This document shows positions 1 to 64,000 of a DNA stretch of 64,000 nucleotides, in pieces. The notes under the pieces are model-generated. The model was not told where the DNA came from and searched no databases. It saw nothing but the letters and a program-made list of their open reading frames with translations. This DNA is from Vulcanimicrobiota bacterium. GTDB taxonomy: Bacteria; Vulcanimicrobiota; Vulcanimicrobiia; Vulcanimicrobiales; Vulcanimicrobiaceae. The stretch is taken from contig CAWGMX010000003.1 of NCBI GenBank assembly GCA_963823795.1, forward strand, positions 317,180 to 381,179, written 5' to 3'. Position 1 is the first letter of the stretch; each line of letters begins with the position of its first letter. The translations under genes were made by a program, and so were the position numbers.

Positions 1-416
1 GTCGGATCGAGATTGGAGGCTTCCTCGAGGTCGGCCAAAGCCCCGGCGCCGTTGCCGAGCTGCTCTTGCGCGAGGGCGTCGTAGTAGAAGACCTGCGCGG
101 TTTTATCGCCCAGCTGCAGCAGATGCTGGGTGTACTGAACCGCAACGTCGGGGCGGTTCACCTGAAGGTACTCGGCCGCGAGCTGCGCCATCGTAAGCTG
201 ATCGGTCGGATTCGCCTTGAGCTTGGCGGTCAAGCGCGGAATCGCGATGGACGGCGGTTCGGGGCTTGCCGTCGGTAACGCGGAGGGCGACGGAGACGGG
301 CTCGGCGTTCCGGATTTCCCTCCTCCGAAAAGGCCGGCTTGCGCGGAAGGCGTCGTCGTGGCGATGCCGAGCCCGAAGGCCAGCGCGATCAGTGCGATCA
401 GTGAGATTCGTTTCAA
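1..416 (-). CDS. Secreted TPR-like protein, N-terminal part (gene runs off the left edge)
   Basis: Not in the ORF track because it is partial. TTG start at 416 is preceded by AGGA. My minus-strand translation gives (M)KRISLIALIALAFGLGIATTTPSAQA (signal peptide) and a Pro/Ser linker. Helical LTMAQLAAEYLQVNRPDVAVQYTQHLLQLGDKTAQVFYYDALAQEQLGN follows. The plus-strand ORFs listed here look like Arg-rich antisense artefacts. Confidence 0.45.
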   Translation of the reverse strand, partial: MKRISLIALIALAFGLGIATTTPSAQAGLFGGGKSGTPSPSPSPSALPTASPEPPSIAIPRLTAKLKANPTDQLTMAQLAAEYLQVNRPDVAVQYTQHLLQLGDKTAQVFYYDALAQEQLGNGAGALADLEEASNLDP

Positions 417-428
417 GAAAGATTTCCT

Positions 429-1400
429 TTAGCGGTTTTCGACAAGTTTCGTCAGTTCGGGAACGATGCGGAAAGCGTCGCCTACAACCAGCAGGTCGGA
501 GAATTCGCCAATCGGCGACGCCGCGTCCTTATTGATCGCGACGATCGTTCCGGAGGCACGCATTCCGACTTTGTGTTGTATCGCACCGGAAATTCCAACC
601 GCGATGTAGAGGTTCGGCGTTACGGTCTTTCCGGTCTGTCCGATCTGAAGATTATAAGGCACCCAGCCGGCGTCGGCGGCGGCCCGCGAAGCGCCGACGG
701 CGCCCCCCAAAGCCCGTGCGAGTGGCTTCAGCAACGTCTCAAAAGGTTCCGGCCCGCCGAGCCCTCGCCCGCCCGCAACGACGACGGGGGCCTCCTCGAG
801 CGCAAGTTCGCCCGCACCCTCTTCGACGTCGCGCTCGATCGCCGCCGAATAGCTCTTGTCTGCAGGCTTGGCCAGCGGCTCGAGACGCGCGCCTGCGCCC
901 CCGGTCGCGACGGCGAAGGCGTTCGGCCGAACGGTCACAACGCCATAGCCGGCGGGGCGCAAAGCACATTGCGTGATCAGCGCGCCGCCCAACTTCGGCG
1001 AGGTGCACACCACGGAGTCTCCATCGAGCTTCACCTCGACGACGTCGGCGACCATGCCGGCGTCCAACCGAACCATCAGCCGCCCGGCAACGTCGCGACC
1101 GGAGAGCGTATTCGGAATCAGGATCAGCGAAGGGCCGGCGATCCGAGCCGCCGCTTCGAGATAGTCGACGATCGGGTCCAGCAGAAAGGCTTCGACGTCG
1201 GCGTCTTCATTGAGGAATATCGTATCGAGCGGATAGCTCTTCAGTTGATCGGCCAACCGGTCCGACCCCGGTCCCAAGACGACGGCGTGCGCCTTGCCTC
1301 CGAGCGCCGCGGCGATCTTCCCGGCCTCGCTGGCCAGCTCGAAGGTTACCTTGCGGGTCTCGCCGCCCCGGTGTTCCGCGTAAGCGATGACGTTTTTCAC
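429..1400 (-). CDS. etfA: Electron transfer flavoprotein subunit alpha
   Basis: 323 aa. Family-typical N-terminus MKNVIAYAEHRGG and C-terminal FAD-binding region PNLYIAVGISGAIQHKVGM. Sits immediately downstream of etfB. Confidence 0.9.
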   Translation of the reverse strand: MKNVIAYAEHRGGETRKVTFELASEAGKIAAALGGKAHAVVLGPGSDRLADQLKSYPLDTIFLNEDADVEAFLLDPIVDYLEAAARIAGPSLILIPNTLSGRDVAGRLMVRLDAGMVADVVEVKLDGDSVVCTSPKLGGALITQCALRPAGYGVVTVRPNAFAVATGGAGARLEPLAKPADKSYSAAIERDVEEGAGELALEEAPVVVAGGRGLGGPEPFETLLKPLARALGGAVGASRAAADAGWVPYNLQIGQTGKTVTPNLYIAVGISGAIQHKVGMRASGTIVAINKDAASPIGEFSDLLVVGDAFRIVPELTKLVENR

Positions 1401-1402
1401 GC

Positions 1403-2191
1403 TCAGACCAGCCGCTTCTCAGCGAGGAAATCGAAGATCGCCTGCGCGCCGGAAAGCCCGTCATTCGCCTCGATAACTTTACCTTTTCCGCGAACGGGGG
1501 GCGGGGCGAAACTGCGCAGTTCGGTCTTCGAGCCGTTCGCACCGACCGGATGGTCGAGCGAGAGGTCGCCCAACGAAATCGTAGCGATGCTCTTTTTCTT
1601 CGCGCCCATGATGCCTTTGAGCGATGCGTAGCGCGGCTCGCCAAAGGTAAGGGCGGTTGTGAGCAGCGCCGGCAGCGGACCGCGCACCGTCTGATAGCCC
1701 GAATCGGTTTCGCGCTCGACTTCGATCGCATCGCCTTTAATGTCGACCTTGCGCGCGTTAGTAATGCAGGCCAGGCCCAGATGCTCGGCCAGCGCCCCCG
1801 GAACGGCACCCGTACTGCTGTCGTCCGTAAGACCCCCGACTACCAGCAGATCGAACTTCAGCGTCCGCAACGCCGCCGCCATGGCGTAAGCCGTCGCCGA
1901 AACGTCGCTGCCTTCGAGCGCTTCATCGCTGAGCACGACCGCGTCGTCGGCCCCCATTGCCAGCGCCCTGCGCAGGCCCTCCTTCAACGAATCCGGCGCC
2001 ATCGAAAAGATCGTGACGGTCGTGTCGCCGCCGGCGCGTTCTTTGAGTTGCAACGCCGCCTCGAGCGCGTATTCGTCGTAGGGATTGAGCACGGTTTCAA
2101 CGCCGGTGCGGACGAGTCGCTTCGTCTGCGGGTCGATTCGCTTTTCAGCGTTCGGATTCGGGACGAGCTTAATCGTCACCACGATCTTCAC
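1403..2191 (-). CDS. etfB: Electron transfer flavoprotein subunit beta
   Basis: The listed ORF has about 93 implausible N-terminal residues. A GTG at 2191 gives VKIVVTIKLVPNPNAEKRIDP..., typical of EtfB. It is preceded by GGAGG (reverse complement of 2203-2207). Confidence 0.85.
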   Translation of the reverse strand: MKIVVTIKLVPNPNAEKRIDPQTKRLVRTGVETVLNPYDEYALEAALQLKERAGGDTTVTIFSMAPDSLKEGLRRALAMGADDAVVLSDEALEGSDVSATAYAMAAALRTLKFDLLVVGGLTDDSSTGAVPGALAEHLGLACITNARKVDIKGDAIEVERETDSGYQTVRGPLPALLTTALTFGEPRYASLKGIMGAKKKSIATISLGDLSLDHPVGANGSKTELRSFAPPPVRGKGKVIEANDGLSGAQAIFDFLAEKRLV

Positions 2192-2318
2192 GTGGAGAGC
2201 GACCTCCGTTCGATAAGGAAGGAAGAAAGAGCGATAGGCTCTTGGTGGTTCTGCATCGGCGGACCTGCCGGCCGGGCATCCAGGGGGCCCCGATAATCGG
2301 CGATGCGAAGCGGGCGGG

Positions 2319-4211
2319 ATGCTACGACCATGCGTCCCCCTGATTCTCCTAGCGCTGCTCGCGCCGGCCGTCGCCTCGGCCGGCGAGTTTGTCGCGAAGC
2401 CGTCGCTTGCCACCCAGCAAGCCCCCGCGACGCTCGTTCTCGACGCATCCCGCGCCGCCGACGGCATCATGGAGGTCCGCGAACGGATACCGGTTACCGC
2501 CGGAAGCTTTACGGTCGTCTACCCCAAGTGGATCCCCGGCGAGCACGGCCCGACGGGCCCGCTCAACGATCTGGCCGCGCTGCGCGTCTCCGCCGGCGGT
2601 GAGTCGCTGGACTGGCGCCGCGATCCGATCGACCTCTACGCTTTCCACGTCGACGTTCCACCCGGCGCAGGCGCGATCGACGCCGACTTCTACGTGTTGA
2701 TGAACGCGCCGGGCGACGTGATGTCGTCACACTCACTTGCAATCGTGAACTGGAATCGGGCCTTACTCTACCAAGAGGGCATCGACTCGCATCACTACTT
2801 CGTCAAGGCCAGCATCGTGCTGCCTCCGGGCTGGGACTTCGCGACGGCGCTCCGCGGCGCGACGCAGAGCGGCAATCGCGTCGACTTCGCGGTGACGCCG
2901 CTCAACATGCTCGTCGACTCGCCACTGGACATGGGGCGCTACGTGCAGAAGTGGAATTTGTGGCGCGACGGCTCGGCGTTCGTCCAACTCGACGCATTCG
3001 CCGATAATCCACAGGACCTCGATATTCCGGCAAGCTTGTTGCGCGCGTACCAGCGCGTGCCCGATGAGACCTTCGCCTTGTACGGTTCGCGCCACTTCGT
3101 CGACTATCACGCGCTGCTGACGCTCAGCGATGCGGTCGGGTTCGAAGGCATCGAGCACCATCAATCCAGCGACGATCGGGCTTCCGATAGTTTCTTAACC
3201 GACCCGGACGAATCGCTCGCAGGCGGCGATCTCATAACGCACGAGTTTTCGCACTCCTGGAACGGGAAGTACCGCCGGCCGGCAGATCTGACGACGCCGA
3301 ACTTTCAAGTGCCTCAACTGACCGATCTGCTTTGGGTCTACGAGGGCATGAATGAATATCTGGGCGACCTGCTTTCGTTTCGCGCCGGTATTCGAGAGCC
3401 AAAGCAGTACCCCGAACTTCTCGCGACCCTCTATGGCGCGATGGATACCGAGACCGGTCGCGCGACGACGCCCCTCATCGATCTCACCACGGGCGCGCCC
3501 TATTACTTTCTAGCGCGCGGCGATTACGGGGCGATCCGGCGCAACGCCGGAGACTTTTACACCGAGGGCGAGCTGCTTTGGCTGGACGTCGACACGATCA
3601 TTCGCGAGCGCTCGCACGGCGCGCGCTCGCTGGATACTTTTTTGCAGGTGTACGCGAAGCCGGCGCTAACCGGGCCGATCGTAAAAACCTATACGCGCGC
3701 GGAGATCGAGGCCTTGCTCGAAGAAGTCGAGCCGTACGACTGGCATGCTTTCTTTGAAAAGTACGTCTATCGCACGAGCGTTCACCCACCTTCCGACGAG
3801 CTCGCGCGCGCCGGATGGAAGTTCGCTTACAGCGAAAAACCCAACATCTTCATCACCGCAGCCGAGGCCGACAGCCACGGAATCCCGGGATGGTATTCCT
3901 ACGGTGCCAGCCTAAGCGCCAAGGGTATGGTGCGCGATGTACGGGAAGGCTCTGCGGCCTGGCGTGCCGGGCTTGCGCCCGGAATGCAAATTCTCGCGGT
4001 CAACAACCAAGCGTTTTCGGGTGCGGTCTTGGCATACGCGCTCGAGAAGGCGCAGCACTCCGGCGCGCCGATTTCGCTGATTACCTCTCAAACCGGGTGG
4101 TTCCAGACGCTGTCGCTCGACTACCACGACGGCATGCGTTACCCGCATCTCGAGCGGATCGAGGGTACGCCGGACATGCTGGCCGCGATTATGGCGCCAC
4201 ACGCCAAGTAG
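2319..4211 (+). CDS. Secreted M61-family (glycyl-aminopeptidase-like) metallopeptidase with C-terminal PDZ-like domain
   Basis: 630 aa. Signal peptide MLRPCVPLILLALLAPAVASA. Zinc motif HEFSHSWNGKYRRP. PDZ-like C-terminal segment GSAAWRAGLAPGMQILAVNNQAF. Confidence 0.8.
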   Translation: MLRPCVPLILLALLAPAVASAGEFVAKPSLATQQAPATLVLDASRAADGIMEVRERIPVTAGSFTVVYPKWIPGEHGPTGPLNDLAALRVSAGGESLDWRRDPIDLYAFHVDVPPGAGAIDADFYVLMNAPGDVMSSHSLAIVNWNRALLYQEGIDSHHYFVKASIVLPPGWDFATALRGATQSGNRVDFAVTPLNMLVDSPLDMGRYVQKWNLWRDGSAFVQLDAFADNPQDLDIPASLLRAYQRVPDETFALYGSRHFVDYHALLTLSDAVGFEGIEHHQSSDDRASDSFLTDPDESLAGGDLITHEFSHSWNGKYRRPADLTTPNFQVPQLTDLLWVYEGMNEYLGDLLSFRAGIREPKQYPELLATLYGAMDTETGRATTPLIDLTTGAPYYFLARGDYGAIRRNAGDFYTEGELLWLDVDTIIRERSHGARSLDTFLQVYAKPALTGPIVKTYTRAEIEALLEEVEPYDWHAFFEKYVYRTSVHPPSDELARAGWKFAYSEKPNIFITAAEADSHGIPGWYSYGASLSAKGMVRDVREGSAAWRAGLAPGMQILAVNNQAFSGAVLAYALEKAQHSGAPISLITSQTGWFQTLSLDYHDGMRYPHLERIEGTPDMLAAIMAPHAK

Positions 4212-4254
4212 ATAGAGAACCGGTTGCCGAAAAGCCAAACAGGAGGTAACTAGC

Positions 4255-4692
4255 ATGCTTTTCAGATCTCTGCTGACCGCCGCGGCGTTTGCCGCCCTCT
4301 GCGCGACGGCGACGGCCGCCGGCACCCCGGTCGTCGTTAACTCGCAGACAACGAACTGGCAAGCGGGCCCCTTGAAGGGGACGCAGATGGCGCCGATCGT
4401 CGGCGAGCCGAGTGGGGCCGGCGGATACTATGCTTACTTTTTGAAAGTACCCGCAGGTACGCGCATTCCCGCGCACTTTCACGCCATGCGTGAGACCGTT
4501 ACGGTAATCAGCGGCGACATGATGTTCGGGATCGGTGATGCGATGAACGAAGCCAAAATGATGACGCTTGGTCCAGGCAACGTCGTCTCGGTTCCAGCCA
4601 GTCTTCACCACTACGCGATGGCCAAAACGGATGCAATTATCGAGATAAGCGGCATCGGTCCGGACACGACCACCTTCGTACACAAAATGTAA
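4255..4692 (+). CDS. Secreted cupin-domain protein
   Basis: 145 aa with a signal peptide. Cupin-like His pattern (GTRIPAHFHAMRE ... SLHHYA). AGGAGG-like RBS (caggaggtaactagcATG). Confidence 0.6.
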   Translation: MLFRSLLTAAAFAALCATATAAGTPVVVNSQTTNWQAGPLKGTQMAPIVGEPSGAGGYYAYFLKVPAGTRIPAHFHAMRETVTVISGDMMFGIGDAMNEAKMMTLGPGNVVSVPASLHHYAMAKTDAIIEISGIGPDTTTFVHKM

Positions 4693-4700
4693 GAAGTGGC

Positions 4701-5741
4701 GTGCGCGGTTATTTAGCGCTCGTTGCCATACTCGCAGTTGCCGGCTGTGCGGCGGCGCAGCCGCCCGCCGTACAGCCGGAATCCTTCGGCTCCGTGAAAG
4801 CGTCCGGTCTTCAAATTCATTCGACCATCGGCTTCAGCGTCGATACGCCGAAGCGAGCCGCGAAGGCCGCGAGCGAAGGCATCAGGACGACGATTCTTTA
4901 CAATGGATCGCCGGCACCCAAGAGCGCGCTGGAAGCGGCGCTGCGGGCCCACTCGATCGCCGTCGTCGACGCCGGCATTTCCGGAATCCTGTTTTATTGG
5001 GAGTGCCATCGAACCCATACGGTCAAGCCGCCTCCGAGGAGCTATTCGCAAAACTACTATTGCCGCACCGACGAAGACCCCCACATCAAGAATGAAGCGG
5101 TCGTCTTACGCGACGTTACGGCGCTGTTGGAGCGCGACGCCGATCGCAAGTACGTCGTTGCGTATTGGGTCCTCGACGACTGGCCCGGTTGGGATCCGGG
5201 AAGCGCGCGCGCACTGCTCGCAAAGATTCACGCGCTGATCGTGGCCAAGACACCCGGCAGGCCCGCAATCTGCGGATTCGGTGCGGGAGTCGCCAAACCG
5301 GGAAAGGTCAACTGGGATCCGGGCACCGCGGCCAACTATTCCAACGGCGGTTGCGACATCGTCGGATGGTATAACTACTCGCCGTTCGGGCGGCGCCATC
5401 CATCGTTGGGCAAGAAGTTGGACTGGACGATGAAAGACCTACTGCCGGCCATGGCGCGCAGCCTCGAAAAGAAGGGCTGGGACATCGCCAAAACGCCGCT
5501 GTACGGAATTGGCCAAGCCTGGTCCGGACCGTACGACAAGCGTCATTATCAGCCGGGACTCACTCGCGAAGAAATGCTCGAACAAGCCAAAGCCTTCTGC
5601 GGCTTCGGCGCCAGCTACATCGGCTGGTACGCGTGGGACGACAGCCAAGACGAAGCAGGGACGCAAACGCCCGACAACTCGCCGGTGATCGCCGCCGGCA
5701 TCGCGGCGGCCATCAAAGCCTGCGGAGAGGTGTGGAACTAA
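4701..5741 (+). CDS. Lipoprotein of unknown function
   Basis: 346 aa with lipobox LAVAGC and protein-like composition. I recognise no family. Confidence 0.5.
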   Translation: MRGYLALVAILAVAGCAAAQPPAVQPESFGSVKASGLQIHSTIGFSVDTPKRAAKAASEGIRTTILYNGSPAPKSALEAALRAHSIAVVDAGISGILFYWECHRTHTVKPPPRSYSQNYYCRTDEDPHIKNEAVVLRDVTALLERDADRKYVVAYWVLDDWPGWDPGSARALLAKIHALIVAKTPGRPAICGFGAGVAKPGKVNWDPGTAANYSNGGCDIVGWYNYSPFGRRHPSLGKKLDWTMKDLLPAMARSLEKKGWDIAKTPLYGIGQAWSGPYDKRHYQPGLTREEMLEQAKAFCGFGASYIGWYAWDDSQDEAGTQTPDNSPVIAAGIAAAIKACGEVWN

Positions 5742-5742
5742 C

Positions 5743-6138
5743 CTAAGCTGAGCGCTTGCGGGCCTCCTTGCGTGGTGCCGCCTTCTTTGCGCTTCCAGCG
5801 GCCTTACGCTTACGCGTGGCCACGGCCTTACGCGCCGACTTCTTGCGATCGGCAGCCGTCCTCCCGGTGCTCGGCCGCGTTCCCAGATCTTCCGGCGCCG
5901 ACTCGGTCATGTCGACCTTATAATGCTTGGCCGCCTTTTGTATGTTTGCAAACGCCAGCTCGCGTTCGGCGGCCGTGACCCCCGTAACCTGATCGAAGCG
6001 CGCGATGGCATTTCGAACGTGAGACGCATCGGTCATTGGCTCTTTGCGCTTTGTCGGATATGCAAACACGCTATCGGGAAGGTCGGATCGCTTCGTGAGG
6101 TCGCCGTGTTTGGTGTGCGGTTTCCAAGTCGCTCGCAT
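5743..6138 (-). CDS. Small protein with a Lys/Arg/Ala-rich basic C-terminal tail
   Basis: Start moved to the ATG at 6138 (MRATWKPH...), which lies 7 nt after GGAGG. The C-terminus KKSARKAVATRKRKAAGSAKKAAPRKEARKRSA is histone-tail-like. Confidence 0.5.
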   Translation of the reverse strand: MRATWKPHTKHGDLTKRSDLPDSVFAYPTKRKEPMTDASHVRNAIARFDQVTGVTAAERELAFANIQKAAKHYKVDMTESAPEDLGTRPSTGRTAADRKKSARKAVATRKRKAAGSAKKAAPRKEARKRSA

Positions 6139-6226
6139 GTACATGCCTCCAGCAGGTCTTGTCGTCATCTTTTACCCAGCCGCTAAACTTGCGCGGGCAG
6201 GCAAGCATTCTCGATTTTTGCCGCCG

Positions 6227-6275
6227 TTGACAAAATGAGCGGAAAGGCGCAGGCTGCAACTGAGGAGCCGCTCAC
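6227..6275 (+). promoter_or_regulatory. Conserved promoter/5' leader of NHL paralogue 1
   Basis: CGCCGTTGACAAAA...AAGGCGCA...AGGAGCCGCT-ATG is conserved with 12998-13046. TTGACA at 6227-6232, a weak -10 (CAGGCT) 17 nt downstream, and an AGGAG RBS. Confidence 0.35.
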
Positions 6276-7862
6276 ATGCGAGTTTTTTTTTCGGTGCGTT
6301 ACGCATCACCGGTAGGCATGGCTCTGGCGGTCCTCGCCGGTTGTAGCACCGGGGTCCCGCCGGCCACCGCGCCGCCATCGGGCGTGGGGCCCGGCCCATT
6401 CGCCGTTATGCGCGGTCTGCCCGCACCGCCGGGAACCTCGTCGCAGCGGCATTCGCGCGTTCGGCCCGACCTAACGGCCTGCACCACCGTGACGGCGCGC
6501 ACCGGCACCATGTATACGGTCGCGAACGTGGGTGGTACGGTGCTCGACGTCGAGTGGTCGGCTTATGCCGGCTGCACCATCGGCGTCTACTTCCCTCCTT
6601 CGACCCAAAACCAGGGCCTCGCCAACAATGCGATGATCAACGGGCCATTTGGAATCGGCGTCTACGTGGACACGGTCACCGGGCACTTCTCGCAAGGCGC
6701 ACTCTCGATTTGCGTCAACGGCAGCACGACCGCCGGAACGTGCAAGACGGGGAGCCTGACCAGCAGCGGCACCGGCGAGCTCTTTTGGAACACGCCGGTC
6801 ATTAATGGCGATCACACGGCGATCAGCGGCTATGTCGCGGGCTTCGCGACCAATCCTTGTCCGAACCCGAACAACAACATCACGCTCGATCACACGGTTA
6901 TTACCGGCGCGACCTATCCCTGGTCGTATTTGGGCGGCAACAACAACCTCAACTTCGGCGCCGGGCATAACTCTCCGAACAACCCCATCCCTAACTGCCA
7001 GGGCAGCGGGGTTGGCGCGGGCGGCAGTAACATCTACGTGGCCGACTACAACAACAACGCCGCAAAGCAAATGGTCGCGGCGACCAGCTACAGCACGATC
7101 AACATACTCGGCTCGGGATTCACCGAGCCGTTCGGCATCGCACTCGACGCGTCGAACGACGTCTTCATCGCCGATTACGGCAACTCCGCAGTCAAAGAGA
7201 TCCTGGCAAGCAGCGGTTACTCTACCGTCAACACGCTCGGCTCGGGCTTCCGCAACCCGTTGGGCGTCGCGGTCGATACCGCCGGCAACGTTTTTGTGGC
7301 CGACACCTTCAACTCCGCGATCAAGGAACTCGTAGCTCCGGGCTATACGACGATCAAAACGATCGGTTCGGGCTTCAGCTACCCGTTCGGCGTCGCGGTC
7401 GACTCCGTCAACAATCTCTACGTTGCCGACACCTATCACAACGCGATCAAAGAGATTTTGGGTCCCGGTTACACGACCATCAATACCCTCGTCTCGTACC
7501 CAACAGTAAGCGTTCCGTATAGTCTGGCGGTCGACGGGTCGGGCAATCTCTACGTGGCCGACGTCGGCTACGACCGAATCGATCAGATCCTTGCAGCCGG
7601 CGGCTACACCTCGGTCAAAACGCTTGGCTCGGGATTCAACTATCCGTACGACGTTGCCCTCGATACATCGAACAACGTCTACGTCGCCGACACTTTGAAC
7701 AACGCGATAAAGGAGATAATGGCGCCGGCCTACACCACGATCGCTACGCTCGGCTCGGGATTTAACGGGCCGACAGGCGTTGCGATCCTCAACCCGCTGG
7801 CGATACGTCTCAAGCGTACGACGGGCCACAAGCCGCGTAAGTTAGCGGGCGCGATTCGCTAG
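6276..7862 (+). CDS. NHL-repeat lipoprotein, paralogue 1
   Basis: 528 aa with lipobox LAGC. There are 7 or more repeats of about 42 aa: LGSGFxxPxGVAxDxxxNVYVADxxNxAIKEI. About 75-80% identical by eye to the protein at 13047-14618. Confidence 0.8.
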   Translation: MRVFFSVRYASPVGMALAVLAGCSTGVPPATAPPSGVGPGPFAVMRGLPAPPGTSSQRHSRVRPDLTACTTVTARTGTMYTVANVGGTVLDVEWSAYAGCTIGVYFPPSTQNQGLANNAMINGPFGIGVYVDTVTGHFSQGALSICVNGSTTAGTCKTGSLTSSGTGELFWNTPVINGDHTAISGYVAGFATNPCPNPNNNITLDHTVITGATYPWSYLGGNNNLNFGAGHNSPNNPIPNCQGSGVGAGGSNIYVADYNNNAAKQMVAATSYSTINILGSGFTEPFGIALDASNDVFIADYGNSAVKEILASSGYSTVNTLGSGFRNPLGVAVDTAGNVFVADTFNSAIKELVAPGYTTIKTIGSGFSYPFGVAVDSVNNLYVADTYHNAIKEILGPGYTTINTLVSYPTVSVPYSLAVDGSGNLYVADVGYDRIDQILAAGGYTSVKTLGSGFNYPYDVALDTSNNVYVADTLNNAIKEIMAPAYTTIATLGSGFNGPTGVAILNPLAIRLKRTTGHKPRKLAGAIR

Positions 7863-10361
7863 AGCCGGGGCGGGGGAGCGTCCTCTAAGGACGACTCTTC
7901 GTCGGATGGAACCGTCGAAGCGGACGGCTTGAAACTGCAAACGGCTGTGCCAAGATCCGGAACGTCGCTCGTATTCTGCGGGATCGTTACGCTGAAACCG
8001 CACGTGGCCGCGCGGGCACGCGCGGTGAAGGTCGTGGCGCCGCCTTTGAGGCCGCCCACATAGACCACACCATCGTTGCCGACCGGCCACTCGTGCCCCG
8101 AGGGATCGAGCACGGTCGTTCCCGGCATCAGCGGTTTGCCGTCGGAGCCCACGAGATGGAGCACGAAGCCCCCGCTCGACTGCGTGGTGAAGTGCACGAG
8201 AACCGGCAGCCGGTAACGCGGTCGCGTGGACTGACTCGCTTGGTCCACGTTCGCGGCGAGCGGCAACGCGTTGGGATCGATCGAGACGCGGCTTTCGGAA
8301 TAGGCATCGAGTAGCGGCAGCGCCGCGTAGCCGGCCTTATCGGTCGCGCCAACCGGCTGATTCACGGCGAAGACCGGCACGTCGGGATATCCGTCGACGA
8401 GAACGGCGCCGTACGCGCTTTGAATCGGCTGCGTCATAAATTCGTGACCGTTCACGTTGATGAGCGCGCCCGCAACGTCGGCCGCGGCGGCGGTGCCCCC
8501 GGTGCCCGTCGAGAACGCGGCGGCAAGGATCCCGTGCGAACCGAACTGCTGGGCCGATGCGGTCGCGTAACCCTGCTGCCCCGTCGCAAATTTCGGCCTC
8601 GTAATTGACGGCGCCCAGCGTCGGCGTGGAGTGTGTAATGCTCGCCCCCGGGCCCGTCGCGCCATCGACCGATTGGACGAACGCCGACGCGCGCGTTCCC
8701 GGACCGATCAGCCAGAAGAGCGCGGCGTTCACCGTGCTCGTGACCGTCGTGCCGGAAACGTGCGAGGCCAGCACTTGGATGTAGTTGACCGGCCCGAGCG
8801 TCTGATTAAACGTGACCGTCGAGACGCGCGAATAGATCGGCGTCGTGTTGGCGTTTGGCGGAATCGGATAGAACGCGCCATTATAATAGCCATAGTTGTA
8901 ATACGCGTAGCCTTCACCGTATGAGAGCCCTAACGCCGTCTTTGCGAACTGCACGTTGGCGTGGGCCAATAGCTCGCGCTGGAACCCGTTTGTCAAGTCG
9001 CCGGCCAGAATAAAGTTCGTCGACGCGAACTTTCCCTCAAAGCCTATCCCGAAGTGCGGCGAGCTGTAGTCGTAGTTCGCGACCAGCTCGCCGCCGCCGC
9101 CTTGCGCCGAGGTGCCCACGGCCGCGCCGAGGCCGAGCACGCCGATTCGCCCGATGATCGAGTTTGCGCCGGCGCCCAGCGCGGCGTCGTGGGCCGCATA
9201 CTGCGCGAAGGCATCACCGGTAAATGTATCGGAGAAGCCGTAACGCTGCGTCGCGGTCGCCGCAAACTCGCCGTAATACGCGCCGGACAGCCCGTAGTTG
9301 TAGTTGACGAATCCGGCGTCGTACGAAAAATCGCTCAACCCCTTGGCGAGCAAGTCATTCGAAGTGTAATAGGAACCGGTGACTAGCTGCTGCTGGCCCT
9401 GCACGTTGCGCAAGACCATCTGGACCTGGCCCAGACCGTTGACGTTGGGGAGGTTCGTGACGCGAAACGGCCCTTGGTCGATCTGCTGGTTGTAGGCGAG
9501 CACGTTGTTGACGTAAACCTGAAGCAACGAGGGAACCGCGGCAGTGCCGGCTATGGCGGGCAGTGGCACCGTCGAGAGCCACGGCTCGATCGTGAAGTCG
9601 CGGCCGTAGCCGATTCCGATAAAATGAGTCTGGTCGGCAAAGATGCTCTCCCCAGTGACCGAGTCGCCGACCGTGAGCGTCGTATTATTATGGACGTCGT
9701 CGTACCGCCACTGCGTGCTGAGCCGATCCACTTGGAAGTCTTGGGAGTTCGACGACGCGCCGGACGGCACGCCGAAAATGCCGTACTGGCCGATCTGTCC
9801 GGCGAGCGCCGAGGCGCCGATGACACCTTGGCCGAGCTGCGTGCCGGCGTCGAGCAGCAAGTTGGAGGTGCTGCCGAGGCCCGTTTCAACGTGCGCATCG
9901 TAGTTGAGATAATATCCCGGAACAAACGTGGCTATCGGAGTCGGTCCCGTGCCGAGCGCGTTGAGTGAGGTCGTCTCAAAGAGTGCTGCCGGCAGGTTGA
10001 GGTCGAGCTGCTGGGCCGCAACCTCGACGGTGACTTTAGCACCCGGGAGGTCTTCGAGCGGATAGTACGGTTTGCCGTCGACGATCAGCGGCGCGACGTT
10101 GGGGAGTTTGACGCCCCACTTTTGCAGATCGATCGCGCTCAAGGCGAATCGGCCGCCCGAAGCTTGGAGGACGATCGTGCCGTCGGCGACGGGTTGCCCG
10201 TCCAGGTCGATCGCGTAGACCGCCTGCCGGTACGCGCCGTAGGTGCCGTCGGCGTCGTCGTCGGCGGCGCCGGTGGAGCCGGTGGAGCCGGTGGCGCCAG
10301 CGAGACTCGGTGAGCATAGCGCGAGCGCGGTCAGCAGTGCCGCGGCTGCGCGAATCTTCAC
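7859..10361 (-). pseudogene. Fimbrial outer-membrane usher (CsuD/FimD-like) interrupted by one frameshift
   Basis: ORF 8337-10361 is usher-like from signal peptide MKIRAAAALLTALALCSPSLAGA up to ...TPTLGAVNYEAE, then becomes Arg-rich nonsense. ORF 7859-8665 reads usher-like from FATGQQGYATASAQQFG... to the C-terminal domain. The junction is near 8585-8610. GTG start overlaps the chaperone stop (GTGA). Confidence 0.7.
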
Positions 10362-11095
10362 GGCGTCAGGCTAACGACCGCTCGAACCGTCGGCTCTCCG
10401 CTTGCCAATGCCTCGACCGTGATCGCCGACTCCTGCGGCAGATCGTGTAGCGCGACGTCGTATGCGCGCGTCGTGCCGGCCAGCACGTCGTGTGAATCCT
10501 TCAAAGACCCCAGCGGGACGTTGCCGCCGAATCCGCCGTACAGCCGCAACTCGTCGATGCGAAAATGCACGTTGCCGACGTTTTCGATCGTCACGGCGAT
10601 GCGGCGTTTGCTGCGGTCGAGCCTCGCCGACCACGCGAGGCGTTTTTGCACGGCAGTGGCTGGGGCGACGAAGAGCGGAACGTTGAGCTGATAAATGAAG
10701 CGCAAACCGGGCGCCTTGACCTTGTCCGGCACCTGCGCGACGATCAGGCGATAACTCAGCTCGCGCTCGCCGGGCTGCACGTCGCGCAGTGCGACGCGCA
10801 CGATGCGCGCGGTGCCCGCGTCGATCGCGAGAACCGGCGGCGCAACGATTAAGTCGTGCGTCGGCGACAGAAGGTCGTCGTTGCCTTTTTGCGCCCAAGC
10901 GCGCGCTTCGACTTGAAAGAGCATCGGCGTGTTGCCGGAGTTCGTCAGCGTAAACGAAGTGTAGCGGCTACGCGCATTGAGCTCAAGGCGCGTCGGCGCA
11001 ATGTTGATCGCGCCCGCCGCCTTCGAAGACCCGGCGGAAGCGAGAAACGCGGCAGCGGCTACGAACGCGGCGCCCCGGATGCCGGCATGCCTCAT
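10358..11095 (-). CDS. Periplasmic pilus chaperone (PapD/CsuC-like)
   Basis: Start set at the ATG at 11095 (MRHAGIRGAAFVAAAAFLASAGS...). It overlaps the upstream pilin stop (ATGA). INIAPTRLELNARSRYTSFTLTNSGNTPMLFQVEARAW is typical of the chaperone N-domain. Confidence 0.75.
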   Translation of the reverse strand: MRHAGIRGAAFVAAAAFLASAGSSKAAGAINIAPTRLELNARSRYTSFTLTNSGNTPMLFQVEARAWAQKGNDDLLSPTHDLIVAPPVLAIDAGTARIVRVALRDVQPGERELSYRLIVAQVPDKVKAPGLRFIYQLNVPLFVAPATAVQKRLAWSARLDRSKRRIAVTIENVGNVHFRIDELRLYGGFGGNVPLGSLKDSHDVLAGTTRAYDVALHDLPQESAITVEALASGEPTVRAVVSLTP

Positions 11096-11637
11096 GGGAA
11101 GGTAACCGTAACCGAAATGGTGTCCGAGTAGCTTCCAGCCGCGTTTTTTCCTTGCGCCGGCAGATAGCCGAACATCTTGGTCGTCGAGTTGTCGACGACC
11201 GGGAATCCACTGCTCGAGTTCGTGTAACAGCCAGTCGGCGACCCCGCTGTTGGACAAATTTCGAACCCAATCGTGTGCGAGCCGCTGGTGAGTGAGTACG
11301 TCGTCGTGCCGGTCAGCGAGGCGTCGGTGATCGAGAGCCGAGCGGGGCCGGGCGAGTCGCAGCTGGCGATCGCGTCGTTTTCGGCCGTCGACTCGGCCGC
11401 ACTCCCGGTGAGGCCGCTGATCGCAGCGAACGAAAAGTTTCCGCCCGGATTCAGGGTAAGACTGCAAGTCACGTTTATCCGGATGCCGTACTCTGGCGCC
11501 GCTTCGGCCGAACCGGGAGCATCGCGGCCGCCTGCAGGAGCCGCAGCGGTAGATCCCGAGGCCAGCGCGACTAACGCGCTGCCCGCGAGAATACTGATGA
11601 CCATTCTCACGCTCATTTCGGTATCAAAGCTGTGCAC
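11092..11637 (-). CDS. SCPU (spore coat protein U)/Csu-type pilin subunit
   Basis: Signal peptide, paired Cys residues, and a C-terminal G-Y-DT--V-V-F motif (GSYSDTISVTVTFP). The exact start is uncertain (GTG at 11637 or ATG at 11616). Confidence 0.65.
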   Translation of the reverse strand: MHSFDTEMSVRMVISILAGSALVALASGSTAAAPAGGRDAPGSAEAAPEYGIRINVTCSLTLNPGGNFSFAAISGLTGSAAESTAENDAIASCDSPGPARLSITDASLTGTTTYSLTSGSHTIGFEICPTAGSPTGCYTNSSSGFPVVDNSTTKMFGYLPAQGKNAAGSYSDTISVTVTFP

Positions 11638-11666
11638 GAGGGAGCAATCGCCCCCGGATGCCCGGC

Positions 11667-12191
11667 TTAGCTAAAGGTGAGCGTTGCCGTTACGGTGTCG
11701 TTATAGGTTCCGGACTTATTCACACCTTGCGGCGGGAGGGCGCCGTACAATGGGAACGGGGTCGCCACGCCGGTGACAGGCACGGTGTTAGGGCCGCCGT
11801 TCTCGTAGTCGGTGCCGCCGGACGTTCCGGTGTTATTGATCTGGAAGTCGATAAGGTTCGCACCACTTACGAGTTGGAAATTCGTGCTTCCGCTGCACGA
11901 CGCGCAACCGTCGGTGAAGACCAGGCTCGCCGTGGTGGCCGAGCAAGTCGCCGTGACGATGTTTTCGGCCGTATATTCGGTCGCGGCCGTACCGGTCAGA
12001 GCGTCAATGGCGGCAAAAGCAAAGTTCCCGCCGGGGTTCTGCGTAAGCGTGCAGTCGGCGGTAACGACGAGCGAATAGGTGAAGGTTAGGGTTATCGGGC
12101 TGGCGGCCGCGGGACGTATCGCCGCCGAGGCTAGGGCCGGTACCGCTGCAAGTACCAGGGCTGCCGTAATCGGTAAAAGTTTCTTGAGCAT
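11667..12191 (-). CDS. SCPU/Csu-type pilin subunit
   Basis: ATG at 12191 (MLKKLLPITAALVLAAVPALASA) lies after AGAGGAA. C-terminus is GTYNDTVTATLTFS. Confidence 0.7.
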   Translation of the reverse strand: MLKKLLPITAALVLAAVPALASAAIRPAAASPITLTFTYSLVVTADCTLTQNPGGNFAFAAIDALTGTAATEYTAENIVTATCSATTASLVFTDGCASCSGSTNFQLVSGANLIDFQINNTGTSGGTDYENGGPNTVPVTGVATPFPLYGALPPQGVNKSGTYNDTVTATLTFS

Positions 12192-12268
12192 TTCGTTCCT
12201 CTTAGAAGTTAGCAACCGGTCTTTCGCGCTTCAACGGCTGGGGGGCCAGCCCCTTGTTTGCGTCGCTG

Positions 12269-12841
12269 TCAGTAGACAATCGTGGCTGTGATGGTATCGG
12301 TATAAGTCCCGGCCGGGATCGGCCCACGCGGTGCAATCGTGGCGATGAGCTTATAGGTGGCCGCGCTGTTCGAGCCGCTGAGCTGCAAACCCGGCGCCCC
12401 GCAGTCGGTGAGCCGCCCACTCGCAGCGCCGCCATCGTAGCGGATCGTGAACGGGATGGCCGTTTCGCCCTTCGTGAGCGTAAACGTGCCGCCTGGACCA
12501 GCGTGCGCATCGCAGAACAGAACGTCGGCGGTCACGTTGCCGCTGCAGCTCACGGTCAGCGCGGCGGTAACCGTCGCACCCGATGACTTCAACCCCGAGA
12601 TACTCCCGAAACTTAGACGCTCGTCCCCGCTTGAGATCGAACAACTTTCATCGGCGCGCGGCGACGGCGCCGCCCGCTTGGGTGCCGGTGGTGACCCGGG
12701 GGATCTGAGTCCGGGATGTGTGAGAATGACGTGGGAGCCTGCAGTCGCGAAGCCTGGCTGGACCAATACCAAAGCGACTGCAGCCAGCGCACTGACAACC
12801 GCCGCCCGTCGTTGATCCCGGTCGAAATGCATCAGAGGCAT
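12269..12841 (-). CDS. SCPU/Csu-type pilin subunit (first gene of the operon)
   Basis: ATG at 12841 lies after GGGAGG. C-terminus is GTYTDTITATIVY. Has a longer Pro-rich N-terminal region. Confidence 0.6.
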   Translation of the reverse strand: MPLMHFDRDQRRAAVVSALAAVALVLVQPGFATAGSHVILTHPGLRSPGSPPAPKRAAPSPRADESCSISSGDERLSFGSISGLKSSGATVTAALTVSCSGNVTADVLFCDAHAGPGGTFTLTKGETAIPFTIRYDGGAASGRLTDCGAPGLQLSGSNSAATYKLIATIAPRGPIPAGTYTDTITATIVY

Positions 12842-12997
12842 GAACCTCCCATCGAGACTAACGACAATCATGCGCGCCCGCGCTCGCGTTTGTCAAGCGG
12901 CGCGCCGCGCCGTCGCGTAACAGAATGCTAAACCGGCTCCTATAATTCCGGAAAAGCGAAACCGGAAACAACCTGTAAAGATGCCTAAATTGCGCCG

Positions 12998-13046
12998 TTG
13001 ACAAAACGAACAAAAAGGCGCAATCTGCCCCTAAGGAGCCGCTAGC
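12998..13046 (+). promoter_or_regulatory. Conserved promoter/5' leader of NHL paralogue 2
   Basis: Same architecture as 6227-6275: TTGACA at 12998-13003, CAATCT 17 nt downstream, and an AGGAG RBS. Confidence 0.35.
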
Positions 13047-14618
13047 ATGCGAGTTTTGTTCTCCCCGCGTTACGCGACACCGGCATGCGTAACTCTTGCG
13101 ATCCTCGCCGGCTGCAGCGGCAGCGGGGCGCCGGCGATCGCGCCGCCGGCGGGCGCAGGACCAGGTCCCTTCGCGGTAATGCGTGGCCTGCCCACACCTC
13201 AACCCAACACGAGCACGCGCCGGCACTCGCGGGTGCGGCGCAACCTCATAGCCTGCACCAACGTAACGGCGGTGAACGGCACCGTCTATTCGGTCGCGAT
13301 GGTAGGTGGGGGTTCCGGGCTCGACGTCGAGTCGTCGGCCTATGCCGGCTGCACCGTCGGCGTCTTCATCAGCAATCGGTTCGGGTCCCAGACCCTACGC
13401 AACTCCAACGTCGGCGGGCCGTTTGGAATCGGCGTCTATGTCGACAACGTCGGCTCGTTTACTCAAAACAGCGTCTCGATTTGCGTCAACGGCATCAACA
13501 CCGATGAAACGTGCCGTACGGGAAGCCTGAGCAGCAGCGGCAGCGGCATCATCTATGCGAACTTGACGAAGATTAACGTGGACCATACGAACATCGACGG
13601 CTACGTCGCCGGCTTCGTGACCAATCCGTGTCCGAACCCGAACAACAACATCACCGTCGATCACACGGTTATTACCGGCGCGACCTATCCCTGGTCCTGG
13701 CTGGGCGGGAACAACAACTTCAACTTCCAGCCCGGGCATGACTCGCCGCCCAGCATTCCCAACTGCAGAGGCAACGGGGTGGGCGCGGGCAGCGGCAACC
13801 TCTACGTGGCCGACTACAACAACAACGCGGTGAAGCAAATGCTTTCGGCGACCGGCTTCAGCACGATCAACACGCTTGGCTCGGGGTTCAATCAACCGTT
13901 CGGTATCGCACTCGATACATCCAACAACGTCTACGTCGCCGATTACGGCAACTCCGCGGTCAAGGAGATTCTCGCGAACGGCGGTTACACTACCGTCATG
14001 ACGCTTGGCTCGGGGTTCAGCCACCCGTTGGGCGTCGCGGTCGATACCTTTGCCAACGTTTTTGTGGCCGACACCTTCAACTCCGCGATCAAGGAACTCG
14101 TAGCGCCCGGCTACACGACGATTAAAACGATCGGTTCGGGATTCAGCTACCCGTTCGGCGTCGCCGTCGATTCGCTCAACAACGTCTACGTCGCCGATAC
14201 CTATAACAACTCGATCAAGGAGATTTTGGCCAACGGCGGTTACGCCACCATCAACACGCTCGTCTCGTACCCAACTGTAAGCGTTCCGTATGGTCTGGCG
14301 GTCGACGGGTCGGGTAATCTCTACGTGGCCAACGTCGGCTACGGCAGAATCGATCAGATCGTGGCACCGCTCTACACCACGGTCAACACCCTCGGCTCGG
14401 GATTCAACTTCCCCTACGCCGTTGCTCTCGATACGTCGAGCAACGTCTACGTCGCCGACACTTTGAACAACGCGATAAAAGAGATCATGGCGCCGGCCTA
14501 CACCGCGATCGTTACGCTCGGCTCGGGATTCAACGGGCCGACGGGCATTGCGCTCCTGAACCCGTCGCTACTACGCGCCAAACAACCGCCAGGCCAAAAG
14601 ACGGCCCGTCTCCGTTAA
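13047..14618 (+). CDS. NHL-repeat lipoprotein, paralogue 2
   Basis: 523 aa with lipobox LAGC and the same repeat architecture as 6276-7862. Confidence 0.8.
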   Translation: MRVLFSPRYATPACVTLAILAGCSGSGAPAIAPPAGAGPGPFAVMRGLPTPQPNTSTRRHSRVRRNLIACTNVTAVNGTVYSVAMVGGGSGLDVESSAYAGCTVGVFISNRFGSQTLRNSNVGGPFGIGVYVDNVGSFTQNSVSICVNGINTDETCRTGSLSSSGSGIIYANLTKINVDHTNIDGYVAGFVTNPCPNPNNNITVDHTVITGATYPWSWLGGNNNFNFQPGHDSPPSIPNCRGNGVGAGSGNLYVADYNNNAVKQMLSATGFSTINTLGSGFNQPFGIALDTSNNVYVADYGNSAVKEILANGGYTTVMTLGSGFSHPLGVAVDTFANVFVADTFNSAIKELVAPGYTTIKTIGSGFSYPFGVAVDSLNNVYVADTYNNSIKEILANGGYATINTLVSYPTVSVPYGLAVDGSGNLYVANVGYGRIDQIVAPLYTTVNTLGSGFNFPYAVALDTSSNVYVADTLNNAIKEIMAPAYTAIVTLGSGFNGPTGIALLNPSLLRAKQPPGQKTARLR

Positions 14619-14764
14619 CTTTCGTTGCAGCGTCAACGTGAGTTGGGCCGAGAAGGGCGACTGCCAACTCGAAAAGTGGTATTATCAAGTGACCGCTTAG
14701 CAGAGCGGCAAAACGTCATTCCACTTCCTTCACTCAGCACGCATACACACACAAAGGGGAAAGA

Positions 14765-14926
14765 ATGTTTAACACTCTCAAGTCCATGATTTGCAGTGAA
14801 GATGGCGCATCGATGGTCGAATACGGCCTTCTTATCAGTCTCATCGCGGTCGTCGCCATGATTGGCGTCAAAGCGCTCGGCGCGAACGTATCGACGCTCT
14901 ACACCACCGTCGCAGGAACGATCTAG
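14765..14926 (+). CDS. flp: Flp/Fap-family type IVb pilin precursor (53 aa)
   Basis: Absent from the ORF track because it is under 60 aa. My translation is MFNTLKSMICSEDGASMVEYGLLISLIAVVAMIGVKALGANVSTLYTTVAGTI. It has the Flp hallmark G/(A,S)xxEYGLLI followed by a hydrophobic helix. RBS is AAGGGGA. Confidence 0.75.
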   Translation: MFNTLKSMICSEDGASMVEYGLLISLIAVVAMIGVKALGANVSTLYTTVAGTI

Positions 14927-14961
14927 AATATGCTTTCTGAGGCGACGCCCCCGAGCCAGCT

Positions 14962-15282
14962 TTGATCGTCGCACCTACCGAATCCGTCGCCGGACACCGC
15001 GTGACGCAGACGCTGGGTCAGGTCTTCGGCGTGGTCGTGCGCAGCCGCGGGTTGGGCGGCAACATCATGGCCGGGCTGCGGTCGCTGGCCGGCGGTGAGA
15101 TCACCGAGTATACCGAGATGCTGGAAGAGGCGCGCCGGCACGCCACCGATCGCATGGTACAAAATGCCCAAACGATGGGCGCGAATGCCGTCATCATGAT
15201 GCGCTTCGACTCTTCCGAACTCGGCCAGACAATGAGCGAGATCGTAGCCTACGGTACGGCCGCGGTCGCAGCGCCTGCCTGA
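14962..15282 (+). CDS. YbjQ/UPF0145-family protein
   Basis: 106 aa. Family-typical GLGGNIMAGLRSLAGGEITEYTEMLEEARRHATDRMVQNAQTMGANAVIMMRFD. Confidence 0.8.
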   Translation: MIVAPTESVAGHRVTQTLGQVFGVVVRSRGLGGNIMAGLRSLAGGEITEYTEMLEEARRHATDRMVQNAQTMGANAVIMMRFDSSELGQTMSEIVAYGTAAVAAPA

Positions 15283-15320
15283 GAACGCGCGTACGTCGAC
15301 GCCGGCGAACCGCAGTAAGC

Positions 15321-15830
15321 CTAGTAAAAGCTTTCGCGGAATTGGAGCTTTGAGTAGTCTATCGAGCTCTTCCCTCGCGAGCCATCGACGCTGTACGTCA
15401 CGCGCTTTGCTTTAAAGACCTCGCTCTTGGCCTTCTTGCGACAGCCGCTGAATCGGATGGCGGCGTGGGCTTTGTTTACCTTTCCGGAAAACGTTTGCGT
15501 CCCCGATTGGACCGCAAACGTCTCTGAGAACATGAACTTTTTCAGCAGGGCGAAGTCCAGCACGGAGCCCGAAGCGCTAAACGTTCCTGCTAGTGGCCCG
15601 CTTGCGGACCCCGTCGCTGTGTAGACGAGTTCTGGTCCGCCAGGCGTCAAAAGACACTTCGCGGACACATAGCTCGACGTAAATTCCTCACCGGCAAAGT
15701 TGTTTGCGGTGAGCTGCACAGTTGCTTGGGGCGCCCCGTTCTGCGCCGCCGGAGCTTGAAAGGAGCCGCAACCGGTCAGCGCCGCGGCGACAAAGGTTGC
15801 GCTGAGAATAAGGCGAGCAAGGGTTCCCAT
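15321..15830 (-). CDS. Lipoprotein of unknown function
   Basis: 169 aa with lipobox LTGC. Confidence 0.5.
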   Translation of the reverse strand: MGTLARLILSATFVAAALTGCGSFQAPAAQNGAPQATVQLTANNFAGEEFTSSYVSAKCLLTPGGPELVYTATGSASGPLAGTFSASGSVLDFALLKKFMFSETFAVQSGTQTFSGKVNKAHAAIRFSGCRKKAKSEVFKAKRVTYSVDGSRGKSSIDYSKLQFRESFY

Positions 15831-15922
15831 CTACAGCCTCCCCGAGATCCGAGTTGGATCAGGTAGTCCAACGCTTCGGCGCGCGGTACCCTTTTCCATC
15901 CGGCTGACGACGTGGGCGGGCC

Positions 15923-17032
15923 TCAAACAGCGGCCGTCGGTCGAACAACCCGCACCAAATTCTCGAGGTATTGGCCCGGCTGTTCCAGCATCGCCATGTG
16001 TGCCGAGTTCGCAAACGTGACGAACCTTTTGCGCGGCGCTTCCAAACGGTCGTACCAGGTCTTCACGACTGCATATGAGGTTTCGTAATCGTGCTTTCCC
16101 TGGAAAATAAAGAGGGGACAGCCGACCTGCTTTAGCGAGTCGAAGTTTACGCTTTCGACGACGCCGATCAGATGCCCAAGAGAAAACAGACTGCCTTTAT
16201 CGGCGAGACGCAGATCGCGCTCGGTGTACTCCGGCGCCAGTTGCCAGGCATCCGAGTCGTAATCGAAGCTGGTTCGTCCGTAAGTAAGACCTCCGTAGTA
16301 GACCACCCAGTTACGCTGGGCGCTGATGCGCTCGGCCGTGAGCGTGCCGATCGGTCCGGGATACGGCGCCAGGGCTTGCAGTTCGCGCACCGCCCGATCG
16401 TTGCCATGAAGTCGCGCCTGCTGCAGCGCGAACGCGTATCCTTCCGCTTCGCTTCGCTGCGTATCGATCATCTGACCCGTGCCGACGTAGGCGTGCAGCA
16501 ACTCTGGATGCCGGCGCGCCACTTCTAAACCGAGATATGAACCCCACGAATGGCCAAGTACGAAGAGCTTTTTCTTCTGCAGCCGTTCCAAGAGGTACTG
16601 GACGACGTGCTCGGTGTCAGCAATCATCTGTGCCGCGGTCATGGTAGGAGCGATCGTTGCGGGATCGTTGGACGCGAACGTCTTGCCAGCACCCCGCTGA
16701 TCCCATTGCACTACCGTAAAGAAATCTTCCCAAGGGCTTTGAAAGGTCCAGCTTTCAGGCATCGTCGGCGAGCCGGGGCCGCCGTGTAGATACAGGAGTA
16801 CGGGATTACCGCGATCCCGCCCGCGTATCGAGATCCACTGCGTGCAGCCGTTAGCCTCGACGCTGAACAGCTCTTCGATGCCGTTAGGCGAAACGATCTT
16901 GCGATTGGCCGCGATTATCTGCTTGAACTTATCGCGATCTTCGCTTTGCTCGGAAGGCGTGGCAGCTCGTACTGTGGCTGGAGATACAGCGGCGAGCGAC
17001 AACGTGGTACGAAAGAAGGCGCTGCGGTTCAT
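15923..17032 (-). CDS. Secreted alpha/beta hydrolase (prolyl aminopeptidase-like)
   Basis: 369 aa. HGGPG oxyanion motif (LYLHGGPGSP) and nucleophile elbow GHSWG. Confidence 0.75.
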   Translation of the reverse strand: MNRSAFFRTTLSLAAVSPATVRAATPSEQSEDRDKFKQIIAANRKIVSPNGIEELFSVEANGCTQWISIRGRDRGNPVLLYLHGGPGSPTMPESWTFQSPWEDFFTVVQWDQRGAGKTFASNDPATIAPTMTAAQMIADTEHVVQYLLERLQKKKLFVLGHSWGSYLGLEVARRHPELLHAYVGTGQMIDTQRSEAEGYAFALQQARLHGNDRAVRELQALAPYPGPIGTLTAERISAQRNWVVYYGGLTYGRTSFDYDSDAWQLAPEYTERDLRLADKGSLFSLGHLIGVVESVNFDSLKQVGCPLFIFQGKHDYETSYAVVKTWYDRLEAPRKRFVTFANSAHMAMLEQPGQYLENLVRVVRPTAAV

Positions 17033-17143
17033 CTGCTTAGTTTACGATTCGCGAAACGCTCTTGTTTCATGGCGTAGGGAGAGTCGCCGGCGCCGCGCAC
17101 GCGGTGACCGTTCCCGTCCGTTACCGTAAGTTGATAGAACCAG

Positions 17144-19671
17144 CTACCGAGGCGGTCGGCCTCCACCTCCGTGGCGCTCGCCGCCGCCCCCCGAAGGACC
17201 GCCGTTGCCATGCGAGTACGAAGGTGCCGAACCATGCGATCCGCGCGAGTACGACGAATACGAACCGCGCGAGTACGATGGATACGAACCGCGCGAGTAC
17301 GACGGATATGAACCGCGCGAGTACGACGATCCATACGAGCCACGGGAGTACGACGATCCATACGAGCCGCGCGAGTACGATGGACTCGATTCGCGCTCGT
17401 CGTACGGGTTGCGCGCGCTTTCGCGCGATTCGCCGCGCGAATTAGAGAAGCGGCCCCATGGATCGGAGGACCCCTGCTCTGCGCGCCCAGCCCCCGGCGC
17501 CGAGACCTCGCCCTCTCGTGTACGCGTTGCCGGTGTTCCACGTTCGGAACCAGCCCCGAACCCTGCCGACCGAGCCTCGCCGCGCGCTTCATTGAAGCGG
17601 TCCCACGATGCAGATCGGGCGAACTCATCGCCGGTGGCTGCGACTCGGCCTGATGCTGCCGAACCTTCGCGCATCGCCGCACTGTTCTCGTCGCGCATCG
17701 CCGCACTGTTCTCGTCGCGCATCGCCGGCGCCGCATTCTCATGAGTTACCGGCGCGTTCTCACGCTGACTCGCTCCGACCTGACGCGACGTGGCCGCGTT
17801 CTCACGCGTGACCGGCGAATTCCTACGAGTTTGGAACGCGCTCGCGTGCGCTTCCGACACACGCGCATAGGTTTCCGCTACATTCGCATGCGTTTCCGCC
17901 ACATTCGCGCGGGACGTCGGGGCATTTGCGCGAGTCGGCGTTGTCGCGTGCGTGGTGGCATGTCCGGTGAGGCCGGAGCGGATGGCCTGGGCTACATCCT
18001 TCTTCTGCTGCGCGAAGGTACTCCGTGCCGCTTGTGTCCTATCCGATGCGAAGCGTGACGAGTTGAAGAGCTTCGAGAAGGTCACGGGCGCGTGCAGCCT
18101 ACCATGTGAGAAAGCCAAGTTATCGCGCGTCGGCGCAATCGGCAGCGCTCCGTGAATAGTTCCGAAACGCCGTCCGAGATCGTGGCTGGTCACCCCAACC
18201 GTGTGTCCGTAAACCGTTCCGTGGCGGAAGTTTCGCATTGTGGTCGCGGTCGCGCCGCCGTGGCGGAAGTTATGGTAGATCCTCGTGACGTGGGTGATGT
18301 TGGTGATCCTGGTGATGTGGGTTGGATACCCCCATCCAAAACCGATGGACCCCCACCCGGGATACCATGGGTAGAACGGTTCGTAGGGCGCGATCGGGAC
18401 CCACCCGATATACGGATAGGAGTAGCCGTATGATGCTGGATATCCAGAGCCGTAGTCCTGGGTCGCGGGGTAGCCATAGTCACCAGGGCCAGGGCCGCTA
18501 GGGCTAGGGCCTCCGACGCCATACGGTGCGGGGGTGACCGAGCTATATTGTTCCGCGGGTTCGGCGTTGCCCGACGGGGCAGCAGGGGCGCTGTTGTAGC
18601 TACCCGGGGGGTAGCCGTAGTTGCCCTGACAGTTATTGTAATCGGCCGTCCCGGTGTCGAATCCGAAGAACCCCACCAGGGCGGGCGACCAAGCCGGTCT
18701 GGCCGCGGACGGCGGCAACCATGCCCACCCCGAAGCACCGCAGCCGCAGAAGTACCAGTTGCCGTAATGATAGGGCGTCCAGCCCCACGGCTCGGAGCCT
18801 ACCCATGTCCAACTGTACCTGCCCGCCCAGGACCAGGAACCGTTACGATATGGCACCCAGCCGGCCGGCTCGTTCGGGATCCAAGAATGTCCGTAACCGG
18901 CGACGGCTTGCCACTGGCCGTAGGCATCCAGGTCGTCGTAACCGGCGATGCTAGGAATTTAAGTAGGGGCTTGTATTCAGCGGCGGCGACCATCGTTTTG
19001 TCGCGGTCAGCGTTAAAGTCGTCGAACGTATCGAGTGCCACTTCGGGACTATACGTAATCGATGGGTTGGATGCCGAACCGCGAGCGATAAGCGTCGTGC
19101 CCGTACCTAGCGTGTAGGTGCGCTGAGGCGTAACCACGTCGAGGCCACCGCGCCGCGCGGTGATCCAGCTCGAGCCGTCCGCAGCTACGGAAATCCGAGA
19201 GTCGCCGGCTTGACGCGCACGAACCGCAACCGAAGGCGTATCGATTTGCATCGCGTGCCCGTCCTGCACCATTCCGATCTCTACGGTGCCGTCCGCAAGC
19301 TGAAGCCTATTCGGGCCGTCGCTGACGATGCGCGCCTGGACGTTCCCTCCCAGCCGAACGGCCGTATAGCCGTCAAACTGCAGCTCAGCGCGCGCCGTGT
19401 TCCCAGTCGAGATATAGTCGCCGGGAAGCATCGGCGCGTTGCGGACGGCATTCGTCTGCACGTGGGTGTCGCCACGCTGGACGACGGTCAAGCCTTCGAC
19501 GACGCTCACGCGGACCACGCCGGGTCCGCTCACGCGGACAACACCTGGTCCTTTTACACCAAACGCCTGCTCGGTCGGAGTCCGAAGCACACCCGAGAGT
19601 ATCACTCCGACGAGTGTAGCCGCGGAAATCGCGCTGACCACGGAAATCACTACGAACGACTTGGTTGTCAT
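17144..19671 (-). pseudogene. FecR-domain membrane protein fused to a Trp/Gly-rich domain and low-complexity tail, split by a frameshift (or two adjacent genes)
   Basis: ORF 18799-19671 has a TM helix and a FecR-like core (PGDYISTGNTARAELQFDGYTAVRLGGN). The frame of ORF 17144-18856 is open upstream to a TAA near 18960. There it reads IPSIAGYDDLDAYGQWQAVAGYGHSWIPNEPAGWVPYRNGSWSW with no start codon, so the two parts look like one gene broken near 18945-18965. Confidence 0.55.
17250..17395 (-). repeat. Tandem 24-27-bp coding repeats encoding (S-Y-S-R-G-S-Y-x)n
   Basis: Plus strand reads CGCGCGAGTACGACGAATACGAAC / CGCGCGAGTACGATGGATACGAAC / CGCGCGAGTACGACGGATATGAAC and so on. The protein tail is SYSRGSYGSSYSRGSYGSSYSRGSYPSYSRGSYPSYSRGSYSSYSRGSHG. 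Confidence 0.75.
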
Positions 19672-19954
19672 TGTTCTATCCCCTCAGGTTTTATTGAAGC
19701 CTAATCCACGTGAGGAAACATCGAATCGTGATTAGCCTATCATTAACCTAGAATGAGAGGACGATGAGTAGAAGCGCGGGTTCGCAACGCGAGGGAGAAT
19801 CGCGGCCACCGCAGCGATGCTACAGCCTCACTGTAAGAGTTGCGGTGTACGGTCTAGCTGTGTGTCGGTCTTAGTACTTATGGGCCCCAGCGATGCCGAC
19901 GTCTAGGGCGGCTTCCATGCTGGACTTCGACTCGCTCACGATGTTGCCACTCGG

Positions 19955-20202
19955 CTACTATCTTTAAAATCGACCCAGCGAATGGAAACGAAACGACCCT
20001 CTATAACTTTGGGACGATCTTTCGTTACACGCCCGCAACGAATGAGTTCGACGAGCTGTACGCCTTCGGCGGCAAACCCGACAGTGCGTACCCTCGCGGC
20101 GGCTTAGTCTTTTCTCAACGTCGACAGGCAAGATCAATTCTTCGGCACCACGTACGACGGCGGTAGAGAAGGCCTCGGAACCATCTTCAGCATGACTCCG
20201 TA
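19955..20202 (+). pseudogene. Remnant of a Gloeo_Verruco (GloVer)-type repeat protein
   Basis: My translation gives IFKIDPANGNETTLYNFGTIFRYTPATNEFDELYAFGGKPDSAYPRGGLV. After a frame change it gives FFGTTYDGGREGLGTIFSMTP*. Both match the repeat unit of the intact gene at 29344-30714. No start codon or signal peptide. Confidence 0.35.
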
Positions 20203-20276
20203 GAGACGCCGGGCGCATACGTTAGGGAGTAAAGCGCCTCAGGTAAGCCGAAAAATAGTGCTGGGAGGTAGCTCGC

Positions 20277-21314
20277 ATGTCTGGCTCGCGTAGGTGGCCC
20301 CTTTTATGGATCGTCCTAAGCTTGCTGTGCGCTGGATGCGGCGGGAGCGCCGTAACCGTCCCGTTGCAGCCGAGTTCTCCGACGCCCCCGACGGTGCTCG
20401 CCCGCGGCACCGTTGCCGTGGTCGACCACACCTCCACACACACGCGGATCTTGATCTTTCCCCCGCACAGCGACAAGTTCGCTCGAGAAATCTCGCTCGG
20501 CAGTGGTCGCCTCGTTGCCAACTCGCTGGCGTTTGATCGGCGGGGACATCTGTATGTCGGACTCGACAATCCATCCGGAAACGGCAAATACGAAGTTCTC
20601 GAGGTGAACGCTCAGAGTGGCAAGCTCATACGCGAAATTACCGACCTCCCGTCCTGGTCGCACAGCTCCGTCGCAACCGATGACGAAAACGTGCTTTACG
20701 TCAACACGAAGGCGTTTGCCGGCGGCGACGTCAAGCTTTACCGGCCAGGGGATACGAAGCCGTGGCGCGAGATCAAGGATCCGCATAGCCCGCTGACCAT
20801 GCTCGTCGCCCGCGATTCGCTCTGGGTTGGATACGAAGGAGTGTTCGCCGATGCGTTGGCGAGATACCGGCTCCGCTCCACCGAGCGGACCTGGTTCCAG
20901 CGCGTCGCCAATTATTTGCCGCTCGCGCTCGCGGTGAATCCACAAGCCTCGTTGATCGCGGCGAAGTCGCGGCGGAATTCAAACATCACCGTTCATGTGA
21001 CCGACGTCAGTTCCGGCAAGCGCGCGCAGCTTTACGGGGGCAGCACTCAAGCAATGGCAAGCGACGACTCGGGACACCTCTATATCGCGGAACTGCGCGG
21101 CAGAATTCATCCTTGTACTTTCCGCGATTGTTCCCAATATTTCGACACGAACGCTACGAATTTGGCGCTCGCCGTAAGCCCGCTCGATGGAATGCTCTAC
21201 GTCGCTTGCATCGGCAAATCGAGCATACAGGTTTATAATCCTCGCACCCGCAGCCTAGTGATGTACATTCCGATCCCTGGCGGCTCGCCGAGCCATATCG
21301 CAATCGAGCCGTAA
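20277..21314 (+). CDS. Lipoprotein, probable beta-propeller fold, unknown function
   Basis: 345 aa with lipobox LLCAGC and recurring ...LYV/LYI... strand motifs. Confidence 0.55.
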   Translation: MSGSRRWPLLWIVLSLLCAGCGGSAVTVPLQPSSPTPPTVLARGTVAVVDHTSTHTRILIFPPHSDKFAREISLGSGRLVANSLAFDRRGHLYVGLDNPSGNGKYEVLEVNAQSGKLIREITDLPSWSHSSVATDDENVLYVNTKAFAGGDVKLYRPGDTKPWREIKDPHSPLTMLVARDSLWVGYEGVFADALARYRLRSTERTWFQRVANYLPLALAVNPQASLIAAKSRRNSNITVHVTDVSSGKRAQLYGGSTQAMASDDSGHLYIAELRGRIHPCTFRDCSQYFDTNATNLALAVSPLDGMLYVACIGKSSIQVYNPRTRSLVMYIPIPGGSPSHIAIEP

Positions 21315-21320
21315 GCCTTC

Positions 21321-21502
21321 ACGCCTTTAAAATAAGGACAATACTTTTTGGGATGGCCGGGAGTCGAACCCAAGTTCGGGGATTCCAGGCGATACCGTCC
21401 GTTACCGAAAAGTGTTTTCTGTCAGGCTTTTCCGCCGCACCGGTTCCCCGATCGCCCCGCCCAATCCCGACCGTTTCCGCCGCGTCGGTGACAAAATGTG
21501 AC
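21321..21502 (-). repeat. att-like repeat A (core plus ~135-bp arm)
   Basis: Core 21324-21371 is CCTTTAAAATAAGGACAATACTTTTTGGGATGGCCGGGAGTCGAACCC. Its reverse complement contains GGGTTCGACTCCCGGCCATCCCA. The arm ends in GTGACAAAATGTGAC (21488-21502). Homologous to repeats B and C. Confidence 0.7.
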
Positions 21503-21616
21503 GCGATGCTGCTGCTGTCGAGCGAGCAGGAGTCCGCTTCTGCCTCATGCCGTACGCTCGCCGTGATATTAACCCGCCGGCACCAACAGTTAGGCCACTT
21601 CGCGCGTCTATAGGTC

Positions 21617-22180
21617 GTGGCACTATCGATAGACGCGGCGCTCGTGGAGTCGGCCAGGGTCGAAACTGGCGCTCTGGAGCGGTTGATCGAGACGGTTTGG
21701 CCCGAAGCATACCGTGTCGCCCTGACCATCCTACGCGATCACGGTTTAGCCGAAGACGCAGCTCAGGATGCGTGCGCTACCATTGCGCGATCGCTCAACT
21801 CACTAAAGAACGACAATACGTTTGCGACGTGGACGTACCGGATCGCGGCGAACGCGGCCATTACGATCGGGCGCCATCAACTCCCGGTACAATCCCTCGA
21901 CCCTGTCGCCGCTCGCGGCTGGTCGGTCGATACAGCCGAAGCCGTCGATCTCGATAATGCGCTCGCCGCGCTTCCGATCGTGCAGCGCGCCGCGATCTTA
22001 CTCCACTATTACGCGGGATTGAAAAGCAGGGAAATCGCTGCCGCGACCGGTTTGCCGTCGTCCACGATTCGCTTCCACATCATGCTCGCGAGGCGCGCGC
22101 TGCGCAAAGCACTCGCCGTCGAGGAAGCTGCATCCACTGCATCCACCCTATCCGATGAGGTACTTACGAATGCCCGCTGA
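21617..22180 (+). CDS. ECF-type RNA polymerase sigma-70 factor
   Basis: 187 aa. Region 2 (DAAQDACATIARSL ... FATWTYRIAANAA) and region 4 (LLHYYAGLKSREIAAATGLPSSTIRFHIMLARRAL). Confidence 0.85.
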   Translation: MALSIDAALVESARVETGALERLIETVWPEAYRVALTILRDHGLAEDAAQDACATIARSLNSLKNDNTFATWTYRIAANAAITIGRHQLPVQSLDPVAARGWSVDTAEAVDLDNALAALPIVQRAAILLHYYAGLKSREIAAATGLPSSTIRFHIMLARRALRKALAVEEAASTASTLSDEVLTNAR

Positions 22181-22940
22181 ATCGCGAATCGCCAGGGTCC
22201 TAGAGTCTATGCTGTCGGCTATCGATTCGCCGCCTTCCCCGACGCGTGCAATCTTGGATCGTGCCGCAGCGGCGTTGCCAGCCGAGCCTCGTCGTATCCG
22301 CCCCTACGCACGCTTCGCGCTCGTCGCCGCTGCGACAATTGCACTGGTCTTTGCGATTTTCCCCAAAACGTCGGTCGCGCTGATCGAGCGCATCGTCGTC
22401 GACAGTTACGCGGCGGCATACCGCGTTATAGGTTGGACGCCACCTCCAAATCCGCCGAAGGCTCTCGACAAGGCGGCTGAATCAGAACAGGTTTCATTAG
22501 CCGCGGCACAGACGAGGGTGCCGTTTAGGATCGTACCGCCGGCCGGTTTACCCTCCGACGCCGTCCTCACCGGCATCCATACAATGCCGGTGCTCTCCTA
22601 CGACGAAGCGAAGCACGTATGGTCGAAGGACTCGCCCACGCTAGCGTTCGAGTACCGCCGCGCGGATGGCCGCGCGTTTCAACTCGTCGCCGAAAAAGAC
22701 GATCCCCGCACGGGAGCACCGCCACGCTCCATTTTTGAGGCGGAAGACTTACCGGGCGGCAAGGTCGCATTGACCAGACGCGCGCACTACGCTTGGACGA
22801 ACGGCGATCAGATGATCTCGGTTAACGCCAACGGTATCACGGTGGCGGAGATCAAGGCGATTTGCGCTGCGATGAACGGTCAACCGGTTCATCACAACGC
22901 ACGCGAGACAGTCACCAAGCGATATTCGCTACGATCCTAA
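22170..22940 (+). CDS. Single-pass membrane protein, putative anti-sigma partner
   Basis: ATG at 22170 overlaps the sigma gene stop. One TM helix (FALVAAATIALVFAIF) and an extracytoplasmic domain. The role is inferred from position only. Confidence 0.5.
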   Translation: MPAESRIARVLESMLSAIDSPPSPTRAILDRAAAALPAEPRRIRPYARFALVAAATIALVFAIFPKTSVALIERIVVDSYAAAYRVIGWTPPPNPPKALDKAAESEQVSLAAAQTRVPFRIVPPAGLPSDAVLTGIHTMPVLSYDEAKHVWSKDSPTLAFEYRRADGRAFQLVAEKDDPRTGAPPRSIFEAEDLPGGKVALTRRAHYAWTNGDQMISVNANGITVAEIKAICAAMNGQPVHHNARETVTKRYSLRS

Positions 22941-23358
22941 GAGATGAGCGACCGCCCCCGATTTCGGTGCGCGCCGTTTCATCGCGTCCTAGCTTGCCGT
23001 CGAAACCGGACTGATCCAGCCACTCCTCGGTGTTTCCCGTCCAAGGCTTCAAGTACGAAACGTGCCACAGCCCTTGGTCGTCGACCTGAGTTTGAACCCA
23101 ACGATTGTTTCTCGCGTCGTACACGAAGGACTTGCTGATCGAATATTGGTTGGTCTGACCTTGCACCTGGGCGGCATCCCATTCACGCATGCTTTCTGAG
23201 TCGATCACAAACGCCACCTTGATCTTGTATAGCGTTGGATCCTTGACTGGCCCCGCCGGGCACGCCCAGGTCCCGACGAAGTACTGCTCCGCGACCATTC
23301 CGTTCGGCCCCTTGGCCTCAGCCGTGCCCGCGTCTGAAAGCGGTGAGCGGCTCGCCAT
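22912..23358 (-). CDS. Hypothetical protein
   Basis: 148-aa ORF with protein-like composition. No recognisable motif, and it overlaps the convergent gene end by 29 nt. Confidence 0.35.
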   Translation of the reverse strand: MASRSPLSDAGTAEAKGPNGMVAEQYFVGTWACPAGPVKDPTLYKIKVAFVIDSESMREWDAAQVQGQTNQYSISKSFVYDARNNRWVQTQVDDQGLWHVSYLKPWTGNTEEWLDQSGFDGKLGRDETARTEIGGGRSSLRIVANIAW

Positions 23359-23454
23359 TTACAACGACCGGCGGGGCGGGTGGCGTCATCGCGCCGGTCC
23401 GAGGCTCGCCGATTGCGACGGGCCGAGCGCCCTTAGGTGTGGCCGTTAAGGCTC

Positions 23455-24615
23455 CTAGAGCGGCGGCGGTACGCACGCGCCGTTGACAACGCGACACGTG
23501 GCAATGGCCATCGGATATTGGCCCGTTCCGAATGGCGATCCGTGGACCGCCGTCAACGCGCCGGTGTTCAGTGTGATTTTATAACCCGAAACGCTCCATG
23601 AGGTCTCGTTGACCGCGTAGACCACCTTGCCCGCCGGGTCGATCGCGATGGCGTGAGGCCCGGTGCCGGCTGTAAACGGAGAACCCGGTATCGCCCTTAG
23701 CGGACCGGAGGTTGTAATGTCATAGCCCGAAACCTCGTTGGCGCTGAAGTTCCCTACGTACGCGAATGAGCCGTTGGGAGTGATGGCGACGCCGTACGGG
23801 CCGGTGGCCGTTGCAAATGGGGACTTTGAGAGCGCGGTCAGCGCGCCGGTGGCGGCATTGACGGAATAGCCGGATATATTGTTGGAGCTGAAGTTAGTAA
23901 CGAAGGTGAACTTGCCGTTGGGAGCGATTGCTAAACCATTAGGGCCGGTGCCTGCCGCAAACGGCGATCCCGTTACCTGCGACAGCGCGCCGCTCCCGTT
24001 GTAGGAATACCCCGAAACGTTGTTCGTGCTCGAGTTGGCAGCATAAACGAACTTCGCTTTGGGATCGACCGCGATGGCGTCAGGGTACGTGCCGGCGGAA
24101 AACGGCGATCCAGAAACCGCGGTCAGCGCGCCGGTCGAGCCGTTGATGGTGTAGGCGGAAATATTGTTGGAGTTGCCGTTGGTCACGTACGCAAACCGGC
24201 CGTGACTGTCGATCGCTACGGCGTTGGGTCCGGTTCCCGTAGAATACGGCGATCCACTTATTTGCGTGAGCGCGCCGGTGCTCGCGTTGATGCTATAGAC
24301 CGAGACTTCGTTTGAGCCATTGTCGGCCACGTAGGCGAAGCCGCCCAGAGGGTCGATCGCAATGCCTTCGGGACCGGTGCCGGCCGAAAACGGCGATCCC
24401 GTTATCTGCGAAAGCGAGCCGCTCGAGATCTGGTAGGCGGAAATGGTATTGGAAACGCTGTTGGGCACATACACAAACTCGACGCTGACATCGGGCCGAA
24501 CGTCAGGTGCCACCCGCGGTGGCGTTCCCGCGCCGCCTGAGGACGAGCACGCGGTAACGAGTACGGCGACCGCAAGCGCGGGAACGGTTCGGAAAGCGCG
24601 GCGAATGACTCGCAT
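23455..24615 (-). CDS. Lipoprotein, lactonase-type 7-bladed beta-propeller family
   Basis: 386 aa with lipobox VTACS. Seven or more repeats of ...G.GP.(A/G)IA(I/V)DP.G.F.YV.N..SN.(V/I)S.Y.I... Confidence 0.75.
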   Translation of the reverse strand: MRVIRRAFRTVPALAVAVLVTACSSSGGAGTPPRVAPDVRPDVSVEFVYVPNSVSNTISAYQISSGSLSQITGSPFSAGTGPEGIAIDPLGGFAYVADNGSNEVSVYSINASTGALTQISGSPYSTGTGPNAVAIDSHGRFAYVTNGNSNNISAYTINGSTGALTAVSGSPFSAGTYPDAIAVDPKAKFVYAANSSTNNVSGYSYNGSGALSQVTGSPFAAGTGPNGLAIAPNGKFTFVTNFSSNNISGYSVNAATGALTALSKSPFATATGPYGVAITPNGSFAYVGNFSANEVSGYDITTSGPLRAIPGSPFTAGTGPHAIAIDPAGKVVYAVNETSWSVSGYKITLNTGALTAVHGSPFGTGQYPMAIATCRVVNGACVPPPL

Positions 24616-25026
24616 CTCCAGCCTCCTTGAGGAGCAACTAAGCAGCCTACGAGGTTCGAGTCGGCTCGCCCTGCAGCCTGTAGGTGGCGTTCGTCACGCA
24701 TGCCGGGAGCGGGGGCGCCGAGGCGTAGTCCCGACATTGCGATCGCCGACTTTCTACCATGGAGAGGTTACGGTTCGGCACGCTGACCTCGCAGATCTCC
24801 AGCGACGAAAAGCAGCTCCGGAGCGCCACGCTCATGCCAAGGCAGCGCCAGCAGATCGACGCCGACCTGCTCAAGACTGAGAACGCCTTATCGTAGCTCA
24901 CGGGGTACTTGCCGAAGCGGAAGCTCAGGTAACGCAAGCCCAGGTCGAGAGCGCCGGCGCAATGGCGAAGTGCGCGCTCAAGGCCGACGAAAAACGAGGA
25001 CCTAAAACCGACCTAGAGTGGCGAAC

Positions 25027-25210
25027 AGCCTTGTAAAATAAGGACACTACTTTTGGGATGGCCGGGAGTCGAACCCAAGCTCGGGGATTCCAGCCGATCC
25101 CGTCCGTTACCGAAAAGTGTTAATTCTGTCAGGGTATTCCGCCGCACTGCTTCCCCGACCGTCCCTTCCGGTACCGACCGCTTCCGACCCGTCCGTGACA
25201 AAATGTGACA
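25027..25210 (-). repeat. att-like repeat B (core plus arm)
   Basis: Core 25029-25076. The arm is nearly identical to repeat C (AAGCTCGGGGATTCCAGCCGATCCCGTCCGTTACCGAA...CGTCCGTGACAAAATGTGACA). Confidence 0.7.
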
Positions 25211-25221
25211 GGCTTTTTCAC

Positions 25222-28040
25222 TCACCGCCCTTGCGATTCGCTTTCGTCAAGCGCGAGTGCGATCGCAGCCTCTGGTGTGAGTGCGGCGCCCTCTGCGCTC
25301 AGTCGTGCGAGTTCGTCGGGCGCGAGTTCCTCGCGCAGGAGCGCGTTCAGGCGGTCATGCGTCGTCGTCTCGGTGAACTCGCGCGGGTATCCGTGCCGCT
25401 GTAACGCGGCGTCGGCGTAGCCTTCGAGTGAGGCCGCGCGCGCAAGTTCGCCGCGCAGCGCGAAGACTAGCGCCAGATGTTCGATCGCAATCGCGACTTG
25501 GGCATGGTCCGGCTCGCGCGCGGCACGGATTCCGATCGCCTCGCGAGCCGCCGCCGCTGCGCCAGGAAAATCGTCGACAGCGACAAGATAGCCTGCGAGG
25601 TTGTGGAGCAGATTGCCGAGCAAGGTCTTATCTGCACCAGACCGTGCCGCCGGAAGCGTCTCGCGAACGATCGCAATCGCTCGTTGCGTCTGACCTCGCG
25701 CGTGTTCGATCTCCGCGAGGTTGAGTGCCGCAATCTGCTCGCCGCGGGCGTTTCCGAGCGAGCGGCCACTCTTTTCGGAACTGCTCGTACATGCGTGCCG
25801 CCGTCTCGGGATCGCCGCGAAGATTGGCTTAAAAGCGCACGCCTTCTCGAGCAACTGAATGCGAAGGTAAGCCGAAGTTCGCCGGGATCGCCTCGACTTC
25901 CGTTAACGCCCTCTCCGCATCGTCAAGCCGATTGAGGAATGTCGCTGGAGACGCATACCGGCACAGCGCCCTGGCCAGCAACGGCGTCGTCGCCGCTTGC
26001 CCGCGCATGCTCGACCGCCTGCCGTCGCCAGCTCGAATGCGCGCACCTTGTGACCAGGAGCGGCGAGCAAGTCCGACAACGCGGTTGACAGCCGAGCGCG
26101 CAGCCGCGACTGGCCCGCCGGAAGCGCCGCGAGGTACGCCTCGCACCGTGCCATGCCTTCCGCCTCGAGTCCGATGATCTTGCCAACTCGCGTCAATGTT
26201 GGCGAGCAACTCGCCGCCGTCGATGACTTCCGAACGCGACCAACGCACCGTCGAGCGCCGACACGCACGTCCTCCAGTTCGGTCTGCAGCGCCGCAGTCA
26301 AGATCGGCAATTCGCGCCGTCCGCTCGCGCCGTTCCCACAGCTCCGCAAAGCGGTCGCGCAGATAGCGCAGATGGCGGCCCGCAGCCGAGATCGCGCTCG
26401 CCCGCATCGTCGAGCTTCTCCAACGCATAGGCGCGCGTCGATTCGAGCAGCCGGTAGCGCACTGCGTCGCCTTGCGGTTCGGCGAGCACTAGCGACTTAT
26501 CGACCAGCGAGGCCAGCACGTCGAAGACGTCGAGTTCGTCGAGATCTATCAGCGCTCCCGACCGCGACGGCTCCCTCAAGCGCGAATCCGTTGACGAAGA
26601 TCCCCAGCCGCCGGAAGAGCACCCGCTCGCGCTCGTCGAGCAGGTCGTAACTCCAATCGATCAGCGCGCGCAGCGTCTGATGGCGCGGCAGCGCGTCGCG
26701 GCTCGCCGCCGGTGAGCACGCGGAAGCGCTCGTCGAGGCGTTCGCGCAGCTGTTTTGGGCTGAGCATCTTCACCCGCGCGGCCGCCAGTTCGATCGCCAG
26801 CGGAATGCCGTCGAGCCGCCGGCAGATGTCGGCGACGACCGGCGCATTCTCGTCGGTCAGGGAAAACGAATCGCTCGCGGCGCGCGCGCGTTCGACGAAG
26901 AGCGCGACGGACTCAAATCGCAGCAGGTCGATCGCGGTCAGGTGCGTTGCTTCATCTTTGCCCGGAAGACGAGGGACGGCACCCGGTACGTCGCTTCGCC
27001 GGCGATTCCCAGCCCTTGGCGGCTCGAGGCGAGCACCTTGACCTTCGGAGCAACCGTGCAGGATTGCCGAGATCACGCGCGCCGCGGGCTCGACCAGATG
27101 CTCGCAGTTGTCGAACACGAGCAAGATATGCTTTCCCTTGAGCGCGCGAACGAGGTTCTCTACCGGATCGCCCTCGGTCGCGAGCGTGAGCCCGAGCGCC
27201 TGCGCGACGGTCGATGGAATGTAGTCGCCGCTGGTCAGCGGCGCGAGTTCGATGAACCACACGCCGTCGCCGAAGCCGTCGAGCAGATTGGCCGCGACTT
27301 GCAAGGAGAGCGCGCGTCTTGCCGACGCCGCCCGAGCCGACCAGGGTGACAAGCGGTGCTCTTCTCGATGAGCGCAGCGATCTCGCGCCGACCTCCGCCT
27401 CGCGACCGACGAAGGAGGTGAGCTGGGCGCGGCAAGTTGTTCGGAAGGAGGTCGAGCGAACGCAGCGGCGGAAAGTCCGCGGCGAGATCGGGCGCGAGCA
27501 GTTGATAGACTGCTCGGGCCGCGCAAGATCTTTGAGCCGATGCGCGCCCAGATCGCGCAGGCTGCACTGCGGCGGCAGCGCCACCCTGGACCAGCTCGGT
27601 CAGTGACACCCGAGACGAGCACCTGGCCGCCGTGGCCGATCGCCAGCAGGCGCGCGACGCGATTGACCGTTGGTCCGAAGTAGTCGCCGTCGCGCTCGTC
27701 GGCACTTCCCGCGTGAACGCCATGCGAACACGCAATCCGTCGACCGCCGAGAAATCTGTCTGCCGCAAGTGCGCGCTGTGCGTCGAGAGTCGCGGCGACT
27801 GCATCGCCGGAGCCGTCGCGAAGGCCGCGCAGAACGCGTCGCCGATCGTCTTAAAGACGATCGCCGCGTGCTTCCGATCGCCGCGTGCATCAGCGCATCG
27901 TGGCGGCGTAGCGCCCGCTGCATCGCCTCGCGGTCGCGTTCCCAGCGTGCGGTGCTGCCTTCGATATCCGAAAACAGAAACGTGACCGTGCCGGTAGGGC
28001 GAGCCGAGGCCGGCGGCCCTGGTTTCACACGAGTCGCCAT
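25222..28040 (-). pseudogene. Class III adenylate/guanylate cyclase - P-loop STAND NTPase - TPR protein, heavily frameshifted
   Basis: Starts MATRVKPG...GTVTFLFSDIEGSTARWERDREAMQRALRRHDALMHAAI. Recognisable pieces continue in alternating frames: VFKTIGDAFCAAF, DFSAVDGLRVRMAF, ERDGDYFGPTVNRVARLLAIGHGGQVLVSGVT, LRDLGAHRLKDLARPEQ and LTSFVGREAEV. Further pieces are LVTLVGSGGVGKTR (Walker A), ILLVFDNCEHL (Walker B), LDGIPLAIELAAARV and a TPR-like C-terminus in ORF 25222-25854. Confidence 0.8.
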
Positions 28041-28080
28041 GGACCCGCGTTTCGTGCTAGAGGTGTTCCCCTCCGCCAAG

Positions 28081-28270
28081 CGGCGGAAACGCCTGTAAAA
28101 TAAGGCCGGTTTTCGTGGGATGGCCGGGAGTCGAACCCAAGCTCGGGGATTCCAGCCGATCCCGTCCGTTACCGAATGGTGTTATCCTGTCAGCTTTTTC
28201 GCCGCACTGGTTCCCCGATCGTCCCGCCCGGTCCCGACCGCTTCCGACCCGTCCGTGACAAAATGTGACA
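28081..28270 (-). repeat. att-like repeat C (core plus arm)
   Basis: Core 28092-28138. The arm ends in GTGACAAAATGTGACA at 28255-28270. Confidence 0.7.
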
Positions 28271-28301
28271 GAACCAGTACTTGAGCGACTGCCTGCCACA
28301 C

Positions 28302-28621
28302 CTCAGACCTCGATTCTCAAACGGCAAATCCGCAGGACCCAGAGGTCTTGAAATGCACACCGCTCATCTCGATAAGACTCGCCAAATAACTGTGAGGGTG
28401 GGTTGCTTTTGAAGGCTGCTGCGAACTCCTTGGCCGTTTGCTCCCCGAGGGCCGAGTGCGGCCACCGCTCCTATCTTGAACACAATAGATATCGATCGAC
28501 GCGATTCCCACGCGGTGGGCCTGCCCGCGGCGGCGTGTCCGAACTCGTGGCCTAGAACCTCTCGGAGCGGACAACGATCCAACGTTCGCGTGGAAGCGTC
28601 GGGCAGCCAAGGAAAACTCAT
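28302..28621 (-). pseudogene. ImmA/IrrE-family metallopeptidase remnant (frameshifted)
   Basis: One frame has REVLGHEFGHAAAG (HExxH). About 35 codons later another frame has GEQTAKEFAAAFKSNP, matching the E..A..FA..L.P signature that follows HExxH in this family. No intact ORF. Confidence 0.4.
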
Positions 28622-28679
28622 GCGATTTACTTAGCGCACTGGTAGGCTTAGCCCGGGGGGTCAACTCGAGCCAGGCCTG

Positions 28680-29276
28680 CTAAGGGTCCCGGAACTTTCG
28701 ATTGATTATGAGCGCCTGATCCGGTGAGACAGCCGCACCTACGGGCTCGTACATGAAGTAGCACGAAAAGGTTGACGTGGGCGAACCGCCCGCTGGATAA
28801 TTGTAAATTGACACATCGTGATTATAAGCGTCTGGAGCGACGAGCTCTCCCGCGCGGGCTTCGGACTTCTTTTGTACCAGCCAGAACTGAACGACATCGC
28901 GGGCCCGGTCAAGGCGCGTTGTGCCTTCGAGCACGGCATGCTTGTCCTTGATGGCGAACTGATAGACTTTGCTCACGTCCTGGTCGCCGACGGCAAGATA
29001 CCGACCGTGCCACTCAACGCCACCTGGAAAATAGATCGATTGCGTCAGTGTGATTTCCGAAAAGGTGCTGCTGCCTTTTGGCAATTCCGCAAGGCCAAAG
29101 CCCTTTCTTGTGAAGCCGTCGACGAAGAGGTTTCCCCGGTCATCGTAGCTGCAGAATAGCGCGCGTTTGAGAACGGCATCGGTGTATTGTATAGGCGTGC
29201 CCGATGCGTTGGCGTAGATCGCAACGCTCCCCGCGCCATAGCCAGTATTTCCCATATTCGTGACTGGAGCTAACAT
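28680..29276 (-). CDS. Hypothetical protein (beta-propeller-like, no signal peptide)
   Basis: 198-aa ORF with protein-like composition, 65 nt downstream of the GloVer gene on the same strand. Confidence 0.5.
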   Translation of the reverse strand: MLAPVTNMGNTGYGAGSVAIYANASGTPIQYTDAVLKRALFCSYDDRGNLFVDGFTRKGFGLAELPKGSSTFSEITLTQSIYFPGGVEWHGRYLAVGDQDVSKVYQFAIKDKHAVLEGTTRLDRARDVVQFWLVQKKSEARAGELVAPDAYNHDVSIYNYPAGGSPTSTFSCYFMYEPVGAAVSPDQALIINRKFRDP

Positions 29277-29343
29277 GACAAAACCCGCGTGCCAGCGCGC
29301 GCTCGAACAGGCGAGTCAACATTCCTTATTCTATGAGAGTGCG

Positions 29344-30714
29344 TTAGGGCTGCAAAGCAAAGATCGTTCCATAGGTACAATATCCGTCGGATCTTGGGCA
29401 GCTCGGGAGGTTAACGCCGCCCCCGTAGGTTGCGCCATAAAGCGTGCCGTTTACTTCAGTTAAGCCCGACAAGGGATCGATTCCATCATATTGATAACTT
29501 CCAAAACTGTGTAACACGCGTTCCCGGCCGGCTCCGCTTAAGCGGAAGACGGTTCCCTCGCCCTCCGCACCTCCAGTTGACGTCGTGCCGTACAGCACGC
29601 CGTTCACCATAGTCACGGGCGCAACGGGGGCGGATCCGTCAGAGCCATTGGTGCTAAAGCTGTGCAACACGCGCTGATCCTTGCCACTCAAGGTCATGCT
29701 GAAGACCGCTCCCGAGCCGGTAGCGCCCCCGCCTCCGGTCGTGCCGTAGAGCGTTCCGGTCGCAGCAATTAGGCCTGCGTCCGGGTACGCGCCATCTGGA
29801 CCCTTGAACCTGTGTAACACGTGCTCTCTGCCGGCAGTACTTATTTTGAAGACCGTTCCGAAGCCATGCCCGCCGACCTGAGTTGTGCCAAACAACGAGC
29901 CGTTCACATTGACTAGCATTGCCAGCGGATTAGCGCCGTCGGTGCCCGTGCCGAAACTATGCAGTACTCGCTCGATCGAACCAGTCTCGCTTATAGCAAA
30001 GACGGTTCCTTTGCTGTATGCGCCGCCCTCGTACGTCGTGCCGTAGAGCCTCGTTCTGAAAGCAATCAAACCCGCCCGCGGTTGTGCTCCGTCGGTAGCG
30101 TAACCGAAGCTATGCAACACTTTCTCTTTGCCTGCCCTAGTTATGCTAAAGACCGTTCCGCCGTTGTAGGTGCCGCCCTCGCTTGTCGTACCGTAGAGCG
30201 TCCCATTCACGGTTACCAGATCCGCGACGGGCTCCGCTCCATCAGGACTACCCGTGAAGCTATGTAGTACGACCTCCTTACCGGAAGCGGTGACCCTGAA
30301 AACCGTTCCATCGCCATGTGCATACCCCGCTGCCCCGCCGTATTCCGTCGTACCATAGAACACGCCCATTAAGGTGATAAGGTCCGCCGTGGGAGAGACT
30401 CCATCGTAGCCGTTTACATTGCTACCGAAGCTGAAGAGCACTTTATATTTAGAAGACGTTGAAGATGGGTCCAAGGAACGGGCCGCTGCGGGCAGCGGCC
30501 ACGATTCGCTCGAACGCGAACAGCCTGCAAACATCGTGGCGCTAAGCATCAACACCACAAAAGTGCAGAGAATGGGGCCAGTCACTAGGGGTTTTAACGT
30601 TTGATGGACATGGGTTCGATTTCTCAGCGCGGTCCGCACCGTAGTGGAACGGCGGCGTCGAACCCGCGCGCCCAAATAAGATCTAGATCCCGAAGCAGGC
30701 ATAGGTAATTCCAA
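29344..30714 (-). CDS. Lipoprotein with about 8 Gloeo_Verruco (GloVer)-type repeats
   Basis: 456 aa with lipobox MFAGC. Repeat unit of about 45 aa: VLHSF..G.DGA.P.A.L....G.LYGTT..GG....GTVF. Confidence 0.7.
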   Translation of the reverse strand: MELPMPASGSRSYLGARVRRRRSTTVRTALRNRTHVHQTLKPLVTGPILCTFVVLMLSATMFAGCSRSSESWPLPAAARSLDPSSTSSKYKVLFSFGSNVNGYDGVSPTADLITLMGVFYGTTEYGGAAGYAHGDGTVFRVTASGKEVVLHSFTGSPDGAEPVADLVTVNGTLYGTTSEGGTYNGGTVFSITRAGKEKVLHSFGYATDGAQPRAGLIAFRTRLYGTTYEGGAYSKGTVFAISETGSIERVLHSFGTGTDGANPLAMLVNVNGSLFGTTQVGGHGFGTVFKISTAGREHVLHRFKGPDGAYPDAGLIAATGTLYGTTGGGGATGSGAVFSMTLSGKDQRVLHSFSTNGSDGSAPVAPVTMVNGVLYGTTSTGGAEGEGTVFRLSGAGRERVLHSFGSYQYDGIDPLSGLTEVNGTLYGATYGGGVNLPSCPRSDGYCTYGTIFALQP

Positions 30715-31867
30715 GGGTAGTGTCGTTTGCGATGGGGCTTCCAGAACTGTTGTAGGCTTGAATGTTGAAGCCGCTAGGCGTCTGGCTATCGGCGGCGAGG
30801 TTAATAAGGTACGACGACGTCGAACTCAGGATGCAGGTGTATTTGTCATTTGCAAATTCAGCGTTGGCGCCGGTAAAGCTGATGCTGGCATTGTTTAAGG
30901 CGCACCAACTGCCGTTCGCGCAACCTCCGTTGGGGGTGATATTGAGAGCACTGGCATTCTTGACGATATGAAAGGTATCGGTGCACGAGCTGCCATCAGG
31001 TCCGTAGCACGGCCCAGCCGGGCCTGGCGTCGCATTGAACGAAACCGCGGACATCAGCGGCCCGCCAATGTGCAGCGGCGCGTTACACGTGAGGGTGCTC
31101 GCCGTCGTTTCACCATAGTCGCACTTCGCGTAATTTGACACGCTTCCCAGGAGGACATCACCCTCACCTGCGCCCGTGTAGGATACGAGGGACCCGTGAG
31201 AATACGATGGTAATGGGTTCGGGCTGCCGTCGCCGGCGCCGGCGATAATTGTTGAGCCCGCAAACAGATTTGTTATGACCCCGAAATTGCCGTTTCCATC
31301 AACGGCGACGAAAAACCCGTCATTGGTGACGGGCAACGGGCTCACCATGACCGTCACGCCGAAAGCCTGATTTGAGATTCCTCCCGGACAATATCCGGGA
31401 CAATCATCCGCCGCCCCATGATGCGTGTAGGATGTACCCGTTGAGCCGGGGTGGGGCGTATTAACATCATTCCCGTACGCAAGATAATGATGCGACTGCG
31501 CTCCAGGAGATCCGAAGCAGACAAAATAACAAAGCCCGGTATCAAGAATACCGGTGCCGGACGGTTGATACTCAAAAGCATTGATTCCGGTGTTATAAAT
31601 GTTGCCTGCTCCCCAAGCTCCTCCAATACCAACGTAAGGCGACGGGGTCACCATCGGCAAAACCGACGTGGCCCACGGGAGATAGCTGGGTGGGTCTTCT
31701 GGGAAAGCGTCTGACAGTGCCACACGACTAACAACCGAGGATTGCCCGGAACCGTGGGCGCTTGCGCCGAGATAAAGCGACACCACGGCGATCAGCACGC
31801 CGAGCATGATCACCAGACGTTGCACCCTGTGCGTGGAAGGCCTGTTCTTACGCTCCAAAACAGGCAT
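30683..31867 (-). CDS. Membrane-anchored/secreted Gly-Ser-Asn-Cys-rich protein, paralogue 1
   Basis: Start set at the ATG at 31867 (MPVLERKNRPSTHRVQRLVIMLGVLIAVVSLYLGASAHG). About 140 C-terminal residues are shared with the next gene (CNAPL..GP..S.......GP.GPCY...GS.C..TFH.VKN.S.L.IT..G.C....WC.LNNASIS.TGANA.FAND.Y.C.LSS.S.YLI.L.A..QT..GF.IQAYN.SGS.IA....LG..YACFG). Confidence 0.6.
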   Translation of the reverse strand: MPVLERKNRPSTHRVQRLVIMLGVLIAVVSLYLGASAHGSGQSSVVSRVALSDAFPEDPPSYLPWATSVLPMVTPSPYVGIGGAWGAGNIYNTGINAFEYQPSGTGILDTGLCYFVCFGSPGAQSHHYLAYGNDVNTPHPGSTGTSYTHHGAADDCPGYCPGGISNQAFGVTVMVSPLPVTNDGFFVAVDGNGNFGVITNLFAGSTIIAGAGDGSPNPLPSYSHGSLVSYTGAGEGDVLLGSVSNYAKCDYGETTASTLTCNAPLHIGGPLMSAVSFNATPGPAGPCYGPDGSSCTDTFHIVKNASALNITPNGGCANGSWCALNNASISFTGANAEFANDKYTCILSSTSSYLINLAADSQTPSGFNIQAYNSSGSPIANDTTLGITYACFGI

Positions 31868-33003
31868 AGGCGACGCCGAGGTCCGTGCCGCTCGCGATGG
31901 AACTTCCCGAATTGTTGTAGGCTTGTATTTCGAAGCCTGTTGTCGTCTGATTATTTGCGAGTAGGCTAATGAGATAAGTGGATAGCGAGCTGAGCGAACA
32001 GGAATACTGGTCGTTTGCAAACTGAGCGTTAGCGCCGGTAATACTAATGCTGGCGTTGTTCAACGTACACCAAGTATCGTTAGGGCATGCGCCGCTTGTC
32101 GTTATGTCGAGGCCGCTGCTGTTCTTTACGACGTGGAATGTGTTCGCGCACGGGCTACCGCTATAAGCGTAGCACGGACCGACCGGTCCGAGCGCTGCTG
32201 TCGTGGAAACCCCAGACTTCACGGGTCCATTGACGTTGAGCGGTGCGTTGCAGCTAAGCTTACTCGGCGCCGACTCGCCGTAGTCGCACTTCACGTAGTT
32301 ACCTGAGCTCCCGAGCAGAATATCGCCAGTATCCGGCTTCTCACTAGTGCCGGTGTACGATACTAGTGATCCTGGAGACGGCGGGGGCACCGGGTTAGGC
32401 GAGGTACCTGCTCCCGCGACAACTGCTGCCCCTGCATAGATGTTGTTAAAAACCGCGAAATTCGCGCTGGCATCAATCGCTACCAACACCGTAGGTGTGG
32501 CCGTGGGAGAAGCGTATCCCTCTATACTAAAAACCTGATCGCTGATTCCACCAGGGCAAAGGCGCGGACCGCTGGTCGAGCAGTCATCCGGCGCTCCAAT
32601 GGTCGTAAAAGAATAGGAGTTGGGAGATGAAACGTCATTTCCAACCGCAATTACATTAGACGACGCTACTCCTGGCACCCCATAGCAAAGGAACGCGCAA
32701 ATTCGTACCGAGCACGCCAGTGCCTGGGCTACCGAAGCCATTTGTGGCCGTGTTATAGATATTGCCCGCACCTAGAGCGCCTCCGATCCCAACATAGGCT
32801 GACGTAATCGGACTTGGCCACGGCGAGGCCATGTTGTACCACGTGACGTAGTTCGGGGTAGGGGCCTGCGCAACGAGAGTCGTAGCCGGTCGCGTTGGTC
32901 CTGCGCTTGCACCCACGCAAAGCGCGATGGTTGTCGCGAGCACTGCGAGCATGATGGCCAGGCGTTGAATCACCGATACGCTCCGCAAAGCAAAAAAAGA
33001 CAT
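31848..33003 (-). pseudogene. Paralogue 2 of the Gly-Ser-Asn-Cys-rich secreted protein, one frameshift
   Basis: The N-terminal part (ATG at 33003, MSFFALRSVSVIQRLAIMLAVLATTIALCVGASAG...NGFGSPGTGVLGT) is in the frame of ORF 32656-33207. It continues as ICAFLCYGVPGVASSNVIAVGNDV... in the frame of ORF 31848-32771. The junction is near 32695-32712. Confidence 0.55.
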
Positions 33004-33327
33004 CGAAATCTTCGGCGCCCCCTGCCGGCCCTCCCCCGAGCAAACGGTTCGAGCAGTTATCGAAGGAGAGTTAGGGGCTGAACAGCACCGGCGTTTGGCA
33101 GCGGTCTCCGCAGCGCGAGAGACCACGAGCGTCGCGGCCGATGCCGGCGCCTGTAGCCGTCTTTCAGAGAGTGTGACGAACCCCCTTACGTGTTTTTTGG
33201 GGCGCACTGCTGTGACTGGGAGGGGCGCCGTTTCGAGCCCCGTCCTCTATGCCCCGTTAGCCTCCCCCTTCAGGCAGCCCTTTGCATTCTTGCTCAGCAA
33301 AGCCATCGACGTTGATAGCAAACGGGG

Positions 33328-33684
33328 TTATAACCCCAGGTCTCGGTTGTTGCCAGTGACAGCGAGCTGGGCCGAAGACGTTCCGAGAAGCCACTGCTTG
33401 CGTAGATTGGCCGGAACGACGATGAGGATACGGCGTTTGCCCTCTGCCCAGCGCTGAGAGATTACTAGCCCAGCCTCAATCGTCTTGCCTAGACCCACCT
33501 CGTCGGCAAGCAAAGCCCCCTTTGACAGCGGGGACGCGAAAGCGAAAAGAGCGGCGTCGACCTGGTGAGGATTTACGTCGACCTGTGCGCCGGCAACCGC
33601 GATGGCGAGGCGCTCCGTGCTATCGGAGGAGCGCCGTCGAATGAGATCGTGCGCAATGTATTTCGCTTGGTAATCGGTGATCAT
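33328..33684 (-). pseudogene. N-terminal fragment (~100 aa) of an SNF2-family helicase
   Basis: [14 protein letters not shown]...[12 protein letters not shown]...[20 protein letters not shown]...[13 protein letters not shown] covers helicase motifs I/Ia. The reading frame then degenerates and stops. SNF2 helicases are about 900 aa or longer. Confidence 0.6.
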
Positions 33685-33835
33685 TCTACGATTTCTGCTA
33701 ACGTATTAGTTGCGCTCATATTGTCAGGGTTGTAGTCCCAAGCCCTTTCTGACACCTCCGGTTCGGATTTCAGCACGGTCTGGCTCGGGGCAGCGACGCG
33801 CCAATTAGAGGATCGATGCTCCGCTTGCCACCTGA

Positions 33836-34849
33836 TCATTCGCGCCTCATATTCACTGCTCGCTCGAACGCACGAAGCGCACCGATTACTGAATCAAATG
33901 GCGGCGGATCGGTCAAAAACATCTGGCGCATGTTCCGATAATCTGCCGCGAGTTCGCGGAGGATCTCCGGATCCGGAACAACGACGAGTGAGCCCGGCTT
34001 CGCAAGGTCGTAGCGAGCCCAAGCGGCGTGATAGTATGAATCCTTGAAGACCCGGACGTCTTCCAACATGGCAAGATCGCGAGATGCTTCCTGCCCGATC
34101 CTTGTCCCCAACATCGCCGCTACGTCGGAATAGTGGCGCGAAAAAAACTGTTTGGGTTTGCCGCGGAAGCTCTCGGCGTGCAGGGCCGTTACCTTCTCCC
34201 AAAACGTCCGGTCGGGGACAAGAACGTTGCAGATTACCTGGGGCTCCTGCAGCAGCATCGGTATCTCGGCCAAATATGGAGCAATCGATCTGTGCTCGGC
34301 CGGAGCGGTCCTCGCGCGCCAGCCGAGTTCAATTTTCACGACGCTGCGGATATATGAATGTTCTCGATCGGGATCGCTCTTCGGGTAACTGAATAGCAAT
34401 GTATTGCGATCACTTTCATCTTGGCTAATACTCCACCCGGCGGCGGTGCCGAGTCGTTCCGCAAACTGGGCGCGCAACGCCGAGAGGAGAGCGCTACCGA
34501 TGTACGTCGCGCAGGCATCATCGAGTCGCGACATACGCTCGTCGCGCCACGTCTTGCTGATCCCGGGCTCCTCGGGGTCGGAGAGCCCTTGGGCGATGAA
34601 GAAGCTCGGATCGGTGACAACGTCAATATCTTCGGAGAATCTCGCGATCAAGCCGTAAGCCTTTGATAGCGAGGTACCACCCTTGAACGTTAGCGCCGCG
34701 TGTCCAGCCGGCAAATCAAAAAGCGCTTTCAGCGTCCAACAGACCCAGAAGTCCTTTTCGACGGTCGTGAAATCGACGTCCATTTGGATCGCCCGCTCCT
34801 GGATGATCTCACGGCGTTCCATGGCGGCTAGCCGCGCGAAGCTATCCAT
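33836..34849 (-). CDS. abiEii: AbiEii/AbiGii-family nucleotidyltransferase toxin (type IV TA)
   Basis: 337 aa with FKGGTSLSKAYGLIARFSEDIDV. Overlaps the upstream antitoxin gene by 8 nt. Confidence 0.85.
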   Translation of the reverse strand: MDSFARLAAMERREIIQERAIQMDVDFTTVEKDFWVCWTLKALFDLPAGHAALTFKGGTSLSKAYGLIARFSEDIDVVTDPSFFIAQGLSDPEEPGISKTWRDERMSRLDDACATYIGSALLSALRAQFAERLGTAAGWSISQDESDRNTLLFSYPKSDPDREHSYIRSVVKIELGWRARTAPAEHRSIAPYLAEIPMLLQEPQVICNVLVPDRTFWEKVTALHAESFRGKPKQFFSRHYSDVAAMLGTRIGQEASRDLAMLEDVRVFKDSYYHAAWARYDLAKPGSLVVVPDPEILRELAADYRNMRQMFLTDPPPFDSVIGALRAFERAVNMRRE

Positions 34850-35474
34850 GCGTCTCGCCCTCGTCCGCTAGAATCTTATCGATCAACCTCAGCATCCACG
34901 ACGGTGCTCGTCCCGCACGTTGCCTCAACCGCTTCGCGAGATCGTGCTCGCGAACGAAGGTGCGAAGCTTCGCAACTTCAACCTCGGTGGCGTTTGGTTT
35001 TCCGATCGCCTGCAGCGCGTCGATGACGAGCTCCGCCGGATCGGCATCGCGCGCAAGCGAGCGCGGGCCGGCGGTTCGTAGTCGGATGCGCTGGCCACCG
35101 ATGTTCAGCTCGCGCGGGAATAAGTTGGTACGATAGACGGGCCGCGCGACGACCTGGGTGGTGAGCCCGAGCCGGTTCGCGGCGTCGAGCTCGGGGCGCT
35201 CAATCTTCGCGCCGGTCTTCCGTTCATGGGCTGCGATGATCGCCTCAGGCGTTGGGCTCAGGGCGCCGATTCGCGGGTTAGTCTTCGGAACGTCGTAGTA
35301 GCCCTTGGACAGCCGACGGATCGTTCCGGCCTTTGCCAGACGACGCAGCGCCTGCCTGACGGCATCTTCGGAACCAAGCCGGTCGCGAACCAGTTCGGCC
35401 GGGGTGAAGACCGTGCCGGCGTCCAGCTTGCGAACGTACCGGCGGATCGCCCCAGCCACGGTCAGAACAGCCAT
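34842..35474 (-). CDS. abiEi: AbiEi-family antitoxin/transcriptional regulator (wHTH)
   Basis: 210 aa. N-terminal wHTH-like FTPAELVRDRLGSEDAVRQALRRLAKAGTIRRLSKGYYDVP. Paired with AbiEii. Confidence 0.8.
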   Translation of the reverse strand: MAVLTVAGAIRRYVRKLDAGTVFTPAELVRDRLGSEDAVRQALRRLAKAGTIRRLSKGYYDVPKTNPRIGALSPTPEAIIAAHERKTGAKIERPELDAANRLGLTTQVVARPVYRTNLFPRELNIGGQRIRLRTAGPRSLARDADPAELVIDALQAIGKPNATEVEVAKLRTFVREHDLAKRLRQRAGRAPSWMLRLIDKILADEGETHG

Positions 35475-35478
35475 AATA

Positions 35479-35508
35479 TGTCACATTTTACTATAGAAAA
35501 ATGTGACA
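35479..35508. promoter_or_regulatory. Near-perfect palindrome just upstream of abiEi (putative operator/promoter)
   Basis: TGTCACATTTTA-CTATAG-AAAAATGTGACA starts 5 nt upstream of the abiEi ATG (35472-35474). On the minus strand it contains TATAGT and TAAAAT -10-like hexamers. Confidence 0.5.
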
Positions 35509-36313
35509 GTCAACACCCTCGGGTCCGGCCTCAGGTCCCGGTACAGCCGCCCGGCTTCCCCAAACTGTCCATGGCATTGCTAAGGGCGTCCCAATGGCCA
35601 AATTTCTTTTGCCTGGGGCGCCACGAAAGGCCTTGCCTGCGATCGCTAGCGGGCTCACTCGCTGGGCGCTCTGTAACACGTGCCGACGCGGGCTGAGCGG
35701 ACCGTGAGGGCCGCGACCCCGCCCGGTCTGGTCGGGAGGACGGCGCCCGCAGGGCGTTGTCCGTACAACCACCGGCTTGCGTCATGAAAAGCCGTCGATG
35801 CCCGTCACGACAAAAGCCTACGCGAAGATGCCAGTTCGCTCAGCCAGGTGATGCGATCGAGCTGCGTTAGAGCAACGAAACGCAAAGCGATCGCACTGCA
35901 AGCGCAACGCCGGCTGCCACGGTTCTGATAACCGCGGAGCAACGCCACAGCAATGCTACGCGAATCGAGTGCAATGCCGGAGCATCAAGGGTGTCATGGA
36001 CGCGACGTCACGAGGTTCCACTGCACTGGGGCGACTCGCGCCCGAAAGAGGCTTGGCAGAGCGGACCAAGGGAAGGGCACGGAGCCGGGTTCATTGCCGA
36101 ACGCGACCGGGTCCAGGGTCTGCCCGTAAGGGCCGAGCGAAGCGAGCCCTGGACGCGGACGCTAAAATCTAAGTCGAGCCGGCTCCCTGCGGCACGACGC
36201 GTTGCGCGGTATAATGGGGGTGACGAATCGCATTTGACTTTCGCACGCATTATAATGCGGGTAAATCGCTCCGGAGCTTGCGCTCTGGGGCATTTTTGTT
36301 TTGGAGAGCCACG

Positions 36314-36673
36314 ATGGATAGGAACGGGCGACCGAGAGAAGCGCGTGGCGCGGTGACCGAACGCGACTTGCAGCAGGTCCTCCCCGGTATGGATGGCGAT
36401 GCGGGGTACGTAAGAAGTGACCGCCCGCATCCGATCACGCGAAAAACGAGAGTCGTTCGCTACGACGATCTACCCGAGGTACTGACGCCGAAGGAAGCCC
36501 AGGCGTTTCTACGCCTTGGCCGCAACGCGATCTACGCAGCGTTGCAAGACGGGCAGATCCGAAGCGTACGCGTCGGGCGGAAGTTCCTAATCCCCAAGAC
36601 CGCCCTGCGGGAGTTTCTGGACCGCCATGGCGAACACCCACGCGCTGGAATCCCCGTGAAAGGAACAACCTAA
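36314..36673 (+). CDS. xis: Excisionase-family helix-turn-helix DNA-binding protein
   Basis: ATG at 36314 lies after GGAGAG. LTPKEAQAFLRLGRNAIYAALQDGQIRSVRVGRKFLIPKTAL. Sits directly upstream of int, 1 nt from it. Confidence 0.65.
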   Translation: MDRNGRPREARGAVTERDLQQVLPGMDGDAGYVRSDRPHPITRKTRVVRYDDLPEVLTPKEAQAFLRLGRNAIYAALQDGQIRSVRVGRKFLIPKTALREFLDRHGEHPRAGIPVKGTT

Positions 36674-36674
36674 C

Positions 36675-37850
36675 ATGGGGTCAGTCAAGCGACTACGAGA
36701 TAAAGTCTATCGTATCGTCTACGATGTTCCGAGCACGGATGGAAAACGCAAACAAAAACGTAAGACACTCTATAACGTCACCAAATCAGAAGCCGAAGCG
36801 ACTCTTGCCAAGCGAAAGGAAAAGGCGAAGCATTCCGGCGCCGTTCGGATTCCCAACCTCACCGTCGCCGAGCTATTTGGCGAGTTCTTTCAAATCAAAC
36901 GGAGGACGCTCTCCACATCGGCGCTCGAACGCTACGAGGGAATGTTCCGCAACTACATCGGACCCGCGATCGGTAACGTCAGAGTGAGCGACCTACGACC
37001 GCAGCAACTGACCGACGCTTACGCAGAGTGGGCCGCCAAAGGGGTCAGCGGGAAGCCGCTGTCTGGCCGTACCGTCCACCACGCTCACGATCTCATCCGG
37101 TGCGCCCTGAACTTCGGCACGCGGCGGGAGTGGGTCACACGGAACGTTGCTACGTGTTTGGAATCCGAGGACTTACCGAAGGTGACGAAGCCGGAGCCGA
37201 TAGCCTTGGATGAGGCGGAGATGGCCACACTTCTCAGTGCGGCGCGCAATCCATCAGAGCGCGCCAAGCGATCCGGTGCCCCGAGCGCCGAGCCGTGGTT
37301 TTATTCCGCCGTCGCGTTCGCGCTATACACCGGAGCGAGGCGAGGAGAAGTCCTCGGACTCCGCTGGTCCGACGTAGACTTCGAATCCGACACCGTCACC
37401 ATCATGCGATCACTCACGCGAACCCATAGTCGGGGCCTGTTCTTCAAGGAGCCCAAAAGCGGTAAGGCGCGGACGATTACCATGCCCTGTACGCTCACCG
37501 CAATCTTGAAGCGACACCGAGAGGCGCAAGACGACGAGCGAAACATCGTTGGAGCCGGATACAAGGACGACGATCTCGTCTTTGCCCGGCCCGATGGTTT
37601 ACTCGTGAACCCTCGGAACTTCGGGAACAGGGTAATCGAGTTGGCGGCTCGGGCGAAGGTCACGCCGATCACGGCTCACTGCTTACGCGACACGCACGCA
37701 TCGCTTCTTGCGAAAAGAGGCGTGCCGCTGGAAGTGGTGAGCAAACGCCTCGGCCATGGCGATATCCGCGTGACGGCCGAACGCTACTTACATGTCTACA
37801 GGGAAAGCGATGCGGCAGCAGCGAGGGTGCTCGACAGCCTCCCCGCGTAG
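36675..37850 (+). CDS. int: Tyrosine-type site-specific integrase
   Basis: 391 aa. Catalytic region ALYTGARRGEVLGLRWSDVD ... HCLRDTHASLLAKRGVPLEVVSKRLGHGDIRVTAERYLHV (R..H-x-x-R..Y). Confidence 0.9.
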   Translation: MGSVKRLRDKVYRIVYDVPSTDGKRKQKRKTLYNVTKSEAEATLAKRKEKAKHSGAVRIPNLTVAELFGEFFQIKRRTLSTSALERYEGMFRNYIGPAIGNVRVSDLRPQQLTDAYAEWAAKGVSGKPLSGRTVHHAHDLIRCALNFGTRREWVTRNVATCLESEDLPKVTKPEPIALDEAEMATLLSAARNPSERAKRSGAPSAEPWFYSAVAFALYTGARRGEVLGLRWSDVDFESDTVTIMRSLTRTHSRGLFFKEPKSGKARTITMPCTLTAILKRHREAQDDERNIVGAGYKDDDLVFARPDGLLVNPRNFGNRVIELAARAKVTPITAHCLRDTHASLLAKRGVPLEVVSKRLGHGDIRVTAERYLHVYRESDAAAARVLDSLPA

Positions 37851-37868
37851 GCGGCGCCTCGCACCTCT

Positions 37869-37888
37869 GTGACAAATCCGTGACAAAT
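37869..37888. promoter_or_regulatory. Two direct GTGACAAAT repeats (putative arm-type recombinase sites)
   Basis: GTGACAAAT at 37869-37877 and 37880-37888, with 11-bp phasing, lies between the int stop and core D. Repeats A-C carry the related GTGACAAAATGTGAC. Confidence 0.35.
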
Positions 37889-37922
37889 CGGGGGTAGAAA
37901 CGAAGCTGGTGCGGCGGGAACA

Positions 37923-37970
37923 CCTGTAAAATAAGGACAATACTTTTTGGGATGGCCGGGAGTCGAACCC
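37923..37970 (-). repeat. att-like core D (adjacent to integrase)
   Basis: CCTGTAAAATAAGGACAATACTTTTTGGGATGGCCGGGAGTCGAACCC. Sequence beyond 37970 diverges completely from repeats A-C. Confidence 0.7.
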
Positions 37971-38259
37971 GGACGCCCTTTCGGGCTGCAGATTTTCGCA
38001 CCACTATGGCTTTAGCCACCGCGCAGATCGCGTTTGTGGTCCGGACTGTGCCTTGACCCTATGAGATCGATTCTCACGTAGGTCGCGCCCGTCCAGTCTC
38101 TACACCTTCTTCGCCGAAGCGAAGCTTGGCTCGGCGTCGTCACGTCACCGCGACAGAGAGTTCGCCGACTTTGAGCGCATCCCGTAGCGGGTTTCCCGCG
38201 ACTACGGCTCAACGGTTTGTGTCAAGTCTGCTGTGTCTGCCTGTTCCACCACCATCCCA
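37948..38259 (-). ncRNA. Candidate ~310-nt structured RNA with a tRNA-like 3' end (tmRNA-like?, unassigned)
   Basis: The 3' end is CCGGG-TTCGACT-CCCGG (T-arm) plus CCATCCC-A. An exact complement, GGGATGG, lies at 38253-38259. Hairpins: GCCC-GAAA-GGGC (37975-37986), CTTCGC-TTCG-GCGAAG (38109-38124) and an imperfect ~9-bp stem with an AAA loop (38184-38205). No credible ORF. It lacks the tmRNA GGATTCGAC motif and an ...AA-ending tag frame. Confidence 0.3.
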
Positions 38260-38270
38260 AATTGTCGAAG

Positions 38271-38681
38271 CTAGGTTCTCCGCTCGACCAGCGTCAGCCG
38301 CCCCTCCAATCCGTCGAATCGAGCATCGACCGCATCGAACCGCAGATACACCTGCGTCTCGAAGGAAGTCAGACGCGATTCAAGGCCGTCGAAGCGCCCT
38401 GACAAGCCGTCATAGTTTGATTCCACGGCTGACCGGAACTCTGTGACTTCCTCGTGCAAAGCGTCAAATCGGGACTCCAGGCGCGCAGTCGATGCGGCAA
38501 ATCGGGACTCCAAGCTCGCGGTCGAAGCGGTAACTCGGGACTCCAAGCCCGCGGCCGAAGCCGCAAATCGGGACTCCAAGCTCGCAGTCGATGCGTCAAA
38601 TCGGGACTCGAGGCGAGCGGTCGAAGCTGCAATCAGATCTTCGACGCGGCGCAACAGCTCGCGGGCAATGCGATCTTTCAT
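38271..38681 (-). CDS. Coiled-coil/amphipathic protein built from 11-residue repeats
   Basis: 136 aa: ...STARLESRFDASTASLESRFAASAAGLESRVTASTASLESRFAASTARLESRFDALHEE..., then looser RFDGLESRL/RFDAVDARFDGLEGRL repeats. Confidence 0.5.
   Translation of the reverse strand: MKDRIARELLRRVEDLIAASTARLESRFDASTASLESRFAASAAGLESRVTASTASLESRFAASTARLESRFDALHEEVTEFRSAVESNYDGLSGRFDGLESRLTSFETQVYLRFDAVDARFDGLEGRLTLVERRT
38464..38628 (-). repeat. Five tandem 33-bp coding repeats
   Basis: Units at 38464, 38497, 38530, 38563 and 38596 (for example GCAAATCGGGACTCCAAGCTCGCGGTCGAAGCG). Confidence 0.8.
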
Positions 38682-38735
38682 GACGGGTATCGTACCCTAC
38701 GCCTGTTGCCGCAATGTTTCCTGGATTGCCGAGGG

Positions 38736-38978
38736 TTACTGCTGATAGTGCTCCACGACGTCGGCGCTACGCACGTCGGCGACGTCCGGATCTTGTCCCG
38801 CGTCGCGTCGCGCGCGCCGCTGGCGCAGAAGATCCCAGTACTGGTCGAGCCGTACGGAGATCTCATCGAGGCGTTTGAGGTCGTCTTTGGTTAGCTTGGA
38901 TCGATCGCCGTGCTCGAGCAGCCGATGCTCTTCGGCCACGAGGCCCTCGATGTGCTCGTGTATCTGCGAATCGTTCAC
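38736..38978 (-). CDS. DUF2630-family small protein
   Basis: 80 aa: MNDSQIHEHIEGLVAEEHRLLEH...LKRLDEISVRLDQYWDLLRQRRARRDAG. Family assigned from memory. Confidence 0.6.
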   Translation of the reverse strand: MNDSQIHEHIEGLVAEEHRLLEHGDRSKLTKDDLKRLDEISVRLDQYWDLLRQRRARRDAGQDPDVADVRSADVVEHYQQ

Positions 38979-39952
38979 GGACGGAATCCCTTTCGCTTCT
39001 CCCCAGCCTTGCTGTAGACGGCTTGCGCTTGCACCGGCTTAGCGTCGCGCTCCTGCAGCAAGATGCCCAGCAACAGATCTGACGTCGTCGCAATGGCTTT
39101 GTCGGCGCCGATGATCTCCATCGCGGTATCGATCGCAATGATTCCGCCCGGAAGGATATCGGCACGTTGCGGCTTCATGCCTTCGACCTTCTTGCGCTCC
39201 TCGAGCGGCATCGGCAGCAAGCGCTCCAGCGCGCGCTGCAAATCCGCGCGGCTCAAATCGTAGGAACCAATAGGCGCTCGGCGGCCTCGCAGCATTCCGG
39301 CGACCGTCGTTGCGCTTCCGCCAACCAATGCAAGTCGCTCGACCGCTTCGCACTCTGCTAAAGGCTCGAGCGCTTTGCGGGCGATCGCGCGGGCGCGCTC
39401 GACGCTATCCTCTTTGACGGCTCCGTCGCGACCCGCTAACTCCGGCACGGCCTCGGTGACGCGTACCGCGCCTATCTCGCATGAGACCACTTTTTCGGGT
39501 TCCGTCGAGGTGCCGGTGGCGTACTCCGTGCTGCCGCCTCCGACATCCAGCACGCCCGCGCGTTGGCCGCGCAGTTCGCCCAACGCGGTCAGCGCGCCCC
39601 GGTAGGATGCCGTCGCTTCTTCTTCTCCGGAAAGGATGCGCAGCGGCGTACCCAGCAGCGCTTCGATCCGCTGCGAAAAATCGTCGGCGTTCTCCGCACG
39701 CCGCAGCGCGCTCGTCGCCACAGCGAAGAGCCGAATATAGTGCCCTTTTACTGCCCGCTGCAACTGTCCGATCGCCTCGAGCGTTCGCTGCATCGGCTCG
39801 TCGCCGAGCCGCCCTTGCTCGCCCAAACCTTCGCCGATCCGCGTGCCGATAGAGCGAGCGGTTTCGATGCGGGGAACTGCCGGCGCAATGTCGGCCAGCA
39901 GCAGCCGCGTCGAGTTCGTGCCGATCGAAATGATCGCGAATCGCTTACTCAT
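38975..39952 (-). CDS. ppx: Exopolyphosphatase/guanosine pentaphosphate phosphohydrolase family (Ppx/GppA)
   Basis: Start at the ATG at 39952 (MSKRFAIISIGTNSTRLLLADI...), overlapping the upstream stop (ATGA). LDVGGGSTEY is the ASKHA phosphate-binding motif. Confidence 0.85.
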   Translation of the reverse strand: MSKRFAIISIGTNSTRLLLADIAPAVPRIETARSIGTRIGEGLGEQGRLGDEPMQRTLEAIGQLQRAVKGHYIRLFAVATSALRRAENADDFSQRIEALLGTPLRILSGEEEATASYRGALTALGELRGQRAGVLDVGGGSTEYATGTSTEPEKVVSCEIGAVRVTEAVPELAGRDGAVKEDSVERARAIARKALEPLAECEAVERLALVGGSATTVAGMLRGRRAPIGSYDLSRADLQRALERLLPMPLEERKKVEGMKPQRADILPGGIIAIDTAMEIIGADKAIATTSDLLLGILLQERDAKPVQAQAVYSKAGEKRKGFRP

Positions 39953-40305
39953 GGATGCTGCTTCGCTGCAAAGTACGCCGCCCGCCGTTTCTTTTGTAAG
40001 AAATGGCGCTCGGCCGCCGGCATCGCGTCGGCCGGCTCCCAGCCCTGCGTGCTCTTGAGATACGAAGCGATCTGCTCCTCGAGATCGTCGTCGCTGATTT
40101 GCGGAGCGAGTGAAACCGAGGCACGCCGGCCGTCTCGCCTGACTTCGAATGCCAAGCGTTTGCGCCGCAAGAGTGAGCGCTGATACTGATCGCGATGCTC
40201 CGCTACGTCGGACGCGCTCGCGGTTGCGAGGTCGCCTCCTTCGAGGCGAACCGTCGCTCCGTAGGCGTTGAGGTTGATGACGACTCCTTTGAGCGTGTCG
40301 CTCAC
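39949..40305 (-). CDS. S1 RNA-binding-domain protein
   Basis: 118 aa: LKGVVINLNAYGATVRLEGGDLATASASDV... Confidence 0.65.
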   Translation of the reverse strand: MSDTLKGVVINLNAYGATVRLEGGDLATASASDVAEHRDQYQRSLLRRKRLAFEVRRDGRRASVSLAPQISDDDLEEQIASYLKSTQGWEPADAMPAAERHFLQKKRRAAYFAAKQHP

Positions 40306-40652
40306 GGCGACGCGGCAGGTTGGGGCGATACGAAGATGAGGGCCTCGTTTGGACGCACGAGGCGCAGGCGATCGTGGATCTCCGGAACGGCGCCTTCCGG
40401 ATCGCGCAGCCGGCGTAGCTCGCGCAGTTGTTCGTCGCGTTGCCGTTGCAGCGACGCCATATCGGCGCGAATCGCCGAAAGCTGACGTTCGGCCGCGAGA
40501 TCGTCTCCGATTGCGCGCGCAAACTGGACGACCACCAGCACGGCGATGAGTAGGACGACTGCCGCTGCCAGCAGACGGCCTGCGGCGCGGAGGACGGGGC
40601 GGGCGCGTCTCAGCGCGCCGTTCGAACGGGTTCCAGTCCTTCTGCTTGCCAT
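40302..40652 (-). CDS. Septum formation initiator (FtsB/DivIC-like)
   Basis: One TM helix (LLAAAVVLLIAVLVVV) followed by a coiled coil (LSAIRADMASLQRQRDEQLRELRRL). The start is uncertain because the ORF overlaps the accA end by 43 nt. Confidence 0.6.
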   Translation of the reverse strand: MASRRTGTRSNGALRRARPVLRAAGRLLAAAVVLLIAVLVVVQFARAIGDDLAAERQLSAIRADMASLQRQRDEQLRELRRLRDPEGAVPEIHDRLRLVRPNEALIFVSPQPAASP

Positions 40653-41596
40653 TCTCCCAATCGGCGGTATTTTCGATATCGTTGGTCCAAGAGCATTTCC
40701 GGCGTCAGGGACGCCAAACGCGCTAGCGCCGCATCGACGGCACCGAGCGTCTGCGTCACGACGTCACGCGCATTGCGGTGGGCGCCGCCCAGCGGCTCGG
40801 GGAGTATCTGGTCCACGATACCGAACCGGTGCAAATCATTAGCCGTTAACTTCAAGTGGGCTGCCGCTTCTTCCGCTTTGCTGGCGTCCGACCACAAGAT
40901 CGCCGCGCAGCCCTCGGGAGACGCGACCGAATACGTGCTGTGCTCGAGCATGATGACGAAGTCGGCTATTGCCAGCGCAAGCGCTCCGCCCGAGCCACCT
41001 TCGCCGACGACCGTCGCTACGATCGGAACCGTCGCCGTCGTAAAAGTCTGCAGGCAGATGGCGATTGCTTCCGACTGCGCGTGCTCTTCCGAGCTGATGC
41101 CGGGATCGGCGCCCTTGGTGTCGACGAAGGTCACGATCGGCAGTCGCAATCGCGATGCGAGCCGGGCCAGACGAGTCGCCTTGCGATAGCCTTCCGGTGC
41201 GGGCATCCCAAAGTTTCGGCGTAAGTTCTCCTTCGTATCGCGCCCGCGTTGTTGGCCCAGCACCATGACGTTACGCGACCGCAGGGTCCCGAACCCGCCG
41301 ACGATGGACGGGTCGTCGCGGAAGTGCCGGTCGCCGTGCAGTTCGTCGAACCGGTCGAAACGCGAGATGTAGTCCAGCGACGTCGGGCGATTGGGATGGC
41401 GCGCCATGTGCACCTTCTCCCAGGGCGAGAGCGTTCCGAACAGCTCGTGCAGGATCTGCTGGTACTTTTGCTCCAGCGCGGCTATCTCGCTCGACATGTC
41501 GAGCGGTTGCGCGGCCGAGGCCTCGCGCAGTTCGGTGATGCGCCGCTCCAGCTCGACCAAGCTTCGCTCGCGCTCGACGATGATATTGTTACTCAT
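40610..41596 (-). CDS. accA: Acetyl-CoA carboxylase carboxyltransferase subunit alpha
   Basis: 328 aa: ...PIVTFVDTKGADPG...EEHAQSEAIA...VVGEGGSGGALA. Confidence 0.9.
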   Translation of the reverse strand: MSNNIIVERERSLVELERRITELREASAAQPLDMSSEIAALEQKYQQILHELFGTLSPWEKVHMARHPNRPTSLDYISRFDRFDELHGDRHFRDDPSIVGGFGTLRSRNVMVLGQQRGRDTKENLRRNFGMPAPEGYRKATRLARLASRLRLPIVTFVDTKGADPGISSEEHAQSEAIAICLQTFTTATVPIVATVVGEGGSGGALALAIADFVIMLEHSTYSVASPEGCAAILWSDASKAEEAAAHLKLTANDLHRFGIVDQILPEPLGGAHRNARDVVTQTLGAVDAALARLASLTPEMLLDQRYRKYRRLGEWQAEGLEPVRTAR

Positions 41597-42464
41597 GGCG
41601 CGCGTACTCCAGCAGCCGCACGAGAGTATCTTTGAGATCCGAGCGCTCGACGACCATATCGATTGCGCCCTTCTCCAGCAAAAACTCGGCAGTTTGAAAC
41701 TGATCGGGCAGGCGTTGGCGGATCGTCTGCTCGATCACGCGCCGTCCCGCGAAGCCGATCATGGCTTTGGATTCGGCAACGATCACGTCGGCCTGAAAGG
41801 CAAAGGACGCGGAGACGCCGCCGCTGGTCGGATCGGTCAGCACGACGAGGTAAAAGTTGCCGTCCGCCATGAAACGCGAGACTGCCGCGGTCGTCTTCGC
41901 GAGTTGCATGAGCGCCAGCATGCCCTCTTCCATTCGCGCGCCGCCGGAGGCGGCAAATATAATGCAGGGTACGTGTTCGCGCCGCGCCGCTTCGAACAGC
42001 AGCGTAATCCGCTCCCCGGTGACCTGGCCCATCGTTCCGCCGCGAAAATGGAAGTCCATCACGCCTAAGCCGACGCGGTGCCCTCCCACAGAGGCAAACC
42101 CACAGACGACCGATTCCGATAGGCCACTGCGCTCGCGATCGGTTTTCAGCTTTGCCGGATAGCTCTTCCGGTCGGACCAATCCAGCGGATCTCCGGGTAA
42201 TACGTCCGCGCCTAACTCGGTAAACTCCCCGTCGGCGATCGACGCGATGCGGTCGTACGCTCGCATGCGAAAGTGATAGCCGCAGCGCGTGCACACAAAC
42301 AGATTCGCCGCTAAATCGCGCCGGTAGAGTACCTCGCCGCACTTCGGACATTTGCTCCACAGCGCCTCATCCGAAACGTGGCTCTCTTTAGTGCGGCGGG
42401 CCGGCAACCAGTCGGGCCGCGGCACTAAGCGGCTCGCTCCTTCGCGCGCTTCGGACGCAACCAC
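41589..42464 (-). CDS. accD: Acetyl-CoA carboxylase carboxyltransferase subunit beta
   Basis: 291 aa with an N-terminal Zn ribbon (CPKCGEVLYRRDL..FVCTRCGYHFRM) and a CT domain. Confidence 0.9.
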   Translation of the reverse strand: MVASEAREGASRLVPRPDWLPARRTKESHVSDEALWSKCPKCGEVLYRRDLAANLFVCTRCGYHFRMRAYDRIASIADGEFTELGADVLPGDPLDWSDRKSYPAKLKTDRERSGLSESVVCGFASVGGHRVGLGVMDFHFRGGTMGQVTGERITLLFEAARREHVPCIIFAASGGARMEEGMLALMQLAKTTAAVSRFMADGNFYLVVLTDPTSGGVSASFAFQADVIVAESKAMIGFAGRRVIEQTIRQRLPDQFQTAEFLLEKGAIDMVVERSDLKDTLVRLLEYARHE

Positions 42465-43153
42465 GCCGAATAGAGCTTTCCGAGCTGCTTGAGATAGTTG
42501 AAGATTTCTCGTTCGTTGAGCTTCGATTCACCGGCAACGCGGTCGGTGAAGACGTATGGGATCTCGATTGCCTTTCCATAGTGCGCTTTGGCGATGACTT
42601 CGAGGCCGATCTTGAACCCGATCGGGTCTAACACGACGCCGGCCAACGCGTCGCGCCGAACCAAAAAGAAACCGCTGGTCACGTCCTTGACGTTCGTGAG
42701 TGGCCGCGCCAGCCAGCACGCCACGCGAGATACGACGATGCGCCGCTTTGGCCAATTGGCGATCCCGCCGCCCGGCACGTAGCGGCTGCCGATCGCCAGC
42801 CCAAAGGCTCCGGATTCGAGCGCCTGCACCATCTTGGGAAGCGCGTTGACGTCGTGGCTAAAGTCTGCGTCCATCGCTCCCAACACGGTCGACTCGCTGC
42901 GCGCGATCGCCCAACCGTCGATCACGGCGCTGGAGAGCCCCAACTTTCCACTGCGGTGCAGGCAGCGCACGGGCAGTTCTTGCGCAAGCCGTTCGACGAC
43001 GTCGCCGGTTCCGTCGGGAGAGTTATCGTCAACGACGATCACCTCTCCATCGAGTCCATTTTCGGCGAAGGTCGCCCCCAGCGCTCGAAGCAGCTTTTCG
43101 ATGCCGGCGGCCTCGTTGTAGGTTGGAATGACGATTGAAAAAGGAAGTGGCAT
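42425..43153 (-). CDS. GT2 glycosyltransferase, polyprenol-phosphate mannosyltransferase-like
   Basis: 242 aa: FSIVIPTYNEA...VIVVDDNSPDGT...DADFSHD. Confidence 0.8.
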   Translation of the reverse strand: MPLPFSIVIPTYNEAAGIEKLLRALGATFAENGLDGEVIVVDDNSPDGTGDVVERLAQELPVRCLHRSGKLGLSSAVIDGWAIARSESTVLGAMDADFSHDVNALPKMVQALESGAFGLAIGSRYVPGGGIANWPKRRIVVSRVACWLARPLTNVKDVTSGFFLVRRDALAGVVLDPIGFKIGLEVIAKAHYGKAIEIPYVFTDRVAGESKLNEREIFNYLKQLGKLYSAWLRPKRAKERAA

Positions 43154-43168
43154 GCCGTGCCGGTGTTT

Positions 43169-43906
43169 TTACGACACGACGGCGCCAATCACCGCCAACA
43201 GCACCAGAGCTGCCGTGTCCGTGCGTAAAACGCGGGGGCCAAGCCAGAGCATTGCGGCCCCGCGGCATTGCGCGAGCTCCACTTCCTCATGCGTGAAACC
43301 GCCCTCAGGGCCGACCACAACCAGCACCCGGCCAGAGGCCGGTAACGCCTCGGCTAGGCGCTGGTGGAGTGGCGCCGGCGCCGCGAGTTCCCATGCGAAG
43401 AGCACGGCGTCGTACTCGCCAAATCGCTCCAATAGCGTTCGATACGGTATCGCCTCGAGGACGGTCGAAACGCTTTTGCGGCCGCACTGCTGCGCGGCGG
43501 CGCGCGCGAGCCGCTGCCAGCGCGCCGCTTTCTCGGCGCCGACGTCGCGGCCGACGCTGCGCTCGCAGTAGAACGGAAGGAACGACTCGACGCCCAGCTC
43601 GCTGCCTTTCTCGACGACGAAGTCCATCCGGTTCCCTTTTGGCACGGCTTGCGCGACGTCGATCCGGATCACCGCAGACGGCGCGCGGTCGTCGAAAATC
43701 TCCTCCTCGATGATTGCGCGAGCGGCACGGCCAAGGGCGGCTATCGCCGCCGTGAACGTTCGGGCGGTCGAATCGATAACGACGATACGATCGCCGGGGC
43801 TCAATCGCAGGACGTTTGCAATCTTGTGGGCGTCGGCTCCGCCGATCTCGACGGATTCACCAATCTCCTTCGCGCCCTCGACGAAGAATCGGCGCGCCGC
43901 AATCAC
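43169..43906 (-). CDS. rsmE: 16S rRNA (uracil1498-N3)-methyltransferase
   Basis: 245 aa: RRFFVEG...HKIANVLRLSPGD...VVGPEGGFTHEEV. Confidence 0.85.
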   Translation of the reverse strand: MIAARRFFVEGAKEIGESVEIGGADAHKIANVLRLSPGDRIVVIDSTARTFTAAIAALGRAARAIIEEEIFDDRAPSAVIRIDVAQAVPKGNRMDFVVEKGSELGVESFLPFYCERSVGRDVGAEKAARWQRLARAAAQQCGRKSVSTVLEAIPYRTLLERFGEYDAVLFAWELAAPAPLHQRLAEALPASGRVLVVVGPEGGFTHEEVELAQCRGAAMLWLGPRVLRTDTAALVLLAVIGAVVS

Positions 43907-45018
43907 TCGGGACGAAACGCGTCCTTCACGCGGTCGAAGAAGCTTCGGTCGTCGATCTCGTCGCCGCCGGCAAGTGCATAGGCTTCGAGCGCATCGCGTT
44001 GGCGCTTATTCATTTTCGCCGGAACCGCGACGTGAACGGTCACGTGATGATCGCCGCGCTGGGCGCCGCGCACGGTCGGCATTCCCAGTCCTCGCAGCCG
44101 GAAAGTCGCGCCGGTTTGCGTCCCCGGCGGAATCGCAACGTCGACCTCGCCGCCGAGCGAAGGAACGTCGATCGTCGCGCCCAGCGCGGCCGTCGGAAAA
44201 CTCACCGGCACGTCCACGAACGTGTCTCGACCTTCACGACGGAAGCGCGAGTGCGGCAAGACGCTTAAATAAACGTAGAGATCGCCGGTGGGTCCGCCAC
44301 GCGTCCCTCCCTCGCCGCTGCCCGCAATGCGAATCCGCGAACCATCGTCGACGCCGGCCGGCACGTTGACCGTCAGGCGCGTCTCGCTCTCTCTCGCGCC
44401 TCGCCCGGCGCAGCCTTCGCAGGGATGCGCGGCGACGTGCCCTTCGCCGCCGCAACGCGTGCACGGCGATTGCGTGACCATCTGCCCGAGCGGCGTCTGT
44501 CGCGTCATGCGCACGGTTCCACTGCCGCGGCAGCGATCGCACGGGGTCACGACCGTCCCGGGCTTGGCACCGCTCCCTTTGCACGCGTCGCACGACGCCA
44601 GACGATCGAAGACGATCTCTTTGGTCGTGCCGGCGAAGGCTTCTTCGAGCGTGATCTCGAGGTCGTAGCGCAGATCGGCACCGCGTTGCGGACCCTGGCG
44701 GCGCGGCTGCGCGCCACGCACGCCGCCAAAAAACATGTCGAAGATGTCGCCGAATCCGCCGCCAAAGCCGAAGTCGCCCGGCCCCGCCGGCGAACCGTTG
44801 CCGACGAATCCGAAGCGGTCGTACTGCGCTCGTTTATTCGGATCGGAGAGCACCTCGTAGGCTTCATTGATCTCTTTGAAGCGATGCTCGGCCTTCGACT
44901 TATCTTCGGCAACGTCGGGATGATGCTGCCGCGCGAGGGCGCGATAAGCTCGCTTGATCTCCTCCCCTGAAGCGTCGCGAGCGACGCCGAGGATTTCGTA
45001 ATAGTCCGTGACCGACAT
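43903..45018 (-). CDS. dnaJ: Molecular chaperone DnaJ
   Basis: 371 aa. J-domain DYYEILGV...HPD, a Gly-rich linker, and CxxCxGxG zinc-finger repeats. Confidence 0.95.
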   Translation of the reverse strand: MSVTDYYEILGVARDASGEEIKRAYRALARQHHPDVAEDKSKAEHRFKEINEAYEVLSDPNKRAQYDRFGFVGNGSPAGPGDFGFGGGFGDIFDMFFGGVRGAQPRRQGPQRGADLRYDLEITLEEAFAGTTKEIVFDRLASCDACKGSGAKPGTVVTPCDRCRGSGTVRMTRQTPLGQMVTQSPCTRCGGEGHVAAHPCEGCAGRGARESETRLTVNVPAGVDDGSRIRIAGSGEGGTRGGPTGDLYVYLSVLPHSRFRREGRDTFVDVPVSFPTAALGATIDVPSLGGEVDVAIPPGTQTGATFRLRGLGMPTVRGAQRGDHHVTVHVAVPAKMNKRQRDALEAYALAGGDEIDDRSFFDRVKDAFRPE

Positions 45019-45019
45019 G

Positions 45020-46075
45020 TTACGAGCTTGGAAGGTGGTCCACGTCGGAAAGGCGTTGGCTCAGCGATTCGGCGGTTCCGGAAGCGAGCGCCACGAGCCG
45101 CGCATAGGGCATGCGTCGCGGCCCCAGGATCGAGAGCATTCCAAAGGCGTGAGATCCGAAATGATAGGGGACCGTTACGATCGATAGGTCCGCAAGCTCT
45201 TCGCTTCCGAGTTCGCGCCCGATCTTGACGCTCGCGGCATCGGCACTCATCGCGTCGGCGACGAGTTGGTAAAGCGTCTTCTGCTCCTCGACGATCCGCA
45301 AGATCGAACGAAGCTTGCGAAGATCCTGAAACTCGGGCTGGTCGAGAAGATTCTGCGCGCCGGCCGCCGCGATGTTGGGTTGCTCGTTCGATCGCGCCGA
45401 CAGGCATGCGGTGACCACGGCGCCGCGAAGATCCTCCGAAACGCCCACTTCCCGTGCCGCGCGCGAGATTTCGCTCTCCGTGACCTCGCGAAGCGGCCGG
45501 TTTGCAAGGCGCGCGTTGAGTGCGTTCGAGAAACGCGTCAAATCGTCGGGCTGGACCTCAGCGCCCAGCTCGAAGAGGCTCTGCGCGGCGACGCCGAGCG
45601 AGGTTACCACGATCGCAACGCCGGTGTGGGGCGAGAGCCAAATCAGTTGGATGTGTTTGAAGCCTTGCGTCTCTTGCTGCGGTTTGGTCACGAAAGCCAA
45701 GTTGTTCGAGAGACGCCCGAGCAAGCGCGTCGTGTGGTCGATGATTTCGTCGAGCTCGCGAGTGGCGTCGCTCAGCTCGTCGCGGATGCGCCGGCGGTCG
45801 TCGCCGGTTAGCTCTTCGGGCTGCATCAGCCGGTCGACGTAGGTGCGATAACCGGCATCGGACGGAATCCGCCCGGCTGAGGTGTGCGGCTGCACCAAAT
45901 AGCCGGCCGCTTCGAGCTCGGCCATCTCGTTTCGGACGGTCGCCGAGCTGATCCCGAGGTTGTATTTCTGGGTTAGCGCCTGCGAACCGACCGGCTCGGC
46001 AGTGGCGATGTACTCGTAAACCACCGTGGCCAAAATGTACGCCTTACGCTTGTCGAGGCCGATGCTCTCCATCAC
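45020..46075 (-). CDS. hrcA: Heat-inducible transcription repressor HrcA
   Basis: 351 aa: RKAYILATVVYEYIATAEPVGSQAL...ISSATVRNEMAELE. Confidence 0.95.
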   Translation of the reverse strand: MMESIGLDKRKAYILATVVYEYIATAEPVGSQALTQKYNLGISSATVRNEMAELEAAGYLVQPHTSAGRIPSDAGYRTYVDRLMQPEELTGDDRRRIRDELSDATRELDEIIDHTTRLLGRLSNNLAFVTKPQQETQGFKHIQLIWLSPHTGVAIVVTSLGVAAQSLFELGAEVQPDDLTRFSNALNARLANRPLREVTESEISRAAREVGVSEDLRGAVVTACLSARSNEQPNIAAAGAQNLLDQPEFQDLRKLRSILRIVEEQKTLYQLVADAMSADAASVKIGRELGSEELADLSIVTVPYHFGSHAFGMLSILGPRRMPYARLVALASGTAESLSQRLSDVDHLPSS

Positions 46076-46080
46076 GCCCC

Positions 46081-46590
46081 CTACTGTAGCACTCCTGCGG
46101 CGTGAGTGCTAGCCGTAGCGTCACCTTGGGCGCGGTCGATTGCTTGGACGAGTTCTTGCCAGCTCAGGCCGCCAACGGAAACGTACGAAACGGCGCCCGC
46201 GGGGTCGAGCACCAGGGTCACCGGGATTTTCGAGACGGAGTAGATGCGAAAGATTGCGCCCTGCTCGTCTTCTACCAGCGGCAACGCGATGTCCCAATGC
46301 TCGAGATAACTCGATGCAACTCCAGGAATCTCGTCGGAAACGGTCACCACGGCGACGCCCTTGCCGAAGACGTCTGCGGCACGCACGAAGTCATGCAGTT
46401 CGGCGGTACAAACGTCGCACCACGTCGCCCAAAAATCCACCACCACGACGCGTCCGCGCAGATCCGAAAGATAGGTCGTCTTGCGCGCCGTCGCGATCGC
46501 GAAGTTCGGCGGGGGCGCGTCGTATTGAATCGTTGCAAGTCCGGTTTGCGCGGGGGCGGTCAGTGCGGCGAGAACGAGTGCGGCCAGCAT
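46081..46590 (-). CDS. TlpA/redoxin-family thiol-disulfide oxidoreductase
   Basis: 169 aa with a signal peptide and VVVDFWATWCDVC (CxxC). Confidence 0.75.
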   Translation of the reverse strand: MLAALVLAALTAPAQTGLATIQYDAPPPNFAIATARKTTYLSDLRGRVVVVDFWATWCDVCTAELHDFVRAADVFGKGVAVVTVSDEIPGVASSYLEHWDIALPLVEDEQGAIFRIYSVSKIPVTLVLDPAGAVSYVSVGGLSWQELVQAIDRAQGDATASTHAAGVLQ

Positions 46591-46651
46591 TTTTTATCCT
46601 GCGAAGAGTTCGGCAGGCCTGCCCGCTCGGCCCCCGTAAGTCGACACGCCT

Positions 46652-48604
<1,953 letters not shown>

Positions 48605-48671
48605 GTCCGGGTTTTCATCCGCTTGGAAGCCTGGCGGCGTTCCTTGGAGGAGCGTCGAACCCCGAGACCCC

Positions 48672-49226
48672 ATGGCACGGGCGTCCGGCGACGAGGAGGC
48701 TTTGGCGGTAGCATTCGCGGCACACGAGCGTTGGGCGTTCGCGCGAGCGTATCGGGAATACGCGTCGCTGCTCTATTCCGTCGCGTACAACGTCTTGGGC
48801 AACGGCGAAGAGGCGCAAGACTGCGTTGCGGATGCGATCGCGCGACTATGGCGCTCGCCCTCGGCGTATTCGGCCGGGCGCGGCTCGGTTCGCAGCTTTT
48901 TGGTCGTCTGCGTGCGCAACGAAGCAATTTCGCGCCGTCGCCGCCAGAGCCGCCGGATTCGCCTAGAGGAGCGGCTCGCCGCGATGCCGGCGGAACATCA
49001 AGAACTCGAAGTTGGGGATCCCATCGAACGCGACCGCGTGCGCCGCGCGTTCGCTAAACTTCCCGACGACCAGCGTGCCGCGGTGGCGCTTGCGTTTTAC
49101 GAAGGCAAGACGCACACGGAGATTGCGTCCGAACTCAACGCTCCGCTCGGAACGATCAAAAGCCGCATCAGTCTGGGGCTGCGCAAGATCGCCGCAAGCC
49201 TTGGATCCAACGGAGGCGACCGGTGA
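48672..49226 (+). CDS. ECF-type sigma-70 factor
   Basis: 184 aa. Region 4 is LAFYEGKTHTEIASELNAPLGTIKSRISLGLRKI. Confidence 0.85.
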   Translation: MARASGDEEALAVAFAAHERWAFARAYREYASLLYSVAYNVLGNGEEAQDCVADAIARLWRSPSAYSAGRGSVRSFLVVCVRNEAISRRRRQSRRIRLEERLAAMPAEHQELEVGDPIERDRVRRAFAKLPDDQRAAVALAFYEGKTHTEIASELNAPLGTIKSRISLGLRKIAASLGSNGGDR

Positions 49227-49870
49227 ACGGCGCGCATTTCGGTGAGCGCGCCGCCCTCTACGCGCTCGGCGCGCTCGACGACGCCGAGTCCGCCGCGCTG
49301 GAAGCTCACCTGCGCGTCTGTGCGGCGTGCGCGAAACTCGTCGGTGAGGCGGAACGAGACGTTGACACGATCACCTCGCTGGAAACGCGCCGGCGAGCGC
49401 CGGAAGAACTGAGCAGGCGCGTCGAACGCCTTCTTGCGCCCGCGCGTCCGCAGCCGGCACCCTGGTCCCGTTTTATGGCCATCGCCGCGGCATTTCTCAT
49501 CGGGGTTCTTCCATCGGCGTATTTGTGGGAGCGAAACCGCGCGATGCAGGATGCGATGCTCTCGCAAAGTTCGGCGATGGATCGGCTGGCCACAACCGCG
49601 CATCGCACGGCGAGTTTCCGGGCGACCAACGGTGCGCTCGCGGCCAACGTGATGTACCCTTCCGACGGTTCGTGGTACGTGATCGTGGTACGCGGAGCGT
49701 CGCATGCGCTCCAGGTCGCCTGGATGCACGACGGCGCGCAAACGATGCTGGGCGACGCCGTGCCGCACGGCCGGGTTGCGATGCTCTATCTACCCAAGAG
49801 CCATCGCATGGAGCAACTCGCGCTGATGGACGGCCCGCGCATCGTCGCGCAGGCGCAGCTTCCGTATTAA
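49223..49870 (+). CDS. Anti-sigma factor (zf-HC2 type), membrane
   Basis: Overlaps the sigma gene stop. HLRVCAACAKL motif and one TM helix (FMAIAAAFLIGVLPSAYL). Confidence 0.7.
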   Translation: MNGAHFGERAALYALGALDDAESAALEAHLRVCAACAKLVGEAERDVDTITSLETRRRAPEELSRRVERLLAPARPQPAPWSRFMAIAAAFLIGVLPSAYLWERNRAMQDAMLSQSSAMDRLATTAHRTASFRATNGALAANVMYPSDGSWYVIVVRGASHALQVAWMHDGAQTMLGDAVPHGRVAMLYLPKSHRMEQLALMDGPRIVAQAQLPY

Positions 49871-51777
49871 CCGGCCTCCGCCGATGAAAAAAACGGCGCG
49901 AGGTCGTCGAGGTGCTCGATCCGCAGCGCCGGAGGCAGCGCCGCCAGAATCGTAGCGCCGTACCGCGTCGATATCGCGCGCCCGTCGAGCAGCGCCATCA
50001 ACCCGCGGTCGCTGCCGCTGCGAATGAGGCGTCCAAACCCCTGTTTGAGGCGTACCGTGGCGGCGGGAACCATGTAGTGTTCGAAGCCGTCGAGACCGCG
50101 TGCTTCGAGCGCGCGGATTCGCGCCATCACCAGCGGATCGCTGGGTGACGGAAAGGGAAGCCGGTCGATGATCACGCACGAGAGCGCGTCGCCCACGACG
50201 TCGATTCCCTCCCAGAACGTTCCCGTGGCAAACAACACCGCGCCCGGCGTTCGTCGAAACCAATCGATCAGGTGCGAGCGCGGGAGCTGGCCTTGCAGCC
50301 GAACCGGAAACGCGAGCCGATCGGCAAGCAGCGCGTACACTTCCCGCAAGCGCGCGTACGAAGTAAACAGCACGAAGGCTCGCCCGCGCGTTCGGTCGAG
50401 GCACTCTTCGACCAGCGGCGCGGCGCGGCGCGCAAAATCTGCCGATTTTGGATTGAGTTCCGCCGGCGCGATAAACAGGCGGGCCTGCCGAGCGTAATCG
50501 AACGGCGACGTCGCGACCAACTGTTGCGCGTCGTCGATTCCAAGCGTCCGCCGCACGAAGTCGAACGAGCCGTTTGTCGAGAGCGTCGCGCTGGTCAAGA
50601 TGACGCTCGGCGTGCGCGAGAAGAGCGTCGTCCGTAAAAACTCGGCGACCTCGTGCGGCGCGCAATGCACCGAATATCGCGCATCCGAGTCGCTGCGCTC
50701 CGCCCACGCGATCGCTTCGGGGGAGCCACCCTCGATGCGATCGACGACGGACTCGTGGCCTACGACGAGTCGCAGCATCAGGTCGCGGCGGCGCTCGGCC
50801 TCGGCCAGCACCTCGCCCTCCGGCTTGTGCTTACGTGCCTCCGTCCAGTTGGCGAACAGCCAGTTCTCCAAACGGTAGAGGCTTTCGCGAAGAAGAAAAA
50901 GCGCGGGCCCCGCTTCCTCGTTTGCCGCCAGCGGATAGCGATCGCCCGGGACGCGCGCGAGCGACGATTCCAGCGCGCGAACGGCCGCATCGAACTCGAC
51001 GTCGAAGAGCGCCGGCAGTTCGTAGGTTCGATGGATTTTGCGCATCATGCGCCCGATGCTCGCGGCGGAGAGCACGGCCGTGACGGCATCGGTCGCCCAT
51101 CGTTCGCACTGATGCGCTTCGTCGAGCACGGCGACGTCGTAGGGCGGCAAGAGGCCGCCGCCGACGGCCAAGTCGAGAAAGAAGAGCGCGTGGTTGACGA
51201 CGACGACGTCGGCATACTTAGCCTGATCCCGTTTGTTGAAGTAAAAACAATCGCGGAAATGCGCGCAGTACTCGCCGACGCATTCGTCGGCATCGGCATC
51301 GAGCAGCTCCCATTCGCCCGGAGGCAGTACGAAGGGCAGCTCCGCACGATCGCCGGTTTGCGTCCGCGCGGCCCATTCCGAGACGCGTTGCAGGCTCGGC
51401 GACGGGGCGAGCGGCCGGTCTTCGCGCATTCGCTCGAACTTCTGACGGCAGAGATAGTGCGATCGTCCCTTGAGCAGCGTGACTCGCACCGGGATGCCGA
51501 GGGCGGCTTCCACCAACGGAATATCTTTCTGCACCAACTGTTCTTGCAGCGCAATCGTTCCCGTCGAAAGCACGACTTTCTTGCCGCTGCGCAGCGCGGG
51601 CACGAGATACGCAAGGGATTTGCCGACGCCGGTACCCGCTTCGACGATCGTGTGCATGCTTTCCAGGATGCCGCGCTCGACGAGCTGCGCCATCTGCAGC
51701 TGTCCCGTTCGCTGTTCGAAGCCGCGCAGATTTCGCGCGAAGGGTCCGTCGGATCCGAAAATCCGATCCAGCGTCAT
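49867..51777 (-). CDS. dinG: ATP-dependent DNA helicase, DinG/Rad3-like
   Basis: Start at the ATG at 51777 (MTLDRIFGSDGP...), overlapping the rhomboid stop (ATGA). EAGTGVGKSLAYLVP (motif I) and VLDEAHQ (DEAH). Confidence 0.85.
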   Translation of the reverse strand: MTLDRIFGSDGPFARNLRGFEQRTGQLQMAQLVERGILESMHTIVEAGTGVGKSLAYLVPALRSGKKVVLSTGTIALQEQLVQKDIPLVEAALGIPVRVTLLKGRSHYLCRQKFERMREDRPLAPSPSLQRVSEWAARTQTGDRAELPFVLPPGEWELLDADADECVGEYCAHFRDCFYFNKRDQAKYADVVVVNHALFFLDLAVGGGLLPPYDVAVLDEAHQCERWATDAVTAVLSAASIGRMMRKIHRTYELPALFDVEFDAAVRALESSLARVPGDRYPLAANEEAGPALFLLRESLYRLENWLFANWTEARKHKPEGEVLAEAERRRDLMLRLVVGHESVVDRIEGGSPEAIAWAERSDSDARYSVHCAPHEVAEFLRTTLFSRTPSVILTSATLSTNGSFDFVRRTLGIDDAQQLVATSPFDYARQARLFIAPAELNPKSADFARRAAPLVEECLDRTRGRAFVLFTSYARLREVYALLADRLAFPVRLQGQLPRSHLIDWFRRTPGAVLFATGTFWEGIDVVGDALSCVIIDRLPFPSPSDPLVMARIRALEARGLDGFEHYMVPAATVRLKQGFGRLIRSGSDRGLMALLDGRAISTRYGATILAALPPALRIEHLDDLAPFFSSAEAG

Positions 51778-52439
51778 TGCGTCCAATGCTGCCGGTCGTG
51801 CGGCGATTCGTACTGCGACTCCAAGGTGCGGCCGGTCGAGCTTTCGACGACGACCGGCGCCACGCGGCGCGGCGGATAGTAGATTGCAAAGGTGAATATA
51901 AAACCGGCCAGGAGCCCCGCCACGTGCGCTTGCCAAGAGATCACGGGAACGCTAAACGTGATGATGAGGTTGATAACTAAGATCCCGATGTTCGACCGCA
52001 CCAGCTCCATTCCAGGTTTCCCCAGCTTAAACCCGATCGCGAAGAGGGCGCCAAAGAGCCCGAAGATCGCGCCGCTCGCGCCCAAAGTCGGCGTTATCGG
52101 ATTGCTGAAGTAGACGACCCCCAGCCCCGAGACGATCAGCGACGCCATGTAGACCAGCAGCATGCGCCACGAGCCTAGCGCGTACTCGATGAATCGGCCG
52201 AGAAACCAGAGCGACATCATGTTGACGCCGATGTGAATCAGTCCGCCGTGCAGGAAGGCTCCGGTGATAATGCGCCACCACTGGTGATCCTGGAGCACGG
52301 CAGCCGGAATCAATGCACCCTCCGCGAGAACGCGCGTCGCGCCCGGGCTGTCGAAGCTCCCGAGCACGCTGGGACCGCCAACCGCAAACTCCCAAAGAAA
52401 GGCGAGGAAGTTAACGACGATCAAAAAGCGAGTGATCAC
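51774..52439 (-). CDS. Rhomboid-family intramembrane serine protease
   Basis: GTG at 52439 (VITRFLIVVNFLAFLW...) overlaps the upstream stop (GTGA). Motifs FLHGGLIHIGVNM and GASGAIFGL. Confidence 0.8.
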   Translation of the reverse strand: MITRFLIVVNFLAFLWEFAVGGPSVLGSFDSPGATRVLAEGALIPAAVLQDHQWWRIITGAFLHGGLIHIGVNMMSLWFLGRFIEYALGSWRMLLVYMASLIVSGLGVVYFSNPITPTLGASGAIFGLFGALFAIGFKLGKPGMELVRSNIGILVINLIITFSVPVISWQAHVAGLLAGFIFTFAIYYPPRRVAPVVVESSTGRTLESQYESPHDRQHWTQ

Positions 52440-53104
52440 GCGATCATCACCGTGCGCGCCAGCTCGAGCGAGATCGCGTGACGCTCGCCGGAGACTTCGA
52501 TCGTTATCGGGCCGCCCAACGGCGCCTTCTCGATCACGCGCAGTTTGACGCCGGGGCGCAATCCGACTTGGCCGAGGTAGCGCAAGATCTCCGGCATCTG
52601 TTCGGTCACGCCCGAGACGGTCACGCGTTTCCCGGGCTCGACTTGCGCGAGCGGGATGCCGGTTCGCACCGGCTCGGTAAGATCTTTCGGCGGAATCGGA
52701 TGGCCGTGCGGACAAGTGCGCGGATTGCCGAGCGCCGTAACCAGACGCTCCTCGACGCGCTCGGTGATGGCATGCTCGAGGATGCAGGCTTCGGCGTAGA
52801 CTTCGTCCCACGGCATCTTTAGAACGTCGGTGAGCAAACGCTCCGCCAGGCGATTGCGCCGAACCACGCCGACGGCGACCTCCAAGCCCTTTCGCGTGAG
52901 CTTGATGTCGCCGCGCACTTCGTGTTCGACGAATCCATCGTTGACGAGCTTCTTGAGCATGCCCGAAACGCTGGCGGGCGCGACGCCGAGCTCGGTCGCC
53001 AGCGCCGACGTCGTCACGCCGGGGCCCTCTCGCTCGAGGCGATAGATGGCCTTCATATACATTTCGAACGATTCGGCAAAGTGTGAGTGCGAGTGCCCGG
53101 GCAT
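52436..53104 (-). CDS. DtxR/MntR-family metal-dependent repressor with FeoA-like C-terminal domain
   Basis: Start at the ATG at 53104 (MPGHSHSHFAESFEMYMKAIYRLE...TSALATELGVAPASVSGMLKKL). Confidence 0.85.
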   Translation of the reverse strand: MPGHSHSHFAESFEMYMKAIYRLEREGPGVTTSALATELGVAPASVSGMLKKLVNDGFVEHEVRGDIKLTRKGLEVAVGVVRRNRLAERLLTDVLKMPWDEVYAEACILEHAITERVEERLVTALGNPRTCPHGHPIPPKDLTEPVRTGIPLAQVEPGKRVTVSGVTEQMPEILRYLGQVGLRPGVKLRVIEKAPLGGPITIEVSGERHAISLELARTVMIA

Positions 53105-53111
53105 ACCAGCT

Positions 53112-54194
53112 CTAACTACTCGATCGCTCGTGAAGTTCCGCGACGGCCTCGTCGAGCTGCGCGCGCATCGCCTGCTTCTCGAGGGGTTGCGCAAACGTCG
53201 CGTCGATCGCGTTTCGCACGAAGCGTTCCAGCGCGGCCGGCCCCGCAACGCTTTCGACGAGCTCATATTCGCGCTCAATCGACGTAGCAAAGAGCGCCGG
53301 ATCGTCGCCGTCGATGGTTACGACGCAGCCCTGCCGGTCGAAATCGACGTACGGATTGGGATGATCGGCCAGAGCCGCGCCGGTGAGGCGATTCGACGTC
53401 GGACAGATTTCTAGCGGGATGCGGCGCGTTGCGAGCAGTTCGATCGTGCTTGGGTCCTCCAGTGCGCGGATGCCGTGGCCGATTCGCTCCGCGTGCAACA
53501 GCTCGACGGCATCGCGTACGCTTTCCGCCCCGCCGGCCTCGCCGGCGTGCGCAACGCAATGCAACCCCTGCGCACGCGAGTAGTCGAACGGCTCGGCGAA
53601 GAGTCGCGCCGGAAAGCGCACCTCGTCCCCCCCGAGCGAAACCCCAACGACGTCGAGGTCCGTCATCGTTGCCACCGATCGGGCAGTTTCCATTGCGCTG
53701 GCTTGGCCGAAGTTTCGAGTGAGGTCCGGCAAAAGTCTGAAGGTCGCCCGCGGCCGCGCTTGCCGCAGCTCCTTCACGAGTGCCTCCATCGCTGCTCGCA
53801 CGTCGAGCGTGGGATTGAAGAACGTCCAAACCGACGGCGAAACAAAAAGCTCACCGTAGATGACGCCTTGGATGAGAGCGTCTTCCACGAACTCGCGCGC
53901 CAGGCGCGCATAGTCGTCCGGTTCTCGCAGCGAGCGGCTGACCGCCGCAAAAAGGTATAAAAACTCTTGCAGCCCCTCGAACCGATATGGATCCTCGCTG
54001 TCACCCTGAGGGCAGTCAGTGTCGCCCTGGGTCCGCGGGCGATACCGCAACGGGACGCCGTGCTTGTCCGCAAGCTCGACGAAGGTCGCCGGGCGCAGCG
54101 TCCCTTCGAGATGGCAGTGCAGGTGGATTTTCGGAATGCGTTCCGCAAGCGAGCCGGGGGCCATCCGCCCCGCTTTCGGCGCCGGCAGGGGCAA
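53112..54194 (-). CDS. add: Adenosine deaminase
   Basis: 360 aa: KIHLHCHLEGTLRP ... HAGE ... TIDGDDPALF. Confidence 0.85.
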   Translation of the reverse strand: MPLPAPKAGRMAPGSLAERIPKIHLHCHLEGTLRPATFVELADKHGVPLRYRPRTQGDTDCPQGDSEDPYRFEGLQEFLYLFAAVSRSLREPDDYARLAREFVEDALIQGVIYGELFVSPSVWTFFNPTLDVRAAMEALVKELRQARPRATFRLLPDLTRNFGQASAMETARSVATMTDLDVVGVSLGGDEVRFPARLFAEPFDYSRAQGLHCVAHAGEAGGAESVRDAVELLHAERIGHGIRALEDPSTIELLATRRIPLEICPTSNRLTGAALADHPNPYVDFDRQGCVVTIDGDDPALFATSIEREYELVESVAGPAALERFVRNAIDATFAQPLEKQAMRAQLDEAVAELHERSSS

Positions 54195-54224
54195 AACCGG
54201 GCTCGCCGTAAGTAAGTCGGTCGC

Positions 54225-54301
<77 letters not shown>

Positions 54302-54333
54302 ACTCCCTTCGTCACATTTCCGGAGGTGCGCAT

Positions 54334-54579
54334 ATGGCGGACGAGATCACCACCAGCTTCGCCAAAGATATCCGCCCGATGTTTACCGACATCGACGTCG
54401 CGCATATGAAGGCCGCCGGCATAGATCTCTCGAGCTACGCCGACGTCCAATCGTACGCAGAGGCCATCTACCGAACGGTGAGTAACGGCACGATGCCGCC
54501 GCCCGGCACGGGCGAGCAATGGACACCCGAGATGTGCGCCCGCTTCAAACAGTGGCAGCGGGATAACTGCCCGCCCTAG
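54334..54579 (+). CDS. Small hypothetical protein (81 aa)
   Basis: ATG at 54334 lies after GGAGGTG: MADEITTSFAKDIRPMFTDIDVAHMKAAGIDLSSY...WTPEMCARFKQWQRDNCPP. The longer listed ORF would run through the tRNA. Confidence 0.5.
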   Translation: MADEITTSFAKDIRPMFTDIDVAHMKAAGIDLSSYADVQSYAEAIYRTVSNGTMPPPGTGEQWTPEMCARFKQWQRDNCPP

Positions 54580-54669
54580 TTTTTGCGGCGCTCTTCGTAG
54601 ACGAGCTTGGCCGTCGCATCCGTTTATGAAAATAGGCGACCCCCTTGTTATGCGGCAGCTCCAGTAGCG

Positions 54670-55425
54670 CTAAGAGCTTTCGTCACCCAGGAACTGTTTT
54701 AGGTTTTCTTTTTGCGGAGGGGTAGCATCGCAATCGAATTCCTTGGGAGTGACGCGTTGGAGCACCTCGGTTTCCTTGAAGATGGCGCTACACGAGCGAC
54801 ACGTCCAGATGTCCTCCCAACCCTCGCTGCCATTTCGCCCAAGCCTCCACCATTTATCGATCGTCACGTCACTGGATCCGCAACCGGGACACGGTTGCTG
54901 TTTCCGCAAGCTCGAAAAAAAGTATTCGCACTGGCTATCGAAGCCCTCGCGTGCGCTCCACGCTCGTATCGCATCGCGATCGATCGCGCCGCTTTCAGCC
55001 ACACCGATTGCTGCGCTGAGCGCACTCCGATCGTTGTCGGTATAAAACCACATGAGGCGATCGCGCACGCAGTCAGTTCGCGTTAGGATGTGAAGTATTT
55101 GGTCCGTTTTGCGCAATGTCTCCCAGGTTCTGAGAAGATCATCGCCGATAGCTAAAGGTCCCCGGGGAAACTCTAGCGTGTACTGATTCTCAGCATGCTC
55201 GTATGTGCCGCCATGTTCAGCGTAACCTAAACGCGCCAAGACTTCCGCTCCGCCAGCTCCTTGCAGCACAATGATGAAATCTGCGTCCCGCGATTGGTAG
55301 GCAGCCCCTGCATACACGGTCGCCGCGCTGCCGCCCGTAAGGACTGCGGTGACGCCGACAAGATCGAGGGCCGTACAGATTTCGAAACAGACGTCGGCCA
55401 AACTGGATTTGGCGTTGATCGGCAC
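54670..55425 (-). CDS. Minimal nucleotidyltransferase-fold protein with C-terminal zinc ribbon
   Basis: 251 aa. LTGGSAATVYAGAAYQSRDADFII fits the NTase signature hG[GS]x9-13Dh[DE]h. The C-terminus has CPGCGSSDV...(about 24 aa)...CRSC. The GTG start overlaps the upstream stop by 1 nt (TAGTG). Confidence 0.5.
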   Translation of the reverse strand: MPINAKSSLADVCFEICTALDLVGVTAVLTGGSAATVYAGAAYQSRDADFIIVLQGAGGAEVLARLGYAEHGGTYEHAENQYTLEFPRGPLAIGDDLLRTWETLRKTDQILHILTRTDCVRDRLMWFYTDNDRSALSAAIGVAESGAIDRDAIRAWSAREGFDSQCEYFFSSLRKQQPCPGCGSSDVTIDKWWRLGRNGSEGWEDIWTCRSCSAIFKETEVLQRVTPKEFDCDATPPQKENLKQFLGDESS

Positions 55426-55757
55426 TACAATGCCTTACCGCGACGCCTCGGCCGCCGGCGAACGCCGGCGACCCTTTCTTCAAGATCGGTGCCTTTTGCA
55501 TATTTCAACATGAAAGCCTCGAGTTCACCGACGCCGTACATCCGCGGGTTCAACGATACTGTGCGGGTCCGGCCAACATAGCGGGAGACTAGAACGCCCT
55601 CGCGTTCCAGGGCATCAACGATTCGGAAGACCGCCGGCTGGTCAAGCTCCAACAGCCCGGCGAGTTGCTGGACGTAGCTTTCTTTCAAGAGAGCGATTGC
55701 CAGCAGCGCACGGGTGCGACTCGGACTTCCGAAGAGCTTGGGACCTTTGACGAGCAT
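55425..55757 (-). CDS. Winged-helix (MarR/ArsR-like) DNA-binding protein
   Basis: ATG at 55757 gives MLVKGPKLFGSPSRTRALLAIALLKESYVQQLAGLLELDQPAVFRIVDALEREGVLVSRYVGRTRTVSLNP. Confidence 0.55.
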   Translation of the reverse strand: MLVKGPKLFGSPSRTRALLAIALLKESYVQQLAGLLELDQPAVFRIVDALEREGVLVSRYVGRTRTVSLNPRMYGVGELEAFMLKYAKGTDLEERVAGVRRRPRRRGKAL

Positions 55758-55764
55758 GTGATCA

Positions 55765-55784
55765 GTATAGCACAAATGCTATAC
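55765..55784. promoter_or_regulatory. Inverted repeat immediately upstream of the wHTH gene (putative operator)
   Basis: GTATAGCA-CAAA-TGCTATAC (8-bp arms) lies 8 nt from the ATG. A related half-site, AAATATGCTATGC, follows at about 55793. Confidence 0.4.
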
Positions 55785-55875
55785 CATAATAACAAATATG
55801 CTATGCTTGGCTCTGGCTCGAATGGCTCGCACGGGGCGCTTCTGGCAGCATCGGAGCTGTCTTTAGGGTTTTCGC

Positions 55876-56874
55876 TCAGACGGGAGCATCGTTTTCGATC
55901 AAATCTTCGGATCGAAGATCCGACCAAAACGCCGACGGGATCCTCGTCTGGAGGGACGTGTAGTCCGCAAGTACTTGCTGCGGATTCGCACATCCGACGA
56001 CCAGCGCCGCCGCGACATCGGGCGCGCAGGAGAACTGCAGTGCGGCCGTGCGAAGGTCGACACCATACCGCGCGGCAACGGCGCGCAGCTGCTCCCGCTT
56101 CTCAATCACCTCAGCCGGAATCTTATAACTCTCCTTACCGTAATTGAAGCGTGCGCTCCCGCTGATAAAGCCGGCGTTGAGCGACGACCCGACGACAAAC
56201 ATCATTCCGCACTGCCGCGCCTTGGGGAAGACCCGATGGAGCGCGTTCGCATGATCGATCAATGAATATTGACGCGCCAAGAGGCACACGTTTGCGTCGG
56301 CGACGTCCATCAGCTTGAGAATGGGTTCCGGTGAGTTGACGCCAAGCCCCCAGCCTTTGATCAGGCCTTCGTCGCGCATCTTGCTCAGTGCTGGAAACGC
56401 GCCTTTTCTAGCGACCTCGAACTGCTCTTCCCAGGGCCCCGGCAGCCACGGATTATCCGGCGAGAGATCGTGGACGAACGCGATGTCGAGCGCGTCGACC
56501 CCTAAGCGCTGCAGGCTATCTTCAACCGAGCGCTTCACGCCGTCAGCGGTGTAGTCGTAACGGAGATTGTTGGGCGAAGGCGTGAACGGAAAGTACTCTT
56601 TGGCGTTGTTGTCGCGCGACGCGGTGAGCAATTTCCCGACCTTCGAGGAGAGGACGTACTCGCTGCGCGTCTGTTTGTGCAAGAATGCGCCAAGTCGCCG
56701 CTCTGCCAGCCCCAGGCCGTACCACGGAGAAGTGTCGTAGTAGCGCACGCCCGCATCCCACGCGGCCTTGATCGTGTCATACGCGTCTTCATCGGTGACG
56801 TACGCAAACTCGTTACCAAACGGCACCCCGCCAAGACCGAAAGGCTTCCCGCGAAGGATTTCTGACCCATTCAT
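55876..56874 (-). CDS. Aldo/keto reductase
   Basis: 332 aa. N-terminal G.GG.P.GN...AWDAGVRYYDTSPWYG and ...LDIAFVHD. Confidence 0.85.
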   Translation of the reverse strand: MNGSEILRGKPFGLGGVPFGNEFAYVTDEDAYDTIKAAWDAGVRYYDTSPWYGLGLAERRLGAFLHKQTRSEYVLSSKVGKLLTASRDNNAKEYFPFTPSPNNLRYDYTADGVKRSVEDSLQRLGVDALDIAFVHDLSPDNPWLPGPWEEQFEVARKGAFPALSKMRDEGLIKGWGLGVNSPEPILKLMDVADANVCLLARQYSLIDHANALHRVFPKARQCGMMFVVGSSLNAGFISGSARFNYGKESYKIPAEVIEKREQLRAVAARYGVDLRTAALQFSCAPDVAAALVVGCANPQQVLADYTSLQTRIPSAFWSDLRSEDLIENDAPV

Positions 56875-56920
56875 GCAGACCCTTATTCCCCCATGCCGCG
56901 ACGCCTAACGGCCGATGCGT

Positions 56921-57760
56921 TCAGGTCTTTTCCTTCGCCTCGGCGGCGTGGTACTTGCGCCGTATCTCGTCGATGTCGACCGTCGGCGGCGGAAACGTCA
57001 TGTCGAATGATTTTAGGGTCTCGACGACGATCTTCGAGACCACGAGGTTGCGAAACCACTTGCGTTTCGAAGGGATGACGAACCAGGGCGCGTGCGCCGT
57101 GCTGGTCTTGGCGAGTACGTCCTCGTATGCTTTCACGTACTCCGGGAAATACGCTCGCTCCGCGTAGTCCGCTTCGCTGATCTTCCATTGGCGCGTCGGA
57201 TCGTCGAGGCGTCTCGCGAAGCGCCGGAGCTGCTCTTTTTCGGTAATGTGTAGGTAGAACTTGAGGATCGTCGTTCCGGCCAGAGTGAGGTTTCGCTCGA
57301 ACTCGTTGATGAGCTCGTAACGCTTCGACCAGACCGATTTGGGGACGAGATCGCGCACGCGCGCGATGAGGACATCCTCGTAATGCGAGCGGTTGAAGAT
57401 CGCGATCTCACCCTTTGCGGGCGCGTGAACGTGCGCGCGCCACAAGAAATCGTGATCGGCTTCCTCTTTCGACGGCTCTTTGAATGCATGTGCGCGCGCG
57501 CCTTGGGGGTCGAGTGCGCCGAAGACGTGCCGGATCGTTCCGTCTTTTCCGGCGGCATCCATGCCCTGGAGGCAGACGAGCAGCGAGCGGCCGTGCTCGG
57601 CATACAGCAGGTATTGGAGATCGGCGAGCCGGCGATCGTCGCGCTTCATCTCCGCGGTCGCCACCGCCTTGGTTTTCTTCGTGCCGGTAAAGCCGGATTT
57701 TACGTCGGCCAGCCGCACGCGCGTGCCGGGCTTTACCGCGAAAAGCTTGCTATAGTTCAA
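56921..57760 (-). CDS. ppk2: Polyphosphate kinase 2 family (polyphosphate:nucleotide phosphotransferase)
   Basis: 279 aa: LLVCLQGMDAAGKDGTIRHV (Walker A-like) and IFNRSHYEDVLI. Confidence 0.85.
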   Translation of the reverse strand: MNYSKLFAVKPGTRVRLADVKSGFTGTKKTKAVATAEMKRDDRRLADLQYLLYAEHGRSLLVCLQGMDAAGKDGTIRHVFGALDPQGARAHAFKEPSKEEADHDFLWRAHVHAPAKGEIAIFNRSHYEDVLIARVRDLVPKSVWSKRYELINEFERNLTLAGTTILKFYLHITEKEQLRRFARRLDDPTRQWKISEADYAERAYFPEYVKAYEDVLAKTSTAHAPWFVIPSKRKWFRNLVVSKIVVETLKSFDMTFPPPTVDIDEIRRKYHAAEAKEKT

Positions 57761-58953
57761 ATCTTCAACAATCCGGTCTCCTTTCCAACCTCTTCAAATG
57801 CCGCAAGCGCCCGATCCATCTCGTCTTTGGTTAGCGCGGCACTGATCTGCACGCGAATACGCGCCGTTCCCTCCGGCACGACCGGATAGCCGAAGCCGGT
57901 AACAAAGACGCCGGCTTTCAACAGCTTGTCGCTGACCGCGATGGCAAAGGCCGTCTCGCCGACGATGATCGGAACGATTGCGCTCTCGCTGTCGAGCGGG
58001 TTGTAGCCGATGCGTTTGAGCCCGTCGCGGAAGTATCGCGTGTTCCCACGCAGTCTTTCGACCAGCTCGGGATGCGACTCGAGATACTCGATCGCTGCGA
58101 GCGAACTGCAGCCGACCGTCGCCGGCAAGGCGTTGGAGAAAAGCTGCGGCCGCGAACGCTGGATGAGGGTATCGACCAAGGCGCTGCTGCCGGCGACAAA
58201 ACCGCCGGCCGCGCCGCCGAGCGCCTTGCCCAGCGTTCCCGTAATCATGTCGATCTTTCCCGTCAAACCATAATGCTCGATCGTCCCACGCCCGGTCTTG
58301 CCCATGACGCCGGTACCATGCGAATCGTCAACGACCGTGATCGCGCCGTACTTTCGCGCTAGCTCGACGATCTCGGGAAGCTTGGCGAGATCGCCCTCCA
58401 TCGAGAAGACGCCGTCGGTGACGATCACGATCGGGAAGCAATCGGCGACGCTTTGCAGCTTCTCTTCCAGCTCGCGCATGTTGCTATGCTTGAAACGCTC
58501 CCGCCTCGCTTTTGAGGCCAGCCGGACGCCGTCGATAATCGAGGCATGGTTCAGCTCGTCGGAGATAATCGCCGAGCCCGCGTCGCAGATCGTCGCGAAC
58601 AGCCCGGTGTTCGCGTTCCAGCAAGAGACGTACGAGAGCGACGCCTGCGTACCTAAAAACTCCGCAATCCGCTCCTCGAGCACCCGGTGAATCGAGAACG
58701 TTCCACAGATGAAGCGCACCGATGCGGTTCCCGCGCCGAATTCGTCGAGCCCGCGTTTTCCCGCCTCGACGACCTCGGGCAGGTCGGCGAGACCCAAGTA
58801 GTTGTTGCTCGAGAGCACGATGACGTCCCCGGCCTCTTCCATATGGACTTCCGCGGCCATCGGCGTCGTCAGATGGCGCAGGTGCTTGTACGTGCCGGCC
58901 TTTTTGAGCGCATCCAGATCGGTTTGCAACTTCGCTTCGAACGCCTGATTCAT
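57757..58953 (-). CDS. kbl: Glycine C-acetyltransferase (2-amino-3-ketobutyrate CoA ligase)
   Basis: 398 aa: SNNYLGL, DDSHGTGV and GTLGKALGG (PLP lysine region). Overlaps the tdh stop. Confidence 0.9.
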   Translation of the reverse strand: MNQAFEAKLQTDLDALKKAGTYKHLRHLTTPMAAEVHMEEAGDVIVLSSNNYLGLADLPEVVEAGKRGLDEFGAGTASVRFICGTFSIHRVLEERIAEFLGTQASLSYVSCWNANTGLFATICDAGSAIISDELNHASIIDGVRLASKARRERFKHSNMRELEEKLQSVADCFPIVIVTDGVFSMEGDLAKLPEIVELARKYGAITVVDDSHGTGVMGKTGRGTIEHYGLTGKIDMITGTLGKALGGAAGGFVAGSSALVDTLIQRSRPQLFSNALPATVGCSSLAAIEYLESHPELVERLRGNTRYFRDGLKRIGYNPLDSESAIVPIIVGETAFAIAVSDKLLKAGVFVTGFGYPVVPEGTARIRVQISAALTKDEMDRALAAFEEVGKETGLLKI

Positions 58954-60011
58954 GATGTCGTGCCTACTCCTTTGAAATCCAAAACGATCTTGGCGGCTTC
59001 GCCTTTACGCATCAACTCGAATGCGCGGTCGAACTCGCGATACGGCAGCACGTGCGTGATGATCTCCCGCAGATCCACTCGGCCGCTCTTCACCAGCGCC
59101 TCGGTCTGATACCAGGTTTCGAACATGCGCCGGCCGTTGATGCCGAGCACGGTCAGCCCCTTGAAGATGATGCGCTCGGCGAGATTGAGGTTGACGCTAT
59201 CGGACGGAATGCCGAGCAGCGCGGCCGTTCCCCCATTGCGCACGAGCTGGAGACCCAGGTCGATCGCGGCGCCGCTTCCCGACATCTCGAGCAAGACGTC
59301 GACGCCGTCACCGCGGGTACGCCGCTTGATTTCGTCGACGAGATCGGGCCGGCTCGAAAGAAACGTGGCATCCGCGCCAAGGCGTTGCGCAAGTTCGAGC
59401 TTTGCGGGATTGACGTCGATGGCATAGACGAAGCTCGCCCCCGCCGCACGCGCGACCGGTATCGCCATCAGCCCGATCGATCCGACGCCGGTGATGGCAA
59501 CGCTCTTGACGCTGACGCCCGCCGCCATGACCGTGTGCACCGCATTGCCGAGGGGATCGAAGACGGCGGCATATTCGTCCGGAATCGCCGGATCGAGCCG
59601 CCAGACGTTGTACTCCGGAATCGAGATGTACTCGGCGAATGCGCCGTCGCGATCGACGCCGATGATTTTGACACGCTCGCAGATGTGAGCGTTACCGGTC
59701 CGGCAGAGAAGGCAGGTGAGATCGGCGATATGACCTTCGGCCGAAACGCGCTCCCCGACGCGGACCGACGTCACGGCATCGCCGATTGCGGCGACGGTGC
59801 CCATGAACTCGTGGCCGACAACGAGCGGCGGCTTGATGCGGTGCTGCGCCCACGCGTCCCACGAATAGATATGATAATCGGTACCGCAGAGGCCGGCCTT
59901 CTCGACCTTAATCAGCACGTCGGTCGGGCCGATCGAGGGTATCGGCACCTCGGCCAATGTAAAACCGGGCCCGAGGCCCGGTTTCACCAGCGCCATCATT
60001 GTCGAAGCCAT
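58950..60011 (-). CDS. tdh: L-threonine 3-dehydrogenase
   Basis: 353 aa zinc-ADH fold: GLCGTDYHIY, GHEFMG and GVGSIGLMA. Confidence 0.9.
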   Translation of the reverse strand: MASTMMALVKPGLGPGFTLAEVPIPSIGPTDVLIKVEKAGLCGTDYHIYSWDAWAQHRIKPPLVVGHEFMGTVAAIGDAVTSVRVGERVSAEGHIADLTCLLCRTGNAHICERVKIIGVDRDGAFAEYISIPEYNVWRLDPAIPDEYAAVFDPLGNAVHTVMAAGVSVKSVAITGVGSIGLMAIPVARAAGASFVYAIDVNPAKLELAQRLGADATFLSSRPDLVDEIKRRTRGDGVDVLLEMSGSGAAIDLGLQLVRNGGTAALLGIPSDSVNLNLAERIIFKGLTVLGINGRRMFETWYQTEALVKSGRVDLREIITHVLPYREFDRAFELMRKGEAAKIVLDFKGVGTTS

Positions 60012-60055
60012 GACGGCGCTGGTATTTCACTCGAACGCGCGGGAACCCCCGCCCG

Positions 60056-60837
60056 CTAGAAGTCGTACTCCAGTTGGACCCGGTTGTATTTGAAGAGCGG
60101 CAAGCCGCCGAACTCCGATGCGCCCAACGTCGAGCCCGATGGGCAGTCCGTCGCGGCAGCACCGCAGTAGGTGTTGGAAAGCGTCCGGTAGATGTAGCGG
60201 TCGCGAATCGACAAGCCGCGATACGGTCCGTGGGCCGGCATATGGCTGAAACGGTAGCGTCCGTCGAGCACCCAGGTGTTGGTGTTCTCCGGCCCCAACG
60301 CGTTGCCGTAGTTGTACCACGCGTCGGTTGCGATCCAGACCCATTTCGTGTTGGACGTCGTGTACTGCAGACCCGCTTTGAACGACGAGCCGGCAGCGCG
60401 CCGGTCGGCCATGCCTTGCGTCACGTTGGTCGTGAAGAGCGGATCGCTGTCGTAGTTATCCGTGTACGGACTGGCCCAGCCGCCGTACTCGATCTGCGTC
60501 CGGCCGGTGCTCGCACTCGTAGAGCACTGAGCGGCGTTGAGCGGAAGGAAGTAGCCCAACGTCACGCCGCTGGTGCTGATTTGATTGTTGGAGCTGCTGC
60601 AGGTCACGCCTTTGGGCAGATAGATGCTGTCGGTCTTCCACGGAATCTGATCGTAACCGGCGGCAAACTGTAGTCCGGGAAGTGGGTCTAATCCGATCTG
60701 GGCGCCGAAGACTTGACTGTCGACTTTGCCGATGAACGATTGGCCGGAGTTGCTCTCCGTGCCGCCTTGCAGAGCGATGTATGGCGCCCACCTACCGGCA
60801 AACGTATACTTTCCATCGCCCCACCATTGGTTGACCA
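60056..60837 (-). repeat. 782-bp near-identical direct repeat (partner at 63219-64000)
   Basis: Base-by-base comparison of the first ~300 nt shows only scattered substitutions (about 98% identity). Identity begins exactly at the stop codon, and the downstream flanks differ. Confidence 0.85.
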
Positions 60838-62200
60838 AATCGCTCACGTTGTAGAAATAGCCGTTGACCGCGATGCCCTCACCCGAGGGATTGGCATAGC
60901 CCAGCTTGGCGTAGGTAAAGCCGTTGGTATTGATGCCTTGACCGCCCGGAACCACGATGTTGGGAGCCATGCCGTTGTTGCCCGAGGGGAAACTCGTAAG
61001 CAGCGTCTGCCGGCTAAAGGTCGAGCTGGTCCGGTTTTCATAGGCCAGCATATCGGCACCCTCGACCGTCCAACCGCTGGGACTGGTATAGCCCAGATCG
61101 CCGCCTAAAAACGACGCCGGTTTGAGACGCGAATCGGCCGGGTTGGCCCACGGCGAGTTGAACAACTGGTTGCCCAGCGTTCCGTCCCAGCCGTTAGCCC
61201 GGTACTTTAGATACGCTTCGTCAAACGTGCTTAGCGTATAAGGCGGCAGCGTCTCGTCCTGATTGGTGCCGGGTGGAATCTGCGAGACGCAGAGGCCGCC
61301 CTTGGCATTGTTGGCCGCGACGATGCACGGACCGGTTGGGGCGATGGAATAGAAGTAGGTGCCGCCCACGATCCAGCCGCTGTCGGGAAAATCCCATTCG
61401 GCGTGCGGCGCGAGCCCGTTGCTCCAACTCTCTTGATTGACGCCGTTGGAGTTGTACTTGGCGCCGGGCGAAAAGTTGAACTGAGCGCCCGGATTATTCG
61501 AAGCGTTCTGCCGCGTGAAGTAATACGAACGGACGTAGCCGCCCAGCTTGAGCGGATTGGGCGTCGGCGGGGGCGGCGGCGGTGGCGCAACCGTCTCTTC
61601 GGGTACCGGCGGCGGAGCCGGAGCCTCCGTCGGCGGCGGCTCACCGACAACGTACCGCACGACCGCCAAATGACGATCCGGTATCCATTGCACGTAGGCG
61701 CCCATGCCCTCGGAAAGCACGCGCACGGGCACGAGAACGTCTCCGTTGTACACGATCGGTGGCACGTCGAGCGGACGCGCTTCCCCGTTAACCACGACGA
61801 CCGGCTTACCGACCGTCACGCTCATCGTCGCCCCCGGCTTGGTTACCGTCGCGGTTTTGCTGGCCGGATCATAGCTCACCGTCGCGCCCATCTGCTCGAA
61901 CATCGAACGCAAGGGGACGAAAAGCTCGCCATTTCTGACGAGACCGGCCAAGACGCGACCCTGCTTGAGCACGTCGGGTTTGGTATAGACGTGATGGTCG
62001 TTATAGAGAATCGGAATCTGGCCCGACGGAGGCGAACCGAAGTTTGCTGCGGAGCTCGCCTGCGCCACTGGTGTTGCCTGCGTTTCCGCCAGTGCGTACG
62101 ACGTGCTCCCCAGAACGATTGCCGCCGCCAAAGCCAAGAGCGGAAGGGCCCTCCGGACGGCGGCCCGGGTTTCCAATAGGGGAAGTAGCATGGTAATCAT
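60056..62200 (-). CDS. Outer-membrane beta-barrel protein with N-terminal copper-amine-oxidase-N-like domain and Pro-rich linker
   Basis: 714 aa with a signal peptide. The stalk-like domain is PILYNDHHVY...LFVPLRSMFEQMGATVSYDPASKTATV...VNGEARPLDVPPIVYNGDVLVPVRVLSEGMGAYVQW. The linker is PPPTEAPAPPPVPEETVAPPPPPPPTPNP. An aromatic-rich barrel follows, ending in YNRVQLEYDF. Confidence 0.7.
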   Translation of the reverse strand: MITMLLPLLETRAAVRRALPLLALAAAIVLGSTSYALAETQATPVAQASSAANFGSPPSGQIPILYNDHHVYTKPDVLKQGRVLAGLVRNGELFVPLRSMFEQMGATVSYDPASKTATVTKPGATMSVTVGKPVVVVNGEARPLDVPPIVYNGDVLVPVRVLSEGMGAYVQWIPDRHLAVVRYVVGEPPPTEAPAPPPVPEETVAPPPPPPPTPNPLKLGGYVRSYYFTRQNASNNPGAQFNFSPGAKYNSNGVNQESWSNGLAPHAEWDFPDSGWIVGGTYFYSIAPTGPCIVAANNAKGGLCVSQIPPGTNQDETLPPYTLSTFDEAYLKYRANGWDGTLGNQLFNSPWANPADSRLKPASFLGGDLGYTSPSGWTVEGADMLAYENRTSSTFSRQTLLTSFPSGNNGMAPNIVVPGGQGINTNGFTYAKLGYANPSGEGIAVNGYFYNVSDLVNQWWGDGKYTFAGRWAPYIALQGGTESNSGQSFIGKVDSQVFGAQIGLDPLPGLQFAAGYDQIPWKTDSIYLPKGVTCSSSNNQISTSGVTLGYFLPLNAAQCSTSASTGRTQIEYGGWASPYTDNYDSDPLFTTNVTQGMADRRAAGSSFKAGLQYTTSNTKWVWIATDAWYNYGNALGPENTNTWVLDGRYRFSHMPAHGPYRGLSIRDRYIYRTLSNTYCGAAATDCPSGSTLGASEFGGLPLFKYNRVQLEYDF

Positions 62201-62340
62201 CCTCCAAGAAAAAGATGGCTTGGGTCATCTTTTCCGCCCTAGCGAAGATGACCTTGGTTACTTTCTCTCATTTTCCACACGCCAAAAGCGGCCCAAACGG
62301 CCAAGGGCGACGCCTGGGAAGCGGCTCGAGGATCAGCGCT

Positions 62341-63165
62341 TCAGCCGAGCCTGGAACGCGGCCCAGTCCGCCGGCAAGGAGGTCCCCGGCGCCTCGGCCT
62401 GGTCCGTGGCGAGCCCGTAGAGGCGAGGTAGGCATCCCCGGTTAGCCGCGCCACCTCGCTGCCGTCGTCAAAGTCGTCGGGCTCAAAGACGCTGTGCCGC
62501 AGGCTCGCATCTAAGAAGCCGGAGACGAAGCGCTCGATCTCGGGAGAGCCGGCCTCGAACGGAAGTGCCAGCCGGCGGCCGATCCGTTCGAGTTGGGCGC
62601 GCGAATCCCGCATCAAGAGGTCGTAATCCACGACGACGAACGGCTTGCCGATCACGTCGCCGAAGAACGGCACCATGTACACGAGCCATAACCGGTAGGC
62701 TGTATCCGCGTCCATCGCCTGGCGCGCAAAGAGTGAGGCGGCAACGCTTCGCGGATTTCGAATCGCTACCACATAGAAGTCATCGACCTCGCAGTCGCGC
62801 AAAGCGCGTTGCCAGAACGGCAGCAGGCGAATCGTACGCGGGTCTTTGAAGCCCCACAGCGGCGCCGAAGTAAACGTCCGGTTCAAATAGCGGATCGCAT
62901 CGCGCCGCAGCGCTCGAACGCGGCGTCGCTCAAACGCCCGGCGATCGACGGGCGACGTATCGTCCCACGTGAGTCCGAGAGCCCCCAGGAGCCGTTCGTT
63001 GAGCGCGACGATCCCTTTGTCTTCCCAATATCCGGTTGGATTCTCGGGCTGCGCGTCGAGGAAGTCGTCGCCGAGGTAGACGCCGAGCGCCCCAAGCCCG
63101 CGCGCGATTGCGCTGGTGCCGCTTCGATGCATCCCGAGCAGCAATACGGCCCGCGAGGTTGACAT
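62341..63165 (-). CDS. Sulfotransferase-family protein
   Basis: 274 aa. LLLGMHRSGTSAIARGL is the PAPS 5'-phosphosulfate-binding loop type. The last ~35 residues are Arg/Pro-rich and may be out of frame. Confidence 0.65.
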   Translation of the reverse strand: MSTSRAVLLLGMHRSGTSAIARGLGALGVYLGDDFLDAQPENPTGYWEDKGIVALNERLLGALGLTWDDTSPVDRRAFERRRVRALRRDAIRYLNRTFTSAPLWGFKDPRTIRLLPFWQRALRDCEVDDFYVVAIRNPRSVAASLFARQAMDADTAYRLWLVYMVPFFGDVIGKPFVVVDYDLLMRDSRAQLERIGRRLALPFEAGSPEIERFVSGFLDASLRHSVFEPDDFDDGSEVARLTGDAYLASTGSPRTRPRRRGPPCRRTGPRSRLG

Positions 63166-63218
63166 TTCCCTATTCTAGCGGGAAAGCGGGCCGAATGCGC
63201 TCGGCCCGCTGGATGGCG

Positions 63219-64000
63219 CTAGAAGTCGTACTCGAGTTGGAGCCGGTTGTATTTGAAGAGCGGCAAGCCGCCGAACTCCGATGCGCCCAACGTCGAGCCC
63301 GATGGGCAGTCCGTCGCGGCAGCACCGCAGTAGGTGTTGGAAAGCGTCCGGTAGATGTAGCGGTCGCGAATCGACAAGCCGCGATACGGTCCGTGGGCCG
63401 GCATATGGCTGAAACGGTAGCGTCCGTCGAGCACCCAGATGTTGGTGTTCTCCGGCCCCAACGCGTTGCCGTAGTTGTACCACGCGTCGCTTGCGATCCA
63501 GACCCACTTCGTGTTGGACGTCGTGTACTGCAGACCCGCTTTGAACGACGAGCCGGCAGCGCGCCGGTCGGCCATGCCTTGCGTCACGTTGGTCGTGAAG
63601 AGCGGATCGCTGTCGTAGTTATCAGTATACGGACTGGCCCAGCCGCCGTACTCGATCTGCGTCCGGCCAGTGCTCGCACTCGTAGAGCACTGGGCGGCGT
63701 TGAGCGGAAGGAAGTAGCCCAACGTGACGCCGCTGGTACTGATTTGATTGTTGGAGCTGCTGCAGGTCACGCCTTTGGGCAGATAGATACTGTCGGTCTT
63801 CCACGGAATCTGATCGTAACCGGCGGCAAACTGTAGTCCGGGAAGCGGATTTAATCCGATCTGGGCGCCGAAGACTTGGCTGTCGACCTTGCCGACGAAC
63901 GATTGGCCGGAGTTGCTCTCCGTGCCGCCTTGCACTGCGATGTACGGCGCCCACCTACCGGCAAACGTATACTTTCCATCGCCCCACCATTGGTTGACCA
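63219..64000 (-). CDS. Paralogue of the 60056-62200 outer-membrane protein (C-terminal part; gene continues past the window edge)
   Basis: Colinear with 60056-60837 without indels. 5 differences in the 238 listed residues. Ends in YNRLQLEYDF. Confidence 0.7.
   Translation of the reverse strand, partial: VNQWWGDGKYTFAGRWAPYIAVQGGTESNSGQSFVGKVDSQVFGAQIGLNPLPGLQFAAGYDQIPWKTDSIYLPKGVTCSSSNNQISTSGVTLGYFLPLNAAQCSTSASTGRTQIEYGGWASPYTDNYDSDPLFTTNVTQGMADRRAAGSSFKAGLQYTTSNTKWVWIASDAWYNYGNALGPENTNIWVLDGRYRFSHMPAHGPYRGLSIRDRYIYRTLSNTYCGAAATDCPSGSTLGASEFGGLPLFKYNRLQLEYDF

Follow-up and report, generated by a model that had tools for sequence, protein, structure and literature searches.

What has placed four co-oriented copies of one short sequence, kilobases apart, in the 64-kb stretch of DNA analyzed here (the window)? 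The original prediction was serial tandem integration at a single RNA-gene 3' end, and every proposed check that could be run backed it. We conclude that, in this member of the Eremiobacterota/Vulcanimicrobiota, site-specific integrative elements have very likely stacked up against a tRNA gene. The type of island is ordinary and well supported; the host belongs to a little-studied soil phylum.

Core copies and their arms

Repeat finding and alignment recovered all four predicted core copies (A–D) in one orientation (Table 1). A 48-mer search matched D with 0 mismatches and A with 1 (0 matches expected from 100 shuffles), while B and C were found by the repeat finder (family D8: 21321-21371, 25026-25076, 28088-28138 and 37920-37970) and alignment only, because small indels or substitutions alter the 25 nt that do not derive from the tRNA. 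The 23-mer TGGGATGGCCGGGAGTCGAACCC, starting at 21349, 25054, 28116 and 37948, is invariant and co-oriented across A–D. The side arm said to be common to A, B and C was also present, spanning ~130 bp on the high-coordinate side and ending in GTGACAAAATGTGAC(A) in each copy, and the whole core-plus-arm units share 87.6-89.3% pairwise identity. As described, D has its own layout on the other side, with GTGACAAAT present twice (37869-37877 and 37880-37888) in the gap that separates the integrase stop codon from the core. The motif GTGACAAA occurs five times in the window, every time in an arm, compared with ~1.0 expected (none of the shuffles gave five).

Direct repeats 3-10 kb apart are a substrate for unequal exchange, and the copies might thus stem from a single att junction multiplied by unequal crossing-over or a local segmental duplication. 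We consider this very improbable, because the arms of A, B and C are mutually diverged by 11-12%, the 25-nt motifs vary from copy to copy, the segments separating the cores have no mutual homology, and each of the three arms has nearer relatives in other genomes than inside the window.

Table 1 Features of the locus, with window coordinates
Feature	Position	Strand	Basis or content
Accessory DNA left of A, without terminal core (probable)	19820..21320	+	GloVer-repeat gene fragment ~19950-20203; ORF345
ORF345, lipoprotein-like	20277-21314	+	Adjoins tRNA or arms in L067, L038, L007, L088
Core copy A (21324-21371) and unit 1 arm (21372-21502)	21324..21502	+	48-mer match, repeat finder, alignment
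Unit 1 cargo	21503..25028	.	ECF sigma, possible anti-sigma ORF, ORF148, propeller lactonase-like protein
ECF sigma factor	21617-22180	+	Pfam Sigma70_r2/r4_2
Possible anti-sigma ORF	22155-22940	+	
ORF148	22912-23358	-	
7-bladed propeller lactonase-like protein	23455-24615	-	Pfam Lactonase 1e-44
Core copy B (25029-25076) and unit 2 arm (25077-25210)	25029..25210	+	Repeat finder, alignment
Unit 2 cargo: adenylate/guanylate-cyclase / P-loop NTPase / TPR (STAND-type) gene	25222..28079	-	Three-frame translation; TPR_12
Core copy C	28092..28138	+	Boundary between STAND unit and int element
P' arm (distal) of int element (arm C)	28139..28270	+	Ends in GTGACAAAATGTGACA; alignment
Other int-element cargo	28271..33835	-	ORF183, ORF307, ORF445, GloVer tandem-repeat protein, ORF198, ORF115
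ORF198	28680-29276	-	Homologues recur within arrays of 13 other loci
GloVer tandem-repeat protein, 456 aa	29344-30714	-	NCBIfam TIGR03803 1.5e-74
AbiEii	33836-34849	-	Pfam AbiEii; PADLOC AbiEii 1e-90
AbiEi	34842-35474	-	Pfam DUF6088/AbiEi_4; PADLOC AbiEi 9e-50
ORF121	35991..36356	+	Accompanies xis-int in relatives
xis, excisionase-type HTH protein	36314..36673	+	Pfam HTH_17 4e-11; NCBIfam TIGR01764 excisionase domain
Tyrosine integrase, 391 aa	36675..37850	+	Convergent with tRNA; Pfam Phage_integrase 6e-24, Phage_int_SAM_3; PHROG_1 integrase 2e-68
P arm (int-proximal)	37866..37890	+	Two direct putative arm-type sites GTGACAAAT
Core copy D (attL core)	37923..37970	+	tRNA 3' end, 23 nt (37948-37970); downstream motif, 25 nt (37923-37947)
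tRNA-Leu(UAA), integration target	37948..38258	-	Exon 1 38224-38258, group I intron 37997-38223, exon 2 37948-37996

The target is an intron-split tRNA gene

The claim that the core is an RNA-gene 3' end proved right, and the target, left unnamed by the original prediction, is tRNA-Leu(UAA): D comprises the last 23 nt of this gene (the 3' part of the T-arm, the acceptor 3' strand and the discriminator) plus 25 nt downstream. The gene looks to be single-copy. Standard tRNA finders overlook it because it is split by a self-splicing group I intron of 227 nt, lying between U34 and A35 in the anticodon loop. Default ARAGORN and Rfam detected no tRNA at 37948-38258 and Rfam Intron_gpI did not detect the intron; the gene is recovered once ARAGORN is allowed introns, and its exons, when joined, give a folded tRNA-Leu(taa) of 84 nt. 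The predicted spliced tRNA matches the intronless genes of relatives at 83 of 84 positions, and the group I structure is supported by 97.5% of cells being paired, compared with 34-42% when slid, and by 24 doubly changed pairs. About two thirds of the related loci found have the intron, with the remaining one third lacking it. Past D, the right flank runs from the tRNA body through a coiled-coil ORF to ppx, accA and accD.

An integrase-bearing element and two older units

The autonomous element occupies 28139-37922 (9.8 kb), and family searches bore out its predicted contents of AbiEi/AbiEii, secreted repeat proteins, xis and int. Candidate catalytic residues of the integrase, from motif positions and alignments to PDB 3nkh and 6en0, are R222, K261/K264, H335, R338, H361 and Y371. 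The xis ORF has a possible start at 36278, and the gene call on metagenome contig L001 is 36314. ORF121 has no family matches in Pfam, NCBIfam or PHROG searches, and its tblastn matches adjoin xis/int in five other loci (L056, L080, L032, L022 and L086). AbiEi and AbiEii (33836..35474) form a toxin-antitoxin or abortive-infection pair aboard the element; ORF183, ORF307, ORF445, ORF198 and ORF115 belong to no family in Pfam, NCBIfam, PADLOC or PHROG. A phage identity was rejected based on zero IMG/VR matches and the absence of structural genes. No relaxase, capsid or similar gene for transfer was found, and no excision product or circular form of the element was seen.

Between A and B, Pfam confirmed the expected ECF sigma factor and beta-propeller lactonase. 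The B-C interval had been described as a single dead cyclase-STAND gene: it is indeed frameshifted in the window, but ‘dead’ applies to the window copy only, since the allele on metagenome contig L102 stays open, free of stops and frameshifts, through all 974 codons present on the contig, and the frameshifts in the window could partly reflect assembly. Consistent with one surviving integrase, no int-like remnant was detected elsewhere in the window, including between A and C. Units 1 and 2 end no more than ~40 nt from the proximal core with no trace of int or a P arm, and such clean ends, which are unexpected from two independent random deletions, count against deletion. Nonetheless, we infer that both units lost int, which is plausible given the C-terminal int fragments that lie beside internal cores in other genomes (L008, L027, L031 (twice), L086 and L089).

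Variable DNA probably extends ~1.5 kb to the left of A, to ~19.8 kb; the left flank conserved in relatives (L006, L013 and L087) stops at ~19770-19818. Because an ECF-sigma fragment adjoins the native FecR flank in L087, unit 1 might be partly old chromosomal DNA. The GC content of the modules differs from that of the flanks.

Unoccupied and alternative alleles

Both empty and differently occupied sites were found among related loci. Contig L102, with ~99.9% identity to 20200-25229, reads from the STAND start through a C-type 25-nt motif and the core into tRNA exon 2, exactly in the predicted order; with its C-side flank joined straight to the tRNA body, it lacks the 9.8-kb integrase element. 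The occupied junction is found on L001, from the same metagenome sample, which need not be the source of the window. The STAND allele of L102 (Guanylate_cyc, AAA_16, HTH_77 and TPR domains) is ~87% identical to that of the window, so L102 comes from a related strain; it is not the strain of the window with the element excised. In L067, ORF345, core and tRNA are contiguous (90% identity), placing the A-side flank gene directly at the tRNA, and further site states were seen in L006, L013/L052 and L105.

The lineage is uncultured and the STAND region has frameshifts and does not match an allele from metagenome sample 3300055389, which could indicate an array created by assembly of a metagenome-derived genome. 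This is barely credible: independent contigs drawn from one Logan run and a pair of JGI samples, namely L001, L102 (A, B and flanks), L103, L104, L106 and L108, match the junctions and the interiors at 99.7-99.97%, and dozens of separately assembled genomes, closed chromosomes among them, contain arrays of this kind.

Arrays in relatives

The 23-mer was present in 100 stretches from GTDB species-representative genomes, nearly all Eremiobacterota/Vulcanimicrobiota, with several copies on many contigs. An arm-plus-core profile gave 171 hits in ~100 loci, all collected via this tRNA-derived 23-mer, and such abundance could suggest a dispersed ~180-bp repeat, MITE/REP-like or a tRNA-derived SINE-like element, that has nothing to do with integration. 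However, in relatives represented by complete chromosomes or long contigs, the exact copies form one co-oriented cluster beside tRNA-Leu(UAA), all falling within one region of ≤24 kb in the four complete chromosomes OY970243.1, OY970207.1, OY970335.1 and OY969421.1. Copies are always co-oriented with the tRNA (0 loci with mixed orientation), the unit has neither terminal inverted repeats nor a conserved fold, and the precise L102 junction fits site-specific recombination. The dispersed-repeat explanation is largely refuted, and we give it almost no credence.

Integrases of the window type (63-92% identity) adjoin the tRNA in 11 other loci (L019, L021, L022, L032, L050, L055, L056, L080, L085, L093 and L094), in the same place and orientation and with the same two arm sites; wherever such an integrase adjoins, the two-site P arm lies 50-70 nt past the core. 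Alternatively, the int-less units may be trans-mobilized cassettes, with the one resident integrase acting at the tRNA-proximal core to capture, excise and reshuffle each cargo along with its 155-bp arm/core, which would make the system a functional analogue of the integron built on a tRNA att site. Several observations point this way: 47 of 52 core-to-core intervals in relatives lack int homology (median 2.3 kb and often one gene, although these statistics come from 8-kb chunks and are biased toward short units); 63 copies drawn from many genomes are highly conserved along the entire arm and core and stop abruptly at the outer edge; units A-B and B-C begin no more than ~40 nt from the core; the same module takes different array positions across genomes (L048/L049; L064/L048/L023); and between L102 and the window only the unit 2 cargo is swapped (87% compared to 99.9% in its neighbors), with breakpoints at the arm edge and core. 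Against this, C-terminal int fragments at six internal junctions indicate that decay occurs, P-arm sites accompany every intact int and are missing from int-less units, and homologous recombination between ~85-89% identical 180-bp repeats could also shuffle modules. The integrase is also not of the integron type, the arm lacks an attC-like fold, and the published CIME/accretion model accounts for the anatomy without trans mobilization. We view trans mobilization as unlikely, though likelier than the other alternatives.

Proposed mechanism

Under serial integration, the predicted attP would consist of the 130-bp P' arm, the 23-bp tRNA-identical core with its 25-nt motif, and a P arm with two TTTGTCAC sites, and strand exchange by the integrase would fall within the 23 bp that the element shares exactly with the T-arm/acceptor end. 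The tRNA stays intact because the element brings a replacement 3' end, as the comparison of junctions with L102 shows. Based on the anatomy and the arrays of relatives, each new arrival would take the tRNA-proximal core and displace earlier arrivals outward, leaving a P' arm and core at each internal junction. Units 1 and 2 have kept these parts but lack int, xis and a P arm, most likely through deletion, which would make them CIME-like relics. In principle, the surviving Int/Xis could release only the 9.8-kb element (D x C), or a longer segment that also takes in older units (D x B, D x A).

Comparison with known systems

The intron has the same insertion site (CUU/intron/AAAA) as Leu.3Ug, the classical cyanobacterial/plastid tRNA-Leu(UAA) group I intron of subgroup IC3 (Williams 2020, 10.1101/2020.01.27.920355). 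Both have a U-1:G wobble in P1, omega-G and a P3-P9 core with a P3/P7 pseudoknot; here, however, the host is an Eremiobacterote and the intron escapes the Rfam model. Its core sequence presumably also resembles that of the Anabaena tRNA-Leu intron.

Like integrons (IntI, attI, attC), the locus combines a single, terminally placed recombinase with a co-oriented array whose units are small, often contain just one gene and each close with a conserved recombination site. Unlike in integrons, the recombinase scores far short of the thresholds for integron integrases, the repeat combines a 155-nt arm with a tRNA-derived core and has no hairpin fold, gene orientation is mixed inside units and a Pc-like promoter was not found.

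In attP sites of the lambda/P4/HP1 type, a core is combined with arm-type integrase sites and excision is directed by Xis. The short core identical to a tRNA 3' end and flanked by arms, the excisionase gene upstream of int and the position of int beside attL are all shared, although the element here is not a phage; its putative arm-type sites, TTTGTCAC(G/A)GA, are direct repeats, two in P and one and a half in P'.

The tycheposon-built genomic islands of Prochlorococcus (Hackl et al., 10.1101/2020.12.28.424599) likewise have tyrosine-recombinase elements at tRNA 3' ends, older elements pushed into the island, scattered partial tRNAs, fragmented integrases, and cargo and defense genes. Our locus differs in showing neither PICI-like genes nor a helicase/primase replication module, and in having predicted arm-type sites and a conserved 130-bp arm. 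Tandem accretion of integrative elements with decayed CIMEs, which are cis-mobilizable elements, is described for ICESt1/ICESt3-related islands of Streptococcus thermophilus, as are IME/ICE tandems at tRNA-Lys in S. agalactiae (review PMC5704250). Here, no conjugation or mobilization genes were found, units span 3-4 kb (median 2.3 kb in relatives), many-unit arrays are possible, the host is an uncultured member of the Eremiobacterota and the target tRNA has a group I intron. Common to both are an autonomous tyrosine-integrase element at a gene 3' end, co-oriented neighbors without integration genes that att repeats still bound, and a proposed history of integration, decay and new integration at the gene-proximal att site. 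Serial integration is supported and agrees with the published accretion/CIME and tycheposon-island models.

Four core copies and a hidden tRNA gene

The four-copy core, with flanking arms shared by copies A, B and C, was confirmed as originally predicted by sequence matching, a repeat finder and alignment. The predicted 48-mer matched exactly at copy D and with one mismatch at copy A, with no match expected by chance. Copies B and C differ from it by a 1-nt indel plus substitutions, within 25 nt outside the tRNA-like part; the 48-mer match misses both, and they were detected by the repeat finder (family D8), four-way alignment and direct sequence read-out. A 23-mer, TGGGATGGCCGGGAGTCGAACCC, is identical in the four copies and present in one orientation. 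Arms of ~130 bp lie on the high-coordinate side of A, B and C and terminate in GTGACAAAATGTGAC(A), and these whole units (arm plus core) are 87.6–89.3% identical in pairwise comparisons. Copy D is abutted not by a ~130-bp arm but by the excisionase and integrase genes (xis-int) and a doubled motif, as predicted, with two copies of GTGACAAAT separating the core from the stop codon of the integrase. The sequence GTGACAAA occurs five times in 64 kb, compared to about one expected, and is confined to these arms.

We rejected two other roles for the arm. A structured RNA or tRNA-like gene was discarded based on RNAalifold applied to 63 units, which found no conserved fold in the arm and no helix spanning the unit (−3.4 for sense and −6.5 for antisense; column shuffles, −1.1 ± 1.2), and an outward promoter was discarded given that a sigma-70-like site is absent from every arm. 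The GGGATGG of the consensus arm is not kept in the window's arms. A weak terminator-like hairpin lies downstream of the tRNA. Separately, a 25-nt direct repeat shared by the 3' end of ORF345 (the open reading frame left of copy A) and the inside of AbiEii is probably due to chance.

Features of the integration locus in the window
Feature	Position (nt)	Strand	Content or basis
GloVer-type gene	19950–20203		C-terminal fragment
ORF345	20277–21314
25-nt direct repeat	21295–21319; 34639–34663		88% identical
Core A	21324–21371		23-mer starts at 21349
A–B cargo			ECF sigma factor, possible anti-sigma ORF, propeller lactonase-like protein
Internal DNA repeats	23693–24424
Core B	25029–25076		23-mer starts at 25054
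B–C cargo			Single cyclase/P-loop/TPR gene, frameshift-broken
Core C	28092–28138		23-mer starts at 28116
Integrase element (C–D)	28139–37922		9.8 kb
ORF198	28680–29276	minus
GloVer-type gene	29344–30714
Internal DNA repeats	29503–30310
C–D further cargo			AbiEi/AbiEii, GloVer tandem-repeat protein, several ORFs without family
Small ORF			Beside xis-int; accompanies both in relatives
xis			Excisionase-type HTH protein, beside int
int	stop codon at 37850		Beside D; tyrosine recombinase, 391 aa; Pfam Phage_integrase (6e-24), SAM-like domain, PHROG_1, alignment to PDB 3nkh and 6en0
Terminator-like hairpin	37908–37924	minus	Weak
Core D	37923–37970		23-mer starts at 37948
tRNA-Leu(UAA)	37948–38258	minus	227-nt group I intron; ARAGORN with introns allowed
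Coiled-coil ORF	38271–38681	minus	136 aa
33-nt tandem repeats	38450–38632		11 codons each, in coiled-coil ORF
Right flank after D			tRNA, coiled-coil ORF, ppx, accA, accD

The core had been proposed to be the 3' end of an RNA gene, and copy D indeed ends an intron-split tRNA-Leu(UAA). On the minus strand from 38258, 311 nt are closed by a perfect 7-bp acceptor stem; the intron lies between U34 and A35 (ARAGORN -i) in the setting gactt/intron/aaaat, and the exons, once joined, adopt the fold of a normal 84-nt class II tRNA. Among relatives, 21 intronless tRNA-Leu(UAA) genes have the same length as the predicted spliced product, and the closest of them agree with it at 83 of 84 positions; this comparison defines where the exons begin and end.

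Because of the intron, default tRNA and Rfam scans miss this gene. Default ARAGORN on the window reported only a tRNA-Met elsewhere and nothing at D, while Rfam gave no match at D, at gathering thresholds or E ≤ 10, except T-arm-sized fragments. A tmRNA or other known RNA was rejected as the target: Rfam matches were at T-arm level (13 bits), and the perfect 7-bp acceptor stem is missing the G3:U70 pair that a tmRNA should have. The Rfam Intron_gpI model did not match the intron even at E ≤ 10, since its group I seed holds no bacterial sequences (10.1101/2020.01.27.920355).

Given this lack of a match, the identity of the intron rests on a hand-drawn structure and covariation. The structure (P1–P9 with a P3/P7 pseudoknot) was drawn after the classical tRNA-Leu intron, which favours it, and was counted on 31 homologous genes. 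Over 87 pairs, 97.5% of cells were paired compared to 34–42% with partners slid, 24 pairs changed on both sides and the observed values were reached by 0 of 500 shuffles. P3, P4 and P7 are invariant, with covariation located in P2, P5a, P6, P8 and P9; the U-1:G wobble in P1 and the terminal intron G are each found in 31/31 sequences. By its sequence, CUU/intron/AAAA is the classical 'Leu.3Ug' (IC3) insertion setting, and on the modeled structure the intron belongs to group I and is putatively self-splicing. Across 65 intact tRNA-Leu(UAA) genes (window included), 44 carry an intron (211–326 nt, varying in length in P5, P6 and P9) and 21 do not, making it polymorphic at one conserved locus across Eremiobacterota with nearly identical exons (for example, present in L052:679–990 and absent from L067:5319–5403). 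This tRNA would be absent from an automatic annotation, as if the genome had no tRNA-Leu(UAA), and a practical warning follows that island finders depending on tRNA calls would overlook the entire hotspot.

The integrase element and its cargo

The integrase resembles PDB 3nkh and Tn1549 Int. Its catalytic residues were located (R222, H335-x-x-R338, H361 and Y371), and a candidate catalytic lysine lies in KEPKSGKARTI (258–268), where we infer which lysine serves. Its stop codon is 97 nt from the tRNA 3' end, and the element carries the 23-mer again, unchanged, at its other end (28116–28138). Gene calls agree with the predicted contents of the units, namely an AbiE element, a cyclase-STAND gene and an ECF-sigma/propeller module, and with housekeeping genes following D. 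Overall, the cargo we recovered comprises secreted repeat proteins and genes of a defence or regulatory type (AbiE, STAND NTPases and ECF sigma factors). A viral, prophage or phage-satellite origin was rejected, as PHROGs matched int and xis only; a search of IMG/VR with the core 23-mer returned 0 matches. An exact look-up of the ECF sigma protein found it not on record.

Several other genes are worth recording. ORF198, which has no family in Pfam, NCBIfam, PADLOC or PHROGs, has homologues in 13 related loci, the most of any ORF of the integrase element (L044, L089, L083, L023, L092, L026, L101, L007, L049, L024, L075, L047 and L079). GloVer-type and propeller repeat proteins are common cargo and contain internal DNA repeats of 144–150 nt; a C-terminal fragment of such a protein lies immediately left of ORF345. 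Between the tRNA and ppx is the coiled-coil ORF, whose protein was found at 36–56% identity in nine loci (tblastn). DNA similarity to most relatives right of the tRNA returns only at ~38733 (for example, in L052).

The same hotspot in related genomes

Scanning GTDB species-representative genomes for exact matches to the 23-mer yielded 100 stretches. Eremiobacterota/Vulcanimicrobiota MAGs (Ca. Cybelea, Baltobacteraceae and others) account for nearly all of them, and several copies are present on many contigs. A profile of arm plus core gave 171 matches with no locus of mixed orientation. Copies sharing a contig cluster beside the tRNA, within 24 kb on the closed chromosome OY970243.1 and within 16–22 kb on several long contigs. 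On CAVVZF010000001.1, units occur up to ~135 kb from the tRNA, a spread read from five chunks, L093, L060, L031, L047 and L044 (1.58–1.72 Mb). In 11 other loci, integrases 63–92% identical to that of the window abut the tRNA and converge on it, and, where sequence is available, two TTTGTCAC sites are found 50–70 nt past the core; the putative arm-type site has the form TTTGTCAC(G/A)GA. A second integrase lineage (31–35% identical) adjoins the same tRNA end in L002, L026, L034, L059 and L075, where a T-rich downstream sequence (TAAGTTTTTTGGGC...) replaces the 25-nt motif, and thus at least two recombinase families target tRNA-Leu(UAA). The ppx-accA-accD flank is kept beside the tRNA in dozens of loci. 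With copies clustered, co-oriented and adjoined by integrases, these data do not fit a dispersed repeat without a link to integrases, the finding that the original prediction had set against itself.

Some related loci have additional features near the core. In L038:6240–7380, two inserted genes (1.1 kb in total), for a membrane protein and a small secreted protein, interrupt the 25-nt motif that lies downstream of a core. Partial motif copies flank the insertion on both sides, which suggests that some recombination events use this motif and not the tRNA-derived part. A short palindromic element (GTCATCCTGAGC...GTCGAAGGA) directly follows the tRNA-derived core at L086:4631, L094:6910 and L080:7674 and also in L017, L064, L072 and L090; in L080, L086 and L094, where the CCTTATTTTACAGG motif is visible, the element sits between it and the core, and it looks like a MITE/REP-type repeat. 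Four stretches labeled Acidiferrales, Trinickia, Acidoferrum and 'uncultured proteobacterium' (L029, L070, L090 and L098) share this tRNA, its intron or the arm units and probably represent Eremiobacterota contigs that were mis-binned.

Alleles with an empty site or with other contents

Empty or otherwise occupied alleles, which the original prediction proposed looking for, were found among the relatives. The most informative is L102, an 8.3-kb metagenome contig (JGI sample 3300055389) that is ~99.9% identical to the window over 20200–25229, a span taking in ORF345, core A, unit 1 (A to B), core B and arm B. Its STAND allele is only ~87% identical with many indels (window 25230–28069 versus L102:5354–8170) and runs uninterrupted through the 974 codons that the contig covers, compared to the frameshifted window allele; the divergence breakpoints are the outer edge of arm B and a point just before core C. 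Beyond this allele, the contig runs through the C-type 25-nt motif and the core into tRNA exon 2 and the intron end, which is exactly the junction expected without the 9.8-kb integrase element. Because the 25-nt motif stays distal and the arm goes with the element, strand exchange is placed inside the 23-bp tRNA-derived segment.

Other contigs sample further states of the site. The junction is occupied in L001 from the same sample (99.9%) and likewise in L106 from another sample, and L105 (sample 3300055389) has a third downstream sequence (98.8% identity over 1,050 nt aligned). In L067, ORF345, the core and an intronless tRNA are contiguous (90% identity), only ~1.3 kb separates the tRNA from the conserved left flank in L006, and a different array, of 6 kb, occupies the site in the closest genome (L013/L052). 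The conserved left flank stops near 19.8 kb in three relatives, so ORF345 and the GloVer fragment (~19820–21320) are probably, judging from this comparison, older accessory DNA beyond copy A.

The left side of the array also shows local irregularities. A 75-nt segment at 19866–19940 is 97% identical to L006:1586–1660, compared to only ~80% for the neighboring flank. In L087:2189–2535 (versus window 21570–21885 and 19672–19775), a truncated gene for an ECF sigma factor lies directly against the FecR flank, while the window places ORF345 and core A with its arm between the two; the distal array end is rearranged in the lineage of the window or of L087.

Units without an integrase

Units A–B and B–C are bounded by cores, have no integrase homology and stand in tandem with an autonomous element at one target. 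Searches of the window with tblastn, including both units, found no second copy or remnant of Int or Xis below E = 1. These older units keep the arm and core and nothing of int, xis or the integrase-side arm, and their cargo begins less than ~40 nt from the core. Our main reading is that they are decayed tandem elements, and at six junctions in other genomes, internal cores are adjoined by C-terminal pieces of int, which point to decay in progress.

Alternatively, integrase-less units could be the normal currency of a phylum-wide platform mobilized in trans, which we consider unlikely. Single-gene modules, each terminated by the tRNA-derived core and a conserved arm of 155 bp, would be captured at the 3' end of tRNA-Leu(UAA), and whichever integrase adjoins the tRNA would shuffle or exchange them between genomes, working like an integron with a lambda-type att site and building arrays of tens of kilobases. 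Consistent with this, 47 of 52 core-to-core intervals of relatives are without integrase homology (median, 2.3 kb; measured in single 8-kb chunks and biased to short units), the arm and core are highly conserved over their full length (63 copies), certain modules change their array position from one genome to another and the difference between L102 and the window falls within the unit 2 cargo alone. However, homologous recombination between 180-bp repeats could also shuffle modules, in addition to the signs of ongoing decay. For the pair L048/L049, a case of arms possibly traveling with a module, arm identities of 76–84% do not discriminate. We also rejected the STAND genes beside the tRNA in L058, L005, L008 and L039 as the same cassette as the window's STAND unit: they are only 66–76% identical, that of L058 is also inverted and all four are paralogues.

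Model and comparison with known systems

Precise junctions, adjoining integrases, unoccupied alleles and co-orientation support serial integration at one RNA-gene 3' end, as predicted, and the locus as tandem site-specific integrative elements at a tRNA gene, a known kind of feature. The layout matches a lambda-type att system: the core, identical to the tRNA 3' end, lies between a P arm beside int with two putative arm-type sites and a ~130-bp distal P' arm with one and a half, with xis upstream of int. Integration would swap the last 23 nt of the tRNA for an identical copy. New arrivals would enter the tRNA-proximal core and displace older elements outward, so that every internal junction would consist of a P' arm and a core. 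We infer Int binding at the arm sites, excision and the loss of int from older units.

Three findings extend the original prediction: a group I intron conceals the targeted tRNA-Leu(UAA) from standard tools, the hotspot recurs throughout the sampled Eremiobacterota genomes, and very small integrase-less modules dominate its arrays. For Eremiobacterota/Vulcanimicrobiota, an uncultured soil/peat phylum in which few mobile elements have been described, the locus supplies a concrete mobile element with clear limits (int, xis, att arms and core), and gene gain in the sampled members takes place mainly at a single tRNA gene.

The locus differs from an integron in its recombinase and in its repeat. 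The window integrase is not of the IntI type (NCBIfam TIGR02249, 36.7 bits versus a cut-off of 265; PRK15417, 24.6 versus 435), and the arm plus core is not a hairpin-forming imperfect palindrome like attC, with RNAalifold serving as a proxy for single-strand folding. If integrase-less units were mobilized in trans, they would represent a second, independent solution to cassette capture. The history we favor, of decayed tandem elements, is that of the published accretion/CIME model (PMC5704250), and the same island-building model has been described for tycheposons (10.1101/2020.12.28.424599).

What the first reader, a model, noticed from the sequence alone, without database searches (positions are those of the whole stretch)
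25222..28040. A 2.8-kb cyclase-STAND-TPR gene with a dozen or more frameshifts, exactly bracketed by att-like repeats B and C
By hand translation the gene still encodes highly protein-like segments. These include a class III cyclase core, Walker A GSGGVGKTR, Walker B LLVFDNCEH, the LDGIPLAIELAAARV helical domain and a TPR C-terminus. But the reading frame switches at least 12 times, often every 20-40 codons.

The flanking genes (386-aa, 456-aa and 198-aa ORFs) are intact, so this is not a uniform error rate. Many indels with little apparent substitution decay is unusual for an old pseudogene.

Possible explanations are recent inactivation with indel-biased mutation, a local assembly or consensus problem between two repeats, or collapse of divergent copies. 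STAND NTPases with enzymatic N-terminal effectors are also used in conflict and defence systems. Selective loss of this one inside a mobile-element scar is therefore noteworthy.
Basis: seen in the sequence. Interest (0 to 1): 0.6.

Follow-up and report, generated by a model that had tools for sequence, protein, structure and literature searches.

The report
Assembly indel errors, not a dead gene
The "shattered" cyclase-STAND-TPR gene is most likely an intact gene lying in one of many patches of single-base insertion errors in this draft genome, because the same error pattern also breaks essential genes such as murC, murG and purA.

Summary
A Guanylate_cyc + NB-ARC/AAA + TPR gene lies on the minus strand (stop 25222, ATG about 28038). 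It fills the space between two copies of a ~190-bp att-like repeat. Against 8 intact homologues it carries 24-28 frameshifting indels, all within 25767-27871.

The reading as a selectively decayed pseudogene is not supported:
- With the indels ignored, the frame reads through 926-935 codons without a stop.
- Its dN/dS (0.24-0.32) is within or below the range of intact family pairs (mostly 0.25-0.37).
- Its own branch is short and has the lowest codon-position 1+2 to position 3 ratio of all tips.
- The indels are about 7:1 insertions, mostly +1, G/C-rich, and about 75% lie outside homopolymers.

The same signature, at 0.7-1.8 indels per 100 nt, appears in three conserved syntenic regions of this assembly. 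These hold ddl-murB-murC-murG, purA/hpt and a transporter region. Five congeners carry 0-4 such indels there.

About 6% of 2-kb bins in this genome show clustered frame switches, against 1% in a finished congener. The fraction rises with GC, and the gene is a 65-68% GC island.

Verdict: a consensus/polishing artefact in a long-read-type MAG (Eremiobacterota-like), about 90%.

The parts
25222..28038 (-). Class III cyclase + NB-ARC/AAA STAND NTPase + TPR gene, about 930 codons, broken in the assembly by 24-28 one- or two-base indels
   Evidence: The 8 aligned homologues are intact, and 12 are in all: 5 paralogues in the same genome (899-1008 codons open) and 7 genes in relatives (919-974 codons).
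25767..27871 (.). Error patch holding all the frameshifting indels (1.14 per 100 nt; 21 insertions and 3 deletions by the strict count). Local GC is 65-68%; the flanks are 55-60%.
25017..25211 (+). att-like direct repeat B: the last ~24 nt of tRNA-Leu, about 35 nt of its downstream flank, and a ~130-nt shared arm ending in GTGACAAAATGTGAC
28079..28271 (+). att-like direct repeat C, 86-92% identical to B
21321..21502 (+). att-like direct repeat A, the outermost copy
37911..37970 (+). Partial repeat D: the att core at the true 3' end of the tRNA-Leu gene, with GTGACAAAT motifs just to its left
37947..38259 (-). tRNA-Leu(UAA) gene interrupted by a 227-nt intron at CUU/...g/AAAA; this is the integration target
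   Evidence: aragorn -i. Conserved in relatives. The position matches the classical Leu.3Ug type.
36675..37850 (+). Tyrosine integrase of the innermost island (28272-37910)
   Evidence: Phage_integrase, 6e-24; Phage_int_SAM_3.
33836..35474 (-). AbiEii toxin and AbiEi-like/DUF6088 antitoxin pair inside the innermost island

Best explanation
The gene is most likely intact in the organism. It is a member of a large cyclase-NB-ARC-TPR family and is carried as the only cargo of a 3.06-kb att-bounded module at a tRNA-Leu(UAA) integration hot spot. The 24-28 frameshifts are consensus errors of the assembly.

The draft has 16 contigs, 3.31 Mb and 87.6% completeness. It contains many 1-11 kb patches where about 1-2% of positions carry spurious single-base indels, mostly insertions. 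The patches are commonest in GC-rich stretches, and the gene is a GC-rich stretch. What is shown is the error signature and its presence in essential genes elsewhere in the assembly.

The cause is inferred, not shown. Possible causes are unpolished or thinly covered long-read consensus, gap-filling with raw long reads in a hybrid assembly, or a consensus over mixed strains.
For: 1. No substitution-level decay.
- With the indels ignored, 926-935 codons read with 0 stops, at 80% amino-acid identity to the best homologue.
- Pfam scores equal or exceed those of intact homologues.
- dN/dS to 12 homologues is 0.24-0.32; pairs of intact genes mostly give 0.25-0.37.
- The gene's terminal branch is short (0.071). 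Its position 1+2 to position 3 rate ratio is the lowest of 13 tips: 0.198 against 0.23-0.64.
- At a typical ~10 substitutions per indel, about 6 stop codons would be expected, giving P(0 stops) about 0.002.

2. The indel spectrum is not biological.
- There are 21 insertions to 3 deletions (binomial P = 3e-4).
- 15 of the 19 one-base insertions match neither neighbouring base, so they are not slippage in homopolymers.

3. The same spectrum occurs elsewhere in this assembly, in conserved syntenic DNA.
- C11:96.3-100.9k holds ddl, murB, murC and murG: 71 insertions and 11 deletions.
- C9:112-116.5k: 41 insertions and 13 deletions.
- C9:276.5-279.7k holds hpt, GH125 and purA: 17 insertions and 5 deletions.
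- Five congeners have 0-4 unique non-3n indels each in the two regions where relatives were scored (C11 and C9:112-116.5k). A cell cannot live with these genes shattered.

4. Genome-wide scan of same-strand frame switches.
- 6.1% of 2-kb bins have 5 or more switches, against 1.1% in 380 kb of a finished congener.
- The fraction rises from 2% to 31% with GC in this genome only.

5. All five full-length paralogues checked in the same genome are intact.

6. Residual indel frameshifts are a known property of long-read and hybrid MAGs (abstracts of 10.1101/2021.08.23.457338, PMC9262707 and PMC8812927).
Against: No same-strain intact copy was found.

Contig C3 as a whole has a near-baseline frame-switch rate (0.67 per kb), so the patch is locally conspicuous. 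Its position in an accessory, integrase-less module is where a true pseudogene would not surprise.

The sequencing platform and assembler are unknown to me.
Confidence: 0.9

Rival explanations
1. The gene is a real, very recent pseudogene. After purifying selection was lost, or during one burst of frameshift mutagenesis, it collected about 25 small indels before any noticeable substitutions accumulated.
For: It sits in an integrase-less, att-bounded remnant module where cargo decay is common. The flanking ORFs are open.
Against: There are no stop codons, and the gene's own branch has the lowest position 1+2 to position 3 ratio in the family. The 7:1 insertion bias outside homopolymers runs against the deletional bias and run-dependence of bacterial indels (my own knowledge of Mira, Ochman and Moran 2001 and of mutation-accumulation studies). 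The identical signature in murC, murG, murB, ddl and purA of the same assembly cannot be real decay.
Confidence: 0.06
2. The patch is a consensus built from two or more co-assembled strain variants or divergent copies. This is a special case of artefact in which mis-aligned SNPs become spurious insertions, and the cause is not simply low coverage or missing polishing.
For: The module is strain-variable by nature, as one unit of a tandem att array. The insertions lie outside homopolymers and are G/C-rich.
Against: The same patches affect single-copy core genes such as the dcw cluster and purA, where copy collapse is unlikely. The paralogues are only 75-80% identical, too far apart to collapse. 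The sequence alone cannot separate this from plain low-coverage consensus error.
Confidence: 0.03
3. The extra bases are real DNA, and the cell removes or bypasses them at the RNA or translation level. This would mean widespread insertional recoding or editing affecting many genes.
For: Only that the insertions are numerous, patterned (G/C-rich, +1) and present in essential genes that must be expressed.
Against: No such system is known in bacteria. The patches cross gene borders and intergenic DNA. Congeners at 75-83% identity have none of the insertions at the same sites. The density tracks GC content as a technical artefact would.
Confidence: 0.01

Closest known systems
Residual indel or frameshift errors in long-read and hybrid metagenome-assembled genomes (see proovframe, bioRxiv 10.1101/2021.08.23.457338; Sereika et al. 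2022, PMC9262707; Polypolish, PMC8812927)
   Same: Genes are split into many short frame-shifted pieces by 1-nt indels while the encoded protein stays fully homologous. Errors persist where polishing fails. Essential genes are affected as well.
   Different: The errors here are mainly insertions outside homopolymers. The homopolymer-length deletions typical of Nanopore are not the main type. The errors are strongly patchy and linked to GC. The platform and pipeline are unknown to me.
Class III adenylate/guanylate cyclase fused to a STAND (NB-ARC/AAA) NTPase and TPR sensor; sources annotate it as 'predicted ATPase/class 3 adenylate cyclase' (related to the mycobacterial cyclase-ATPase multidomain proteins such as Rv0386, from my own knowledge)
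   Same: The domain order is Guanylate_cyc, then P-loop NB-ARC/AAA_16, then helical/TPR. The cyclase motifs are kept: FSDIEGST, KTIGDAF and GPTVNRVARL. Walker A (GSGGVGKT) and Walker B (LLVFDNCEH) are also kept.
   Different: No LuxR-type HTH C-terminus was detected; the tail is TPR. The family is greatly expanded in this lineage, with at least 5 other full-length copies plus partial matches in this genome and more than 7800 database relatives at E <= 1e-50. Its function is untested.
CIME-like (cis-mobilisable) modules and tandem genomic islands accreted at a tRNA 3' end
   Same: Three att-like direct repeats and the tRNA-proximal core delimit three adjacent segments. Only the tRNA-proximal segment has an integrase. 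Relatives show the same multi-att arrays at this tRNA.
   Different: Mobility was not tested. The B-C module carries a single gene. The repeats are 86-92% identical, not exact.

Membership tests
Genuine decaying bacterial pseudogene | Relaxed selection on its own lineage (raised dN/dS, nonsense substitutions) | tested here: not met
   0 stops in 926-935 codons. Pairwise dN/dS is 0.24-0.32, within or below the range of intact pairs. The tip's position 1+2 to position 3 ratio, 0.198, is the lowest of 13 tips.
Genuine decaying bacterial pseudogene | Indel spectrum typical of bacterial mutation (deletion bias, homopolymer context) | tested here: not met
   21 insertions to 3 deletions. 15 of the 19 one-base insertions match neither neighbour.
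Genuine decaying bacterial pseudogene | The lesions are specific to the gene and are not shared by essential genes of the same assembly | tested here: not met
   The same signature occurs in ddl-murB-murC-murG, purA and hpt. Relatives are clean at those sites.
Assembly or consensus error patch | The same error type recurs across the assembly, above the rate seen in a finished relative | tested here: met
   6.1% against 1.1% of 2-kb bins with 5 or more same-strand frame switches. About 70 clusters were found. Three were checked by alignment.
Assembly or consensus error patch | Accurate reads contradict the assembled bases | not testable with these tools
Class III nucleotidyl cyclase-STAND-TPR protein | Guanylate_cyc domain above the Pfam cut-off, with the metal-binding and transition-state motifs | tested here: met
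   PF00211 scores 46 bits against a cut-off of 21.9. The D-I-E-G-S-T, G-D and N-R motifs are present in the read-through.
Class III nucleotidyl cyclase-STAND-TPR protein | P-loop STAND NTPase module and a repeat sensor domain | tested here: met
   NB-ARC scores 24.1 bits against a cut-off of 23.5. AAA_16 and AAA_22 hits fall below their cut-offs. TPR_12 scores 39.2 bits against a cut-off of 30.1.
Anti-phage defence STAND (Avs-like) | Match to a known defence-system model, or a defence-island context | not tested
   PADLOC was not run. An AbiE pair lies about 6 kb away in the neighbouring island, but this is weak context. The family's dozens of copies per genus point to signalling as much as to defence.

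The most novel reading that the evidence does not exclude
The insertions are real DNA. This organism would then carry hundreds of +1 insertions in coding regions, including mur genes and purA, and would correct or bypass them after transcription. Bacteria would in that case have insertional recoding or editing. A weaker form is that only this gene suffered a burst of insertion-type frameshift mutagenesis linked to its att-bounded module.
Probability: 0.02. Interest if true: 0.95.

Novelty: not a real feature. Interest (0 to 1): 0.12.

Why it matters
As biology it matters little. The gene is probably an ordinary, intact member of a very large cyclase-STAND-TPR family that rides on a tRNA-Leu island.

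As quality control it matters more. This assembly has patches of about 1-2% insertion-biased indel error that are commonest in GC-rich stretches. Any 'pseudogene', 'frameshift', 'split gene' or 'phase variation' call from this genome needs read support. The low completeness estimate (87.6%) may also be partly an artefact of broken marker genes.

Tried and rejected

2. I looked for a same-strain intact copy and found none. A protein search with the read-through sequence gave a best hit of 80% identity. An exact 38-mer from the error-free 3' end was absent from metagenome contigs.

3. tblastn of homologues against the locus was not informative for counting frameshifts, because it reads through out-of-frame stretches at about 50% identity. 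I used nucleotide multiple alignment for the count.

4. My first automatic 'repair' mishandled a variable 46-nt region and produced two false stops. I replaced it with a projection on the nearest homologue, which gave 0 stops.

I replaced it with branch lengths partitioned by codon position on a fixed tree.

6. The Viterbi frame scan labelled most of the target patch 'non-coding' because its segments are too short. The genome-wide patch count is therefore a lower bound.

7. Rfam did not recognise the tRNA-Leu intron, either here or in relatives.

8. I first read the tRNA by eye as tRNA-Ser(UGA). ARAGORN with the intron option showed it to be tRNA-Leu(UAA).

9. I rejected collapse with paralogues as the cause. 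The paralogues are only 75-80% identical and are themselves intact.

Full report
**What is there.** The window is G000:C3:317180-381179, from a 3.31-Mb, 16-contig draft with 87.6% estimated completeness. Between 25222 and about 28038 on the minus strand there is no long ORF. Protein-like pieces are spread over all three minus frames. They include GTVTFLFSDIEGST, KTIGDAFCAAF, GSGGVGKTR, LLVFDNCEH, LDGIPLAIELAAARV and a TPR-like tail. When the frame is read through, Pfam finds Guanylate_cyc (46 bits), AAA_16/NB-ARC/AAA_22 and TPR_12. The gene fills the space between two copies of a ~190-bp direct repeat: B at 25017-25211 and C at 28079-28271. The copies are 86-92% identical and 3061 nt apart.

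**Counting the lesions.** The locus belongs to a very large family.
- Five other full-length paralogues in this genome match it at 68-80% nucleotide identity. All have single open frames of 899-1008 codons.
- The best matches in seven congeners (75-83% identity) are intact, at 919-974 codons.
- Against 8 of these homologues, the locus has 21 insertions and 3 deletions of non-3n length that none of them share. By majority rule the count is 24-26 insertions and 4 deletions.
- Nearly all are 1 nt long. All lie between 25767 and 27871, at 1.14 per 100 nt.
- The last ~545 nt of the gene carry none (P about 0.002 at that rate). The damage is a 2.1-kb patch inside the gene. It is not a property of the gene or of the inter-repeat segment as a unit.

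**No decay at the substitution level.**
- Projected on the nearest homologue, the sequence reads through 926-935 codons with no stop, at 80% amino-acid identity.
- Its Pfam scores are as good as or better than those of intact relatives.
- Pairwise Nei-Gojobori dN/dS to 12 homologues is 0.24-0.32. Pairs of intact genes mostly give 0.25-0.37.
- On a maximum-likelihood tree its terminal branch is short (0.071). Its ratio of codon-position 1+2 to position 3 length is 0.198, the lowest of 13 tips; the others give 0.23-0.64.
- 2.6% of possible substitutions in this gene would create a stop. At about 10 substitutions per indel, which is typical of bacterial spontaneous mutation (my own knowledge), about 6 stops would be expected. 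That gives P(0 stops) about 0.002.

**The indel spectrum is not biological.** The insertion-to-deletion ratio is 21:3 (P = 3e-4). Of the 19 one-base insertions, 15 differ from both neighbouring bases, and most are G or C. Real bacterial small indels are concentrated in homopolymer runs, and pseudogenes show a deletional bias (my own knowledge of Mira, Ochman and Moran 2001 and of mutation-accumulation work).

**The same signature elsewhere in the assembly.**

*The scan.* I trained a codon-usage Viterbi model with six frames plus a non-coding state and ran it over the whole genome, counting same-strand frame switches.
- This genome has 5 or more switches in 6.1% of its 2-kb bins. In 380 kb of a finished, single-contig congener (G022) the figure is 1.1%.
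- In this genome only, the fraction rises with GC, from 2% below 61% GC to 31% above 67% GC.
- The target has 65-68% GC between flanks of 55-60%.
- About 70 clusters were found. This is a lower bound, because the target itself was mostly called non-coding.

*Three clusters checked by alignment with the syntenic DNA of congeners.* The first used four congeners, the other two used five.

| Region | Genes | Insertions | Deletions |
|---|---|---|---|
| C9:276.5-279.7 kb | hpt, a GH125 gene, purA | 17 | 5 |
| C9:112-116.5 kb | SBP_bac_5, an AsnC-like domain gene and an OEP gene | 41 | 13 |
| C11:96.3-100.9 kb | ddl, murB, murC, murG | 71 | 11 |

In the second and third regions the relatives carry 0-4 unique non-3n indels each; relatives were not scored in the first. 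Pooled over the target and these three regions, 101 of 134 one-base insertions lie outside any run, and 103 of 134 are G or C. A cell cannot live with purA and four dcw genes each broken many times, so these indels are errors of the consensus. The target shows the same type, density and bias.

**Conclusion on the finding.** The most likely explanation, at about 0.9, is a patch of unpolished or poorly supported consensus in a long-read-type or hybrid MAG. Frameshifts of this kind are well documented in such assemblies (10.1101/2021.08.23.457338, PMC9262707, PMC8812927). I found no same-strain copy elsewhere. The exact technical cause therefore remains inferred; it could be low depth, a failure of short-read polishing at high GC, raw-read gap filling, or mixed-strain consensus. 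A real recent pseudogene remains possible at about 0.06. That reading would need an indel-only, insertion-biased process that happens to copy the assembly's error spectrum.

**Context: what the gene and its setting are.** The source names of the best database hits are Candidatus Tumulicola, Cybelea and Tyrphobacter. These place the genome among the Eremiobacterota-type lineages. The family is annotated 'predicted ATPase/class 3 adenylate cyclase' and has more than 7800 relatives at E <= 1e-50.

The repeats are att-like. Each holds the last ~24 nt of a tRNA gene, about 35 nt of its downstream flank, and a ~130-nt arm ending in GTGACAAAATGTGAC. A fourth, partial copy at 37911-37970 is the true 3' end of a tRNA-Leu(UAA) gene at 37947-38259 on the minus strand. 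Next to it lies a tyrosine integrase (36675-37850), and further in lies an AbiEii/AbiEi pair.

The region is therefore a tandem array: one integrase-bearing island (28272-37910) and two integrase-less, att-bounded modules (C-B and B-A). The C-B module carries only the cyclase-STAND gene. Relatives show the same multi-att arrays at this tRNA. In two of them (G012, G002) a cyclase-STAND homologue lies within 1-2 kb of the tRNA. This fits the gene being normal island cargo.

**Side observation.** The tRNA-Leu(UAA) gene is split by a 227-nt intron at CUU/...g/AAAA. This is the classical cyanobacterial and plastid group I position, the 'Leu.3Ug' type of Williams 2020. Default ARAGORN and Rfam miss it. 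That paper notes that the Rfam model has no bacterial seed sequences. From memory, the intron core (…GCCGAGCCAAGCUUCG…GAAGGUGUAGAGACUGGACGG…) resembles the Azoarcus IC3 ribozyme; I did not test this. Intron-bearing copies occur in 20 of 40 relatives searched, and others have an intron-less gene.

**Scores.** The finding is real as a sequence observation but is most probably not a biological feature. Interest is low, apart from its use as a warning about this assembly.

Noticed in passing
window 37947-38259 (minus): A tRNA-Leu(UAA) gene is interrupted by a 227-nt intron at the classical CUU/...g/AAAA position, ending in G. Default ARAGORN and Rfam miss it; aragorn -i finds it. Full-length intron-bearing matches occur in 20 of 40 relatives, and some congeners (for example G006, G023, G003) have an intron-less gene. 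From memory, the core resembles the Azoarcus IC3 group I ribozyme.
   Followed up: partly
window 21321-38259: A tandem island array sits at the tRNA-Leu 3' end. It has att-like copies A, B, C and D, an integrase (36675-37850) and an AbiEii/AbiEi pair (33836-35474) in the tRNA-proximal island, and two integrase-less modules (CIME-like). Relatives carry 2-4 copies of the 3' tRNA fragment near the same tRNA.
   Followed up: partly
G000 C11:96331-100925; C9:276592-279699; C9:112068-116463 (outside the window): These are patches of insertion-biased 1-nt indels, at 0.7-1.8 per 100 nt. They shatter ddl, murB, murC, murG, purA, hpt and transporter genes in this assembly, while five congeners are clean there. 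About 70 such clusters occur genome-wide, and they are commoner at high GC.
   Followed up: yes
G012:C46:20245-23442 and G002:C3:128138-131089 (relatives): Cyclase-STAND homologues lie 1-2 kb from the same intron-bearing tRNA-Leu gene. This suggests that the family is recurrent cargo at this integration site.
   Followed up: no
window 23455-24615 (minus): The intact 386-aa ORF is a lactonase/SGL-type beta-propeller. Its blades show up as five ~144-nt DNA repeats (60-78% identity). It is preceded by an ECF-type sigma factor gene (21617-22180) in the A-B module.
   Followed up: no
L006 (G014:C6) 4788-5000: A sequence 70% identical to the att-like repeat lies about 500 nt upstream of the intact cyclase-STAND homologue of G014. 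This suggests that the repeat and gene travel together.
   Followed up: no
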